Of a stretch of DNA of 64,000 nt, positions 1-64,000 are shown piece after piece. The translations under genes were made by a program, and so were the position numbers. Source of the DNA: Mobula hypostoma (taxonomy: Eukaryota); assembly GCF_963921235.1 (NCBI RefSeq), contig NC_086104.1, forward strand, positions 115,072,001 through 115,136,000. The letters are read 5' to 3'. The notes beneath the pieces were generated by a model. It worked only from the letters and a program-made list of their open reading frames with translations. It had not been told where the DNA came from and made no database searches. How positions within the stretch are numbered: position 1 is the stretch's first letter; the number at the start of each line of letters is the position of its first letter.

Positions 1-181
1 AGTGGTTGAGGCAGGTTCGATGTTGTCATTTAAAGTTAAATTGGATAGATATATGGACAGGAAAGGAATGGAGGGTTATGGACCGAGTGCAGGTCGGTGG
101 GACTAGGTGAGAGTAGGAGTTCGGCACGGACTAGAAGGGCCGAGATGGCCTGTTTCCGTGCTATAACTGTTATATGGTTAT
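1..181 (+). mobile_element. CR1-type LINE 3' end fragment
   Basis: Matches the reverse complement of the CR1 3' end at ~38190-38330 (cggcacggactagaagggccgagatggcctgtttc...tatatggtt). Confidence 0.75.
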
Positions 182-409
182 GTTAACCAGCCTATCCTCT
201 GAGTTCTTCACAGAAAACGTTTCCTGTCCTTGCTCAGTCTGTCACTGTATATAACTCTTAATCCACAGTGAGTCCCAACTGCCTCATCAGTCCAGGGATC
301 ATTAACAATGAACAACAAACATGGTGCAGACAATAACGTCTACTTGCCCTCAGCAAACTCTGCTCCCAATGATTCCCCGTGGAACTCAGAGATAAACTTG
401 CTTCGTTTA

Positions 410-940
410 CAGAGTAACACACCCAAAATACAGGAGGAACTCAGCGGGTCGGGCAGCATCTGTGGAAAGGAATAAACAGTCGACTTCAGGCTGAGACCCT
501 TCATCAGGACTGGAGAGGAATGGGGAAGATGCCAGAATAGGAAGGTGGTGGGTGGGGAAGGTCTGCAAGCTGACAGGTGATAGTTGAGACCAGGTATGTG
601 GGTGGGGCAGGTGGGATGAAGAGAGAAGCTGGGAGGTGATAGGTGAGACCAGGTGAGGGGTGAGGTATGTGGGATGAAGAGAGGCCTGAAGAAGAAGGAA
701 TCTGATAGGAGAGCACGGGAGAAGAGGAACCAAAGGGCAGGAGAAGGGTGAGAGAGGAGCCAGAATGGGGAATGGAAAAAGAGAAGGTGGAGGGGGAGAA
801 AAATTACCAGAAATCGATTTTCATGCCATCAGGCTAGAGGTAACCCAGGTGGGATATGAGGTGTTGCTCCTCCAACCTGAGTTTGGCCTTATTTTGGTAG
901 TAGTGGAAGCCCTGGACAGACATGGAAACGGGAAGTTGAA
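410..940 (-). mobile_element. Penelope-like element 3' fragment (ORF C-terminus plus pseudo-LTR with degenerate hammerhead)
   Basis: The minus strand reads like ...LEEQHLISHLG...PDGMKIDF, similar to Penelope copies at 60160-60300 and 63560-63715. A degenerate CTGATGA..GAA-GTC motif lies at 479-511. Confidence 0.7.
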
Positions 941-975
941 CTCTGTGATAATTTTGCCTCTATCTCTGCTCTTAG

Positions 976-1051
976 ACCAGCAGAATGTGCATCAAGGCCG
1001 GCCTCAAAGGAGGCATCTAGACCGGTGACATGGAGAAAAAGACAGATGCAA
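976..1051 (+). CDS. Penultimate (cytoplasmic) exon of an upstream Siglec-like paralogue
   Basis: Boundaries are ctctgctcttag|acc and caa|gtgagt. The exon is 76 nt and reads (R)PAECASRPASKEASRPVTWRKRQMQ. Length, phase and acceptor context are the same as exon 29523-29598. Confidence 0.75.
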
Positions 1052-1807
1052 GTGAGTATTGCATCACACACACCTGAAACAGTCTAGGTCACATCCGCCC
1101 CTTAATCATTGGTCAAACAAATGCCCGGATTAAAATGTAAGCAAGTCAGGCAATGGACTCTCACCTGGATAGAGCTGAGAGATCACATAATGAGGCATCA
1201 CCATCACACCCAGCACAGACTGGGATCAACAGGCCAGACAGCGGTATGACACTCGCTCAGCAAAACCTTGCCACAGAGCAGGGACCACTCTGTACTGCCC
1301 TGAGAGTGGTACTTGTTTTTCCAGTGCTTGTTCTGTGGTGGGTCTTGAATGCAGACCCCTCTCTGAGAGCCGGGAGTGTGGTCCCCAGTGAGTTCAGCTG
1401 TCATCCGCATTCCAGTATCCCATAATTTAACCCAACCTGATTAATAATGAGTGCCATCAATTTTTGGGGATTAAAGATTGAAGATTAGCTTTACTTGTCA
1501 CAGGTCCATCAAAACACATGGTGTCATTATTTTTGTCAACAGCCAACACAGTCCGAGAATGTATAAGTGTCGCTATGCTTCTGACACCACACAATTTACT
1601 AATCTGAACCCTGACTCAGATATCTCTGAAATGTGGGCAGGAAAGGAAGCCCATGCAGGCACTGGGAGAACACATAAATCTTTACAGACAATGACAGGAA
1701 TAAACTCGGGTCATTGGTTCTGTAAAACATTGTATGAACCATTAAGGAATGTTTTCTTAACCCAGACAAACCAAATGTCACTCTGTTCATTTCCATCCCC
1801 GTCACAG

Positions 1808-1918
1808 GAGGAAGTTCCAAAGTGTCCGGAAACCACACTGAAAGTGAATGAATATCAAGATATTGACATTTATGCAAACTGCCAGCCCGCTGAAAGTTCC
1901 ATATATGGAAATATATAA
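1808..1918 (+). CDS. Terminal exon of upstream Siglec-like paralogue with tyrosine motifs
   Basis: gtcacag|GAG phase-0 acceptor; reads EEVPKCPETTLKVNEYQDIDIYANCQPAESSIYGNI*. Homologous to 30223-30330. SxYxxI fits the ITIM consensus. Confidence 0.78.
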   Translation, partial: EEVPKCPETTLKVNEYQDIDIYANCQPAESSIYGNI

Positions 1919-2734
1919 TCCAATCGGGAATGGGTAATAGACGCACTGGGAAGAGCGCAAGGAAGGAGTTCTTGGAATTCCAATTTACCTTCCAAAGAGC
2001 AACAGGAATTCACACTCCCCCAATCAATTCGAAAGTACTTGACGTAGACTCAAGCCAATCCCAAAATATCATCTAATGCAGTGCCTTACTTTTGGAAGAA
2101 ATCTCCTCACCTCCCCAGTCATTAGAGCATAGAACAGCACTCATAGACCTCCACTTTTCTTACATTCATCATCCATTATTGTCCACAGGTATCACTAGGT
2201 GTCCATAGGTTAAACACCAACATCCATTCCCTTGTGTGTGAGGGATTTCAACTTTCAATTTGTAACCCATGTTGCAGTCTATGAACATTGAGAGATTGAT
2301 CATTACTGAGTACAGACATTGGGAGAAAGAGGCAAGTTTGTGTAGGGGAGATAAAGATAATTTGCTAGCTGGGATAATTTTCTATGTAAAACGCTTTGTT
2401 TATTCAGCCTGATTACAGTGGATTCAACCCGTATCTCAAGTTCAGCACTCCTGGGGAGCCCAATGTTGTATTTTCTGCAGCAATGTGGCTCCCAATGTCC
2501 TGCTGCATGAGGAAGGTCTCTGAGTGAGATGAGGCAATGGTTGGGAAATAAGAAACTCACCCACACGCTGCATGGATGACCTTCTGACAGCTGAAAGGTC
2601 TTTTCATTGTCTCCAGTGTTTCTGATCAACCGAACTCCAGAAAATCATTGCAATAAAGAAAAGATATAAACATGTCTACAATAAACCCTCTTCAGACCGG
2701 ATTCAATCTAAATAAATAAATAAAGTACAACAAT

Positions 2735-3015
2735 ATTGTTTATTTGTTACATGGACAGTGCATTGAGACATTAAATACATTGTTTGCATCAATGACCAAC
2801 ACAGCCCAAGGGCAGCCTGCAAGTATCACCACACTTCCAGTGCCAATATAGCATGCCCACAACACGCCAATGCTAATCCATATGTCTCTGGATGTGGGTG
2901 GAAACTGGAGGAAACCCATGGGGTCACAGGGAAACTCACAGACTCCTTATAGACAGCAGTGGGAGTTGACCCCCGACCTTCCAGCTGGTGCCGTAAAGCA
3001 TTACGCTAACCACTC
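2735..3015 (-). mobile_element. tRNA-derived SINE (V-SINE/HE1-like)
   Basis: The minus strand has an A-box-like tggttagcg and a B-box-like ggggtcaactccc, followed by a V-domain-like ...ccctgtgaccccatgggtttcc. It is related to 4070-4295. Confidence 0.6.
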
Positions 3016-3387
3016 TGATATTTCCCTTTTCGGCTCAGACTATGGAGTCTCTGAAAGAGAAAACTTTGGGTCATTGTGATTATGTACATCTTGAGAGAAT
3101 GGAAAAGATTTGGGTCCATTGGGATTGTTGAAGATGTTAATGGGAGTTGCCAAGTCAGGGGCAGAGGGGAATGTCAGCTGTAACTAATCTGACCTCTGTA
3201 GGGTTTTACAGCAGCACTTCCTGATGGTGCCAACATACACATTTCAGCTTGATCAGAAATTCACTTTGGAACAGCCAGAAGTTTCATTAACAGGGGGCTG
3301 GGAAGCTGGGAGACACATAGGCCAGGTCTTGTAGCAGCCCTTCAGGGATAGTTGAGAGTCAACTGATTCGTGGAGCAGCAAATATTG

Positions 3388-3660
3388 AGCACAAAATGCT
3401 GGAGGGATCCAGAAGGTCAGTATCTATGGAGGGGAATAAACAGTTCACCTTTGAGCCAAGACCCTTCATCAGGACAGGAGAGGAAGAGAACAGAAACCAG
3501 AATAAGAAGGTGGGGGAGGGGAAGAAGTTCAAACTGGCAGGTGATAAGTGAGATCAAATGAGAGAGAAGTTCCCCTCCTCCGATACTCGCCTCTCCTATT
3601 AGATTTCTTCTTCTTCAGCCCTCTATGTCTTCCCTCCAACCTCTCTCTTCATCCACCCAC
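3388..3660 (-). mobile_element. Degenerate Penelope pseudo-LTR fragment(s)
   Basis: acaaaatgctgga...agacccttcatcaggac resembles the pLTR/hammerhead segments at 420-511 and 62130-62260. Confidence 0.55.
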
Positions 3661-3826
3661 CTCTGGAATTGGAGTCACGAGGATCCAGTTAGAGATGCCG
3701 AGAAGACTGCAAACCCTTAACATTTGTCCTTTATCGCATCATTTTTCTGTCTGAATATACAGAGGCACATTGTCATGGTAGCAATTGCGGCCAAAGGGAG
3801 CTGTGAAAGTTGGGGGAAGGGCGTGA

Positions 3827-3872
3827 ATGGGGACTTTCTGGTGCGCTATTTTCTTCATCCTTATTTGGAACA
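3827..3872 (+). CDS. Siglec-like gene exon 1 (signal peptide)
   Basis: ATG GGG ACT TTC TGG TGC GCT ATT TTC TTC ATC CTT ATT TGG AAC A|gtaact gives MGTFWCAIFFILIWN, 46 nt, phase 1. It splices in frame to the phase-1 V exon to give ...IWNTAVSEEW. It is the only hydrophobic phase-1 leader I found between the upstream paralogue and the V exon. Confidence 0.62.
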
Positions 3873-4069
3873 GTAACTGTCCATTTGTTGAAAAGCTGTG
3901 AGAGTTTTTTTTGTCACAGGCCAGTTCTATCTGACCAGAAACAGATCACAGATGGTTAAAGATGATTATATACTGGGAGATTCAATCATTCTTGTCGGTC
4001 AAACTGTTGCCTGCATCTTTGGCTGTCAAAGATCTCCCATGGCACCACGCATTCGAAAAGATAAGAGAT

Positions 4070-4295
4070 TAGTGATTAGATTGATTTGTCACGTGTACAT
4101 CGAAACATCAAAACCAGCAGTGAAATGCATCTGAAGATTATGCTGGGGAGGATGGCTGCCCACAAATGTCACCGCACATCTGGCACCAACATAGCATGCC
4201 TGCAACTTACTCGTTCCAACCCGTATGTCTTCGCAATGTAGGAGGAAATGAGAGCACACAGGAAACCCACGCAGTCACGGGGAGAAAGTACACAC
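4070..4295 (-). mobile_element. V-SINE/HE1-like SINE fragment
   Basis: The minus strand contains ttctccccgtgactgcgtgggtttcc, the characteristic V-SINE core. Confidence 0.6.
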
Positions 4296-4609
4296 AGTCA
4301 GGTTTATAATGGAGTTACATTCTGTGCTGCCTTACAATGCAGTGGACAAAGACCCTTCTAAACTCAGAAGAGTTTCTCCTAGGACAGACTTTCTGCTTTG
4401 TCCTCAACCCACCTGCTGTTTACCTAACTGAGTCATTTATGGACTATTGTTCATTCATTGTTTATGGACTAACTTTGCATCATCATTTACTAAGGAATTG
4501 TCATCAGGATGTAAATTTCAAATGAAGGTTTGTGGTCTCAGCAAAGGTTTAGGCCATTGAATGGAATTGGAGGGATAGGCAGTGGCACAGGAGGCAAAGG
4601 AAATGGTTT

Positions 4610-5384
4610 AGGGGCCAGAGAGGGGTTTACAGAGATAGGGAGGGGTGTATGAAGCAGCAGGGGGTTACAGAGATAGGGTAGGGTGTAGAGGCCAGTGGGT
4701 GTTACAGAGAAGGGAATGGTGTAGGAGGCAGAGACAGTTACAGAGAGGGAGAGGTGTAGGAGGCAGAGGGGGTAACAGGGATAGGAAGTGGTGTAGATAC
4801 CAGAGGGGGTTGCAGAGAGGGAGGGTGTTGGAGACAGAGATAGGGATGGGTGTAGAGACCAGAGGGGTTTACAGAGAAGGAAATGGTGTAGGGCTGGGTA
4901 GGTTACATAGGTAGGGAGGGATGTAGGAGGCAGAGGAGCTTACAGAGCTAGATAGGCGTGAGATACTAGAGGTGGTTAGAGAGAGAGGGAAGGGTGTAGG
5001 AGGCAGAGCGGTATTACAGAGTTAAGGAGAGATTTAGGACGCAGTGGGGATTACAGAGACAGGAAGATGTGTAGGGAACAGAGAGGGTTACATAGATAGG
5101 GAGAGGTGTAGGGGAGTCAGAGGGGGTTATAGAGATAGGGAGAGGTTTGTGAGACAGAAGGAGTTACAGAGACAGAGAGGGGTGTAGATACCAGAGGGGA
5201 TTACAGAAGTATTGGGGTGTGCAGGCCAGCGGGGCTTACAGAGAAGGGAATGGTGTAGGGGCTGAGGGGGTTACAGAGATAGGGAGAGTTGTAGGAGGCA
5301 GAGAGGGTTACAGAGATAGGGAGGGGTGTAGATTCTAGAGAGAGTTACATAATTAGAGAGAGGTTTGGAAGGCACAGAGGGTTA
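4610..5384. repeat. Degenerate G/A-rich minisatellite, ~35-38 bp unit
   Basis: Recurrent ggggttacagagatagggaggggtgtaggaggcaga; ttacag recurs at 4627, 4665, 4702 and 4738. Confidence 0.8.
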
Positions 5385-8300
5385 CAGTGTTGTGGAAAGT
5401 ACATGTGAGAGTGTGCATGTACACAATACGTGTGAGAGTGTGCATGCAGACAGTATGTGTGACAGTGTGCTTGCGGACAGTACGTGTCAGAGTGTGCAAG
5501 TGGACTCTACGTGTGACGGTGCATTTGGACAGTATGTCTGACAGTGTGCTTGTGAACAGTACGTGTGACAGTGTGCTTGTGGACAGTATGTGTCAGAGTG
5601 TGCAAGTGGACTCAACGTGTGACAGGGTGCATGTGGACAGTAGGTCTGACAGTGTGCTTGTGGACAGTACGTGTGAGAGTGTGCATGTGGACAGTACGTG
5701 TGACGGTGTGCTTGTGGACAGTACGTGTGAGAGTGTGCATGTGGACAGTACGTGTGACGGTGCATTTGGACAGTATGTCTGACAGTGTGCATGTGGACAG
5801 TACGTGTGAGAGTGTGCATGTGGACAGTACGTGTGACGGTGCATTTGGACAGTATGTCTGACAGTGTGCATGCAGACAGTATGTGTGAGAATGTGCATGT
5901 GGACAGTAGGTCTGACAGTGTGCATGTGGACAGTACGTGTGACAGTGTGCATGTGCACAGTACGTGTGACAGCGTGCATGTGGACAGTACGTGTGACAAT
6001 GTGCATGTGGACAGTACGTGTGACACTGCACGTGGACAGTACGTCTGAGAATGTGCATGTGAACAGTACGTGTGACAGCGTGCATGTGGACAGTATGTGT
6101 GACAGTGTGCATGTGGACAGTAGGTTTGACAGTGTGCTTATGAACAGTACGTGTGACAGTGGGAATGTGGACAGTACGTATAACAGTGTGCATGTGGACA
6201 GTATGTCTGAAAGTGTGCTTGTAGACAGTACGTGTGACAGTGTGCATGCGGACAGTACATGTGACAGTGTACATGCGGACAGTACATATGAGAGTGTGCC
6301 TGTGGACAGTATGTGTGACAGTGTGCATGTGGACAGTCGGTTTGCACTGTGCTTGTGGACAGTATGTGTGAGAGTGTACAAGTGGACAATACGTGTGAGA
6401 GTGTGCATGTGGACAGTACATATAATAGTGTGCATGTGGACAGTACGTGTGACAGTATGCATGCGGACAGTACGTGTGACAGTGTACATGTGGACAGTAG
6501 GTTTGACAGTGTGCTTATGAACAGTACGTGTGACAGTGGGAATGTGGACAGTATGTATAACAGTGTGCATGTGGACAGTATGTCTGAAAGTGTGCTTGTA
6601 GACAGTACGTGTGACAGTGTGCATGCGGACAGTACGTGTGACAGTGTACATGCGGACAGTACGTGTGACAGTATGCATGCGGACAGTACGTGTGACAGTG
6701 TACATGTGGACAGTAGGTTTGACAGTGTGCTTATGAACAGTACGTGTGACAGTGGGAATGTGGACAGTATGTATAACAGTGTGCATGTGGACAGTATGTC
6801 TGAAAGTGTGCTTGTAGACAGTACGTGTGACAGTGTGCATGCGGACAGTACGTGTGACAGTATGCATGCGGACAGTACGTGTGACAGTGTACATGCGGAC
6901 AGTACATATGAGAGTGTGCCTGTGGACAGTATGTGTGACAGTGTGCATGTGGACAGTCGGTTTGCACTGTGCTTGTGGACAGTACGTGTGAGAGTGTACA
7001 AGTGGAAAGCACATGTAACACTGCATGTGGACAGTATATGTGAAATTGTGCATGTGGACAGCACATGTGAGAGTGTGCCTGTGGACAATACGTGTGAGAA
7101 TGTGCAAGTGGACACCACGTGTGACAGTGTACATGCGGACAGTACGTGTGAGAATGTGCATGAGGACACTACGTGTGACAGCGTGCATGTGGACAGTATG
7201 TGTGACAGTGTGCCTGTAGATATTAGGTGTGAGAGTGTGCAAATGGACACTGCGTATGACAGTGTGATGTGGACAGTACATGTGACAATGCACGTGGACA
7301 GTATGCCTGAGAGTGTGCATGTGGACAGTACATATAATAGTGTGCATGTGGGCAATAAGTGTGACAGTGTACATGTGGACAGTACGTGTGACAGTGTGCA
7401 TGTGGACAGTATGTGTGAGAGTGTACAAGTGGACAATACGTGTGACAGTGTGCATGTGGACAGTATGTGTGAGAGTGTACAAGTGGACAATACGTGTGAG
7501 AGTGTGCATGTGGACAGTACATATAATAGTGTGCATGTGGACAGTACGTGTGACACTGTGCTTATGGGCAGTACGTGTGAGAGTGTTCAAGTGGACAGTA
7601 GATGTAACACTGTGCTTATGGACAGTACGTGTGAGAGTGTGCATGTGCACAGTACGTGTGACAGCGTGCATGTGGACAGTACGTGTGACAGTGTGCATGT
7701 GGACAGTACGTGTGACACTGCACGTGGACAGTACGTCTGAGAATGTGCATGTGAACAGTACGTGTGACAGCGTGCATGTGGACAGTATGTGTGACAGTGT
7801 GCATGTGGACAGTAGGTTTGACAGTGTGCTTATGAACAGTACGTGTGACAGTGGGAATGTGGACAGTACGTATAACAGTGTGCATGTGGACAGTATGTCT
7901 GAAAGTGTGCTTGTAGACAGTACGTGTGACAGTGTGCATGCGGACAGTACATGTGACAGTATGCATGCGGACAGTACGTGTGACAGTGTACATGCGGACA
8001 GTACATATGAGAGTGTGCCTGTGGACAGTATGTGTGACAGTGTGCATGTGGACAGTCGGTTTGCACTGTGCTTGTGGACAGTATGTGTGAGAGTGTACAA
8101 GTGGACAATACGTGTGAGAGTGTGCATGTGGACAGTACATATAATAGTGTGCATGTGGACAGTACGTGTGACAGTGTGCATGTGGACAGTACGTGTGACA
8201 CTGCACGTGGACATTATGTCTGAGAGTGTGCATGTGAACAGTACATATAATAGTGTGCATGTGGACAGTATGTGTGACAGTGTGCCTGTGGGCAGTATGT

Positions 8301-8396
8301 GTGAGAGTGGGCAAGTGGACACTAGATGTGACACTGTGCATGTCTGAGAGTATGCATGTGGACAGTATGATAACTGTGTGCATGTAGATAATACGT
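5385..8396. repeat. 27-bp minisatellite, left arm (~110 units)
   Basis: Consensus gtgcatgtggacagtacgtgtgacagt; 9-residue periodicity in all long ORFs. Confidence 0.97.
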
Positions 8397-9752
8397 TGTT
8401 ACGTACCACGTAACTGGGTTGCCAAACCAGCAGAAATAGATCACTCAGTTGGATTCTGGATTACTAGAACTAAGAAAGTTTTATTAAAGAAACAAGCAAC
8501 ACAGTAATCGAAAGGATAATAAATGCAACAGTTCAGCAATGATAAACACACATGTGCACAGAATTAAGATAACAGCATCAATCAAGCTTTATCGTTGTCT
8601 AGGGGTAAATGACCAAATTTCAAAGTGACACAAATTTCAGTCCAATTTAGTAGTTCAGTTCGCAGTAATCGTTGCCATGGTGATGGACAAAGTTGGGGGA
8701 GAGAGAGAGAACGGGAACGACTGATCATTCAGACACAGCTTCACTCACAGACCGGCGATATTTGCTCACAAGCAGTTTTTGGGCAGGTCCTTGGTGATGT
8801 CACCTGAGGTCACCGACTGTGACCCCTCCTCCAGATGCGGTCGATCCTCTGCAGTGAACCCGGCACCCAGGCAAGGGCGGACACACACCGGGTTCCCGCT
8901 GTTACGTACCCCGTAACTGGGTTGCCAAACCAGCAGAAATGGATCACTCAGTTGGAGTCTGGAGTACTAGAACTAAGAAAGTTTTATTAAAGAAACAAGC
9001 AACACAGTAATCGAAAGGATAATAAATGCAACAGTTCAGCGATGATAAACACACATGTGCACAGAATTAAGATAACAGCATCAATCAAGCTCTATCGTTG
9101 TCTAGGGGTAAATGACCAAATTTCAAAATGACTCAAAGATCAGTCCAGTTCAGTTCGCAGTAATCGTTGCCATGGCGATGGACAACGTGGGGGAAGAGAG
9201 AGATAGAACAGGAACAACTGATCATTCAGACACAGCTTCACTCACAGACCGGCGAGATGGCTCACAAGCAACTTTTGGGCGGGTCCTTGGTGATGTCACC
9301 TGAGGTCACCGACTGTGACCCCTCCTCCAGATGTGGTCGATCCTCTGCAGCGAACCCGGCACCCAGGCAAGGGCGGACACACACCGGTTTCCCGCTGATC
9401 GTACCTTTCCACCCTGGTCGTTGTCTGATACTTCTCACCCACTCGTGAGAGGCACACCGCTTCCAGGGTCTCGTTACCTCGGGTGGCGTGTGTCCCTGTC
9501 TTAGCGAACCTGTCCCTTTTTATCCCCCTGCTGGGGTATCGCCTGTCCATCACTTCAAACAGTTCAGGGTTCAAAGGGGGAGCCGCTCCAGACAGCTCTC
9601 TCTCCCACGTCCCTTCATTACACATCTCCAGACGCTGCTCCATTATTCCTTATCTCTCCTTCCCCTGAGGGCAGGTGGCAGACCAACTGCTGATGTCACT
9701 GATGCTAACCCAGGCCAGCAAACATCTTAATTTTATGTGTATTCTCGTAAAA
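8397..9752 (-). mobile_element. 3' LTR of a Gmr1-like LTR retrotransposon (8900-9752) with a 503-bp partial tandem duplicate (8397-8899)
   Basis: Both copies start tgttacgtacc (8397, 8900). The LTR ends cgtaaaa at 9752 (degenerate inverted terminus). An adjacent polypurine tract aaaggggggaag lies on the minus strand at 9753-9764. Confidence 0.8.
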
Positions 9753-11850
9753 CTTCCCCCCTTTAAGGATTTTTACCGGGAGGTAAAAATTACAAACATG
9801 AATACATTATTTGATACATACACAATATACATCTTTATCAGCTATTTGGCTAACACAGCGAGTTTGAAGCTGTCAACACCTTGACAGACAGTCATCACCT
9901 TGACAGACAGTCATCACCTTTTCTGTTCCTTTTACACGTGTTATTAATAATCCCTTAGACCAGGCTCCAACTCAGCAAACTTCATAGTGGCCAAAAACAC
10001 TGATGAATTGCGACCAATGTAACCTCTCATTTGGTTTTGTCCCGGACCACAATAACAAGGGTCGTCCCATTCCGACTCAGTTTTCTCTCGCAAGGGCTTA
10101 GTAGGAGGGGGACGGGTATTGACCGCAGAGTTATTGCAAAACTTCCTGCAGTACCCCACCATCTCCAAGAGCCCTCTGAGGGCCCTCTTGTCTGTCGGGG
10201 TTGGGAGGTCAGCGATAGCCTGCACTGTAGCTTGCATCGCTGCCAGCTGCCCCTGTGTCACCACAATTCCCAGGTAAGTGACCCCCGTGTGGCCGAATTC
10301 ATTTTTTTTCAAGGTTCACTATCAATCTGGCTTCAGACAGCCGTATTAAATTGCCAATACACACCTCTGTGTTCATCAGCCCTTTAGTCACTGAATTACT
10401 CATTATATATCGTGTTGTTTACTAGGCTGACCTATTGTAACAGACATCACCCAACGTCCCAGTTCTTTGCATTTCCTCGGGACAATCAAACACACGGGTG
10501 CGAGTCGTTTAATTACTCCTTCTAAAGATTCGCTTTGTTCGGGGATTAAGGGAGAGACCTTATCAGTAGACCTGACCAAAACAATAGCCTTCTCCCATCT
10601 GACCGATCCCATCCTAATCTTTTCAAAATGGTTTTTTCCTCTTATCAGGGGGCCCCTAGCTTCATTGATTTCCACGCTAACACCGACCAGGTTTGTTAGC
10701 ATATCAAAAGCCGGTGACCGTCTCAGTTCGCGTCGGTCATGATCAATAACATTTTTCCCCCTGGGCAGCCGGTAAATCTCTTTCATGATTCCACCAACTG
10801 TTTCCTCCAGCACCGCAAGATGTCCACCGGGGGGTACCTCGTGGGCCATGTTAAAAACCTCATCCCCATAACTCTTTTGCACCACCCCCCATTCCTCATC
10901 TGCGGGTACTGTACTTGATTTCCCTTTCTTCCTTAGCACTTCCTCATCCGCACAATAGCCTACTAGTTCCCTTGTCAAGGCTGTGTCAGAGAGAGCGGTC
11001 TCTGCAAAAACCATCAGCCCCTCGTCTCGCTCCTGCGTCTGCACAAATTATTTCCCGGCTACTGCTACGTCCGTCCCAGCTCCCTCACTACCACTTGTCT
11101 CACTACCCTCTTTCTTTCCATTTTCTACCCCCTTCTCGTACAAGGTTGGCAAAAACTGTTTCAGCTAAATTCACTATCGCGGGCGGGGCCTCAATGCTGG
11201 CAGGCTGACCTGTCAATCTCACGACTGGGAACACGATTCCCCCGGCGATGTCATTACCGAGCAAGACTTCCACGCCTTTCATCGGTAATTCGGGCCTCAC
11301 CCCGATCGTGACTAGTCCAGAGACCAGGTTGCTTTGTAAGTGTATCTGGTGCAAAGGGACTGACTCTGTCCCTTCCCCAACACCTTTGACCTCTACCTCC
11401 CCAGTCTGGGTCTCTGAGCTAAACTCTAATACACTCTTCAGTATTAGTGACTGACACGCTCCCGTGTCTCTCCAGATCCGCACTGGAACTGGTTTTAACC
11501 CCTCCTTCACTGACACCAGTCCGGCCGAGATAAACCTGGACTTTTTCAGACCTGTCCTTCCCTAGCGGTTCGCTTAACAGCTCGATACAGCCATTCAAAA
11601 TTTCCGCTTTTCCTTTCCCCGTCTCCTTCCTTGGGGCAAAGCACCTGGACGCAAAGTGTCCGGCTTTCCCACAATGATAACAGACGACCCCAGGAGACTT
11701 CCTACCAGACTGCTCCCGGTCTACCTTATCCTTTTCACTAGTCCCCGGCTTACTTTCTGACTTTTCCGGCGGACTCTCCCCGCCGTCCTGACTACCCTTC
11801 TGGTAGCCTTTACTCGGGGCAAACTTCATTTTATGCGTCAACGCATACTC
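9753..11850 (-). mobile_element. Internal region of a deleted Gmr1-like Ty3/Gypsy element (gag CCHC knuckle, protease, partial integrase, partial RT)
   Basis: Minus-strand motifs in order: CYHCGKAGHFASRC, IWRDTGACQS (aspartic protease), MAHEVPPGGHL (integrase HHCC part), EFGHTGVTYLGIVV (RT C-terminal part). Frameshifted and 5'-truncated. Confidence 0.8.
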
Positions 11851-14800
11851 AGTAGGTTTGACAGTGTGTTTGTGGACAGTACGGGTGAGAGTGTACAAAT
11901 GGAAAGTACATGTAACACTCTGCATGTGGACAGTACATGTGATTGTGTGCATGTGGACAGTACGTGTGACAGTGTGCATGTGGACAGTACGTGTGAGAGT
12001 GTACAAGTGGAAAGTACATGTAACACTCTGCATGTGGACAGTACATGTGACTGTGTGCATGTGGACAGTACGTGTGAGAATGTGCATGTGGACAGTACGT
12101 GTGACAGTGTGCATGTGGACAGTACGTGTGACAGAGTGCATGTGGACAGTACATGTGAGAGTGTGCATGTGGACAGTACGTGTGACAGTGTGCATGTGGA
12201 CAGTACGTGTGACAGAGTGCATGTGGACAGTATGTGTGAGAGTGTGCAAGTGGTCACTGTGTATGACAGTGTGCATGTGGACAGTATGTGTGAGAGTGTA
12301 CAAATGGAAAGTACATGTAACACTCTGCATGTGGACAGTACATGTGACTGTGTGCATGTGGACAGTACGTGTGAGAGTGTGCATGTGGACAGTACGTGTG
12401 ACAGAGTGCATGTGGACAGTATGTGTGAGAGTGTGCATGTGGACAGTACGTGTGACAGAGTGCAAATGGACATTACGAGTGAGAGTTTGCCTGTGGACAG
12501 TATGTGTGAGAGTGTGCATGTGAACAGTATGTTTGACAGTGTACATGTGGACAGTACGTGTGAGAGTGTGCATGTGCACAGTACGTTTGCAGTGTGCCTG
12601 TGGACAGTACGTGTAGGAGTGTGCAAATCGACACTGAGTATGACTGTGTGCATGTGGACAGTATGTGTGACAGTGTGCATGTGTACAGTACGTGTGACAG
12701 TGTGCATGTGCACAGTACGTTTGACAGTGTGCATGTGGACAGTATGTGTGACAGTGTGCCAGTGGACAGTACGTGTGGCAGTGTGCATGTGTACAGTACG
12801 TGTGACAGTGTGCATGTGGACAGTACGTGTGGCAGTGTGCATGTGGACAGTATGTGTGACAGTGTGCATGTGGACCATACGTGTGACAATGCACGTGGAC
12901 AGTATGTCTGACTGTGTGCATGCGGACAGTACGTGTGACACTGCACGTGGACAGTATGTCTGAGAGTGTGCATGAGGACAATACGTGTAACAGTGTGCCT
13001 GTGGACAGTACGTGTGAGAGTGTCCATGTGGACAGTACGTATGACAGTGTCCATGTGGACAGTACATGTGACAGTGTGCAAATGGACAAGACGTGTGAGA
13101 GTGTGCATGTGGACAGTACATATAACAGTGTGCATGTGAACAGTATGTTTGACAGTGTACATGTGGACAGTACGTGTGAGAGTGTGCATGTGCACAGTAC
13201 GTTTGCAGTGTGCCTGTGGACAGTACGTGTGGGAGTGTGCAAATCGACACTGAGTATGACTGTGTGCAGTGGACAGTAGGTTTGACAGTGTGCATGTGGA
13301 CAGTACGTGTGACAGTGTGCATGTGGACAGTACATGTGACTGTGTGCATGTGGACAGTACGTGTGACAGTGTGCATGTGGACAGTACGTGTGAGAGTGTG
13401 CATGTGGACAGTACGTGTGACAGTGTGCATGTGGACAGTACGTGTGAGAGTGTGCATGTGGACAGTACGTGTGACAGTGTGCATGTGGACAGTATGTGTG
13501 AGAGTGTGCATGTGGACAGTAGGTTTGACAGTGTGCATGTGGACAGTACGTGTGACAGTGTGCATGTGGACAGTACGTGTGACAGTGTGCATGTGGACAG
13601 TATGTGTGAGAGTGTGCATGTGGACAGTATGTGTGACAGTGTGCATGTGGACAGTATGTGTGAGAGTGTGCATGTGGACAGTATGTGTGAGAGTGTACAT
13701 GTGAACAGTACGTGTGACAGTGTGCATGTGAACAGTACGTGTGACAGTGTGCATGTGGACAGTATGTGTGAGAGTGTGCATGTGGACAGTACGTGTGACA
13801 GTGTGCATGTGGACAGTATGTGTGAGAGTGTGCATGTGGACAGTATGTGTGACAGTGTGCATGTGGACAGTATGTGTGAGAGTGTGCATGTGGACAGTAT
13901 GTGTGACAGTGTGCATGTGAACAGTACGTGTGACAGTGTGCATGTGGACAGTATGTGTGAGAGTGTGCATGTGGACAGTATGTGTGAGAGTGTACAAATG
14001 GAAAGTACATGTAACACTTTGCATGTGGACAGTACATGTGACTGTGTGCATGTGGACAGTACGTGTGAGAGTGTGCATGTGGACAGTATGTGTGACAGTG
14101 TGCATGCGGACAGTATGTCTGAAAGTGTGCATGTGGACAGTATGTGTGAGAGTGTGCATGTGGACAGTACGTGTGACAGAGTGCATGTGGACAGTATGTG
14201 TGAGAGTGTGCATGTGGACAGTACGTGTGACAGAGTGCATGTGGACAGTATGTGTGAGAGTGTGCATGTGGACAGTACGTGTGACAGAGTGCATGTGGAC
14301 AGTATGTGTGAGAGTGTGCATGTGGACAGTATGTGTGAGAGTGCGCAAGTGGACATTACGAGTGAGAGTTTGCCTGTGAACAGTATGTTTGACAATGTAC
14401 ATGTGGACAGTACGTGTGAGAGTGTGCATGTGCACAGTACGTTTGCAGTGTGCCTGTGGACAGTACGTGTAGGAGTGTGCAAATCGACACTGAGTATGAC
14501 TGTGTGCATGTGAACAGTATGTGTGACAGTGTGCATGTGAACAGTATGTGTGACAGTGTGCATGTGGACAGTAGGTTTGACAGTGTGCATGTGAACAGTA
14601 CGTGTGACAGTGTGCATGTGGACAGTACATGTGGCAGTGTGCATGTGGACAGTATGTGTGACAGTGTGCATGTGGACCATACGTGTGACAATGCATGTGG
14701 ACAGTATGTGTGGCAGTGTGCATGTGGACAGTATGTGTGACAGTGTGCATGTGGACCATACGTGTGACAATGCATGTGGACAGTATGTGTGGCAGTGTGC

Positions 14801-17800
14801 ATGTGGACAGTATGTCTGACTGTGTGCATGCGGACAGTACGTGTGACACTGCACGTGGACAGTATGTCTGAGAGTGTGCATGAGGACAATACGTGTAACA
14901 GTGTGCCTGTGGACAGTACGTGTGAGAGTGTCCATGTGGACAGTACATGTGACAGTGTGCAAATGGACAAGACGTGTGAGAGTGTGCATGTGGACAGTAC
15001 ATATAACAGTGTGCATGTGAACAGTATGTTTGACAGTGTACATGTGGACAGTACGTGTGAGAGTGTGCATGTGCACAGTACGTTTGCAGTGTGCCTGTGG
15101 ACAGTACGTGTGGGAGTGTGCAAATCGACACTGAGTATGACTGTGTGCATGTGGACAGTACGTGTGACAGAGTGCATGTGGACAGTATGTGTGACAGTGT
15201 GCATGTGGACAGTACATGTGACTGTGTGCATGTGGACAGTACGTGTGAGAGTGTGCATGTGGACAGTACGTGTGACAGAGTGCATGTGGACAGTACGTGT
15301 GACAGTGTGCATGTGGACAGTACATGTGACTGTGTGCATGTGGACAGTACGTGTGAGAGTGTGCATGTGGACAGTACGTGTGACAGTGTGCATGTGGACA
15401 GTACATGTGACTGTGTGCATGTGGACAGTACGTGTGAGAGTGTGCATGTGGACAGTACGTGTGAGAGTGTGCATGTGGACAGTACGTGTGACAGTGTGCA
15501 TGTGGACAGTACGTGTGACAGTGTGCATGTGGACAGTACGTGTGACAGTGTGCATGTGGACAGTACGTTTGAAAGTGTGCATGTGGACAGTATGTCTGAG
15601 AGTGTGCATGTGGACAGTACATGTGAGAGTGTGCATGTGGACAGTACGTGTGAGAGTGTGCATGTGGACAGTACGTGTGACAGCGTGCATGTGGACAGTA
15701 TGTGTGACAGTGTGCATGCGGACAGTATGTCTGAGAGTGTGCATGTGGACAGTATGTCTGAGAGTGTGCATGTGGACAGTACGTGTGAGAGTGTGCCTGT
15801 GGACACTACATGTGAGAATGTGCAAATGAACACTGCGTATGACAGCGTACATGCCAACAGTACGTGTGACAGTGTGCATGCCAACAGTACGTGTGACAGT
15901 GTGCATGTGGACAGTACGTGTAATAGTTTGCATGTGGACAGTATGTGTGACAGTGTGCCTGTGGACACTACATGTGAGAATGTGCAAATGAACACTGCGT
16001 ATGACAGCGTACATGTGGACGGTACGTGTGACACTGCACGTGGACAGTATGTCTGAGAGTGTGCATGTGGACAGTACGTGTGACAGTGTGCATGTGGACA
16101 GTACGTGTGAGAGTGTGCCTGTGGACAGTACGTGTGACAGTGTGCCTGTGGACAGTATGTGTGAGAGTGTGCATGTGGACAGTATGTGTGAGAGTGTACA
16201 TGTGAACAGTACGTGTGACAGTGTGCATGTGGACAGTACGTGTGACAGTGTGCATGTGGACAGTACGTGTGAGAGTGTACATGTGAACAGTACGTGTGAC
16301 AGTGTGCATGTGGACAGTACGTGTGACAGTGTGCCTGTGGACAGTACGTGTGAGAGTGTGCATGTGGACAGTACGTGTGAGAGTGTGCATGTGGACAGTA
16401 TGTGTGACAGTGTGCATGTGAACAGTACGTGTGACAGTGTGCATGTGGACAGTATGTGTGAGAGTGTGCATGTGGACAGTATGTGTGACAGTGTGCATGT
16501 GAACAGTACGTGTGACAGTGTGCATGTGGACAGTATGTGTGAGAGTGTACAAATGGAAAGTACATGTAACACTTTGCATGTGGACAGTACATGTGACTGT
16601 GTGCATGTGGACAGTACGTGTGAGAGTGTGCATGTGGACAGTATGTGTGACAGTGTGCATGCGGACAGTACGTGTGACAGAGTGCATGTGGACAGTATGT
16701 GTGAGAGTGTGCATGTGGACAGTACGTGTGACAGTGTGCATGCCAACAGTACGTGTGACAGTGTGCATGTGGACAGTACGTGTAATAGTTTGCATGTGGA
16801 CAGTATGTGTGACAGTGTGCATGTGGACAGTATGTGTGAGAGTGTACAAATGGAAAGTACATGTAACACTTTGCATGTGGACAGTACATGTGACTGTGTG
16901 CATGTGGACAGTACGTGTGAGAGTGTGCATGTGGACAGTATGTGTGACAGTGTGCATGCGGACAGTATGTCTGAAAGTGTGCATGTGGACAGTATGTGTG
17001 AGAGTGTGCATGTGGACAGTACGTGTGACAGAGTGCATGTGGACAGTATGTGTGAGAGTGTGCATGTGGACAGTACGTGTGACAGTGTGCATGCCAACAG
17101 TACGTGTGACAGTGTGCATGTGGACAGTACGTGTAATAGTTTGCATGTGGACAGTATGTGTGACAGTGTGCCTGTGGACACTACATGTGAGAATGTGCAT
17201 ATGAACACTGCGTATGACAGCGTACATGTGGACGGTACGTGTGACACTGCACGTGGACAGTATGTCTGAGAGTGTGCATGTGGACAGTATATATAATAGT
17301 GTGCATGTGGACAATATGTGTGAGAGTGTGCATGTGGACAGTATATATAATAGTGTGCATGTGGACAATATGTGTGACAGTGTGCATGTGGACAGTACGT
17401 GTGACAGTGTGCCTGTGGACAGTACGTGTGACAGTGTGCCTGTGGACAGTACATGTGACTGTGTGCCTGTGGACAGTACGTGTGAGAGTGTGCATGTGGA
17501 CAGTACGTGTGACAGTGTGCATGTGGACAGTATGTGTGAGAGTGTGCATGTGGACAGTATGTGTGAGAGTGTACATGTGAACAGTACGTGTGACAGTGTG
17601 CATGTGGACAGTATGTGTGAGAGTGTGCATGTGGACAGTATGTGTGACAGTGTGCATGTGAACAGTACGTGTGACAGTGTGCATGTGGACAGTATGTGTG
17701 AGAGTGTGCATGTGAACAGTACGTGTGACAGTGTGCATGTGGACAGTACGTGTGAGAGTGTACATGTGGACAGTATGTGTGAGAGTGTGCATGTGGACAG

Positions 17801-20800
17801 TATGTGTGAGAGTGTACAAATGGAAAGTACATGTAACACTTTGCATGTGGACAGTACATGTGACTGTGTGCATGTGGACAGTACGTGTGAGAGTGTGCAT
17901 GTGGACAGTATGTGTGAGAGTGTGCATGTGGACAGTACGTGTGACAGTGTGCATGTGGACAGTACGTGTGAGAGTGTGCATGTGGACAGTACGTGTGAGA
18001 GTGTGCATGTGGACAGTACGTGTGACAGAGTGCATGTGGACAGTATGTGTGAGAGTGTGCATGTGGACAGTACGTGTGACAGAGTGCAAATGGACATTAC
18101 GAGTGAGAGTTTGCCTGTGGACAGTATGTGTGAGAGTGTGCATGTGAACAGTATGTTTGACAGTGTACATGTGGACAGTACGTGTGAGAGTGTGCATGTG
18201 CACAGTACGTTTGCAGTGTGCCTGTGGACAGTACGTGTAGGAGTGTGCAAATCGACACTGAGTATGACTGTGGGCATGTGGACAGTATGTGTGACAGTGT
18301 GCATGTGTACAGTACGTGTGACAGTGTGCATGTGCACAGTACGTTTGACAGTGTGCATGTGGACAGTATGTGTGACAGTGTGCCAGTGGACAGTACGTGT
18401 GGCAGTGTGCATGTGTACAGTACGTGTGACAGTGTGCATGTGGACAGTACGTGTGGCAGTGTGCATGTGGACAGTATGTGTGACAGTGTGCATGTGGACC
18501 ATACGTGTGACAATGCACGTGGACAGTATGTCTGACTGTGTGCATGCGGACAGTACGTGTGACACTGCACGTGGACAGTATGTCTGAGAGTGTGCATGAG
18601 GACAATACGTGTAACAGTGTGCCTGTGGACAGTACGTGTGAGAGTGTCCATGTGGACAGTACGTATGACAGTGTCCATGTGGACAGTACATGTGACAGTG
18701 TGCAAATGGACAAGACGTGTGAGAGTGTGCATGTGGACAGTACATATAACAGTGTGCATGTGAACAGTATGTTTGACAGTGTACATGTGGACAGTACGTG
18801 TGAGAGTGTGCATGTGCACAGTACGTTTGCAGTGTGCCTGTGGACAGTACGTGTGGGAGTGTGCAAATCGACACTGAGTATGACTGTGTGCAGTGGACAG
18901 TAGGTTTGACAGTGTGCATGTGGACAGTACGTGTGACAGTGTGCATGTGGACAGTACATGTGACTGTGTGCATGTGGACAGTACGTGTGACAGTGTGCAT
19001 GTGGACAGTACGTGTGAGAGTGTGCATGTGGACAGTACGTGTGAGAGTGTGCATGTGGACAGTACGTGTGAGAGTGTGCATGTGGACAGTACGTGTGACA
19101 GTGTGCATGTGGACAGTATGTGTGAGAGTGTGCATGTGGACAGTAGGTTTGACAGTGTGCATGTGGACAGTACGTGTGACAGTGTGCATGTGGACAGTAC
19201 GTGTGACAGTGTGCATGTGGACAGTATGTGTGAGAGTGTGCATGTGGACAGTATGTGTGACAGTGTGCATGTGGACAGTATGTGTGAGAGTGTGCATGTG
19301 GACAGTATGTGTGAGAGTGTACATGTGAACAGTACGTGTGACAGTGTGCATGTGAACAGTACGTGTGACAGTGTGCATGTGGACAGTATGTGTGAGAGTG
19401 TGCATGTGGACAGTACGTGTGACAGTGTGCATGTGGACAGTATGTGTGAGAGTGTGCATGTGGACAGTATGTGTGACAGTGTGCATGTGGACAGTATGTG
19501 TGAGAGTGTGCATGTGGACAGTATGTGTGACAGTGTGCATGTGAACAGTACGTGTGACAGTGTGCATGTGGACAGTATGTGTGAGAGTGTGCATGTGGAC
19601 AGTATGTGTGAGAGTGTACAAATGGAAAGTACATGTAACACTTTGCATGTGGACAGTACATGTGACTGTGTGCATGTGGACAGTACGTGTGAGAGTGTGC
19701 ATGTGGACAGTATGTGTGACAGTGTGCATGCGGACAGTATGTCTGAAAGTGTGCATGCGGACAGTACGTGTGAGAGTGTGCATGTGGACAGTATGTGTGA
19801 CAGTGTGCATGCGGACAGTATGTCTGAAAGTGTGCATGTGGACAGTATGTGTGAGAGTGTGCATGTGGACAGTACGTGTGACAGAGTGCATGTGGACAGT
19901 ATGTGTGAGAGTGTGCATGTGGACAGTACGTGTGACAGAGTGCATGTGGACAGTATGTGTGAGAGTGTGCATGTGGACAGTACGTGTGACAGAGTGCATG
20001 TGGACAGTATGTGTGAGAGTGTGCATGTGGACAGTATGTGTGAGAGTGCGCAAGTGGACATTACGAGTGAGAGTTTGCCTGTGAACAGTATGTTTGACAA
20101 TGTACATGTGGACAGTACGTGTGAGAGTGTGCATGTGCACAGTACGTTTGCAGTGTGCCTGTGGACAGTACGTGTAGGAGTGTGCAAATCGACACTGAGT
20201 ATGACTGTGTGCATGTGAACAGTATGTGTGACAGTGTGCATGTGAACAGTATGTGTGACAGTGTGCATGTGGACAGTAGGTTTGACAGTGTGCATGTGAA
20301 CAGTACGTGTGACAGTGTGCATGTGGACAGTACATGTGGCAGTGTGCATGTGGACAGTATGTGTGACAGTGTGCATGTGGACCATACGTGTGACAATGCA
20401 TGTGGACAGTATGTGTGGCAGTGTGCATGTGGACAGTATGTGTGACAGTGTGCATGTGGACCATACGTGTGACAATGCATGTGGACAGTATGTGTGGCAG
20501 TGTGCATGTGGACAGTATGTCTGACTGTGTGCATGCGGACAGTACGTGTGACACTGCACGTGGACAGTATGTCTGAGAGTGTGCATGAGGACAATACGTG
20601 TAACAGTGTGCCTGTGGACAGTACGTGTGAGAGTGTCCATGTGGACAGTACATGTGACAGTGTGCAAATGGACAAGACGTGTGAGAGTGTGCATGTGGAC
20701 AGTACATATAACAGTGTGCATGTGAACAGTATGTTTGACAGTGTACATGTGGACAGTACGTGTGAGAGTGTGCATGTGCACAGTACGTTTGCAGTGTGCC

Positions 20801-23800
20801 TGTGGACAGTACGTGTGGGAGTGTGCAAATCGACACTGAGTATGACTGTGTGCATGTGGACAGTACGTGTGACAGAGTGCATGTGGACAGTATGTGTGAC
20901 AGTGTGCATGTGGACAGTACATGTGACTGTGTGCATGTGGACAGTACGTGTGAGAGTGTGCATGTGGACAGTACGTGTGACAGAGTGCATGTGGACAGTA
21001 CGTGTGACAGTGTGCATGTGGACAGTACATGTGACTGTGTGCATGTGGACAGTACGTGTGAGAGTGTGCATGTGGACAGTACGTGTGACAGTGTGCATGT
21101 GGACAGTACATGTGACTGTGTGCATGTGGACAGTACGTGTGAGAGTGTGCATGTGGACAGTACGTGTGAGAGTGTGCATGTGGACAGTACGTGTGACAGA
21201 GTGCATGTGGACAGTAAGTGTGACAGTGTGCATGTGGACAGTACGTGTGACAGTGTGCATGTGGACAGTATGTCTGAGAGTGTGCATGTGGACAGTACAT
21301 GTGAGAGTGTGCATGTGGACAGTACGTGTGAGAGTGTGCATGTGGACAGTACGTGTGACAGCGTGCATGTGGACAGTATGTGTGACAGTGTGCATGCGGA
21401 CAGTATGTCTGAGAGTGTGCATGTGGACAGTATGTCTGAGAGTGTGCATGTGGACAGTACGTGTGAGAGTGTGCCTGTGGACACTACATGTGAGAATGTG
21501 CAAATGAACACTGCGTATGACAGCGTACATGCCAACAGTACGTGTGACAGTGTGCATGCCAACAGTACGTGTGACAGTGTGCATGTGGACAGTACGTGTA
21601 ATAGTTTGCATGTGGACAGTATGTGTGACAGTGTGCCTGTGGACACTACATGTGAGAATGTGCAAATGAACACTGCGTATGACAGCGTACATGTGGACGG
21701 TACGTGTGACACTGCACGTGGACAGTATGTCTGAGAGTGTGCATGTGGACAGTACGTGTGACAGTGTGCATGTGGACAGTACGTGTGAGAGTGTGCCTGT
21801 GGACAGTACGTGTGACAGTGTGCCTGTGGACAGTACATGTGACTGTGTGCCTGTGGACAGTACGTGTGAGAGTGTGCATGTGGACAGTACGTGTGACAGT
21901 GTGCATGTGGACAGTATGTGTGAGAGTGTGCATGTGGACAGTATGTGTGAGAGTGTACATGTGAACAGTACGTGTGACAGTGTGCATGTGGACAGTACGT
22001 GTGACAGTGTGCATGTGGACAGTACGTGTGAGAGTGTACATGTGAACAGTACGTGTGACAGTGTGCATGTGGACAGTACGTGTGACAGTGTGCCTGTGGA
22101 CAGTACGTGTGAGAGTGTGCATGTGGACAGTACGTGTGAGAGTGTGCATGTGGACAGTACGTGTGAGAGTGTGCATGTGGACAGTATGTGTGACAGTGTG
22201 CATGTGAACAGTACGTGTGACAGTGTGCATGTGGACAGTATGTGTGAGAGTGTGCATGTGGACAGTATGTGTGACAGTGTGCATGTGAACAGTACGTGTG
22301 ACAGTGTGCATGTGGACAGTATGTGTGAGAGTGTACAAATGGAAAGTACATGTAACACTTTGCATGTGGACAGTACATGTGACTGTGTGCATGTGGACAG
22401 TACGTGTGAGAGTGTGCATGTGGACAGTATGTGTGACAGTGTGCATGCGGACAGTACGTGTGACAGAGTGCATGTGGACAGTATGTGTGAGAGTGTGCAT
22501 GTGGACAGTACGTGTGACAGTGTGCATGCCAACAGTACGTGTGACAGTGTGCATGTGGACAGTACGTGTAATAGTTTGCATGTGGACAGTATGTGTGACA
22601 GTGTGCATGTGGACAGTATGTGTGAGAGTGTACAAATGGAAAGTACATGTAACACTTTGCATGTGGACAGTACATGTGACTGTGTGCATGTGGACAGTAC
22701 GTGTGAGAGTGTGCATGTGGACAGTATGTGTGACAGTGTGCATGCGGACAGTATGTCTGAAAGTGTGCATGTGGACAGTATGTGTGAGAGTGTGCATGTG
22801 GACAGTACGTGTGACAGAGTGCATGTGGACAGTATGTGTGAGAGTGTGCATGTGGACAGTACGTGTGACAGTGTGCATGCCAACAGTACGTGTGACAGTG
22901 TGCATGTGGACAGTACGTGTAATAGTTTGCATGTGGACAGTATGTGTGACAGTGTGCCTGTGGACACTACATGTGAGAATGTGCATATGAACACTGCGTA
23001 TGACAGCGTACATGTGGACGGTACGTGTGACACTGCACGTGGACAGTATGTCTGAGAGTGTGCATGTGGACAGTATATATAATAGTGTGCATGTGGACAA
23101 TATGTGTGAGAGTGTGCATGTGGACAGTATATATAATAGTGTGCATGTGGACAATATGTGTGACAGTGTGCATGTGGACAGTACGTGTGACAGTGTGCCT
23201 GTGGACAGTACGTGTGACAGTGTGCCTGTGGACAGTACATGTGACTGTGTGCCTGTGGACAGTACGTGTGAGAGTGTGCATGTGGACAGTACGTGTGACA
23301 GTGTGCATGTGGACAGTATGTGTGAGAGTGTGCATGTGGACAGTATGTGTGAGAGTGTACATGTGAACAGTACGTGTGACAGTGTGCATGTGGACAGTAT
23401 GTGTGAGAGTGTGCATGTGGACAGTATGTGTGACAGTGTGCATGTGAACAGTACGTGTGACAGTGTGCATGTGGACAGTATGTGTGAGAGTGTGCATGTG
23501 AACAGTACGTGTGACAGTGTGCATGTGGACAGTACGTGTGAGAGTGTACATGTGGACAGTATGTGTGAGAGTGTGCATGTGGACAGTATGTGTGAGAGTG
23601 TACAAATGGAAAGTACATGTAACACTTTGCATGTGGACAGTACATGTGACTGTGTGCATGTGGACAGTACGTGTGAGAGTGTGCATGTGGACAGTATGTG
23701 TGACAGTGTGCATGCGGACAGTATGTCTGAAAGTGTGCATGTGGACAGTATGTGTGAGAGTGTGCATGTGGACAGTACGTGTGACAGAGTGCATGTGGAC

Positions 23801-24656
23801 AGTATGTGTGAGAGTGTGCATGTGGACAGTACGTGTGACAGTGTGCATGCCAACAGTACGTGTGACAGTGTGCATGTGGACAGTACGTGTAATAGTTTGC
23901 TTGTGGACAGTATGTGTGACAGTGTGCCTGTGGACACTACATGTGAGAATGTGCAAATGAACACTGCGTATGACAGCGTACATGTGGACGGTACGTGTGA
24001 CACTGCACGTGGACAGTATGTCTGAGAGTGTGCATGTGGACAGTATATATAATAGTGTGCATGTGGACAGTACGTGTGACAGTGTGCATGTTGACAGTAC
24101 GTGTGACACTGTGTATGTGGACAGTATGTGTGACAGTGTGCCTGTGGACAGTACGTGTGAGAGTGTGCATGTGGACAGTACGTGTGACAGTGTGCATGTG
24201 GACAGTACGTGTGACAGTGTGCCTGTGGACAGTACGTGTGAGAGTGTGCCTGTGGACAGTATGTCTGAGAGTGTGCCTGTGGACAGTACGTGTGACAGTG
24301 TGCCTGTGGACAGTACATGTGACAGTGTGCCTGTGGACAGTACGTGTGACAGTGTGCATGTGGACAGTACGTGTGACAGTGTGCCTGTGGACAGTATGTC
24401 TGAGAGTGTGCATGTGGACAGTATGTGTGAGAGTGTGCATGTGGACAGTACGTGTGAGAGTGTACAAATGGAAAGTACATGTAACACTCTGCATGTGGAC
24501 AGTACATGTGACTGTGTGCATGTGGACAGTATGTGTGACAGTGTGCATGTGGACAGTACGTGTGACAGTGTGCATGTGGACAGTATGTGTGAGAGTGTGC
24601 AAGTGGAGAGTACGTGTGACACTGTGTATGTGGACAGTACGTGTGACAGTGTGCAT
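11851..24656. repeat. 27-bp minisatellite, right arm (~475 units) with higher-order repeats
   Basis: Same consensus as the left arm. Rare variant markers recur at offsets of 5624-5786 bp. Confidence 0.97.
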
Positions 24657-25422
24657 CTGCTCTGTATCTGCTCTTTCCGCTCATCAATATCTCCTTTAAG
24701 GGTCTCTCATTCCTACAATTCTCTACACCTCCAAGATCTGCGTTAATTGCAGTGTTGGATATTGTTCTCTGTGCACCCTAAGCAGCAGTATGTATGAGAA
24801 GCAAAGCCATGCTTCTGGTTGCAGTCCCTTGACAACTCCACTCTTCGCTTCACTATGGTCGAAGCTTACAACCTCACTGAGACATTGTTGTAATCAGGAA
24901 TTTTGTTGTCTGTTTTATATTCCATAAATCCTTCCATAAAACATTCACCTCTGAAATTAGTATTGCTACCCTTTGTAAATGCTGAGTAGTGTTTGAACTG
25001 AGTGTCACTCTGAGACCACTGAATCTTCTGCTTCTTATTGACAAATTTGAAACCACTGGGCACCTTTGATCCCAGTCCAAAGTTGATTGGTTGGTGAGGT
25101 CCTCCTGATGCCATTATCATGGCCTTTTCCAACCCCTACTGCCACAGGGTGCCATGGAGAGACCCTCTAGAGCTCTGGATTTGCCCATCAGGGAAATGTG
25201 TTGGATGGGTCATGATGTTATTGCCAGAGAACAAGTCATGGAACATACATATAAAGAGCAAGGTCAGCGTATTTCCACAATTGTCTTTTGCTGTGATATC
25301 CAATCTCTGTATGCAACACAAACGATGCCCGGATTCCCATCCCTGCATGATTGAATCAAGAGATTCCAGAACCTACAAAGTCTTGTCTTTCCAATGTCAA
25401 ATATTCTTCCATCTCTCCCCAG

Positions 25423-25788
25423 CTGCAGTGTCGGAAGAGTGGAGAGCTGACACTCCACGAGATGTGACGGCGCAGAGGGGTTTGTGTGCCCGGATTCCAT
25501 GCCACTACAGTTATCCATCACAGTTGAACAATAAACCACGGACAGCAGTCTGGATGAATGATGAAAAATACAATGTTAAGTCAATCGCCTTTCACTCTGA
25601 GGATCACAGAAGTCAGGCAGGGAGGTTTCACTATCGGACCTGGCTGTCTGGTAACTTGAAAGACGGTGATTGTTCACTGGTTATAAACGATATCATGTTT
25701 GGAGATGAAGGTCCTTATCATTTCAGAATTGAATTTCCCAACCAGTATCATTACAGTTTCTACCCTGTAACACAGCTCTACGTTTCTG
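25423..25788 (+). CDS. Siglec-like gene exon 2: V-set Ig domain
   Basis: Boundaries ctctccccag|ct and tct g|gtaggt; 366 nt, phase 1-1. Reads EEWRA..GLCARIPCHY..W..GDCSLVI..EGPYHFRIE..YSF. It has the Siglec-type CxxxxC plus E-strand Cys, no F-strand Cys, and a conserved F-strand Arg (FRIE). Confidence 0.9.
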
Positions 25789-26177
25789 GTAGGTGAATTG
25801 TTCAATAATTGAAGCACTGGAGGGAAATAAGAAAACCGGTGTGGGTTATGTCAGCAAAGATTATAGCTTGGTATTATACAGGGTCTGGCTATCAAAGCTT
25901 AGCTTTTGAAATCCTGGCAAAGCCTTCCATTACAGTCTCATTTAAATCTCTGATATTCCTTTCATTAACATTGATAGCTCTTGACAACATTCATCAATGT
26001 TTCAATTATCAGCCCTGTATATCTGCTAATCACACTTCAACTACACATAAGAAAGTCGCTCAGACAGGCATTCAACAATGCAAGGCACAGGATCGAGACC
26101 TAATGGAGGCAAAGGAGACTGGTATGAATCTGGTGGGTGCAAGCCCCAACATAAGGATCCATTTCTCTATCTATTAG

Positions 26178-26471
26178 ATTTCACAGATAAACCCTCGATA
26201 TTTGCTGATGAAGTGGTTGAAGGAAAGCCCAAGGACATAATCTGCGCCTTCAACACCACATGTGATAAGGCAATACCCACGTTAACATGGGCCCTTCCCA
26301 CCAACGTATCAGCATTAAAGTCAGACAGTGTAACTCAGCAGGGTGACACTCTGATATACACTTCTGTTCTGACCCTGACCCCAACACTTAAACACCACGG
26401 ACAGAATCTCACCTGCAGAGTCAGATATCCAGCCACTTCATCGGAGCAGACCATCACACTAAACGTACAGA
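26178..26471 (+). CDS. Siglec-like gene exon 3: C2-set Ig domain
   Basis: Boundaries ctattag|at and cag a|gtaagt; 294 nt, phase 1-1. Reads DFTDKPSI..IICAFNTTCDK..LTW..QNLTCRV, with the extra Cys expected for the Siglec inter-domain disulfide. Confidence 0.9.
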
Positions 26472-26577
26472 GTAAGTACAGAGATAGTTTATTATCTTTG
26501 AAAGCAACAAAGCACAGTTTACACAGCAAGATCTCACAGACTGACTTGGTTGATCAGACCACTTGTGGAGCATTTTG

Positions 26578-26905
26578 AGCAGCCCAAACCTAAGGAAGAA
26601 TGTGCTGAATGTGGAGATGGTCCACAAAACATTTCCAGTGATGAAAGGCTTAATGTATGAGGAGTATCTGGGCCTGTACTTGCTGGAGTTTAGAAGAATG
26701 AGAGTGGATCTCATTGAAACCTATGAAATACTGAAAGACCTGGATAGAGTGGACATGGTGAGGATGTTTCCAGTGGTGGAAGAGTCTGGCGCAGCCTCAG
26801 AATAGAAGGATGTCCCTTTCGAACAGAGATGAGGAGGAATTTCTTTAGCCAGGGTGTGGTGAATCTGTTGGATGCATTGCCATAGATAATGGAGGCCAAG
26901 TCATG
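26578..26905 (+). mobile_element. CR1 LINE ORF2 C-terminal fragment (intronic)
   Basis: PNLRK..LGLYLLEFRRMRVDLIETYEILK matches the CR1 ORF2 tail in 54659-57370. Confidence 0.75.
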
Positions 26906-26909
26906 GGGG

Positions 26910-27600
26910 GCGGGGAAGGAATACAAGCTGGTAGGTGAAAGGTGATGGAAGTGAAGAAGAAGGATAGAAGAGGAGGGAGGACCATGGAAAAAAAGGAGTG
27001 AGCAGGGGCACCAGAGGGAGGTGATGGGCACGTGAGGAGAAGAGAAGGGGTGAGAGATGAACCAGAATGAGTAATGGGGAAAGGGAGAAAGGGGAGAAGA
27101 AGAAAGTAATGGAAGTTAGAGAAATTGATTGGAGGCTACGCAGACCGGATGTGAAATGTTGCTCCTTCAACCTGAGAGAGGCCTCTATGGTAGAGGAGGC
27201 CATGAACCAGCATGTGGGAATTGAATTGAAGTGGGTGGCCACTGGGAAATCCCAGCTTTTGGGGCTGATAGAGTGAAGGTGCTCCAATCTATATCAACTC
27301 TCACCAACATAGAGGAGGCCACACCAGGAGCACCGGATACCTCAGCAGACTAGCATATCGTGTCACCTCAGCTGGAATGACTGCAGGGGAGGAGGTATAG
27401 AGGCAGCTGTAGGACTAGTCCTGCTTGCAGGGGAAGAGAACAGGGTGAAAGGGCAAGCAGAATGAGGAATGGAAATCAGTGGGAGTGAGGAGTGGACAAG
27501 GGAGTCACATAGAGAGCAATTCCCTACTGATAGCAGAGAGTGGGGGGCAGGGGGTGAGGGTGGAGGGATAATGTGCTTTGTGGTCGGATCCTGATGAACT
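26910..27600 (-). mobile_element. Degenerate Penelope-like fragment (intronic)
   Basis: Minus strand WDFPVATHFNS and RLKEQH match the Penelope GIY-YIG C-terminal region. Confidence 0.6.
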
Positions 27601-27794
27601 GTAGATACACTTATGCCACCTTGGTCTCACAAAGAGGAGACAATGAAGATGGAATAGTGAAGGCCATAAATATCTGACTGGAACAAGACTGAACGCACCT
27701 CCACATCTCTCCCAACGCAGGTGCGGATACTGGAACTTACAAACTGCCCTTGACCTTAACTGCAGCTGTGGCAGTCTCTGGGCAGAATAGTTGA

Positions 27795-28050
27795 AAGCTC
27801 AAAGTAAATCTATCATTAATCTATGTATATCTTACCATAAACTACCTTAAGATTCATTTTCTTGCAGGCATTAACAATAAAAATTTACAAAAATCCGTAC
27901 CTGAACAGCCAAAGTCTGACAAACAACAAATATATCAAAGAAGACAAACTGTGGAAAAAAATAATTATGAGAACATGAATTGTAAAGAGCCATTAAAATT
28001 GAGTCTGTAGGTTGTAGTGGTGAATGAGATTATCCAAACTCATTCAGGAG
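27795..28050. repeat. Interspersed repeat fragment (family unassigned), second copy at ~44240-44600
   Basis: Shared ctcaaagt..att..ccttragattcattttcttgca..gagaacatga..gtctgtaggt segments. Confidence 0.5.
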
Positions 28051-28112
28051 CATCATACATCAAAGTTGCTGGTGAACGCAGCAGGCCAGGCAGCATCTAT
28101 AGGAAGAGGCGC

Positions 28113-28148
28113 AGTCGACGTTTCAGGCCGAGACCCTTCGTCAGGACT
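28113..28148 (-). ncRNA. Penelope-type minimal hammerhead ribozyme motif (stem II variant) in an intronic pLTR fragment
   Basis: Minus strand AGUC-CUGACGA-AGGGUCUCGGCCU-GAAAC-GUC-GACU. Confidence 0.6.
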
Positions 28149-28585
28149 AGGGTAATAACCAACCATTCCTGAATTGGTCGTGTGGGACGAAGTCTCTGTA
28201 CTTCCTGCCCAATGGTAGTAGCAATAAGAGGTTGCAGAAGGCAGTCATACTGACTTCCAGCCAGGAACATTGGCTGAAGTGAAATTACCCATGTACTAGG
28301 GAGGTTGCAACTGCACACCGCAGAATGTCACTAATGTCTGCACCAAGACAATAGTTCCGCATTTGCAATGTGCTCAAATAAATATTGAGATTAAGTATAA
28401 TTACTGGTTTCCTGTGCACTTGTATTCATCTCCCCTCAATATCCCTTGTGAGTTTTACAACCATCAGAGTGCGTTTGAGAGTATTGGGAGTTTGAGAGTG
28501 TTCTGTACTGAGCCAAGGGGGGAGCCTTAGCAGAGAACATTGTCACCAATAATTGTCTCTTCACTCTCACTTTCTACAATGGTAG

Positions 28586-28703
28586 GACAAAGGTCACAGG
28601 CAACACTAGTCATCCTATTGGCTGCTGCAGCAGGGGCTGTATTCCTGATCATCTCATTGGTTGTGATTTGCTTCATTCTCAGGACACGATGCAGAACTAG
28701 CAG
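28586..28703 (+). CDS. Siglec-like gene exon 4: transmembrane
   Basis: Boundaries tggtag|ga and agc ag|gtgggt; 118 nt, phase 1-2. Reads QRSQATLVILLAAAAGAVFLIISLVVICFILRTRCRTS, an uncharged TM followed by basic residues. Confidence 0.85.
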
Positions 28704-28859
28704 GTGGGTGTTACCATCTCCAAGACCTCCTCCTGCCCCTGCTCCTGGTGGCCTCACGGTCATCCCCAAAGCTTGCAGCGTTCAGCTGTTGGCCTTCAGA
28801 TGCCTTGGCCTTCCCTGAGCCCTGCAATTTCTTCTCTAATTTTCTTATTTTCTTTTTCT

Positions 28860-28960
28860 TTTCTTTCTCTCTCTCATTCTCTCTCTCTCTCTCTCACATA
28901 CACACACACACACACTCACTCTCTTACTCTCTATCTCTCTCTCTCATTTTTCTCTCGCTC
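28860..28960. repeat. (CT)n/(CA)n compound microsatellite
   Basis: ctctctctctctctctcacatacacacacacacacactcactctc. Confidence 0.85.
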
Positions 28961-29522
28961 TCTTTCTCTCACTTTTAAAATGTTCTACAAGCACTAAGCT
29001 TCTATTGCATTGTAGCACAATGGCTGCAGAACTGGACTTGCATGCTTCTGCGCTGTGGGCCCATAGACATAACTGTGAATCCCCATTAGCAGTTAGGAAA
29101 TTAGTTACATGTAAATAAATAAAGTAGTCACTTACAAAATCTTATTTCTTTAACATCAAACAAGGGGTTGTTGTCAATATTTCTGGGTTCATTCTGGTTA
29201 CAGAGCCACTCTGTGCTTGACTCTGAACTACATTGTCAGTTCAAGGGCAAATAGAGATTGACAATAAATACTGGTGCTGCCTGCCAAAGGCACATTCTGT
29301 AAATATCTCTTCATGTATTTACATTTCTGTGAAGCTCGTGAAAACATTTTACTGCATGAATGGTGTTGTATAAGTTCAATTTGTTGTTGAAATAAGCTAA
29401 GGCCACAAAAGAACATTGAGACTTTGGAACACTCTCTCTGTCCTTGATACTTCAAATTGGACACAGGAATTTCCCTGCCACCATGAATATTTTTGTAACT
29501 TTGCCTCATTCTCTGCTCTTAG

Positions 29523-29598
29523 ACCACCAGCAGATGCATCAGGACCTGTATCAGAGAAGAAATCAAGAGTGATTCCAATTAGAAAGAGACAGAAGAAG
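29523..29598 (+). CDS. Siglec-like gene exon 5: cytoplasmic
   Basis: Boundaries ctctgctcttag|a and aag|gtgagt; 76 nt, phase 2-0. Reads (R)PPADASGPVSEKKSRVIPIRKRQKK. Confidence 0.82.
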
Positions 29599-29733
29599 GT
29601 GAGTGTTATAAATGCACCACATGTAGTTCGAAACAGTCCAGATAACATCTGTCCCGTGTGGTGACACTGAATGAACCATCACAAGGCATTATCTGTACAG
29701 CACTTTGGTCAACATGGGTTGTTTTTAAATGTG

Positions 29734-29734
<1 letters not shown>

Positions 29735-29770
<36 letters not shown>
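29735..29770. repeat. (TA)18 microsatellite
   Basis: Direct read. Confidence 0.95.
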
Positions 29771-29777
<7 letters not shown>

Positions 29778-30222
29778 TTGACTTGACTTGACTTTATTAA
29801 GCCTAAAGCAAGGCCAACGTACAGCAGCACTCCACTGCTCTAGATGCAGCTGCAGTGGCCACACATTAAGCAACCATAATCAATCCAGCACATTCTGGGA
29901 TTAACAGTCCCTCTAGCAGTGTGATGCTTTCTCAGCAGTGCCCTTCCACACAACAACAGCCCCTCAGCATTGTCCTTGGATTACATGGATTCCTTTTCAT
30001 GCTTGCGACATGGTTGGTGGGTCTTGAACATAGGCTCTGCACTCCAAGAGGCAGGCTGGTGCTTCTCATTGAGTCCAGTGTAACCAGACACTGAAATCAT
30101 ATAATCAAACCCAACCCAGACTGCCAACATCATCTGTGGGCAGAATAATTCCACTGGGGCTCAAACAAACCATATCGTGATCCTGCTAATTGTCCCTCTG
30201 TTCATCTCCATAGCTGTCACAG

Positions 30223-30330
30223 AAGAATGTGAAAAATGATTCGAAAGTCACACCAAACCATGACTATCAAGTTTATTGCATCTATGAAAACTGCCGGGTT
30301 GATGAGAACGCTATATATGCAAATATATAA
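30223..30330 (+). CDS. Siglec-like gene exon 6: terminal, tyrosine motifs
   Basis: gtcacag|AAG acceptor; reads KNVKNDSKVTPNHDYQVYCIYENCRVDENAIYANI*. Exons total 46+366+294+118+76+108 = 1008 nt, or 335 aa plus stop. Confidence 0.82.
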   Translation, partial: KNVKNDSKVTPNHDYQVYCIYENCRVDENAIYANI

Positions 30331-31126
30331 TTGAATCTGGAACAGGAAGCTCAAATTCTGGAAGAGCACAGAAGAGCATTTGAAATAATGTCAGAAATCC
30401 ACAGGAATTCACCTCCGAAAACCAGTTTCGAATTCTTTGATAGTATCTGAAGCTCTTCCACAGAGCTGATAGAATTGTAATTTAGCAGATTATTCTCACT
30501 GTGTGCAATGACATGACATGTGTCCTGCTTCAGGATTGTCCCTCATTTGTTGGAGGTAGCCTCCTCTCCTCTCAATCATTAATGTCTGCACGTATTATTA
30601 AATTGTTCCACGGGACAGACCCTCTCTGTTCATTCAATTGTCCATTTTTATATTGCAATTCACATACCACTCTCTGAATGTTTACAGATTGGTTGTTTCT
30701 GGGTCCAGCTGTCAGGTTGGTTGGTTGGAAGGCAGCTAGACCAGGGCAGATCTGGGTAATTTGTTCCCTGTGTAACAATCCTGCTAACGCTGTTTATTTC
30801 TCTGTATGCTGTTTTGATTTTAATTGGACTGCATGTCACTGGGCCTGTCACATGCCTTGTTTTCGCCTCTCACAAAATGGGCACTGTTGCAAAAGCTACC
30901 TGAGCCCGTGCAGCTCCTATTGGCCTGCCAGCTTTGCTGCTGCTGCTGTTCCATGAGGTGGAGAGAAAACTCGGCGAACAGGCCACCCTAACAGTTCGTT
31001 CTATCAAAGGCCTTTTTTACCATCACTGATCATCTTTGATATAAAAAGATAAACAATAAATCCATTTGAAATCATACTCGACCTGCTGTTGCTGATATTT
31101 ACACCGTAAGCCAATGATACCATCTG

Positions 31127-31531
31127 TGTCACAACCACGGATTCAGCAGTGCATCAAGTTAGGTAACTGCGCTCATGAATATGCACGTGCCAGCTAATTA
31201 TTATTTCATTGTGATAGTATTTAACCCCACTCATTCCGCTGTAGTATTTGTTGAGACTTGGACATAGCTAAGCTTCGCTGTCTGCATTGCCTGAGAAAGT
31301 GGACTCTGACTGACTCTGGAGACTAGCAGTATTCGTTTTATTCTTAGTTGTTCTTTCCAGCTGCAGTACAGGGTTCGTTTTGTAATTGAGAGTTTTAGTT
31401 AATGGCCTTGTTTGGTCTAGCATTTATTGTTTTCTTTTTCCTTTGACATTGTTCGCATTAAGGTCTGTGAAATATCGACCAGCTTCAGTGTCTCTCACTC
31501 CGCACTTGGGCCATGTCCGATCCTGGTGACA
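31127..31531. mobile_element. Probable solo LTR (405 bp)
   Basis: Termini tgtcac...gtgaca; flanks atctg / atcag (near 5-bp TSD). Confidence 0.55.
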
Positions 31532-32559
31532 ATCAGCGAAAGGAGCCAGGGCAGATGAATCACCTGTGGCAGATGTGGAGCTGTGAGTCCAGATATGAGA
31601 CACATCTGGTTCCTCAGCTCAGGATTCAAGGAATACTCACAGTCCATTGGGAATATATGGATGGAGTGGATGAGAAAGGATAGATTCAAGGGGTGAGTCC
31701 AGGACAAAGCATGAGGGCTTATGACAAGCAGAGGTATTTGTAACTGTCATATTGTATGTTAAAGTTTGCAACAATCACACGCTAAACATGCACATGTCTC
31801 AGAGAAGAATTGATTTAAATTGTGGAACATTTCAAAAGGATGAAACATACTGATAGGGGAGACCAGAAATTAGAGGCATGGATTTCACTCATCAGATGGC
31901 CATTTTGATTGCAGGTAGTCATTATCGGGTCTAGTGTAGATTTCAGACATAACTACTCCATCCCAGGACTTGAGTCTCTCTCCCATGGGCAGTAGCTGAA
32001 AGTGTAGCCATAGTGCTAGGAAATCCGATTAAACAAATGGCAAGTCATAGATTTAAAGGATATGCTGACAGGCTGAGCTGAAGTCAGGTATAAAATTGCC
32101 TGTGTGGTGTATAAATGCCTCAGGGTGTGGGCCAAACAGCTGGTCCCATTCTGGTCATCATGTAGCAGGTTTTACAGGGCCAACGGTTATACAGGAATAT
32201 GAGAGCATGGTGCCTGTTCCAAGTACAATCTGAGGATTTGCTGCCCTCTCTCCTTGGCTCCTCAGAGCTCGATAGAGAGGTTCCAATAGCACTTTCCACA
32301 TCCCCACAAGAAAATACCTTCCAGTCAGTTGATACAATCCAAATCTGGGCAATAACTGGCATGGTCAAAAAGCTGGCGGGTGGGGGGAGGGGAGCGCGGG
32401 GGAATCAGTACCTCACCATCACCTACCCCTGCTCAGGAGGAGGTCATTCAGCAGGGCAGCAGGTAAAGCAGTTCAGTGCTATGTACAACCCACCAGGGCA
32501 GTGAAAGACCCCAGCTGATCACCGTTGACAAGTAGCTACTCATCCTCAATGAAAATTGT

Positions 32560-34858
32560 ATTACATGACTACAAGAAGAGGGGCTGTACTTGATCTGGTA
32601 TTGGGAAATGAACCTGATCAGGTGTCAGGTCTGTCAGTGGACAGCATTTTGGAGATAGTGATCACAATTCTATCTCCTTTACCGTAGCATTGGAGAGGGA
32701 TAGGAACAGACAAACTAGGGAAACGTTTAATTGGAGAAGGGGAAATATGAGGCTATCAGGCAGGAACTTGGAAGCATAAATTGGAAACAGATGTTCTGAG
32801 GGAAATGTGGCAAATGTTCAGGGGACATTTGCGTGGGGTTCTGAGTAGGTACATTCCAATGAGACAGGGAAAAGATAATAGGGTACAAGATCCGTGGTGT
32901 ACAAAGGCTGTTGTAAATCTAGTCAAGAAGAAAAGAACTTACGAAAGGCTCAAAAAACTAGGTAATGATAGGAATCTAGAAGATTATAAGGCTAGCAGGA
33001 AGGAGTTTAAGAATGAAATTAAGAGAGCCAGAAGGGGCCATGAGAAGGCATTGGCAGACAGGATTAAGGAAAACCCCAAGGCATTTCACAAGTATGTGAA
33101 GAGCAAGAGGATAAGACATGAGAGAATATGACCAATCAAGTGTGACAGTGGAAAAGTGTGTATAGAACCAGAGGAAATAGTGTAGGTACTTAGTGAACAC
33201 TTTGCTTCAGTATTCACTGAGGAAAGGGATCATGGCGATTGTAGGGATGACTTGCAGTGGACTGAAAAGCTTGAACATGTAGATATTAAGGAAGAGGATG
33301 TGTTGGAGCTTTTGGAAAGCATCAGGTTGGATAAGTCACTGGGACTGGACAGGATGTACCCCAGGCTACTGTGGGAAATGAGGGAGGAGATTTCTGAGCC
33401 TCTGACGATGATCTTTGCATCATAAATGGGGACAGCAGGACTGGAGGGTTACGGATGTTGTTCCCTTATTCAAGAAAGGGAGTAGGGATAGCCCAGGAAA
33501 TTATAAGCCAGTGAGTCTGACTTCAGTGGTTGGTAAGTTGATGGAGAAGATCCTGAAAGGCAGGATTTATGAACACTTGGAGAGGTATAATATGATCAGG
33601 AATAGTCAGCATGACTTTGTCAAGGATAGGTCGTACCTTACAAGCCTGATTGAATTTTTTGAGGATGTGACTAAACACATAGATGAAGGAAGAACAGTAG
33701 ATGTAGTGTATATGGATTTCAGCAAGGCATTTGATAAGGTACCCCATGCAAGGCTTATTGAGAAAGTAAGGAGGCATGGGATCCAAGGGGACATTGTTTT
33801 GTGGATCCAGAACTGGCTTGCCCACAGAAGGCAAAGAGTGGTTGTAGATGGGTCATATTCTGCATGGAGGTCCGGACCAGTGGTGTGCCTCAGGGATCTG
33901 TTCTGGGACCCCTACTCTTTGTGATTTTTATAAATGACCTGGATGAGGAAGTGGAGGGATGGGTTAGTAAGTTTGCTGATGACACAAAGGTTGGAGGTAT
34001 TGTGGACAGTGTGGAGGGCTTTCAAAGGTTACAACGGGACATTGATAGGATGCAAAACTGGGCTGAGAAGTGGCAGATGGAGTTCAACCCAGATAAGTAT
34101 GAGGTGGTTCATTTTGGTAGGTCAAATATGATGGCAGAATATAGTATTAATGGAAAGCTTCTTGGGAGTGTGGAGGATTAGAGGGATCTTGGGGTCCAAG
34201 TCCATAGGACACTCAGAGCTGCTACGCAGGTTGACTCTGTGGTTAAGAAGGCATACATCAATTGTGGGATTGAGTTTAAGAGCTGAGAGGTAATATTGCA
34301 GCTATATAGGACCCTGGTCAGACCCCACTTGGAGTACTGTGCTTAGTTCTGGTCGCCTCACTACAGGAAGGATGTGGAAACCATAGTAAGGGTGCAGAGG
34401 AGATTTACAAGGATGTTGTCTGGTTTGGGGAGCATGCCTTATGAGAATGGGTTGAGTGAACTCAGCCTTTTCTCCTTGGAGCGAAGGAGGATGAGAAGTG
34501 ACCTGACAGAGGTGTACAAGATAATGAGAGGCATTGATCATGTGGATAGTCAGAGGCTTTTTCCCAAGGCTGAAATAGCTAGCATGAGAGGGCATAGTTT
34601 TAAAGTGCTTGGAAGGAGGTACAGAGGAGATGTCAGGGGTAAGTTTTTTTTTTACGCAGAGAGTGGTGAGTGCGTGGAATGGGCTGCTGGCGGCGGTGGT
34701 GGAGGCGGAAACGATAGGGTCTTTTAAGAGACTCCTGAATGGCTACATGGAGATCAGAAAAATAGAGGGCTATGGGTAGTTCTAAATTAGGGACATGTTC
34801 GGCACAGCTTTGTGTGCCGAAAGGCCTGAATTGTGCTGTACGGTTTCTATGTTTCTAT
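32560..34858 (+). mobile_element. 5'-truncated, decayed CR1 LINE (ORF2 remnants)
   Basis: [36 protein letters not shown] and SKFADDTK in broken frames; gtttctatgtttcta tail. Confidence 0.9.
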
Positions 34859-36548
34859 ATGTAGAAAAGGTTTGTTCTTGTCCATTCATTCATGTATTTC
34901 TGGAGGAACAAAAGTGAAATATAGTACACAATCTTGCCCACACTCTGTGCTGTGAACAGTCTGTCCTATCTACCCAGTAACAAAACCAGAGTGAACAAAC
35001 TCTGAGATCACAACATTAAGAATGATTAAAGTATCTGAGGCTCTATCACAGTAAAGGCTGCAGAAAGACATGATTGAGGACTTTAAACTTATCAAATAAT
35101 TCCACAAGTAGTACTTGAGAAGTCTCTATTCGTCAAGGGAGACCAGAGTTTGTCTTTATACAGCAGGAAGGATATAGAACACTACAAGTTACATCTTTCT
35201 AAAATTTCATTGGATTTGTCAAATCTGACACTTCCCGCTCACAAAACCATGCCAACTGCTTTCCTCACACCGCATTAAGGTCAATATCAGTGGTGTCGAG
35301 GCAACTACACATTATATCTTACAGATATTTTGTTACAATGGCAATGCAGGCTCAATTCACCACACACAATGGGGATCAACTCAGAGCCAAGTCTTAGATG
35401 TTGGGGGACAAAGTTCCCAGGGAACATCCCGTTGCCTCCCCTGGTGCTCACCTGTCCCAATGGGCAGGAGTTCATTGCTACGTCCAGAACCAGAGTTGTG
35501 TTATGGTTTGTAAATCCATGAACTAATCGAATGAAAAATACAGGAACAAGGATGTTTTGTTAACTTAGTTTTTCTTTAGTGAGGCATTCACATATGATGT
35601 GGTGATGTAATTTTGTCTGCCATTCATGTACTTCTTACAGAATGAATTATGTAAACAACGAATGCTTAATCAAACAATATATTTACAATACTACTCAAAT
35701 ATTAAATACACTACACTCCTCTCTGCTTAGCTGTAAACTCCAACTCAATATAGAATACATCTCAAATCAAATATGAAATGTAATATATTGCTCGCTAGTT
35801 ATCTTTAACATCCAGTCTATGATATAATACAAATACTGTGGAGGATTTTGTACGCAGGTGGGATAACATCTGTCCTGTCCAGGGAGGTGGGACAATCTCA
35901 TCTGCTTGGCAGCTGAGATTTGTGGTTGTGAAACAATCTCAAGTTCTGGGGCCTTCTCCATGGTGATTGTAGGAGTTGACTCTGGGGCTGCAGAAAGTGC
36001 TTCTAACAGCTCTGGGCACCTTTCTTCTCTAGCAATTGATTGGAATCAGAATCAGAATCAGGTTTATTATCACCTCAAATGATATCAGGCACAATCTCCA
36101 CTGTGTAGGAGAGTGGTCCACTTCTGTCTTAATCTTTACAAGTACCCACTTTTGATCACCTCTGCGGTCCTTCACTAGGACTTCTTGTCCAGGAGTGAAA
36201 CTTTGAACTTCCTTGTTTGAGGAACCTTCAATTTGTCTCAGGTGTTTGTCCTGCATACTCCTTCTGAGATTGGATTTGAGGAGTTTCAAGCATAAGCACA
36301 AAAGATGATCCAGGAACAGCACAGCTGGTGGGTTATTGGTGGTGGAGTTTGTGGCATTGTGATATGCAAGGAGGAGATTGGAGAGTTTCTGATTCGGTGT
36401 CAGTGCAATGTGTTCTGCTGGCATTGCTGGTAGTGTGTTATTTAGACTCTGGACAGACCTCTCTGTTGAGCCATTTGTAGCTGGGTGGTAGGGGCAGATG
36501 TAATATGTCTTAATCCATTCATTTTCAGAATGACTGAAAGTGTTCCGC

Positions 36549-37055
36549 AACGAACTGTGGTCCATTCTCACTGACTGAGTGTTCTGGAACAAGCTGTGCT
36601 CTGTTCTCACTGACTGAGTGTTCTGGAACAAACCGTGGTCCATCCTCACTGATTGAGTGTTCTGGAACAAACTGTGGTCCGTTCTCTCTGACTGAGTGTT
36701 CTGGAATAAACTGTGGTCTATTGTTACTGACTGAGTGTTCCAGAACAAACTGTGGTCCATTCTAACTGACTGAGTGTTCTGGAACAAACTGTGGTCCATT
36801 GTCACTGACTGAGTGTTCTGGAACAAACTGTGGTCTATTGTCACTGACTGAGTGTTCCAGAACAAACTGTGGTCCATTCTCACTGACTGAGTGTTCTGGA
36901 ACAAACTGTGGACTATTGTCACTGACTGAGTGTTCCAGAACAAACTGTGGTCCATTCTCACCACCTGAGTGCTCTGGAACAAACTGTGGTCCATTGTCAC
37001 TGACTGCGTGTTCTGGAACAAACTGCAGTCCATTCTCACTGACTGACTGTTCTGG
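36549..37055. repeat. 39-bp tandem repeat, 13 copies, inside the Gypsy integrase
   Basis: Unit aacaaactgtggtccattctcactgactgagtgttctgg every 39 bp from 36549 to 37017. Confidence 0.95.
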
Positions 37056-38189
37056 AACACCAGTCCAACACATCAACAGTGTGCGAGGCTGTAGTCGAGT
37101 CTACTGGGAACACCTCTGGTACATCCACTACTACCAAGAAATGTGTGCTAATGAATGGCCCAGCAAAATCCACATGAATTGACAGCCACTGCAATGCAGG
37201 CCTTTCCCAGAGACACAGCTCTGGCATCTTCTGGACATGTTGGCATTCCATACAGTGCATGGCAAGTGAGTCTATCTTTTGATCTATCCGAGACCACCAG
37301 ACAAAGTTTTAAGCCAATGCTTTCATTTTGACCAAGCCTACATGACTGGCATGTAGCTCCTCCAATACTTTAGCTCTCAGTTTGGATGGTACAACAGCTG
37401 GCAACTCCCATATAAGGCACACCCATCAAGGGCAAGTTCATGCTGGCACTGGTAAAAATGGGGAAACTGGAGTCTCTGTTGCACATTCCAGACAATTTGG
37501 GTTGCCATGTAGACCTGAGACAGTATGGGGTCTTCTCTGGTTTCTTTGGATCATCTCTGCCGTACCAGAGAGACTTTCAATTTGCATTATGGAATAATAC
37601 GTCAAGAGAAGTGTCTTCTTTTGTAAATTTTTCAGTTATTTCCTTTTCCAGGGGAAAACAGGACAACCGCTCAGCATTTTCATGGTTAGTTGCCCTCTTG
37701 CATTTGATCTTGTAATTGTGTTCTCTGAGTAACAGAGTCCATCTCTGCATTTATGCTGCTGCTGTTAGTGGAACACCCTTCTGTGGATTGAAAACGGACA
37801 CAAGTGGTTGATGATCAGTAGTGAGAGTAAACTCTCTCCCATACAAGTACTGGTTGAAATGTTTTGCACCTCAAACCAGACCCAAAGCCTCCCTGTCAAT
37901 CTGTGCAGCTGTAAGGGAACGTGATGCAAAGGTTATGCAGTGTTCACGTCCACCACTCATAACATGTAACATGACTGCACCCCTACTCATAGGTAAGCTT
38001 CACTGGATGGTGTAGATCATAAAGTGTGAGTACAGTGTCTGACATCACCATTTCCTTTATCTTTTGGAAAACAACCTAACACTACTTTGACCACCATGGT
38101 GACATGTTCCGTGGTCTTGGGGCATCCACCACTGCTTGAATTTTCTCAGCATACTGGTGTAATACTTGTGTGTCCATGGTGTGTCCATA

Positions 38190-39140
38190 GTAACCAAAAC
38201 CATATAACAATTACAGCACGAAACAGGCCATCTCGGCCCTTCTAGTCCGTGCCAAACGCTTACTCTCACCTACTCCCACTGACCTGCACTCAGCCCATAA
38301 CCCACCATTCCTTTCCTGTCCATATAGCTGTCCAATTTAACTTTAAATGACAACATCAAACCTGCCTCAACCACTTCTGCTGGAAGCTAGTTCCACACAG
38401 CCACCACTCTCTGAGTGAAGAAGTTTCCCCTCATGTTACCCCTAAACTTTTGCCCCCTAACTCTCAACTCATGTCCTCTTGTTTGAATCTCCCCCACTCT
38501 CAATGGAAAAAAGCCTATCCACGTCAACTCTATCTATCCCCTTCATAATTTTAAATACCTCTATCAAGTCCCCCCTCAACCTTCTACGTTCCAAAGAATA
38601 AAGACCCAACTTGTTCAACCTTTCTCTGTAACTTAGGTGATGAAACCCAGGTAACATTCTAGTAAATCTTCTCTGTACTCTCTCTATTTTGTTGACATCT
38701 TTCCTATAATTTGGTGACCAAAACTGTACAGAATACTCCAAATTTGGTCTCGCCAATACCTTGTACAATTTCAACACCTCATCCCAACTCCTATACTCAA
38801 TGCTCTGATTTATAAAGGCCAGCATACCAAAAGCTTTCTTCACCACCCTATCCACATGAGATTCCATCTTCAGGGAACTATGCATCATTATTCCTAGGAC
38901 CCTCTGTTCTACTGCATTCTTCAATGCCCTACCATTTACCATGTATGTCCTATTTTGATTAGTCCTACCAAAATGTAGCACCTCACATTTATCAGCATTA
39001 AACTCCATCTGCCATCTTTCAGCCCACTCTTCTAACTGGCCTAAATCTCTCTGCATGCTTTGAAAACCTACTTCATTATCCACAACTCCACATATCTTAG
39101 TATCATCTGCATACTTACTAATCCAATTTACCACCCCATC
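38190..39140 (-). mobile_element. 5'-truncated CR1 LINE inserted in Gypsy A
   Basis: ORF 38469-39134: SKYADDTK..WQMEFNADKC..RPNLEYSVQFWSP..LERRRLRGDLIE. Confidence 0.9.
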
Positions 39141-39639
39141 ATATAGATCTAGATCTAGTAAGTGATGCTTGGTTTAAAGAATTCACATCTGGTGTATGTC
39201 ACCCCCAGCCACAATGGCAACACAATTAGTTAGGCCAGGAGGGTTTCTGTTTAGACCTTACAATTTTGTTCATGCTCATTTTCATTCCTGCCAGCAACTC
39301 TATTGTTTCCATTGATACAGCAATTTCAACGGCTCCTTTAAATATGAGAAGGTTTCAGGTAGGAGCCTTTTTGAATGATTTTTTTGTGAGATTCCAGAAA
39401 CTAAATGATTTCTCAGTCCATCAATAAACCCATCACTGAACAGACAATGCTCAGGCAACTTCTTCAATTCAGCAACATGCACTGAAATGGACTTCCCTTT
39501 GTTTTGATTCCGCTTATGAAAGCTAAAGTGTTCTCCAATCAATGATGGTTTCGGCTCTAAGTGTTCCTGCATTATATTTATGACATCAGCAAAGCTCATT
39601 TCAGCTGATTTAACAACTTTGCCTCCAACTTCCACCCTG

Positions 39640-39795
39640 ACCTTGAATCTATGTGGTCCATTTCCAATACCTCCCTCCCCTTTCTCAATCTCCGTGTCCC
39701 TGTCTCCAGATGTCTACTATAAACCCACTGATTCTCATCCATGTGGCAGACAACTCCTTCCAGTCCCTCCGAAGTTCCACTCATCCTCATCTTAA
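39640..39795 (+). mobile_element. Short Penelope RT fragment
   Basis: DVYYKPTDSH motif, also present at ~45050 and 62820. Confidence 0.55.
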
Positions 39796-40596
39796 GGAGT
39801 TCAGGGGCTGATGAGATGCTGAAAGGGAGTCTCCTGAAAGCATAACCATCCATAAGGTCTGATAAAGGTTGTGTGCTTCAATGACTCAGGAGTTAAATAG
39901 ATCTGTCAGAACAGTGAGTTTGCATCTAGTTGGTGAAGAACTTTGCTCCACCTGGCATATCTATTGTGTGCTCAACCAAGAGCAGAATAAACTGCTCCCA
40001 CCTCACTGCATTATCCAATTTTGTTAGATCAACACAGATCCTCATTGTGCCATCCAACTTGGGCACAGGAACCATACCCGCACACCAGTCAGTCGGTCCA
40101 TTCACTCTGGTTATGGTTTCAAGGTCCATTCTCTCAAGTTCAGCTTTAGCTTTGTTCATCAATGGGACTGGTACACCTTGCTGTGGTCAGAGAGTAGGGC
40201 ATCACTCCTGGCCTCAGTTGGATAAAGTACTTTTCTTTCAGTGCCCCCAGGCCCATGAACAACCCCGGGTACTTCTCCTGCCACTGAATGTTGTTTAGCA
40301 AATCCAACCTTGCAATCAGGTTCAGCTTCTCGATGGCATGACATCCTAGCAGTGGTGAGAAGAGATTCTGAACAACACAGATATCCTCATTTATACAGAC
40401 AGAAGTAGTAAACATTCCTTTCACACTAAGCTTATGTTTCCCTGGCCCCCGAGAACTTGCTTCGCTGTGTTTAGCATAGTGCCCGTTTTCTTCACCAGTT
40501 TTGTGAAAAGACATTTGGGGATGGCTGTGACATTTGCCCCAGTGTTTATTTTGATCATCACTGCCTCATTTGGCAACTGAACCATAGTACACCAGT

Positions 40597-41357
40597 CTAG
40601 ATCTCCAAGGAAAGCTCTCTCTTTGTCTGAGTAATGGTCTTTGACCTCCTGAAGAACTGGTTTCCAGTTGCACTGCCTTTTAAAATGGCCATTGCACTGG
40701 TGCGTCTAGATCTCCAAGGAAAGCTCTCTCTTTGTCTGAGTAATGGTCTTTGACCTCCTGAAGAACTGGTTTCCAGTTGCACTGCCTTTTAAAATGGCCA
40801 TTGCACTGGTGCGTCTAGATCTCCAAGGAAAGCTCTCTCTTTGTCTGAGTAATGGTCTTTGACCTCCTGAAGAACTGTTTTCCAGTTGCACTGCCTTTTA
40901 AAATGGCCATTGCACTGGTGCATCTAGATCTCCAAGGAAAGCTCTCTCTTTGTCTGAGTAATGGTCTTTGACCTCCTGAAGAACTGGTTTCCAGTTGCAC
41001 TGCCTTTTAAAATGGCCATTGCACTGGTGCGTCTAGATCTCCAAGGAAAGCTCTCTCTTTGTCTGAGTAATGGTCTTTGACCTCCTGAAGAACTGGTTTC
41101 CAGTTGCACTGCCTTTTAAAATGGCCGTTGCACTGGTGCGTCTAGATCTCCAAGGAAAGCTCTCTCTTTGTCTGAGTAATGGTCTTTGACCTCCTGAAGA
41201 ACTGTTTTCCAGTTGCACTGCCTTTTAAAATGGCCATTGCACTGGTGCGTCTAGATCTCCAAGGAAAGCTCTCTCTTTGTCTGAGTAATGGTCTTTGACC
41301 TCCTGAAGAACTGGTTTCCAGTTGCACTGCCTTTTAAAATGGCCATTGCACTGGTGC
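40597..41357. repeat. 109-bp tandem repeat, 7 copies, at the Gypsy B gag-protease junction
   Basis: ctagatctccaaggaaagc starts at 40597, 40706, 40815, 40924, 41033, 41142 and 41251. Confidence 0.97.
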
Positions 41358-41695
41358 CATTTTACTTCTTTTGGTGGACAGAGACTTGAAACATCTCCTG
41401 CAGACGGGCATTTTACCTGCTCTTTGTTATGTTTGTCTGTTTTCTTTGAGCTGAGCTCTACTGTCACCTCTTTCTGTAGTCTTTCTGACTGCATCTTGTT
41501 TGTACCCTTCTTCTAGTACAGCTTTTAGCTTTACTTTGGCATCGTTTTCGTGCCTGAGTTCTGCCTGTTGCTGACAAACATTCTCACTCTGCCCAACCAT
41601 AGTAATAGCTTTCTCTAGTCAGAGATTTGCCTGCAACTGAAGTCCCTCTGACAATTTGGTGTCTAGTAGCCCAACAACAATCCTGCCTCTAATGA

Positions 41696-41832
41696 CAACA
41701 ACAGGAATGCTGCAGATGCTGGAAATTCAAGCAACACACATAAAAGTTGCTGCTGAACGCAGCAGACCAGGCAGCATCTCTAGGAACAGGTGCTACCTGG
41801 CCTGCTGCATTCACCAGCAACTTTTATGTGTG
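41696..41832. mobile_element. 137-bp hairpin mini-element made of inverted Penelope pLTR ends, with 13-bp TSD
   Basis: TSD ctgcctctaatga at 41683-41695 and 41833-41845. Arms ~41735-41777 and 41791-41832 are imperfect reverse complements. Confidence 0.75.
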
Positions 41833-44800
41833 CTGCCTCTAATGAGCTCATCTCTCAGATTTCCATATACAATACACTGTTGTCTGACAGGCCACACAAT
41901 GCTGTGATGAAGTCATTTACACTTTCATCAGACTCCTACTTTCTGGAGTTAAACTTTGACCTCTCATATATCACATTTTGCTTTCCCGTGAAACATTCTT
42001 TGAATTTGACCTGCACTGTTTTGTACTCCTTTTTCTGAGCATCTCTCAGGCCTAATCCACCCAAGATGTCATCTGCTTTGTCATCCATGCAGTATATCAG
42101 TGGGCCTACTTGATGCACTTCTGAAGCCTGAGTGAGATTGCTTACAACCCAAAATATCTCAAAGCATTTGAGCCATCACTCAAAGTCCCCTGGTTTAGAG
42201 AAATCAAATGATGTACCAGGGGCTCTTTATTAGGTAAGATGAAGGTACTTGCTCCATTTTCCTGTGTGTTTGTTTATTTATTATTTTATTTATTTGGACT
42301 ACAAAAGTCTTCTTTTCTCTCCCTGAGAGTTTGACTGACTTCTATGACTTCTCTGCTGTGTCTGTGCCTCTGTGCACTTCCCCAGGCTAGGAGCTCACAG
42401 ATTATTACAATGTATCCACTTTTGGGTGCAGCTTGAAGGTGTTACCTAGAAACCCTTGCTCTTTCTCAGCTCACAAACTATGTGTTAGAAACCATCATAG
42501 GCAGTCAAGTCTCTGATATTTTTCATAAATATTTGCGAACAAGAATAGTCTTACTGTAAATTCTTTCCTTTTAGGGATCTCACTTGGTCTGTAGCACCAA
42601 TTCATCGACAATCAACCACTTCTGACACCGCATTGGCTGCAGCCGAACTTTATTAACAACACTGCTTGCAGAATATGTGAACTTCTCCATGAGGGAGTGG
42701 CTAACTGAGTAGCATAGCAGTAACATGATTAACTACCACTACACTGTGCAGACCAACCATTGATTATGAACAGAAGATTTTTACACAGCCTGAGGACTGT
42801 GCGGTACTTTAAACATTTTTTGTAATATGCACATCAAATAAACACAAACCCCAACTCACAAAACAAATTATGTCAGACAGTCAAAACAACTGACAAGTAC
42901 AATGACAAAATGTTTGGACTAGATGGTGCGTTCAGCTGGCCAGTGGTTCATTAACAATGAGCTACAGACTTCCATTCTGGTTTACTGTTACAATTTGTAA
43001 TAGTGTTATAACTTGAAACACTGACAATGTAAACACTCTGGAGCTCTAAAATGCTTTAAAGTAAATGTTGCAGAAGTATATTATTCAGAAAATTTATGGA
43101 TTACATTCATTGACACGTAATTACAGAGTATTTCATATTTACATTATAATAAAAGAAAATTCCAGCTGTGTGGCAACAAAGGCTATATGCACAGGAGCAC
43201 TTTAGTTACTGAATGGCCCCGCACCCCCGTAGTCTAGAGGGATCAGTCCTCTTCCCTCAAACCCCCACCCCGCCTCCCTCCAAATGCCTCAGCCTCGCTT
43301 TCCCCTCCAATTCCCTTGCTTCCCTTGGCTGTCCGTTGTCAACGTCTGCACGCGATGCCATTTCCCTACACACGAAGCTGTCGACCCACAATGACCAACG
43401 CACCTGAGCACTGCGCCGGCTGTCGTAATTGCCGTAGAGTAACTGCGCGGGCACGAAGCCGCCTGGCTGTTCTGCCGGCTGGGTGTGTGCAGACAGTTAT
43501 CTCGATTGGCAGGAAAAAGGACAGGGGGGCAGAGGGAGAGGAAAGGAGGATGAGAAAGAGAGGGAAATGGGAGAGAGGGAGGGGGAAGAGAGAGAGAGTG
43601 GGAGAGTTGGAGAAAGGGAGAGACGGAGAGAATGTGGGAGAGAAGGAAAGTCGGAGATAAGGTTAGTGGGAGAGAGGGAGAGTGGAAGAGTGTGAGATGA
43701 ATAGAGCGAGAGTGGGTGGGAGAGAGGGAAAGTTGGAGAGTGGGGGCGGGGGGGTTCTCTTCTATTAAGAACAACATTTCCAAGGTAGTTCCCAGGAGCC
43801 ACCTCTCAACCAGGGTGTTTGTTAATATTAATATTCACCACTACCTTCAAAGCTCTATTATAATCTATGGAGGAAGAAGATGAAACTAGAAAATCTGAGA
43901 CCTCATACCTGGCACAAGATCACAGGAAATGTTTCTGGCCAGCCTGTACAATTCAAAACAGCTTCTTAGGACACTGGAAAAATGCCACCAGCCATGTCTC
44001 TGCAAATTCACTGGGAAGATCCCTTGGCTTTGCTCTGTAGTAGGGAGCAGTGCTTTGAGAGTTGGGATTCTGTGGGATGGGCAGTACAGATGGAGAGAGG
44101 AGCTCTTCTTCATTGTTTCAGATTCCAGCAAGTCTCTTGTGTCTGGCGTCTGCTATGCACTGTACATCGCAGTCTTACTTCACTATTAAATCTGAGGCTT
44201 TGCTGCCCTCTCATGGTGATTTAGATGGCAGAACTGTACTCAAAGTTCAATTTTATTATTAAAGTATGTTACCACATGGTGTATTACCTTGAGATTCATT
44301 TTCTTGCAATCATTCACAGGAAATAAAAAATACAATATAATTTATGAAAAACTATACAAAAGCAGACAACTATACAACAGACAACCAATGTGCTAAAGGA
44401 GATAAACTGAAATACTGAGAACATGAGCTGAATAGAAACCTTGAAATTTGGTCTGTAGGTCGCAGAATCAGTTCAGTGTTGAGGTGAGTTAAGTTACCCA
44501 TGCTGGTTTGGGAGTCTAATGGTTCCTGACCCTGGAGCATGAGGTGCAGACCTAAGGCTTCTGCACCTCATGCTCACTGGTAGCAGAAAGAAGATGAGAT
44601 GCCCTGGGTAAGGTGGTGCCTTTTAATCAGGGCAGTGATCGAGCTTTCAAAGGCAGAGTTTCATGGCAGTTTCTCTGAGTTGAAGAGTGACCAATCAGCA
44701 GGATGCATTGCGTAGAAAGAGCTGCCTTTTAGTCAGGTCTGTGTTCAAGATTTAAAAAGCAGAGCTTCAAGCCATTTTTCCCTGAGTTGGACAATCAGCG

Positions 44801-45867
44801 TCAGGTGTGTGTCAAAGGAGCTACTTTTTAATCAATTAAACCTATTCTGATACTGCTCCCCAACTTTTCCTTCGGTACATTGACGACTATATTGGTGCTG
44901 TTTCCTGCACCCATGCTGAGCTCGTCAATTTCATCGACTTTACTTCTAACTAACACCCAGCCCTCAAATTCACTTGGTCTATCTCGGACACTTCTCTCCC
45001 CTTTCTTGATCTCTCGGTCTCCATCTCTGGAGACAGACTGTCCACTGACATCTTCTACAAGCTCACTGACTCTCATAACTACCTCAACTATACCTCTTCC
45101 CACCCCGCCACATGCAAAAATGCCATTCCCTATTCCCAGTTCCTCCATCTCCACCGCATCTGCTCCGAGGATGAGGCTTTCCGTTCCAGGACATCTCAAA
45201 TGTCATCTTTCTTTAAGGATCGTGGTTCCCTTCTACCGTCATCAATGATGCCCTCACCCACATCTTCTCCATTTCCCGCACTTCCGCCCTCACCCCATCC
45301 TCCCCCAACCACAACAGGGACAGAGCTCCCCTTGTCCTTACCTACCACCCCACCAGCCTTCGGATCCAGCACATTATCCTCCGCAACTTCCGCCACCTTC
45401 AACAGGACCCCATCACTAAGCACATCTTTCCCTCTCCACCCCTCTCCACTTTCCGCAGGGATCGGTCCCTCCGCGACTCCCTGGTCCACATGTCCCTCCC
45501 CATGGATCTCCCACCCGGCACTTATCCCTGTAAGCGCAAGTACTACACCTGTCCCTATACCTCCTCTATTGCCACCATTCAGGGCCCCAAACAGTCCTTC
45601 CAAGTGAGGCAACATTTCACTTATAAGTCTGTTGGGGTTATCTATTGCATCCAGTGCTCCCGATGCGGCCCCCTCTACATCGGTGAAACCAGACGCAGAT
45701 TGGGGGACCGCTTCGTCAAGCACATTCCGCTCCGTCCGCCACAACAGACAGGATCTCCCAGTAGCCACCAACTTCAACTCTGCTTCCGGACTTCCACCTG
45801 TAGCTCAATGGAGTAACACATAAATTTTGTGGCTGCCTTTAATTCCTCCTTTTCCCCAGTTTAAACC

Positions 45868-46701
45868 TTGAATTATTCAACTTTTACTTTCTGGGTCTTG
45901 GAGGGAAATAGTGGTCATTATGTCATATCCTTTAAGAAGTGGAAAACACCTTTTGAACCCAGCAATGGAAAGGGAAAAACTTCAAAAGAAAAATCAGAAG
46001 ATATGCCTGTCTGGGCTGAGCATTTGGAAGGTGCGTTGATGGGTCTCGATAACAAAATGAACAATAACACTTCTGAGTTGAAGTCGTTCCGACAGAGTTT
46101 ACAGACTATTGAGGAAAATATTCTTTCCTTGAATACTGAGTTTAAAGAATCGAAACGTCAGATTGTGGATATTTCAACCCGATTGGAACAGGCTCAACGC
46201 AAAATTGTCGATTTAGAGGCAAAGTCTTGTCGGAATAACATTTGTATTCTGGGTCTTCAGGAAGGCTCCGAAAATTGGAATTTTTTGGATTATTTTGCCA
46301 GTCTGTTTCAATCTCTGTTCCCGGATATTCTATCTCAGCCTCCCGATATTGAAAGAGCTCACAGAATTTTCACTTCGTCAGATAAAGCTCGACCAATTTT
46401 AGTCAACTTTCCTCACTTTAAAGTTAAAGACCAAATCATAAAATGTTCAAGAAAACAGAAAGTTTTTAAATTTAACGGTTCCGAGATCTGTTTTTATGAA
46501 GATTATCCACGGGAAGTTATGGAACAGCGGATCAAATTCATATCGGTCATGAAGATCACTCACGAAAAAAGACTTTTTCCATCCTTGAGATATCCAGTGA
46601 GACTAAAGTTATTTTCTAAAGATTCTACCCCTCGTGTCTTCTTGGATCCCCAAACGCCATCGGATTTTAGCAATTCTGTTGTGGAATCGGCTGATGCCTG
46701 A
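45868..46701 (+). CDS. L1 ORF1 (coiled-coil, RRM, CTD type); start codon uncertain
   Basis: IVDLEAKSCRNNICILGLQEG, IERAHR, RPILVNF and FYEDY motifs. Confidence 0.75.
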   Translation: MNYSTFTFWVLEGNSGHYVISFKKWKTPFEPSNGKGKTSKEKSEDMPVWAEHLEGALMGLDNKMNNNTSELKSFRQSLQTIEENILSLNTEFKESKRQIVDISTRLEQAQRKIVDLEAKSCRNNICILGLQEGSENWNFLDYFASLFQSLFPDILSQPPDIERAHRIFTSSDKARPILVNFPHFKVKDQIIKCSRKQKVFKFNGSEICFYEDYPREVMEQRIKFISVMKITHEKRLFPSLRYPVRLKLFSKDSTPRVFLDPQTPSDFSNSVVESADA

Positions 46702-48037
46702 AGGATATTAGACTCTTCGAATAATTTTCTGAAATAAAACAGGTTTTGAAGATTTCGGTATGCTGAAGATATTTTTTGATCGATGGATTACTTAAAGAAG
46801 AGGTGATCTTCTTGGTTTGACTTAAGAATGACTTTTTTTTGAAGACTGTTTAGTATACGGAGTGAATTAATACAGCAGATAGATTGTGAACTGGTTTGAT
46901 TATGTTTCTATTTTTCTTTTTCTTTATTAATTAAGTGATAGTTTGCTTAAAGTTTATATAGACTGTTTTCTTATATTATGGAGTGTTTAGTAATAGATAA
47001 TTAGCTTTAATTCTTTTGTTAAATAAGGTAGTAAGTTAAAGAATAATGGCGCTGTTTTTCTCTCTTTAGAGATTAAACTGCTTGGGTTAATAGTATTGTT
47101 TTGGTGTCTTTGGAGACTGTCTTCGCATTCCCTTAGCTTATTTTCAATGATTAAGTATAAACATTTTTTTCTTTGCTGGGCTTTCTTATCCTAAGGTTAC
47201 ATATTTTCTTTGTAAGGGGGAGGGGGGAATTGGGAGAAAAAAATTTTTAACCACTATTTAAATTGAGCGGCATGCGGAATTCCATTCTTATTTTTCTTTT
47301 CTTGGGGATGCGTTCCGGCTTTTTCTCTCTTTTGCCGGATTTCCTTCTTTGGGGGTGGTGGGAGGTTTGGGGGTATTTTTGTACTTTGGGGTTTATTGTG
47401 GGTTTTTTTCACACACACTTTCTATGTTTTTCCCATTATGGAGTTCCGGAGCATGCGCGTTTTCTATTCACCGCCATCTTTGATTAGCCCGCGATGGTAT
47501 GCGTGTATTGTCGTGTTTAAGAATAATATCCAATGGTACTTAAACAGATAAACATTATTAATTGGAATGTACATGGCTGGAATCACCCTATTAAGCGAAG
47601 GAAGACTTTTAAAGTTATTAATCGATTCCAGCCCGATATAATTTTTGCTCAAGAAACGCATAACAGAACCGGCGATCAAAATAGATATTTTAAAACATGA
47701 AAGGGCCTTCAATGCCATGCTACTTGTCAAAATAAAACAAAAGGAGTATCTATTTTTATTAAATCTAATATTTCATTTATTCAAGAAGACATTGTCTCAG
47801 ATAATAATGGTAGATTTTTAATTATTAAAGGAACAATTTGTAATAGAAAAATTGTCCTGGTTAATCTATACAGACCTAATGTAGATGATCCTTTTTTAAA
47901 AAATGTATTTGGTTTATTACCAGACTTAAATGATTATATGCTGCTGATGGGAGGTGATTTCAACTGTTGTTTAAACCCTTTGACTGACAAAAGTTCAACC
48001 AATCAGCAGCTTCCAAGTCGTTCGGCAACACTTATTA

Positions 48038-50902
48038 GAAACCATAGAAACTACAGCACAGAAACAGGCCTTTTGGGCCTTCTTGGCTGTGCCGAACCAT
48101 TTTCAGCCTAGTCCCACTGACCTGCACATGGACCATATCCCTCCATACACCTCCCATCCATGTATCTGTCCAATTTATTCTTAAATGTTAAAAAAGAACC
48201 TGCATTTACCACCTCCTCTGTCAGCTCATTCCATACTCCCACCACTTTCTGTGTGAAGAAGCCCCACTAATGTTCCCTTTAAACTTTTCCCCCCTCACCC
48301 TTAACCCATGTCTTCTGGTTTTTTTCTATCTATACCCATCATAATTTTATATACCTCTATCAAATCTCCCCTCATTCTTCTGCGCTCCAGGGAATAAAGT
48401 CCTAACCTATTCAACCTTTCTCTGTAACTGAGTTTCTCAAGTCCTGGCAACATCCTTGTAAACCTTCTCTGCACTCTTTCAACCTTATTAATATCCTTCC
48501 TGTAATTTGGTGACCAAAACTGAACACAATACTCCAGATTTGGCCTCACCAATGCCTTATATAACCTCATCATAACATTCCAGCTCTTATTCAATACTTT
48601 GAATAATAAAGGCCAATGTACCAAAAGCTCTCTTTACAACCCTATCTACTTGTGATGCTACCTTTAGGGAATTTTGTATCTGTATTCCCAGGTCCCTCTG
48701 TTCCACTGCACTCCTCAGTGCCTTACCATTAACCCCGTATGTTCTACCTTGGTTTGTCCTTCCAACGTGCAATACCTCATACTTGTCTGTATTAAACTCC
48801 ACCTGCCATTTTTCAGCCCATTTTTCCAGCTGGTCCAAGTCCCTCTGCAGGCTCTGAAAACCTTCCTCACTGTCTACTACACCTCCCATCTATGTATCAT
48901 CAGCAAATTTGCTGATCCAATTTACCACATTATCATCCAGATCATTGATATAGATGACAAATAACAATGGACCCAGCACTGATCCCTGTGGCACACCACT
49001 AGTCACAGGCCTCCACTCGGAGAAGCAATTCGCTACTACCACTCTTTGGCTTCTTCCATTGAGCCAATGTCTAATCCAATTTACCACCTCTCCATGTATA
49101 CCTAGCGACTGAATTTTCCTAACTAACCTCTCATGCGGGACCTTGTCAAAGGCCTTACTGAAGTCCATGTAGACAATATCCACTGCCTTCCCTTCATCCA
49201 CTTTCCTGGTAATCTCCTCGAAAAACTCCAACAGATTGATCAAACATGATCTACCATGCACAAAGCCATGCTGACTCTCCCTAATAAATCCCTGTCTATC
49301 CAAATGCTTGTAGATTCTGTCTCTTAGTACTCCCTCCAATAACTTACCTACCACCGACGTTAAACTTACTGGCCTATAATTTCCCGGATTACTTTTCAAT
49401 CCTTTTTTAAACAACGGAACAACATGAGCCACTCTCCAATCCTCCGGCACCTCACCTGTAGACAACGATATTTTAAATATTTCTGCCAGGGCCCCTGCAA
49501 TTTCTACACTAGTCTCCTTCAAGGTCCGAGGGAACACCCTGTCAGGTCCAAAGGATTTATCCACTTTAATTTTCCTCAAGACAGCAAGGACCTCCTCCTT
49601 TTCAATCTGTACAGTTTCCATGATCTCACTACTTGTTTCCCTTAATTCCATAGACTTCATGCCAGTTTCCTTAGTAAATACAGATGCAAAAAACCTATTT
49701 AAGATCTCCCCCATTTCCTTTAGTTCCGCACATAGCCAACCACTCTGATCTTCAAGAGGATCAATTTTATCCCTTACAACCCTTTTGCTCTTAATATACC
49801 TGTAAAAGCTCTTTGGATTATCCTTCACTTTGACTGCCAAGGCAACCTCATGTCCTCTTTTAGCCCTCCTGATTTCTTTCTTACGTATTTTCTTGCACTT
49901 CTTATACTCCTCAAGCACCTTATTTACTCCCTGCTTCCTATACATGTCATACAACTCCCTCTTCTTCTTTATCAGAGTTGCAATATCCCTTGAGAACCAA
50001 GGTTCCTTATTCCTATTCACTTTGCCTTTAATCCTGACAAAAACATACAAATTCTGCACTCTCAAAATTTCTCCTTTGGAAGCTTCCCACCTACCGATCA
50101 CATCCTTGCCAGAGAACAACCTGTCCCAATCCACGCTTTTTAGATCCTTTCTCATTTCTTCAAATTTGGCCTTCTTCCAGTTAAGAACCTCATCCCTAGG
50201 ACCAGATCTATCCTTGTCCATGACCAAGTTGAAACTAATGGTGTTATGATCACTGGAACCAAAGTGCTCCCCTACACAGACTTCCATCACTTGTCCTTAC
50301 TCGTTTCCAAACAGGACCTCCAATATTGCATCCCCTCTAGTTGGTCCCTCTATATATTGATTTAGAAAACTTTCCTGAACACATTTTACAAACTCTAAAC
50401 CATCTAAACCCCTAACAGTATGGGAGTCCCAATCAATATATGGAAAATTAAAATCCCCTACCACCACAACTTTATGTTTCCTGCAGTTGCCTGTTATCTC
50501 TCTGCAGATTTGCTCTTCCAATTCTCGTTGACTATTTGGTGGTCTGTAATACAATGCCACTAATGTGGCCATACCTTTCCTGTTTCTCAGCTCCACCTAT
50601 AAGGACTCAGTAGACAAGCCCTCTAATCTGCCCTGCCTGAGCACTGCTGTAATATTTTCCCTAACAAGCAATGCTACTCCCCCACCTTTCATTCCTCTGC
50701 CTCGATCACATCTGAAACATCGGAACCCTGGAATATTAAGCTGCCAGTCCTGCCCCTCCTGTAGCCAAGTTGCTATAACGTCATAATTCCACGTGTCAAT
50801 CCACGCCCTCAACTCATCCGCCTTCCCCGCAATACTCCTAGCATTGAAATATATACACCTCAGAAGATTTTTACCACCACCCACAACCTTTCTATCAGCG
50901 GA
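48038..50902 (-). mobile_element. CR1 LINE (ORF2 nearly complete, frameshifted) inserted into the L1 endonuclease
   Basis: YFNARSI.., [23 protein letters not shown] and SKFADD motifs. gaaaccatagaaac tail at 48038. Apparent 6-bp TSD ttatta at 48032-48037 and 50903-50908. Confidence 0.9.
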
Positions 50903-53900
50903 TTATTAATTCCTTTTTAATTGATTTTGGTTTGATAGAAATCTGGAGAAATTAACATCCTAATGACAGAGATTATTCTTTTTATTCACACGTTCATAAT
51001 AAATATTCGAGAATTGATTATTTTATGGCTGATTTCCGATTTTTGTCCAAAGTCCAGAAATGTGAATATGATGCTATTGCAGTCTCGGACCATGAGCCTT
51101 TAAGCTTAACTTTTGAGTTAAATGATGTTAGTAATGTAAACTTGCCTTGGTGCTTTCCAGAAAATTTATTACAAAGTTCAGATAAAAGATTTCTTTCTTT
51201 TTAATAATACGGGAGATATCTTGAAATTGATTATATGGGATACATTCAAAGCATATTTGCGAGGTCAGATAATATCTTATTTGGCTAAACTCAAGAAACA
51301 GACAAAGATAGAGTTAGACAGAATTTCCAAACTAATTAAAGATCTGGATAATACTTGTGCAGTTTCTCCTAATGTTGATTTATTTAAACAAAGGGTTGAA
51401 CTTCAATGACAATATAATTTACTATTAACTTATCCTGTTGAAAGAAATTTGCTTAAATTAAAAAGTCAATTTTATATCTTTGGAGATAAAAGTAACAAGC
51501 TATTAGCATCTCAACTTAAAGCAGTTAGAGCTAAAAGACAGATTTTAAAAATTCGTAAGGGAGATGGTAGTTTAGCTTGTAATTATGAAGATATTAATAA
51601 AATTTTTCAAGACTATTACAGTGAACTCTATAAATCTCAGTTTCCAGCTGACCCTTCTAATATGTATGCCTTTTTATAAAAGATTGATTTTCCAAGAATA
51701 TCTGTTGAAGATCAGCAAATTCTTGATGCTCCTTTTACTGAAAGAGAAATTCAGAAAGCTATTCTTTCAATGCAATCTGGTAAAGCTCCTGGATTGGATG
51801 GTTTTCCTGTAAGATTTTATTAAAAAATTTTAACATTTGTTTACTCCTTATACGTTGGAAATGCTTAAAGATTCTTTTCTGTTAGGAGATTTACCTTTCA
51901 CATTTTATGAAGCTTCTATTTCTTTCATTCTTAAGAAAGATAAAGACCCTACTGATTGTGCTTCATATAGACCTATTTCATTATTAAATGTGGATGCCAA
52001 AATTCTTTCAAAAATAATGACTAATCAGATGGAGAATATACTAGCTAAAACTATTTCTCAGGATCAAATTGGTTTTATAAAAGGCCGTTATTCTTTATTT
52101 AACACTCGGAGATTGTTAAATATTATATACTCTTCCCTCTCTAAGACTCCCCAATGTGTTGTTTCTCCAGATGCTGAAAAGGCATTTGATAGAGTTGAAT
52201 GGAAATATCTATTTAAAGTTTTAGAGAAATTTAGCTTTGGTACTAATTTTAATAAATGGATTAGATTGATATATAAATGCCCTATTGCCACTGTTGTCAC
52301 TAATAACTGTAGATCCCCCTTTTTCCAACTTTCCCGGGGTACGAGACAAGGATGTCCGTTAAGTCCTCTGTTATTTAACTTGACGTTGGAACCCTTGGCT
52401 GTTGCACTTCATGAAGCTAAAAATATTCAAGGAATTTCTGAAAATGGGACTATTCATAAGATCTCCCCTTATGCGGTGATCTTTTGGTTTATGTTTCGAA
52501 TCCCGGAGAATCTATTCCTAGCTTATTGAAATTATTAAATGAACCTGGATTGTTTTCAGGATATAAATTAAACCTGCATAAAAGTGAATTATTTCCTTTA
52601 AATGATTCCAGTTCTATATATGATGACATTCCTCTAAAAGTTACGGATTCTTTTAAATATTTAGGTATTATCATCACTAAAAATTATGGAGACCTTTACA
52701 AAGCTAATTTAGTTCCCTTAGTGGATTTTATGAAGCAATTTTTTTCTAGGTGGAATCCACTTACACTATCATTAGTAGGTCGAATTCATGCAGTTAAAAT
52801 GATGATTTTACCAAAATTTTTATATGTATTTCAAAACATTCCTATTTTTCTAACTAAGAAGTTTTTTGATCAGGTTGACTCTATTATTTCATCTTTTGTT
52901 TGGAATAATAAAAGACCAAGAATTGGAAAATGTCATTTACAAAAATTAAAAAAGGATGGAGGTCTTACATTGTCTAATTTAAGAATGTATTATTGGGCGG
53001 TTAGTATACGTTATGCGTGTTCTTGGTTATATTGGACCGATGAAAAGGAATGACCATCTTGGGTTGATCTGGAATTGAAAATTGTGAAACAATTTCATTT
53101 AACTTCATTATTAGGAGCTCCTTTACCTGTACAATTAGCCAAAATTTCTATTCTAAATATAAATCTTATGAATCTGGTACCAGTTTCATAAGTTTTTTAA
53201 TCTTAAAAAATTTAACCTTTATCGTTTAATTTATCGAAACTATTTATTTAAACCTTCACTTAGTGATCCTACCTTTTCTCTTTGGAGGAATAAAGGAATT
53301 TTTTTCCTTTATGGACTTGCTTCAAGAAGGTCAATTGATGTCCTTTGAGAAATTAGTAACTAAATACTCTCTCTCATATTCACATTTTTTGCAATATCTT
53401 CAGGTCAGACATTTCTTACAAGAATATTTAAGTAATTTTCCATATATACAAGACTCTGACCTGTTAGATATTATTTTAAAAATGAGCCCTTTAGTGAAAG
53501 GTTTTACTGGGAAACTTATAATTTACTATTATAACAGGATAATTATCCTTTAATTAAGATTAAGCAAGATCGGGAAAGAGAGCTTAATATGACCTTGATA
53601 ACAGAGGATTGGTTGCGAATTTTGAAGCTGGTTAACTCTTCTTCGATTTGTGCCAGTCATTCTCTAATTCAATTTAAAATTGTACATCATTATTATTTGA
53701 TAAAGGAGAGATTGTCTAAAGTATTTCCTAATGTAAATAGTGTGATAGATGCAAAACTGAGATAGTGTCACAATGACGGGACATTGGGAGCAAGGGGTGG
53801 ACCCAAATGCAAGACACATCTTGTGAGGTTACTTAGGTTTAGTTTATTGTACAATACCAGGACAGCAAGACAGAAGCAGGAATAGCGAACAGGGTAAGGA

Positions 53901-54658
53901 CTCAGGGCTACGACTAGGCTGGGACCAAGGGTCTGGGCTTGGACTCAGAATCGGCTTCCAGAACTAGAGGAGACATGAAGAGGATAGAGTATGGACTCCA
54001 AGCCCGAGACTGGGCTCGGACCCAGTACCTGGGTCTTGCCTCAGGCTCGGACCCCAGAACCAGGCATGGACATGACATGGGCTAGGGAGAGGAGGAACAT
54101 GGGAACACAGAGCCTCGGTCTCGGGAGAGCAGGTACATGGAACCATGGACACATACACAGAACACAGAGTCGGGACCCCTCCTTGGGTACAGGACATAGG
54201 GCCGGGACTCATGACCCTCCGCGGGGCAACGGCAAGACGGCCTGACTTACCCCACGGAGGCGAGGACAAGAAAAGACAAGACCAACACGAAATGAACACC
54301 AGACAGTACCTATCTAACTCCGGTGATAGAACTAGACCTAAGTGCAGGCGGGGGATGCAGACGAGGGCTAGAGGCGAGAGGGGCAGAGAAGGGATTCAGA
54401 CAAGGGGGTAGGACAGGAATCACAGTCCGCCAGGGCCAGGACTAGACTCAGAACTGGGAAGCCACCAGGGCCAGGACTTGACATGGTACTTGAACACTGC
54501 CAGGGCCAGGACTTGACATGGTACTTGAACGCCGCCAGAGCCAGGACTTGACATAGAAACATAGAAACATAGAAACATAGAAAATAGGTGCAGGAGTAGG
54601 CCATTCGGCCCTTCGAGCCTGCACCGCCATTTATTATGATCATGGCTGATCATTCAAC

Positions 54659-57656
54659 TCAGAACCCAGCCTTCCCTCCATACCCCCTGACCCCTGTAGC
54701 CACAAAGGCCATATCTAACTCCCTCTTAAACATAGCCAACAAACCGGCCTCAACAGTTTGCTGTGGCAGAGAATTCCACAGATTCACCACTCTCTGTGTG
54801 AAGAAGTTTTTCCTAATCTCGGTCCTAAAAGGCTTCCCCTCTATCCTCAAACTGTGACCCCTCGTTCTGGACCTCCCCAACATCGGGAACAATCTTCCCG
54901 CATCTAGCCTGTCCAATCCCTTTAGGATCTTATACGTTTCAATCAGATCCCCCCTCAATCTTCTAAATTCCAACGAGTACAAGCCCAGTTCATCCAGTCT
55001 TTCTTCATATGAAAGACCTACCATCCCAGGAATCAATCTGGTGAACCTTCTTTGTACTCCCTCTATGGCAAAGATGTCTTTCCTCAGATTAGGAGACCAA
55101 AACTGCACACAATACTCCAGGTGTGGTCTCACCAAGGCCTTGTACAACTGCAGTAGTACCTCCCTGCTCCTGTACTCCAATCCTCTCGCTATAAATGCCA
55201 GCATACCGTTCGCCTTTTTCACCGCCTGCTGTACCTGCATGCCCACTTTCAATGACTGGTGTATAATGACACCCAGGTCTCGTTGCACCTTCCCTTTTCC
55301 TAATCGGCCACCATTCAGATAATAATCTGTTTTCCTATTTTTGCCACCAAAGTGGATAACTTCACATTTATCCACATTAAATTGCATCTGCCATGAGTTT
55401 GCCCACTCACCCAACCTATCCAAGTCACCCTGCATCCTCTTAGCATCCTCCTCACTGCTAACACTGCCACCCAGCTTCGTGTCATCCGCAAACTTGGAGA
55501 TGCTGCATTTAATTCCCTCATCCAAGTCATTAATATATATTGTAAACAACTGGGGTCCCAGCACTGAGCCTTGCGGTACCCCACTAGTCACCGCCTGCCA
55601 TTCTGAAAAGGTCCCGTTTATTCCCACTCTTTGCTTCCTGTCTGCTAACCAATTCTCCACCCACACCAATACCTTACCCCCAATACCGTGTGCTTTAAGT
55701 TTGCACACTAATCTCCTGTGTGGGACCTTGTCAAAAGCCTTTTGAAAATCCAAATATACCACATCCACTGGTTCTCCCCTATCCACTCTACTAGTTACAT
55801 CCTCAAAAAATTCTATGAGATTCGTCAGACATGATTTTCCTTTCACAAATCCATGCTGACTTTGTCCGATCATTTCACCGCTTTCCAAATGTGCTGTTAT
55901 CACATCCTTGATAACTGACTCCAGCAGTTTCCTCACCACCGACGTTAGGCTAACCGGCCTATAATTCCCCGGTTTCTCTCTCCCTCCTTTTTTAAAAAGT
56001 GGGGTTACATTAGCCACCCTCCAATCCTCAGGAACTAGTCCAGAATCTAACGAGTTTTGAAAAATTATCACTAATGCATCCACTATTTCTTGGGCTACTT
56101 CCTTAAGCACTCTGGGATGCAGACCATCTGGCCCTGGGGATTTATCTGCCTTCAATCCCTTCAATTTACCTAACACCACTTCCCTACTAACATGTATTTC
56201 ACTCAGTTCCTCCATCTCACTGGACCCTCTGTCCCTTACTATTTCTGGAAGATTATTTATGTCCTCCTTAGTGAAGACAGAACCAAAGTAATTATTCAAT
56301 TGGTCCGCCATGTCCTTGCTCCCCATAATCAATTCACGTGTTTCTGTCTGCAGGGGACCTACATTTGTCTTTATCAGTCTTTTCCTTTTTACATATCTAT
56401 AAAAGCTTTTACAGTCCGTTTTTATGTTCTCTGCCAGTTTTCTCTCATAATCTTTTTTCCCCTTCCAAATTAAGCCCTTTGTCCTCCTCTGCTGAAATCT
56501 GAATTTCTCCCAGTCCTCAGGTGAGCCACTTTCTCTGGCTAATTTGTATGCTACTTCTTTGGAATTGATACTATCCCTAATTTCTCTTGTCAGCCACGGG
56601 TGCACTACCTTCCTTGATTTATTCTTTTGCCAAACTGGGATGAACAATTGTTGTAGTTCATCCATGCAACCTTTAAATGCTTGCCATTGCATATCCACCG
56701 TCAATCCTTTAAGTGTCATTTGCCAGTCTATCTTAGCTAATTCACATCTCATACCTTCAAAGTTACCCCTCTTTAAGTTCAGAACCTTTGTTTCTGAATT
56801 AACTATGTCACTCTCCATGTTAATGAAGAATTCCACCATATTATGGTCACTCTTACCCAAGGGGCCTCTCACGACAAGATCGCTAATTAACCCTTCCTCA
56901 TTGCTCAAAACCCAGTCCAGAATAGCCTGCTCTCTAGTTGGTTCCTCGACATGTTGGTTCAAAAAACCATCCCGCATACATTCCAAGAAATCCTCTTCCT
57001 CAGCACCTTTACCAATTTGGTTCACCCAGTCTACATGTAGATTGAAGTCACCCATTATAACTGCTGTTCCTTTATTGCACACGTTTCTAATTTCCTGTTT
57101 AATACCATCTCCGACCTCACTACTACTGTTAGGTGGCCTGTACACAACTCCCACCAGCGTCTTCTGCCCCTTAGTGTTACGCAGCTCTACCCATATCGAT
57201 TCCACATCTTCCCGGCTTATGTCCTTCCTTTCTATTGCGTTAATCTCTTTTTTAACTAGCAACGCCACCCCACCTCCCCTTCCTTCATGTCTATCCCTCC
57301 TGAATATTGAATATCCCTGAACGTTGAGCTCCCATCCTTGGTCACCCTGGAGCCATGTCTGTGATCCCAACTATATCATAATCATTAATAACAACCTGCA
57401 CTTTCAATTCATCCACCTTATTACAAATGCTCCTTGCATTGACACATAAAGCCTTCAGGTGCTCTTTTACAACTCTCTTAGCCCTTTTTAATGCTTGCCC
57501 TGGATTTGTCGGCCTGCCACTTTTACTTTTCTCCTTTGTACTTTTTGCTTCTACCCTCACTTTACACCCCTCTGTCTCTCTGCACTGGTTCCCATCCCTC
57601 TGTTGTGAACTAACCTCCTCACGCCTAGCCTCTTTAATTTGATTCCCACCCCCCAA
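54659..57656 (-). CDS. CR1 ORF2 (APE endonuclease and RT); single 2-nt frameshift near 57360
   Basis: The 903-aa open frame contains [31 protein letters not shown] and SKFADD. The N-terminus VNARSI..GIT(E)TW is in another frame (atcacagacatgg versus expected atcacagagacatgg). Confidence 0.85.
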
Positions 57657-57661
57657 CCATT

Positions 57662-58621
57662 CTAGTTTAAAGTCACCTCAGTAGCCCCCGCTAATCTCCC
57701 TGCCAGGATATTGGTCCCCCTAGGATTCAAGTGTAACCCGTCCTTTTTGTACAGGTCACGCCTGCACCAAAAGAGGTCCCAATGATCCAAAAACTTGAAT
57801 CCCTGCCCCCTGCTCCAATCCCTCAGCCACGCATTTATCCTCCACCTCATCGCATTCCTACTCTCACTGTCGCGTGGCACAGGCAGTAATCCCGAGATTA
57901 CTACCTTTGCGGTCCTTTTTCTCAACTCCCTTCCTAGCTCCCTATATTCTTCTTTCAGGACGTCATCCCTTTTCCTACCTATGTCATTGGTACCTATATA
58001 TACCACGACCTCTGGCTCCTCACCCTCCCACTTCAGGATATCTTGGACACGATCAGAAATATCCCGGACCCTGGCACCAGGGAGGCAAACTACCATCCGG
58101 GTCTCTGGACTGCGTCCACAGAATCACCTATCTGACCCCCTTACTATCGAGTCCCCTATCACAACTGCCCTCCTCTTCCTTGCCCTACCCTTCTGAGCTA
58201 CAGGGCCAGACTCTGTGCTGGAGGCAGGGCCACTGTCGCTTCCCCCCGGTAAGCTGTCCCCCCCAACAGTACTCAAACAGGAGTACCTGTTGTTAAGGGG
58301 CACAGCCACCGGGGTACTCCCCATCACCTGCCTTTTCCCCTTCCCCCTCCTAACTGTGACCCACTTGTCTGCCTCCCGTGGCCCCGGCGTGACCACCTGC
58401 CTGCAACTCCTCTCTATCAACTCCTCACTCTCCCTGACCAGACGAAGGTCATCGAGCTGCAGCTCCAGTTCCGTAACGCGGTCCCTTAGGAGCTGCATCT
58501 CGATGCACTTGGAGCAGATGTAGACGTCCGGGAGGCTTGGAGACTCCAGGGCCTCCCACATCCGACACCAAGAACAGCAAACTGCCCTCACAGTCATAAT
58601 GCCCCTCTCCTCAAATAACAA
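57662..58621 (-). CDS. CR1 ORF1 (Cys-rich zinc finger and SGNH esterase); one in-frame TGA at 58124-58126
   Basis: CCSWCRMW..CSKC, GDSIVRG, CLPGARV, GTND and DGLHLN. ORFs 58124-58621 and 57662-58096 share a frame. Confidence 0.82.
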
Positions 58622-60779
58622 CAGAAAATGAATGTCAAACCTTCCTCGCCTCGCCCGCTTCCGCCTAAGCCCGTTGAGCCGAAGCCCTTAAGTCTTCACT
58701 CTGCTCCCGGCTCACTCCGCAGCCCGCAAACTACGCTGCCCGCTCTATGAGGCTCTGTTCCTTTTAAATCTGCCGCGCTGCACTGCCCGACGTCACACGC
58801 CTGCGCAGTCCCGCCTCTCAGAAAGCCGTTGGAGAAAAAAAATAACGAGAACTTCAAAAATCTCTTTCTCGGCACTCCCACTCAGACTCTCAGACTCCTT
58901 CTTCGAATCCATGGTACTTGAACGCCGCCAGGGCCAGGACATGGACATGGTACTTGGATGCCGCCGGAGCCAGGACTTGGTGCTTGGAACCTCTGGGTAG
59001 TGGCGAGCTCTCGACTCGGCCCGGGAACATTAATCAGTGGTTCTTGATTCCCTCCGGCGGGTTAACTGACGGACCCACCTCGGTGAGGAAACTTTGCAGG
59101 CTCGCTTTGGTGAGGTAACTAGACAGGGTTGCTCTGGTGAGGAAAGGCGAATTACCGGATTCAGGCAGAGACTAGGTTTGCTCCGGCCAGATGACATTGG
59201 CATGACATGACTTTGCAGACTTTGCAGACGCTTCCGCGCCGAACGGCTGAAAGCCGGAGACTATAAACTACCAGTTCAGCCGAGTGTTAATTGCCTCTAA
59301 TCACCAAAGTTGGGGGACACAGGAAAATAGGGAATCAATGGTCCGGATCGTAACATAAACAAGCTAAATTTAAAGGGACCCCGATCCGGACCAAGACGGA
59401 TAGCTACATTGACACATATGTTTTGGTCATGTTCTGTATGGAAACAATTTTGGAAATCTATTTTTTCTATAATTTCTAAAGCTTTAAAAATCAATTTATA
59501 ACCTAATAATTTGACAGTTTTGTTTAGTATAATTCCTCAACATATTCACGGTATTTCTATATCTGACCAATACGTAATTGCATTTGTCACATTATTCGCT
59601 AGAGGGGCTATTTTATTAAAATGGAAAGATGCCTCTGCTCCCACTTTGATACAATGGTTCTCTCAGGTGATGTTATGTCTTAGTTTGGAAAAAATTAGAA
59701 GTCGAACTTTTATTCCTAGATTTGACTTCGAGAAAAGGTGGGGTTCTTTTGCCCGTTATTATCATTTGACTTGAGTTAATAAAGATGGTCCTTTTCTGAT
59801 GCTTGGGTATATGGATTTGGTTGGCGGTTTGATGTCTTTTTTATATGGAAGCTTGTATGGCGCATAGCTCCGTGTTTGTGCTCCTAATGTTTTTTTTTTC
59901 CCTTTTTTTAGTTATTATGAGTTTTCTCTGTGTTAGTTAGTAGGGGTTCTTTTTTTTCTTTCTTTCCTTTTTCCATAAAAAAAAGCTTTAACATTTTGTT
60001 TTTTGATTATTATTGATATACTGTTCAGCCTGGTTGATAGTTTAACTCTTATTCTACATATGGATATGTTGTCTTGATTATTTTGATGTATTTTTTTCTG
60101 TTGTTGATTTTCAATGATAATTAATAAAAAGATTTAAAAAGAAAAGAACTCTGCTTCCCACTCCCATTCAGATATGTCCATACATGGCCTCCTTTACTGC
60201 CATGATGAGGCTAAACTCAGGTTGGAGGAGCAACACCTCATATACCGTCTCGGTAGTCTCCAGCCCCTTGATATGAACATAGAATTCTCCAACTTTCGGT
60301 AATTCCCTCCCCTCTCTTCCTCTATCCCTATGTCACTCTGCCCTCTCCCCCAGCTGCCTATCACCTCCCTCATGGTTCCGCCTCCTTCTACTACCCATTG
60401 TGTTTTCCCCTATTCCTTCTTCACCTTTCCTGCCTATCACCTCCCTGCCTCCCCTCCCCCACCCCTTTAACTTTCCCCTTACTGGTTTTTCACCTGGAAC
60501 CTACCAGCCTCCTCCTTCCCACCCTCCCCCCACCTTCTTTATAGGGCCTCTGCCCCTTCCCTCTACAGTCCTGACGAAGAGTTCCGGCCCAAAACGTCGA
60601 CCAATCTTTTCCACGGATGCTGCCTGACCTGCTGAGTTCCTCGAGCGTGTTGTGAGTGTTACTTTTTAATCAAGTGGCAATTGAGATTTTAAAGGCAGCA
60701 TTTCATGGCAGTTTCTGTGTGTTGAGGAATGACCAATCAGCAAAAGGGATTCACTAGAAAGGACCAATAAAAATAGCAC

Positions 60780-62120
60780 AGGTGCAAGTGGAACAGCCAT
60801 ACTTTTGAGTGTGCCAGTCTTTGGAGTGGCTTTGGCTCATAGGCAAGACCAGGCTTGGGTGAGTTACTCACTCTGTGGGCTTACTTGTTCATTCCTCATC
60901 TATTGTGAGAATGTCTCCAGGGGCAGTGTTCTGTACTGTATGTGGGATGTGGGAAGCCTGGGAGACTTCCAGTCTTCCAGATAAACACATCAGCACCAGG
61001 TGCACCGAGCTGCAGCTCCTGAGAGAACATATGAAGGAACAGGGGCTGTAGCTCAATGACCTTCAACATACAGGAGAATGAGGAGGTGATAGACAGGAGC
61101 TACATGGAGGTAGTCACTTGTAGGTTACAGGAGACTGATAGCTGGGCGACTATCAGGAGAAGGAGGAAAAATGCACAGTCAGTGCACAGTACACCTGGCC
61201 ATTCCCCTCAATAATAAGTATATAATTTTAAGTACTGGTGAGAGGGACAATCCACCAAGGGGAGCCACAGTGACCAGGTCTCTGGCACTGAGGGGCAGAA
61301 AGGTGAAGAGGATGACAGTGTCAATAGAAGATTCTTTAGTCAGAGGAACAGAGTCGAGGTTCTGTGGGCGCGATAGAGACACCCAGATGGTACATTGCTT
61401 CCCTGGTGCCAGGATCAAGGATGTCTCGGGTCATGTCCGTGGCATTCTCAAAGGCGAGGATGAGCAGCCAGAAGTCTTGGTACATATTGGCACCAATGAC
61501 ATAGGTAGACAAGGTGAGGAGGTCTTGAAGAGAGAGTGTAGAGAGCTAGGTAGAAAGCTGAGAAACAGGACCTCCAGCGTGGTAATCTCTGGATTGCTGC
61601 CTGTGCAACATGCCATTAAGGGTAAGAATAGGGTGATTTGGCAGATGAATGCATGGCTGAGGAACTGGTGGAGGAGACAGGGGTTCAGATTTATGGCTCA
61701 TTGGGATTTCTTCTGGAGAAGATATGACCTACACAAAAAGGACAGGTCACACCTGAATCCAAGGGGGTCCAAAATCCTTGTGGGCAGATTCAGGGAGGTT
61801 TAAACCAATTTGGCAGGGGGATGGGAGCTGGAGTGATAGTGCTGAAGATGAGGTAGTTGAGTTACAAATAGACGCAATGTGTAGTGAGGAGAGGTGGATG
61901 ATAGATCAAAATTGCAGGCAACAGGGTGAGTTACTACGTAAAAGGCGAACAAAATCGAAAAAGGTGAATACAGGACTAAAGGTGTTATATTTCAATGTGT
62001 GGAGTATAAGGAATAAGGTCAATGAACTTGAAGCAAGTACGATATTATAAGCATCACTGAATCATGGCTGAAAGAAGATTATAGCTGGCAGCTTAATGTC
62101 CAAGGATAACATTGTATTGA
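60780..62120 (+). mobile_element. Decayed CR1 5' portion (ORF1 esterase and ORF2 start), truncated by a Penelope element
   Basis: VFCTVCGMWE, EDSLVRG, CFPGARIKDV, GTND and YFNVWSIRNK. Confidence 0.75.
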
Positions 62121-62124
62121 AAGC

Positions 62125-64000
62125 GCAAACACGAGGAAATCTGCAGATGCTGGAATTTCAAACAACACACATAAAAGTTGATGGTGAACGCAGCAGGCCA
62201 GGCAGCAGCTCCAGGAAGAGGTACAGTCGACGTTTCGGGCCGAGACCCTTCGTCAGGACTAACTGAAAGAAAAGCTAGTAAGAGATTTGGAAGTGGGAGG
62301 GGGAGGGGGAGATCCGAAATGATAGGAGAAGACAGGAGGGGGAGGGATGGAGCCAAGAGCTGGACAGGTGATTGGCAAAAGGGATATGAGAGGATCATGG
62401 AACAGGAGGCCTAGGGAGAAAGAAAAGGGGGAGGGGAGGAAGCCCAGAGGATGGGCAAGGGGTATATTCAGAGGGACAGAGGGAGAAAGAGGAGACAGAG
62501 AGAAAAAGAATGTGTGTATATAAATAAATAATGGATGGGGTACGAGAGGAGGTGGGGCATTAGTGGAAGTTAGAGAAGTCAATGTTCATGCCATCAGGTT
62601 GGATGCTATCCAGACGGAATATAAGGTGTTGTTCCTCCAACCTGAGTGTGGCTTCACCTTTACAGTAGAGAAGGCCATGGATAGACATATCAGAATGGGA
62701 ATGGGACGTGGAATTAAAATGTGTGGCCACTGGGAGATCCTGCTTTCTCTTTCGTAGGTGTTCAGCGAAATAATCTCCCAGTCTGCGTCGGGTCTATCTC
62801 TGGAGACAGCTTATCTACTGATGTCTATTATAAGCCTACTGACTCTCACAGCTATCTGGACTATTCCTCTTCTCACCCTGTCTCTTGCAAAAATGCCATC
62901 CCCTTCTCGCAATTCCTCCGTCTCTGCCGCATCTGCTCTCAGGATGAGGCTTTTCATTCCAGGACGAAGGAGATGTCCTCCTTTTTTAAAGAAAGGGGCT
63001 TCCCTTCCTCCACCATCAACTCTGCTCTCAAATGCATCTCCCCCATTTCACGCACTCTGCTCTTACCCCATCCTCCCGCCACCCCACTAGGAATAGGGTT
63101 CCCCTTGTCCTCACCTACCACCCCACCAGCCTCCGGGTCCAACATGTAATTCTCCGTAACTTCCGCCACCTCCAACAGGATCCCACCACTAAGCACATCT
63201 TTCCCTCCACCCCCACCCGGCTTTCCGCAGGGATCACTCCCTACGCGACTTCCTTGTCCATTCATCCCCCCCATCCCACCCCACCGATCTCCTTCCTGGC
63301 ACTTATCCTTGTAAGCGGAACAAGTGCTACACATGCCCTTACACTTCCTCCCTCACTACCATTCAGGGCCCCAGACAGTCCTTCCAGGTGAAGCGACACT
63401 TCACCTGTGAGTCGACTGGGGTGATATACTGCGTCTGGTGCTCCCGGTGCGGCCTTCTATATATTGGCGAGACCTGACGCAGACTGGGAGATCATTCCAC
63501 TGAACACCTACGCTCTGTCCGCCAGAGAAAGCAGGATCTCCCAGTGGCCACACATTTTAATTCCACGTCCCATTCCCATTCTGATATGTCTATCCATGGC
63601 CTCCTCTACTGTAAAGATGAAGCCACACTCAGGTTGGAGGAACAACACCTTATATTCCATCTAGGTAACCTCCAACCTGATGGTATGAAAATTGACTTCT
63701 CAAACTTCTGCTAATGCCCCACCTCCCCCTCGTATGCCATCCGTTATTTATTTATATACACACATTCTTTTTCTCTCTCTCCTTTTTCTCCCTCTGTCCC
63801 TCTCACTATACCCCTTGCCCATCCTCTGGGCTTCCCCCCCCCTTTTCTTTCTCTCTAGGCCTCCTGTCCCATGATCCTCTCATATCCTTTTTGCCAATCA
63901 ACTGTCCAGTTTTTGGCTCCATCCCTCCCCCTCCTGTCTTCTCCTATCATTTCGGATCTCCCCCTCCCACTCCCACTTTCAAATCTCTTACTAGCTCTTG
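62125..64000 (+). mobile_element. Penelope-like element with inverted 5' pseudo-LTR (62125-62752, minus) and RT end/GIY-YIG (62753-64000, plus)
   Basis: DVYYKPTDSH, CKNAIPFSQFLRL and LYIGET motifs. 62270-62752 is the reverse complement of ~63524-64000. Confidence 0.85.
62225..62260 (-). ncRNA. Penelope-type minimal type I hammerhead ribozyme motif, intact core
   Basis: Minus strand AGUC-CUGACGA-A-GGGUCUCGGCCC-GAAAC-GUC^GACU: both core boxes, stem II GGG/CCC and stem I AGUC/GACU. Confidence 0.72.

Follow-up and report, generated by a model that had tools for sequence, protein, structure and literature searches.

Gene model and V-set domain

The window, by which we mean the whole stretch of 64,000 nucleotides, carries on its forward strand a gene of six exons, whose borders are all GT-AG and whose phases are compatible. 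The spliced product is 338 aa long (336 aa if the alternative V acceptor AG at 25427-8 is chosen, as in M. birostris). An earlier note on this DNA had placed the exons and their phases in the same way, although its figure of 335 aa has to be corrected; its guess of a cartilaginous fish was borne out, the source being Mobula hypostoma. The features of the locus are as follows.

976-1052 and 1807-1918, + strand: two tail exons of the upstream paralogue LOC134350212 (the window sequence is the C-terminus of P0044)
3827..3872, + strand: predicted leader (signal-peptide) exon, 15 codons and 1 base, phase 1, donor GTAACT
4166..4285 (end approximate), + strand: repeat-like sequence that corresponds to the first coding exon (MSPHIW...) of isoform X2 in M. 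birostris (P0154)
4597..24656, no strand: satellites of intron 1, a 37-bp array and then a 27-bp array (Tandem Repeats Finder)
25154..25262, + strand: alternative 5' exon encoding no signal peptide, used in M. birostris isoforms X1 and X4, donor CAAG/GTCAGC
25423..25788, + strand: V-set exon, phase 1-1 (Pfam, PDB sequence matches, AlphaFold2 model)
26178..26471, + strand: C2-set exon, phase 1-1, frame intact, three Cys, Pfam C2-set_2
28586..28703, + strand: transmembrane (TM) exon, an uncharged helix in translation
29523..29598, + strand: cytoplasmic exon 5, basic and juxtamembrane, with junctions to the TM exon and exon 6 in RNA contigs
30214..30330, + strand: last coding exon 6, with YENC and the C-terminal AIYANI; stop TAA at 30328-30330

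The leader is a prediction. Within 2000-4620 no ATG-to-GT phase-1 segment is more hydrophobic (mean hydropathy 1.70), and scanning of 2000-4620 and 24660-25422 revealed no other signal-peptide-like, phase-1, GT-flanked ATG segment. Its reading frame fits both V acceptors, the second of which, also in frame, moves the start of the V exon to 25429; pieces of RNA contigs begin at 25427-25429. No transcript and no homologue supports the leader, and the genome has no second copy of this stretch. Upstream ends of another kind are found in M. birostris, where P0159 and P0019 begin with residues that match the open reading frame at 25154..25262. The last codon matching the first exon of isoform X2 is followed in M. 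hypostoma by GA instead of GT, and thus this donor may exist in the sister species only. Most of intron 1 is satellite DNA: the 27-bp array (about 586 copies according to Tandem Repeats Finder) occupies 5391-8343 and 11850-24656, the arrays are interrupted at about 8.4-11.8 kb by part of a retroelement, with retroelement-like open reading frames on the minus strand, and GC skew is about 0.4 over the region.

The two upstream tail exons do not belong to the six-exon gene, as they match the paralogue P0044. No additional Ig exon or Ig remnant beyond V and C2 was found in the whole window. For this gene, the protein collections yielded no product from M. hypostoma, though proteins of the neighbouring genes are present in them; the locus is a member, apparently without annotation, of an already known receptor type.

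The V exon matches Pfam V-set (3.8e-10) and Ig_CD22 (1.1e-8), and its best 15 PDB sequence matches in phmmer are all Siglecs, led by sialoadhesin (1.2e-13) and Siglec-5 (1.4e-11) and followed by Siglec-10, -8, -15, MAG, -7 and CD33. When the domain was modelled with AlphaFold2 (pLDDT 92.3) and the model was compared with PDB and Swiss-Prot folds, the first 47 matches in PDB and the first 22 in Swiss-Prot were all Siglec V domains, with TM-scores of about 0.8-0.89. Sialoadhesin (Siglec-1) is the best match both as a single sequence and in structure (TM 0.84-0.89), although with its 17 Ig domains and its lack of a signalling tail it is unlike the Mobula product.

In Siglec V domains an Arg of strand F, together with N-terminal and G-strand aromatic residues, contacts sialic acid, and the cysteines form an intra-sheet B-E pair, while an extra V Cys pairs with an extra Cys of the first C2 domain. 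In the Mobula V domain, the N-terminal Trp aligns with sialoadhesin W2 and the Arg of YHFRIE with R97; a Tyr lies nine residues past this Arg, at what we take to be the position of sialoadhesin W106, as read from the sequence. W6 and R101 each recur in at least 90% of the 48 V domains that were aligned. Two of the three V cysteines lie in GLCARIPC and one in GDCSL, none being on strand F, and the C2 exon also has three, so that, judged from the translation, the Siglec-type set is present. All the motifs reported earlier were therefore recovered, namely these cysteines, the Trp and the Arg, as well as the extra C2 Cys, the uncharged TM, YENC and AIYANI, and the matches to Pfam and PDB put the gene well beyond a chance resemblance. 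By sequence and modelled fold, the V exon is a Siglec-type V-set domain, and it keeps the Trp/Arg/aromatic triad for sialic acid.

C2 exon, transcripts and the state of the gene

The earlier note had described a complete two-Ig (V+C2) receptor, and this description stands for the DNA but not for the transcripts. In the genome, the C2 exon has an open frame and strong splice sites, matches Pfam C2-set_2 (1.6e-7), shares 65-72% identity with 12 paralogous C2 exons (52% with the neighbour's) and departs from the 13-sequence alignment A1 at only one of its 12 invariant C2-part positions. In the M. birostris orthologue, V is joined directly to TM in all four RefSeq isoforms and in RNA contigs, the reading across the junction being ...VSGQRSQ... 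in each isoform, and the C2 exon is absent from all RNA contigs examined. As to the RNA junctions, contig X5 record 27 holds the joins of the TM exon to exon 5 and of exon 5 to exon 6, and the same-species contig X1 record 7 the latter at 100% identity, but neither the leader nor C2 was found in transcripts. In organism A's RNA runs, C2 depth reaches about 0.6 in one bin at the 3' end of the exon.

One possible, though rather doubtful, explanation is that the Mobula product is a one-domain V-TM-tail receptor, C2 being a pseudo-exon which became constitutively skipped recently, and the two-Ig model a genomic relic. The splice from 25787 (end of V) straight to 28585 (TM exon) in contig X2 record 9, with which the four M. 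birostris isoforms agree, speaks for it, and so does the zero depth of C2 in organism B's RNA runs, given that B's DNA contains the exon (0.48 of words). Furthermore, no public protein carries this C2 domain (none is more than 68% identical to it). Against it stand the open frame, the strong splice sites and the nearly complete set of invariant positions of C2, and skipping would leave unpaired the second V Cys, whose normal partner lies in the C2 domain. Same-species RNA-like runs are too thin to judge, with very low expression and zero depth even at the TM exon. Finally, one Pristis (sawfish) gene is known in both C2-skipped and full-length isoforms (P0009, P0158), and because of this relative we read C2 skipping as alternative splicing, dominant in the tissues sampled. 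The genome is able to encode a two-Ig protein; a complete V+C2 inhibitory receptor is unproven.

Somewhat less probable is that the gene is a decaying member of its cluster, weakly transcribed from improvised 5' exons, giving no secreted or membrane-inserted ectodomain and drifting neutrally. The three different 5' exons of M. birostris, none of which encodes a signal peptide (all four isoforms also lack the predicted leader), would fit this idea, as would the cryptic donor within V used by isoform X4, the missing M. hypostoma protein model and the 20-kb satellite in intron 1. The family in this genome forms two clusters, all on contig C22, and has 13 intact V exons, five more that are broken or partial, and 14 intact C2 exons; the five damaged V exons show that genes are lost from the cluster. 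The two Mobula species differ at 17 of 223 residues, and outside a conversion-like tract the ratio of nonsynonymous to synonymous changes is about 10:3, which equals the neutral expectation (p = 0.03 for that count if omega is 0.3). Yet omega near 1 is equally typical of fast-evolving immune receptors, and Gnomon 5' ends are frequently incomplete. All six exons are open with canonical splice sites, neither tyrosine motif is damaged, the key Trp, Arg and Cys residues are preserved, the last 34 residues (of the tail) are identical between the species, and the lineage is old, its nearest relatives being skate genes. The M. birostris orthologue as a whole has a V domain 88% identical to this one, a nearly identical TM and tail, the same tyrosine motifs and a gene of also about 29 kb, while differing in that C2 and signal peptide are missing from every isoform. 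We consider it reasonably probable that this is a genuine M. hypostoma Siglec-family receptor gene, representing the batoid branch of an elasmobranch-wide tandem family at a hepcidin/MAG neighbourhood.

Cytoplasmic tail and proposed signalling

An inhibitory-type tail, as proposed earlier, is not supported. YENC of the tail has Cys at both -2 and +3, and AIYANI has Ala at -2; each of the two misses both [SIVL]xYxx[ILV] and TxYxx[IV]. The tail and TM of this gene thus contain neither an ITIM with a membrane-distal ITIM-like motif or ITSM, nor a charged TM residue for DAP12. Instead, both tyrosines are conserved YxN (Grb2-type) sites. In CD22, the YENV tyrosine of the tail binds Grb2 (PMC6286995). 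The two receptors are alike in that YENV precedes an ITIM in CD22 and YENC precedes an ITIM-like C-terminal tyrosine in Mobula; CD22 is unlike in its seven Ig domains and divergent V, and it is not among the top 30 fold matches of the Mobula V.

A plausible mechanism would start with binding of sialylated glycans by the V domain through the F-strand Arg. Src-family kinases might then phosphorylate the tail tyrosines, and the proximal pYENC, probably with the distal pYANI, would recruit Grb2-type SH2 adaptors, by analogy to YENV of CD22. The distal motif may be regarded as a degenerate ITIM; as it has Ala at -2 here, while several relatives have a canonical ITIM at this place (SIYGNI, SIYENV, SIYANV), recruitment of SHP-1/2 is likely weak or lost. 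The nearest relatives outside Mobula are skate models named CD33-like or Siglec-13 (Rhinoraja longicauda XP_078287832, P0219; Leucoraja P0214). P0219 is 53% identical over its full length and has V+C2+TM with a DIYANC...SIYANV tail, and the skate models differ in their canonical distal ITIM (Ser at -2).

An elasmobranch Siglec family and its neighbourhood

Homologues amount to 114 proteins, all from elasmobranchs (sharks and rays), which agrees with the lineage-specific family suggested earlier: it is large and tandemly expanded, and was found only in elasmobranchs here. It is not new to databases, since RefSeq already labels members as CD33-like or Siglec-5 to -14, while our literature search found no paper describing an elasmobranch Siglec family. 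Among its members are CD33-style V+C2+ITIM/ITSM receptors and short-tail forms with Arg in the TM; P0011 has a third Ig domain, of which there is none in the Mobula window.

In the tree, which was built without tetrapod sequences, the family stands apart from MAG-like, CD22-like and actinopterygian proteins (96 in the quick and 98/94 in the careful version). The V domain pairs with the M. birostris orthologue (100/99), and closest to this pair are receptors of skates, whose tail has the same YxNC...IYxNV form. Shark and batoid members split by lineage, and thus much of the expansion is recent. MAG, CD22 and Siglec-1 have 5, 7 and 17 Ig domains, respectively, whereas Siglec-15 is V+C2 with a TM lysine. 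The Mobula V does not fall into the MAG, CD22 or Siglec-15 groups, as the family branch excludes MAG-like and CD22-like proteins and the TM has no lysine. The name Siglec-15 given to the M. birostris orthologue was rejected for the latter reason and because Siglec-15 reaches only 57 bits with the family profile; we regard it as an artefact of the short layout. The family-level reading is supported.

CD33 and CD33-related Siglecs share with the Mobula gene a V-set and one C2-set domain, a single TM and a tyrosine-bearing tail, as well as the cysteine pattern and essential Arg, and they likewise form a tandem, fast-evolving family with charged-TM short-tail forms and Arg-lost members. On the other hand, the Mobula gene has two YxN sites in place of the canonical ITIM/ITIM-like pair, its V is about 25% identical to that of human CD33, its available transcripts skip C2, and it lies in a hepcidin/MAG neighbourhood, not beside ETFB.

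In humans, CD22 adjoins MAG and HAMP at 19q13.12, and the CD33 cluster is at 19q13.4, flanked by ETFB. In M. hypostoma, the sole hepcidin match is 0.26 Mb away from cluster 1, and cluster 2 is flanked by a MAG-type gene (P0147, C22:120.93 Mb) plus LSR and FXYD matches 1-2 Mb from that gene, which scores 194 bits against mouse MAG (only 35 for the V described here). ETF-domain matches were found on contigs C34 and C63 and none on C22. By this test, which is coarse and relies on few marker genes, the clusters do not have the genomic position of the CD33 cluster next to ETFB, and their surroundings resemble the human HAMP-MAG-CD22 region. "CD33-like" in the sense of orthology is thus not upheld.

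That the gene and its family are a true orthologue of the mammalian CD33-related cluster is therefore improbable: the V+C2 profile does score best with human CD33 (134 bits, against 122 for Siglec-10 and 120 for Siglec-5), and ITIM+ITSM tails or Arg-bearing TMs with short tails, tandem arrangement and fast evolution are all present, but MAG is nearly equal (108; CD22 64), V alone matches sialoadhesin on top, equally with CD33, and neither the neighbourhood nor the recent expansion favours it.

Returning to an elasmobranch family at the hepcidin/MAG neighbourhood, we tentatively propose a broader scenario, in which a large, rapidly evolving Siglec family peculiar to sharks and rays would include inhibitory, activating (by Arg in the TM) and Grb2-type tails, and multi-V ectodomains as well. 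It would have expanded in situ at an ancestral hepcidin-MAG-CD22 locus, and this gene would be a Grb2-coupled member with an ectodomain tuned by C2 exon skipping. If this is true, CD33-style paired Siglecs existed before cartilaginous and bony vertebrates diverged, or else they arose twice, which would contradict the published view that CD33-related Siglecs are lacking in fish. Apart from the clusters, a separate V exon with sialoadhesin as its best match is located on contig C80.

The V domain and the gene model

In the gene under study, the V domain is of the Siglec type and contains the sialic-acid triad, the transmembrane (TM) helix is uncharged and two tyrosines are conserved. Its V exon matched the Pfam V-set at 3.8e-10 and the CD22-type first Ig domain at 1.1e-8, and the exon at 26178-26471 matched the Pfam C2-set_2 at 1.6e-7. 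When the V exon was compared with all PDB sequences, the best 15 matches were Siglecs, led by sialoadhesin (1.2e-13) and Siglec-5 (1.4e-11) and followed by Siglec-10, -8, -15, MAG, Siglec-7 and CD33. Its Trp aligned to sialoadhesin W2 and its Arg to R97, and both are at least 90% conserved across an alignment of 48 V domains. An AlphaFold2 model of the V domain, with this alignment as input, reached a pLDDT of 92.3; in a fold search with the model, the best 47 PDB and the best 22 Swiss-Prot matches were Siglec V domains, with TM-scores of about 0.8-0.89.

Features of the locus (window positions)
976-1052 and 1807-1918: final two coding exons of LOC134350212 (P0044), the paralogue upstream, giving the exact end of its RefSeq protein
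3827-3872: predicted leader exon
4597-24656: intron 1 satellite, about 20 kb, strong GC skew, a 37-bp array and then a 27-bp array
about 8.4-11.8 kb: retroelement fragment interrupting the satellite, ORFs on the minus strand
25423-25788: V exon
26178-26471: C2 exon
28586-28703: TM exon
29523-29598: exon 5
30214-30330: exon 6

With GT-AG at all exon borders and Ig exons of phase 1-1, splicing gives an open frame of 338 codons. The six-exon model of the earlier note held in its exons, borders and phases, and every motif named there was found in the sequence; only the length had to be corrected, from 335 to 338 aa. An alternative in-frame V acceptor (AG at 25427-8) lies six bases on and would start the exon at 25429, and it is this acceptor that the isoforms of the sister species M. 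birostris use. Both 5' of the satellite and in the interval from there to the V exon, the predicted leader was the only GT-flanked, phase-1 ATG segment found to resemble a signal peptide, and its use would give the mature N-terminus EEW, the same as in relatives. The 161-bp stretch surrounding it matched itself alone in the genome, and no leader was recognisable within 1.5 kb of the paralogue V exons. Intron 1 is 21.5 kb long because it is filled by the 37-bp and 27-bp arrays, split by the retroelement fragment; the 27-bp array has about 586 copies (about 110 + 476) and shows kilobase-scale higher-order repetition.

Outside the gene the window is made up of retroelements, the remainder of 31-64 kb being LINE/RT-type debris. 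A 39-bp minisatellite (13 copies, 36539-37059) runs in frame within a retroelement ORF, and a 109-bp repeat, in 7 tandem copies that are 98% alike, occupies 40595-41357. The genome is that of Mobula hypostoma, and further proteins of this species matched loci in it at 100%. As for LOC134350212, in its RefSeq isoform X2 the N-terminal sequence derives from a retroelement and the V domain breaks off ahead of the Arg.

An elasmobranch family and its relation to known Siglecs

A six-frame search of the genome found 13 V exons that are intact, with identities of 48-100%, and 5 that are broken or partial. Every one of them is on C22, the contig that carries the window; one cluster spans 114.81-115.19 Mb and the other 119.62-120.56 Mb, and more distant V exons occur at 120.0-120.9 Mb. 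Each of the 14 intact C2 exons of the family type lies 3' of a V exon. When public protein collections were searched with the family profile, 114 relatives were recovered, exclusively from sharks and rays, under NCBI pipeline names such as CD33-like, Siglec-5/6/7/8/10/12/13/14 or MAG-like. Outside this set, the nearest proteins that could be named were from a cow shark, gar, paddlefish and catfish, in models labelled MAG-, SMP- or CD22-like, along with two unnamed teleost Ig proteins. The suggestion that the gene belongs to an elasmobranch-specific, CD33-like family is supported at the family level (114 of 114 relatives found, tandem clusters).

The family has at least five classes of tail.

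Tail classes of the family
Class 1: YxNC...(S)IYxN[IVM] at the C-terminus, in sharks and batoids; the class of the gene under study
Class 2: LLYASINF...TEYAQIRFQ
Class 3: PVYANLREL...VIYSELHF
Class 4: SLYQEL...DLYSEL
Class 5: short tail, TM helix with Arg

Seven shark proteins (P0006, P0026, P0156, P0187, P0198, P0216 and P0222) have an Arg within the TM helix and tails of 12-19 residues, and they resemble the activating members of paired receptors. In two further members, P0030 and P0046, the sialic-acid-binding strand-F Arg is replaced by Glu or Gly. The family thus has in common with the CD33-related Siglecs its tandem clusters and lineage-specific expansion, the presence of ITIM/ITSM tails alongside charged-TM forms, and some members devoid of the essential Arg. 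Canonical Siglecs have one V domain. The RefSeq model of the paralogue named Siglec-12 (P0175, 701 aa; gene at G000 C22:114,893,264-114,925,290, loci L005, L009, L011 and L014) has four V-set exons ahead of a single C2, a TM helix and a YENF...SIYANM tail; comparable models with 3-4 V domains also occur in Hypanus, Scyliorhinus and Mustelus, and such models may be real or merged.

In V-domain trees of elasmobranch and actinopterygian proteins, the elasmobranch family stood apart from MAG-like, SMP-like, CD22-like and actinopterygian proteins, with 96 SH-aLRT in a quick tree of 117 rows and 98/94 in a careful tree of 60 rows. The careful tree placed a long-branched pair of V exons from the same genome (120.02 and 120.87 Mb) within the family, and sharks and batoids were mostly separate. 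The V domain under study formed a pair with that of the M. birostris orthologue (100/99), and nearest to it were receptors of skates that share the gene's tail type, at a weakly supported join (89/17). Against mouse MAG, P0147, the product of a separate MAG-type gene at C22:120.93 Mb, scored 194 bits, and the V domain under study 35 bits. A V exon with sialoadhesin as its best match sits on another contig than C22. The family V+C2 profile gave 134 bits for CD33, 122 for Siglec-10, 120 for Siglec-5, 109 for Siglec-8, 108 for MAG, 64 for CD22 and 57 for Siglec-15.

It follows from the tree, from P0147 and from the profile scores that the gene is not an orthologue of MAG, CD22 or Siglec-15. An identity with MAG or CD22 was rejected, the phylogeny proposed in the earlier note as a check placing the V domain outside the MAG-like and CD22-like groups. 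Siglec-15, the RefSeq name of the M. birostris orthologue, was rejected as well, given the weak profile score and a TM helix without lysine. The tie to the CD33-related group appears to be one of similarity, the relation to tetrapod Siglecs coming from profile and fold scores alone.

In human 19q13.12 the order of genes is FXYD-LSR-USF2-HAMP-MAG-CD22, and the human CD33 cluster is flanked by ETFB. The 3.48-Gb genome gave just one hepcidin (PF06446) match, at C22:115,454,327-115,454,443 on the minus strand; it lies 0.32 Mb past the end of the window, and the last V exon of cluster 1 is 0.26 Mb away from it. Of the three LSR-family matches, one (123.0 Mb) is on C22 near the MAG-type gene, as is one (122.1 Mb) of the four for FXYD; another FXYD match and the TMEM147 match are on C23, and ETF-domain genes are on contigs other than C22. 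The hepcidin, LSR, FXYD and MAG-type genes on C22, with the ETF genes elsewhere, therefore place the family in a MAG-CD22-type neighbourhood, as judged by few markers. Cao et al. (2009) reportedly proposed that all Siglecs derive from one ancestral region, and the location of the family by hepcidin and the MAG-type gene bears on this old single-region proposal.

Fish Siglecs have been described as Siglec-1, CD22, MAG and Siglec-15 alone, without CD33-related Siglecs, in an account that leaves cartilaginous fish unmentioned (PMC7226832). Our literature search found no published work on shark or ray Siglec expansions, with a passing mention alone in a whale-shark genome paper. The family is nevertheless already in RefSeq under automatic names, with the gene's orthologue annotated in M. 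birostris. The family-level story is more interesting than the single locus. The gene, which appears to be unannotated in its own genome and whose expressed form is uncertain, is of less value than the family; it is one way into an elasmobranch family with hallmarks of CD33-related Siglecs.

Transcripts and the C2 exon

The gene had been described as a complete two-Ig receptor. Intact V and C2 exons are indeed present in the DNA, but the C2 is absent from all four RefSeq isoforms of the M. birostris orthologue (a gene of 29,357 bp) and from the contigs of that species. These isoforms, of 263, 262, 229 and 217 aa, all join V to TM; none uses the predicted leader and none has an N-terminal signal peptide. 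For a first exon they have the counterpart of window 25154-25262 or of a repeat-like stretch that the window carries at 4166, or else sequence absent from the window, and one isoform uses a cryptic donor within V.

Contigs from four RNA-like runs were aligned to window 25300-30400. Those of the same species (100% identity) joined exon 5 to exon 6, with low coverage of the V exon, none of the TM exon and about 0.6 of C2. Among the M. birostris contigs (about 98% identity), one of 1172 nt joined the V end (25787) straight to the TM start (28585) and ran on to the last exon, and a second joined the TM exon, exon 5 and exon 6; C2 depth was zero in the runs of this species. C2 exon words stood at 1.00 and 0.48 in the DNA runs (both species), and at 0.09, 0 and 0 in same-species RNA-like runs. 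No public protein with this C2 domain was found, the best match being 68% identical; nor was an M. hypostoma protein for the gene found in the collections, in which the neighbouring genes are represented by theirs. In a Pristis relative a V+C2 isoform occurs together with a V-only one, and thus C2 skipping recurs in the family. A search of the window found no third Ig exon, Ig remnant or other Siglec exon.

Two low-depth same-species RNA-like contigs (X1 record 1 and X3 record 14) extend 28 bases past the V donor (25789-25816) and then enter sequence unmatched to the stretch, with no GT there; polymorphism, pre-mRNA and an assembly artefact are candidate explanations.

The tail, predicted signalling and divergence between Mobula species

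The tail had been taken for an inhibitory type, a reading that was not supported: both tyrosines are YxN, and AIYANI misses the ITIM consensus at -2, where several relatives have Ser together with a fitting +3 residue. The upstream paralogue LOC134350212 has the tail DIYANC...SIYGNI, the distal motif of which is a canonical ITIM. A six-frame search for paralogues of the tail exon matched the exon itself alone. Grb2 is known to bind at YENV in CD22, and a Grb2 site is present in Siglec-10/G too (PMC6286995). The V domain would be predicted to bind sialoglycans in an Arg-dependent manner, and binding might then lead to phosphotyrosine signalling. Because of the YxN tyrosines and the off-consensus AIYANI, the tail would be expected to couple in the Grb2 manner and to recruit SHP weakly or no longer, as opposed to acting as a classical inhibitory tail.

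M. hypostoma differs from M. birostris at 17 of 223 residues, and the last 34 residues, including both tyrosines, show no difference. Outside a patch at 25519-25546 there are about 10 nonsynonymous and 3 synonymous changes, which is a neutral ratio; so high a nonsynonymous count has p = 0.03 under an omega of 0.3. Rapid evolution of an immune receptor and relaxed constraint would both agree with this pattern. In the patch itself, which corresponds to the loop before strand C, 11 nucleotide changes are concentrated. Since the M. birostris patch is identical to the corresponding patch in the fourth V domain of P0175, its sequence suggests a gene-conversion tract in a putative ligand-facing loop.

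What the first reader, a model, noticed from the sequence alone, without database searches (positions are those of the whole stretch)
3873..25422. A 21.5-kb first intron occupied by ~16 kb of 27-bp minisatellite plus an LTR relic
Seen: the best leader exon (3827-3872) is separated from the V exon by ~585 copies of one 27-mer, a second minisatellite and a retrotransposon, while the other introns are 0.4-2.1 kb. Inference: a giant VNTR between signal peptide and ligand-binding exon could vary between individuals and alter or silence expression, or seed rearrangement in an immune cluster.
Basis: partly seen in the sequence, partly recalled or inferred. Interest (0 to 1): 0.7.

Follow-up and report, generated by a model that had tools for sequence, protein, structure and literature searches.

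The report
Giant minisatellite upstream of ray Siglec exon
A real 16-kb array of one 27-base unit lies in front of the sugar-binding exon of a devil-ray Siglec-type immune receptor gene.

Summary
There are 586 units of a 27-mer: 5391-8393 (111 units) and 11850-24656 (475 units). They are split by a truncated minus-strand LTR-retroelement relic (8394-11849) and preceded by a 37-bp minisatellite (4619-5387).

The large block holds a recent tandem duplication of about 5.7 kb. The two copies are about 99.3% identical and their indels are mostly whole multiples of 27.

Downstream lies an intact CD33-related Siglec-like gene (V, C2, TM and two tail exons). Its introns are 0.4-2.1 kb, as stated.

RNA contigs of a sister species match Mobula birostris XP_072106002. 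They join the V exon at acceptor 25429, not 25423, to exons lying outside 24600-25428. Two RefSeq first exons of that orthologue map to window 4166-4283 and 4509-4527, just upstream of the arrays. So the arrays are probably intronic.

The proposed leader (3827-3872) is unsupported:
- its donor is weak (ACA|GTAACT);
- it does not resemble the family's conserved leader (MIGKSYFLLSLLQ);
- it is absent from all four orthologue isoforms;
- the window species' RNA runs hold none of its words;
- a candidate this good is expected by chance about 0.15-0.2 times.

This is an ordinary intronic VNTR in a weakly expressed, possibly decaying receptor gene. An effect on expression is untested. The scan has noted large minisatellites elsewhere in this genome.

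The parts
3827..3872 (+). It is unverified and not homologous to the family leader.
   Evidence: no RNA words
4166..4283 (+). Repeat-like stretch (by eye a SINE; a weak second copy lies at 2823-2945). It is homologous to the first coding exon of M. birostris isoform X2 (38 of 39 aa). In this window GA stands where the in-frame donor GT would be.
4509..4527 (+). Homologue of the coding part of the M. birostris isoform X3 first exon (MYISNE). Here it reads ATG TAA, so it is non-coding. The donor AAG|GTTTGT is intact.
4619..5387 (.). 37-bp purine-rich minisatellite, about 20 copies, 66% matches.
5391..8393 (.). 27-bp minisatellite, left block: 111 units, the more decayed of the two.
8394..11849 (-). 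Truncated LTR-retroelement relic that splits the array. It has two tandem LTR-like copies of about 500 bp (8394-9397) and decayed ORF remnants. No LTR is present at its right end.
11850..24656 (.). 27-bp minisatellite, right block: 475 units. It contains a tandem higher-order duplication of about 5.7 kb (12261-18144 against 17885-23930, about 99.3% identical, with indels of 81, 27, 81 and 27 nt).
25154..25262 (+). Proximal alternative first coding exon (MERPSRALD...KEQ, no signal peptide, donor AAG|GTCAGC). It is homologous to the first exon of M. birostris isoforms X1/X4. None of the four RNA runs laid covers it.
25423..25788 (+). V-set (Siglec) exon with tandem acceptors at 25423 and 25429. 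Sister-species RNA uses 25429. The FRIE arginine is conserved.
26178..26471 (+). C2-set exon. It is intact here but skipped in sister-species transcripts, and no run laid covers it.
28586..28703 (+). Transmembrane exon.
29523..29598 (+). Cytoplasmic exon 1.
30214..31076 (+). Last exon: tyrosine-motif tail, stop codon at 30328-30330, and a 3' UTR with AATAAA near 31056.

Best explanation
A real 27-bp minisatellite of about 15.8 kb (586 units) lies in the 5' part of a CD33-related Siglec-like receptor gene of a devil ray. Earlier notes of this scan name the species as Mobula hypostoma.

The array grew by unequal exchange. It was split by an LTR retroelement that later decayed, and its larger half was recently doubled by a tandem duplication of about 5.7 kb.

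The array is most likely a neutral passenger inside a 5' intron of about 21 kb. In the sister species, transcripts start at non-signal-peptide first exons just upstream of the arrays, one of them repeat-like (window 4166-4283 and up to 4527). They splice to the V exon at 25429 and skip the C2 exon.

The family's conserved leader exon is absent from the 23 kb upstream of the V exon. The gene therefore seems to have lost its canonical start. It is weakly expressed and may be decaying.

Shown: the repeat anatomy, the gene model from the V exon to the stop codon, and the splice joints in the sister species. Inferred: that the sister species has the array in the same place, and that the window species uses the same upstream exons.
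For: Array anatomy.

LTR relic.

Gene identity: closest proteins are elasmobranch CD33-like Siglecs; Pfam gives V-set/Ig_CD22 and C2-set_2; the V domain aligns to sialoadhesin with the FR(F/I)E arginine conserved.

Splice evidence: GT..AG joints 25788>28586, 28703>29523 and 29598>30214 appear in RNA contigs.

Species match: applying the run's listed differences to the V exon reproduces the M. birostris XP_072106002 residues over the covered 5' two-thirds.

Upstream exons: contigs X8#21 and X11#9 begin the V exon at 25427/25429 and carry 189 and 131 upstream letters not found in 24600-25428. Their alignment start points fit exons ending ...GAAG (window 4527) and ...GGGGA (window 4283). Run X11 holds 3 of 52 sampled words of 3760-4300.

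Orthologue first exons map to 4166-4283 and 4509-4527. The orthologous gene spans 29.4 kb.

No relic of the MIGKSYFLLSLLQ-type leader scores above background.
Against: No read was seen to cross the array in the window species. There, RNA covers only the 3' part of the V exon at depth 2-3, unspliced, plus the last two exons.

The genomic DNA of the sister species could not be fetched, so the presence of the array there rests only on gene span.

In this window the X2-type donor reads GA and the X3-type ATG is followed by TAA, so these exons may not function in the same way here.

RefSeq isoforms X1/X4 use a proximal first exon downstream of the array.

The letters of the loose ends at 25429 were not printed, so the upstream exons were assigned by inference.
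Confidence: 0.5

Rival explanations
1. 3827-3872 is the true signal-peptide exon. Intron 1 is 21.55 kb and is spliced 3872>25423, giving a 338-aa V-C2-TM receptor with a tyrosine-motif tail.
For: It is the most hydrophobic phase-1 ATG...GT candidate upstream. Its Kozak context is good (G at -3 and +4). The conceptual CDS is open from this ATG to the stop codon. It is the only upstream exon in this window that would give a type I receptor a signal peptide, because the X2- and X3-type exons cannot code here.
Against: The donor ACA|GTAACT scores -0.8 on my rough matrix, against 3.3-8.3 for the gene's four internal donors; 16% of all GT dinucleotides do as well. It does not resemble the leader conserved from sharks to rays. 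None of the four orthologue isoforms has it. The window species' RNA runs hold 0.00 of the 3760-4300 words. About 2-3 equally hydrophobic candidates occur per 95 kb of non-array sequence, so about 0.15-0.2 are expected by chance in the 7 kb searched.
Confidence: 0.25
2. The arrays are intergenic, or lie upstream of the promoter, in this species. Transcription starts at the proximal exon 25154-25262 or at the V exon, and the locus is a leaderless pseudogene or non-coding transcript.
For: Orthologue isoforms X1/X4 start at the homologue of 25154-25262, which has the best donor of the candidate first exons (3.0). Window-species RNA shows no upstream words. No protein of this gene appeared from the window species' annotation in the search.
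Against: None of the four RNA runs covers 24988-25375. The sister-species contigs carry upstream sequence from beyond 24600. The ORF from V exon to stop codon is intact, with good splice sites.
Confidence: 0.2
3. Part of the array length is an assembly artefact. The two 5.7-kb blocks would then be the two haplotypes of one block, falsely placed in tandem.
For: The blocks are about 99.3% identical and differ by whole-unit indels. That is the kind of difference expected between alleles.
Against: There are no gaps (no N) in the window. The blocks are flanked by further array sequence of the same family. The same pattern is what a recent unequal crossover produces.
Confidence: 0.1

Closest known systems
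TRACT, the 30-bp intronic VNTR of human CACNA1C (PMC13131567; bioRxiv 10.1101/2025.09.15.676436)
   Same: Both are tandem arrays of a roughly 30-bp unit, kilobases to tens of kilobases long, inside an intron of a protein-coding gene (TRACT is 3-30+ kb according to the abstracts).
   Different: TRACT has documented length and sequence polymorphism and experimental links to expression. Here there are no population data and no expression effect. The host gene is a weakly expressed immune receptor, and the intronic status itself is inferred.
CD33-related Siglecs of cartilaginous fishes (RefSeq predictions such as M. birostris XP_072106002 and M. hypostoma 'CD33-like' P0014)
   Same: The V-set domain has the conserved arginine and cysteine pattern, followed by a C2-set domain, a TM segment and a tyrosine-motif tail. 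It is 54-64% identical to most family members found (paralogues and other elasmobranchs; two partial matches reach 53-57% over three-quarters of the domain) and 87% identical (V domain) to the presumed orthologue.
   Different: It lacks the family's conserved MIGKSYFLLSLLQ-type leader exon. The orthologue's models have no signal peptide and skip the C2 exon.
Minisatellite-swollen LTR-like insertion noted elsewhere in this genome (scan note s1-141961)
   Same: Both are arrays of about 500 copies and 16-20 kb, built from a short unit, in the same genome.
   Different: Here the array flanks (3300-4618 and 24657-25422) have no other copy in the window and show no sign of being halves of one mobile element. 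The LTR relic is inserted into the array; it is not the array's parent.

Membership tests
Minisatellite / VNTR | Head-to-tail copies of a 10-100 bp unit | tested here: met
   586 units of 27 bp, 547 of them exactly 27 nt
Minisatellite / VNTR | Copy number varies between alleles or individuals | not testable with these tools
   Only the source animal's DNA runs hold the locus fully, and the one read-laying run was used on RNA. The only hint is historical: whole-unit indels between the two 5.7-kb blocks.
Intronic repeat (part of a primary transcript, removed by splicing) | Transcripts join exons on both sides of the array | tested here: inconclusive
   Sister-species contigs splice into 25429 from sequence outside 24600-25428, and orthologue first exons map to 4166-4527. 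No joint across the array was seen directly, and none at all in the window species.
Siglec (sialic-acid-binding Ig-like lectin), CD33-related | N-terminal V-set domain with the conserved F-strand arginine | tested here: met
   Pfam V-set 3.8e-10 and Ig_CD22 1.1e-8. YHFRIE aligns to YNFRFE of sialoadhesin, E 1.2e-13. That this arginine is the sialic-acid contact comes from my own knowledge.
Siglec (sialic-acid-binding Ig-like lectin), CD33-related | C2-set domain(s), TM segment and cytoplasmic tyrosine motifs | tested here: met
   C2-set_2 1.6e-7. The TM segment and the tail ...DYQVYCIYENCRVDENAIYANI are present. The distal motif has Ala at -2, so it is not a textbook ITIM.
Siglec (sialic-acid-binding Ig-like lectin), CD33-related | Cleavable signal peptide on a separate leader exon | tested here: inconclusive
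   No homologue of the family leader was found. There is one non-homologous candidate with a weak donor.
Siglec (sialic-acid-binding Ig-like lectin), CD33-related | Binds sialylated glycans | not testable with these tools
   This needs a binding assay.
LTR retrotransposon | LTRs flanking gag-pol | tested here: inconclusive
Two LTR-like copies lie in tandem at one end only. The ORFs are decayed; the only family hit is a sub-threshold protease match (RVP, E 0.099), and two other ORFs gave no Pfam hit.

The most novel reading that the evidence does not exclude
The expansion of the array, together with the LTR insertion, displaced or destroyed the family's ancestral leader exon. That forced the use of repeat-derived, non-signal first exons across a 21-kb GU-rich intron. 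Array length would then act as a polymorphic dial or off-switch for this Siglec, as TRACT is proposed to do for CACNA1C.
Probability: 0.08. Interest if true: 0.55.

Novelty: new member of a known kind. Interest (0 to 1): 0.25.

Why it matters
If the array is polymorphic and affects splicing or transcription, it would be a natural expression variant of an immune lectin receptor in an elasmobranch. As it stands, it is one more large intronic or upstream minisatellite in a repeat-rich genome. Its main use is as a caution for gene annotation: the leader of this gene is unresolved, and the orthologue's RefSeq models lack a signal peptide.

Tried and rejected
1. Coding repeat. The array carries ORFs of up to 2,332 aa. 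All three minus-strand frames and two plus-strand frames are open for more than 1,000 aa, as expected from an AC/GT-rich unit with almost no stop triplets, so I rejected a coding role.

2. Array born inside a mobile element (lead from s1-141961). The flanks have no second copy in the window apart from a TE fragment at 3392-3651. Not supported.

3. Known RNA family in 1-32000. No Rfam match at gathering score.

4. Fetching orthologue or paralogue DNA. Two look-ups found no gene on record, and two returned 'no DNA: file too large'. I could not compare the array or the leader across species at DNA level.

5. Relic of the canonical leader. Regex and BLOSUM scans found nothing above background. The FFHLSP stretch just before 25423 is the translated polypyrimidine tract, not a fused leader.

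6. The bacterial-type promoter scan does not apply to this eukaryotic gene and was ignored.

7. RNA of the window species. It was too shallow to show any 5' exon.
Full report
**Observation**

Tandem Repeats Finder reports one 27-bp family in two blocks. The first is 5391-8343 (110 copies, 80% matches). The second is 11850-24656 (476 copies, 85% matches). Their consensus units are rotations of each other.

A separate 37-bp purine-rich array lies at 4619-5387. GC skew is +0.4 to +0.47 across both 27-mer blocks.

My own tiling with the consensus TGTGGACAGTACGTGTGACAGTGTGCA gives 111 + 475 = 586 units, 547 of them exactly 27 nt. CpG decay (ACGT to ATGT or ACAT) is the commonest kind of variant. 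The window contains no N.

The interval 3873-25422 is 21,550 nt, and 73% of it is the 27-mer.

**Structure of the array**

Exact 60-mers recur at offsets of 5624, 5678, 5705, 5759 and 5786 nt, which differ by multiples of 27.

A local alignment shows 12261-18144 repeated at 17885-23930. The core has 43 mismatches in about 5,860 aligned bases (about 99.3% identity) and four indels of 81, 27, 81 and 27 nt.

So the large block was recently doubled by a tandem duplication of roughly 210 units, and unit numbers have changed since. This is the signature of unequal exchange. It could instead be two haplotypes falsely joined in the assembly, which I could not test.

**The spacer**

8394-11849 begins with two tandem LTR-like copies of about 500 bp (8394-8896 and 8897-9397, 93-96% identical in segments), starting TGTTACGTACC.

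It continues with decayed minus-strand ORFs. Pfam gave only a sub-threshold retroviral protease hit (RVP, E 0.099) on 11106-11561 and nothing on the other two ORFs tested. By eye they look like retroelement pol remnants, but that is not a tested result.

There is no LTR at the right end. The array resumes at almost the same phase of the 27-mer at which it broke off, which fits an insertion into an array that already existed. 'LTR relic' is a fair description.

**The gene**

Downstream lies an intact gene with these parts:
- V exon 25423/25429-25788
- C2 exon 26178-26471
- TM exon 28586-28703
- cytoplasmic exon 29523-29598
- last exon 30214-30330 (stop codon), with a 3' UTR running to about 31076 behind an AATAAA

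Pfam gives V-set, Ig_CD22 and C2-set_2. The V domain aligns to sialoadhesin domain 1 (E 1.2e-13) with YHFRIE over YNFRFE.

The nearest proteins are elasmobranch 'CD33-like' and other Siglec predictions at 54-64% identity. One protein, Mobula birostris XP_072106002, is 87% identical in the V domain and about 97% identical elsewhere. Earlier notes of this scan name the genome as Mobula hypostoma, which fits these hits.

An upstream paralogue ends at 974-1915 (note s1-143705).

**RNA evidence**

Reads were laid on 24600-30400, with two runs of the window species (A) and two of a species about 2% diverged (B). All four runs proved to be RNA, because they show GT..AG joints.

In species B:
- One contig joins 25788>28586 (skipping the C2 exon), then 28703>29523 and 29598>30214.
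- Applying B's listed differences to the V exon reproduces the XP_072106002 residues over the covered 5' two-thirds. B therefore carries the M. birostris form of this gene.
- Two B contigs start the V exon at 25427 and 25429 and carry 189 and 131 more upstream letters that lie nowhere in 24600-25428.
- No run covers 24988-25375.

The first exon used in B is therefore beyond 24600, inside or upstream of the array.

**Which upstream exons**

The four RefSeq isoforms of the orthologue begin as follows:
- X2: MSPHIWHQ...AVTG
- X3: MYISNE
- X1/X4: MKGATERPSRALD...KEQ

In the window these map to 4166-4283 (38 of 39 aa), 4509-4527 (one mismatch in 21 nt) and 25154-25262.

The first two lie just upstream of the 37-bp array. 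An exon ending ...GAAG explains why contig X8#21 aligns from 25427. An exon ending ...GGGGA explains why X11#9 aligns from 25429. Run X11 holds 3 of 52 sampled words of 3760-4300.

The orthologous gene spans 29.4 kb, against about 27 kb here from 3827-4166 to 31076, so its 5' intron is of similar size.

These steps are inference. The loose letters were not printed, and the orthologue's DNA could not be fetched.

**The proposed leader**

3827-3872 is the most hydrophobic phase-1 candidate and gives an open 338-aa conceptual protein. The case against it has five parts:
- Its donor ACA|GTAACT scores -0.8 on a simple matrix, against 3.3-8.3 for the gene's four internal donors. Sixteen percent of all GT dinucleotides do as well.
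- Equally hydrophobic ATG...GT candidates occur 2-3 times per 95 kb of non-array sequence, so 0.15-0.2 are expected in the 7 kb searched.
- The family leader is strongly conserved from sharks to rays (MIGKSYFLLSLLQ|AVVSEEW). Nothing upstream, including 3827-3872, resembles it above background.
- No orthologue isoform has it.
- The A-species RNA runs hold 0.00 of the words of 3760-4300, although expression there is too low for this to count for much.

In its favour, it is the only upstream exon that could code for a start here. In this window the in-frame X2-type donor reads GA, and the X3-type ATG is followed by TAA. I put it at about 25%.

**Mechanism**

Most likely the array is a neutral product of replication slippage and unequal exchange, carried in a long 5' intron of a gene that has lost its canonical leader and is weakly expressed.

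On the transcribed strand each unit offers two ACAG| acceptor-like and two |GT donor-like motifs without a pyrimidine tract. Splicing would therefore have to ignore more than a thousand decoys. That is plausible but not shown.

An effect on expression, as proposed for the 30-bp CACNA1C intronic VNTR (PMC13131567; 10.1101/2025.09.15.676436), is possible but has no evidence here.

**Verdict**

The repeat anatomy is confirmed. Intronic status is probable, but through different first exons from the one proposed. The proposed leader is unsupported and the functional claims are untested. This is a new example of a known kind and of low to moderate interest.

Noticed in passing
window 25519-25568: Thirteen of the 15 nucleotide differences listed in the V exon between this window and the sister-species transcripts lie within 50 nt. 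They change SQLNNKPRTA to LHVDNKPWDG, which by my alignment to sialoadhesin lies around the C-C' region. The rest of the gene is about 97-99% identical. This looks like a gene-conversion tract or strong diversifying selection at the ligand-binding face.
   Followed up: partly
window 25788>28586 (C2 exon 26178-26471): Sister-species transcripts and all four RefSeq isoforms skip the C2 exon, although it is intact with good splice sites in this window. No run laid covers it.
   Followed up: partly
window 25626-25816: In both RNA runs of the window species, low-depth contigs run 28 nt past the V-exon donor and then break at exactly 25816, followed by 32 and 99 unlike letters. 25817-18 is CT (AG on the minus strand). 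This could be an antisense exon, a paralogue or other haplotype, or a structural difference. It remains unexplained.
   Followed up: no
window 26540-26930 and 27900-28290: Transposon fragments in the C2-TM intron collect enormous summed RNA depth (up to about 10^5) in all four runs. They belong to highly transcribed repeat families, also seen at 424-713 and 3392-3651.
   Followed up: no
window 974-1915: This is the 3' end of an upstream Siglec-like paralogue with the tail ...EYQDIDIYANCQPAESSIYGNI, which has a better ITIM-like SIYGNI than this gene's AIYANI.
   Followed up: partly
window 40595-41357: A 109-bp unit is repeated 7 times at 98% identity inside a minus-strand retroelement region. 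A 39-bp x13 array lies at 36539-37059 inside an integrase-like ORF (the latter already noted as s1-144489).
   Followed up: no
window 11841-24777, minus strand: The array gives stop-free ORFs of 1,000-2,300 aa (CPHAHSHTY repeats) in all three minus frames. This is a composition artefact that could mislead gene finders.
   Followed up: yes
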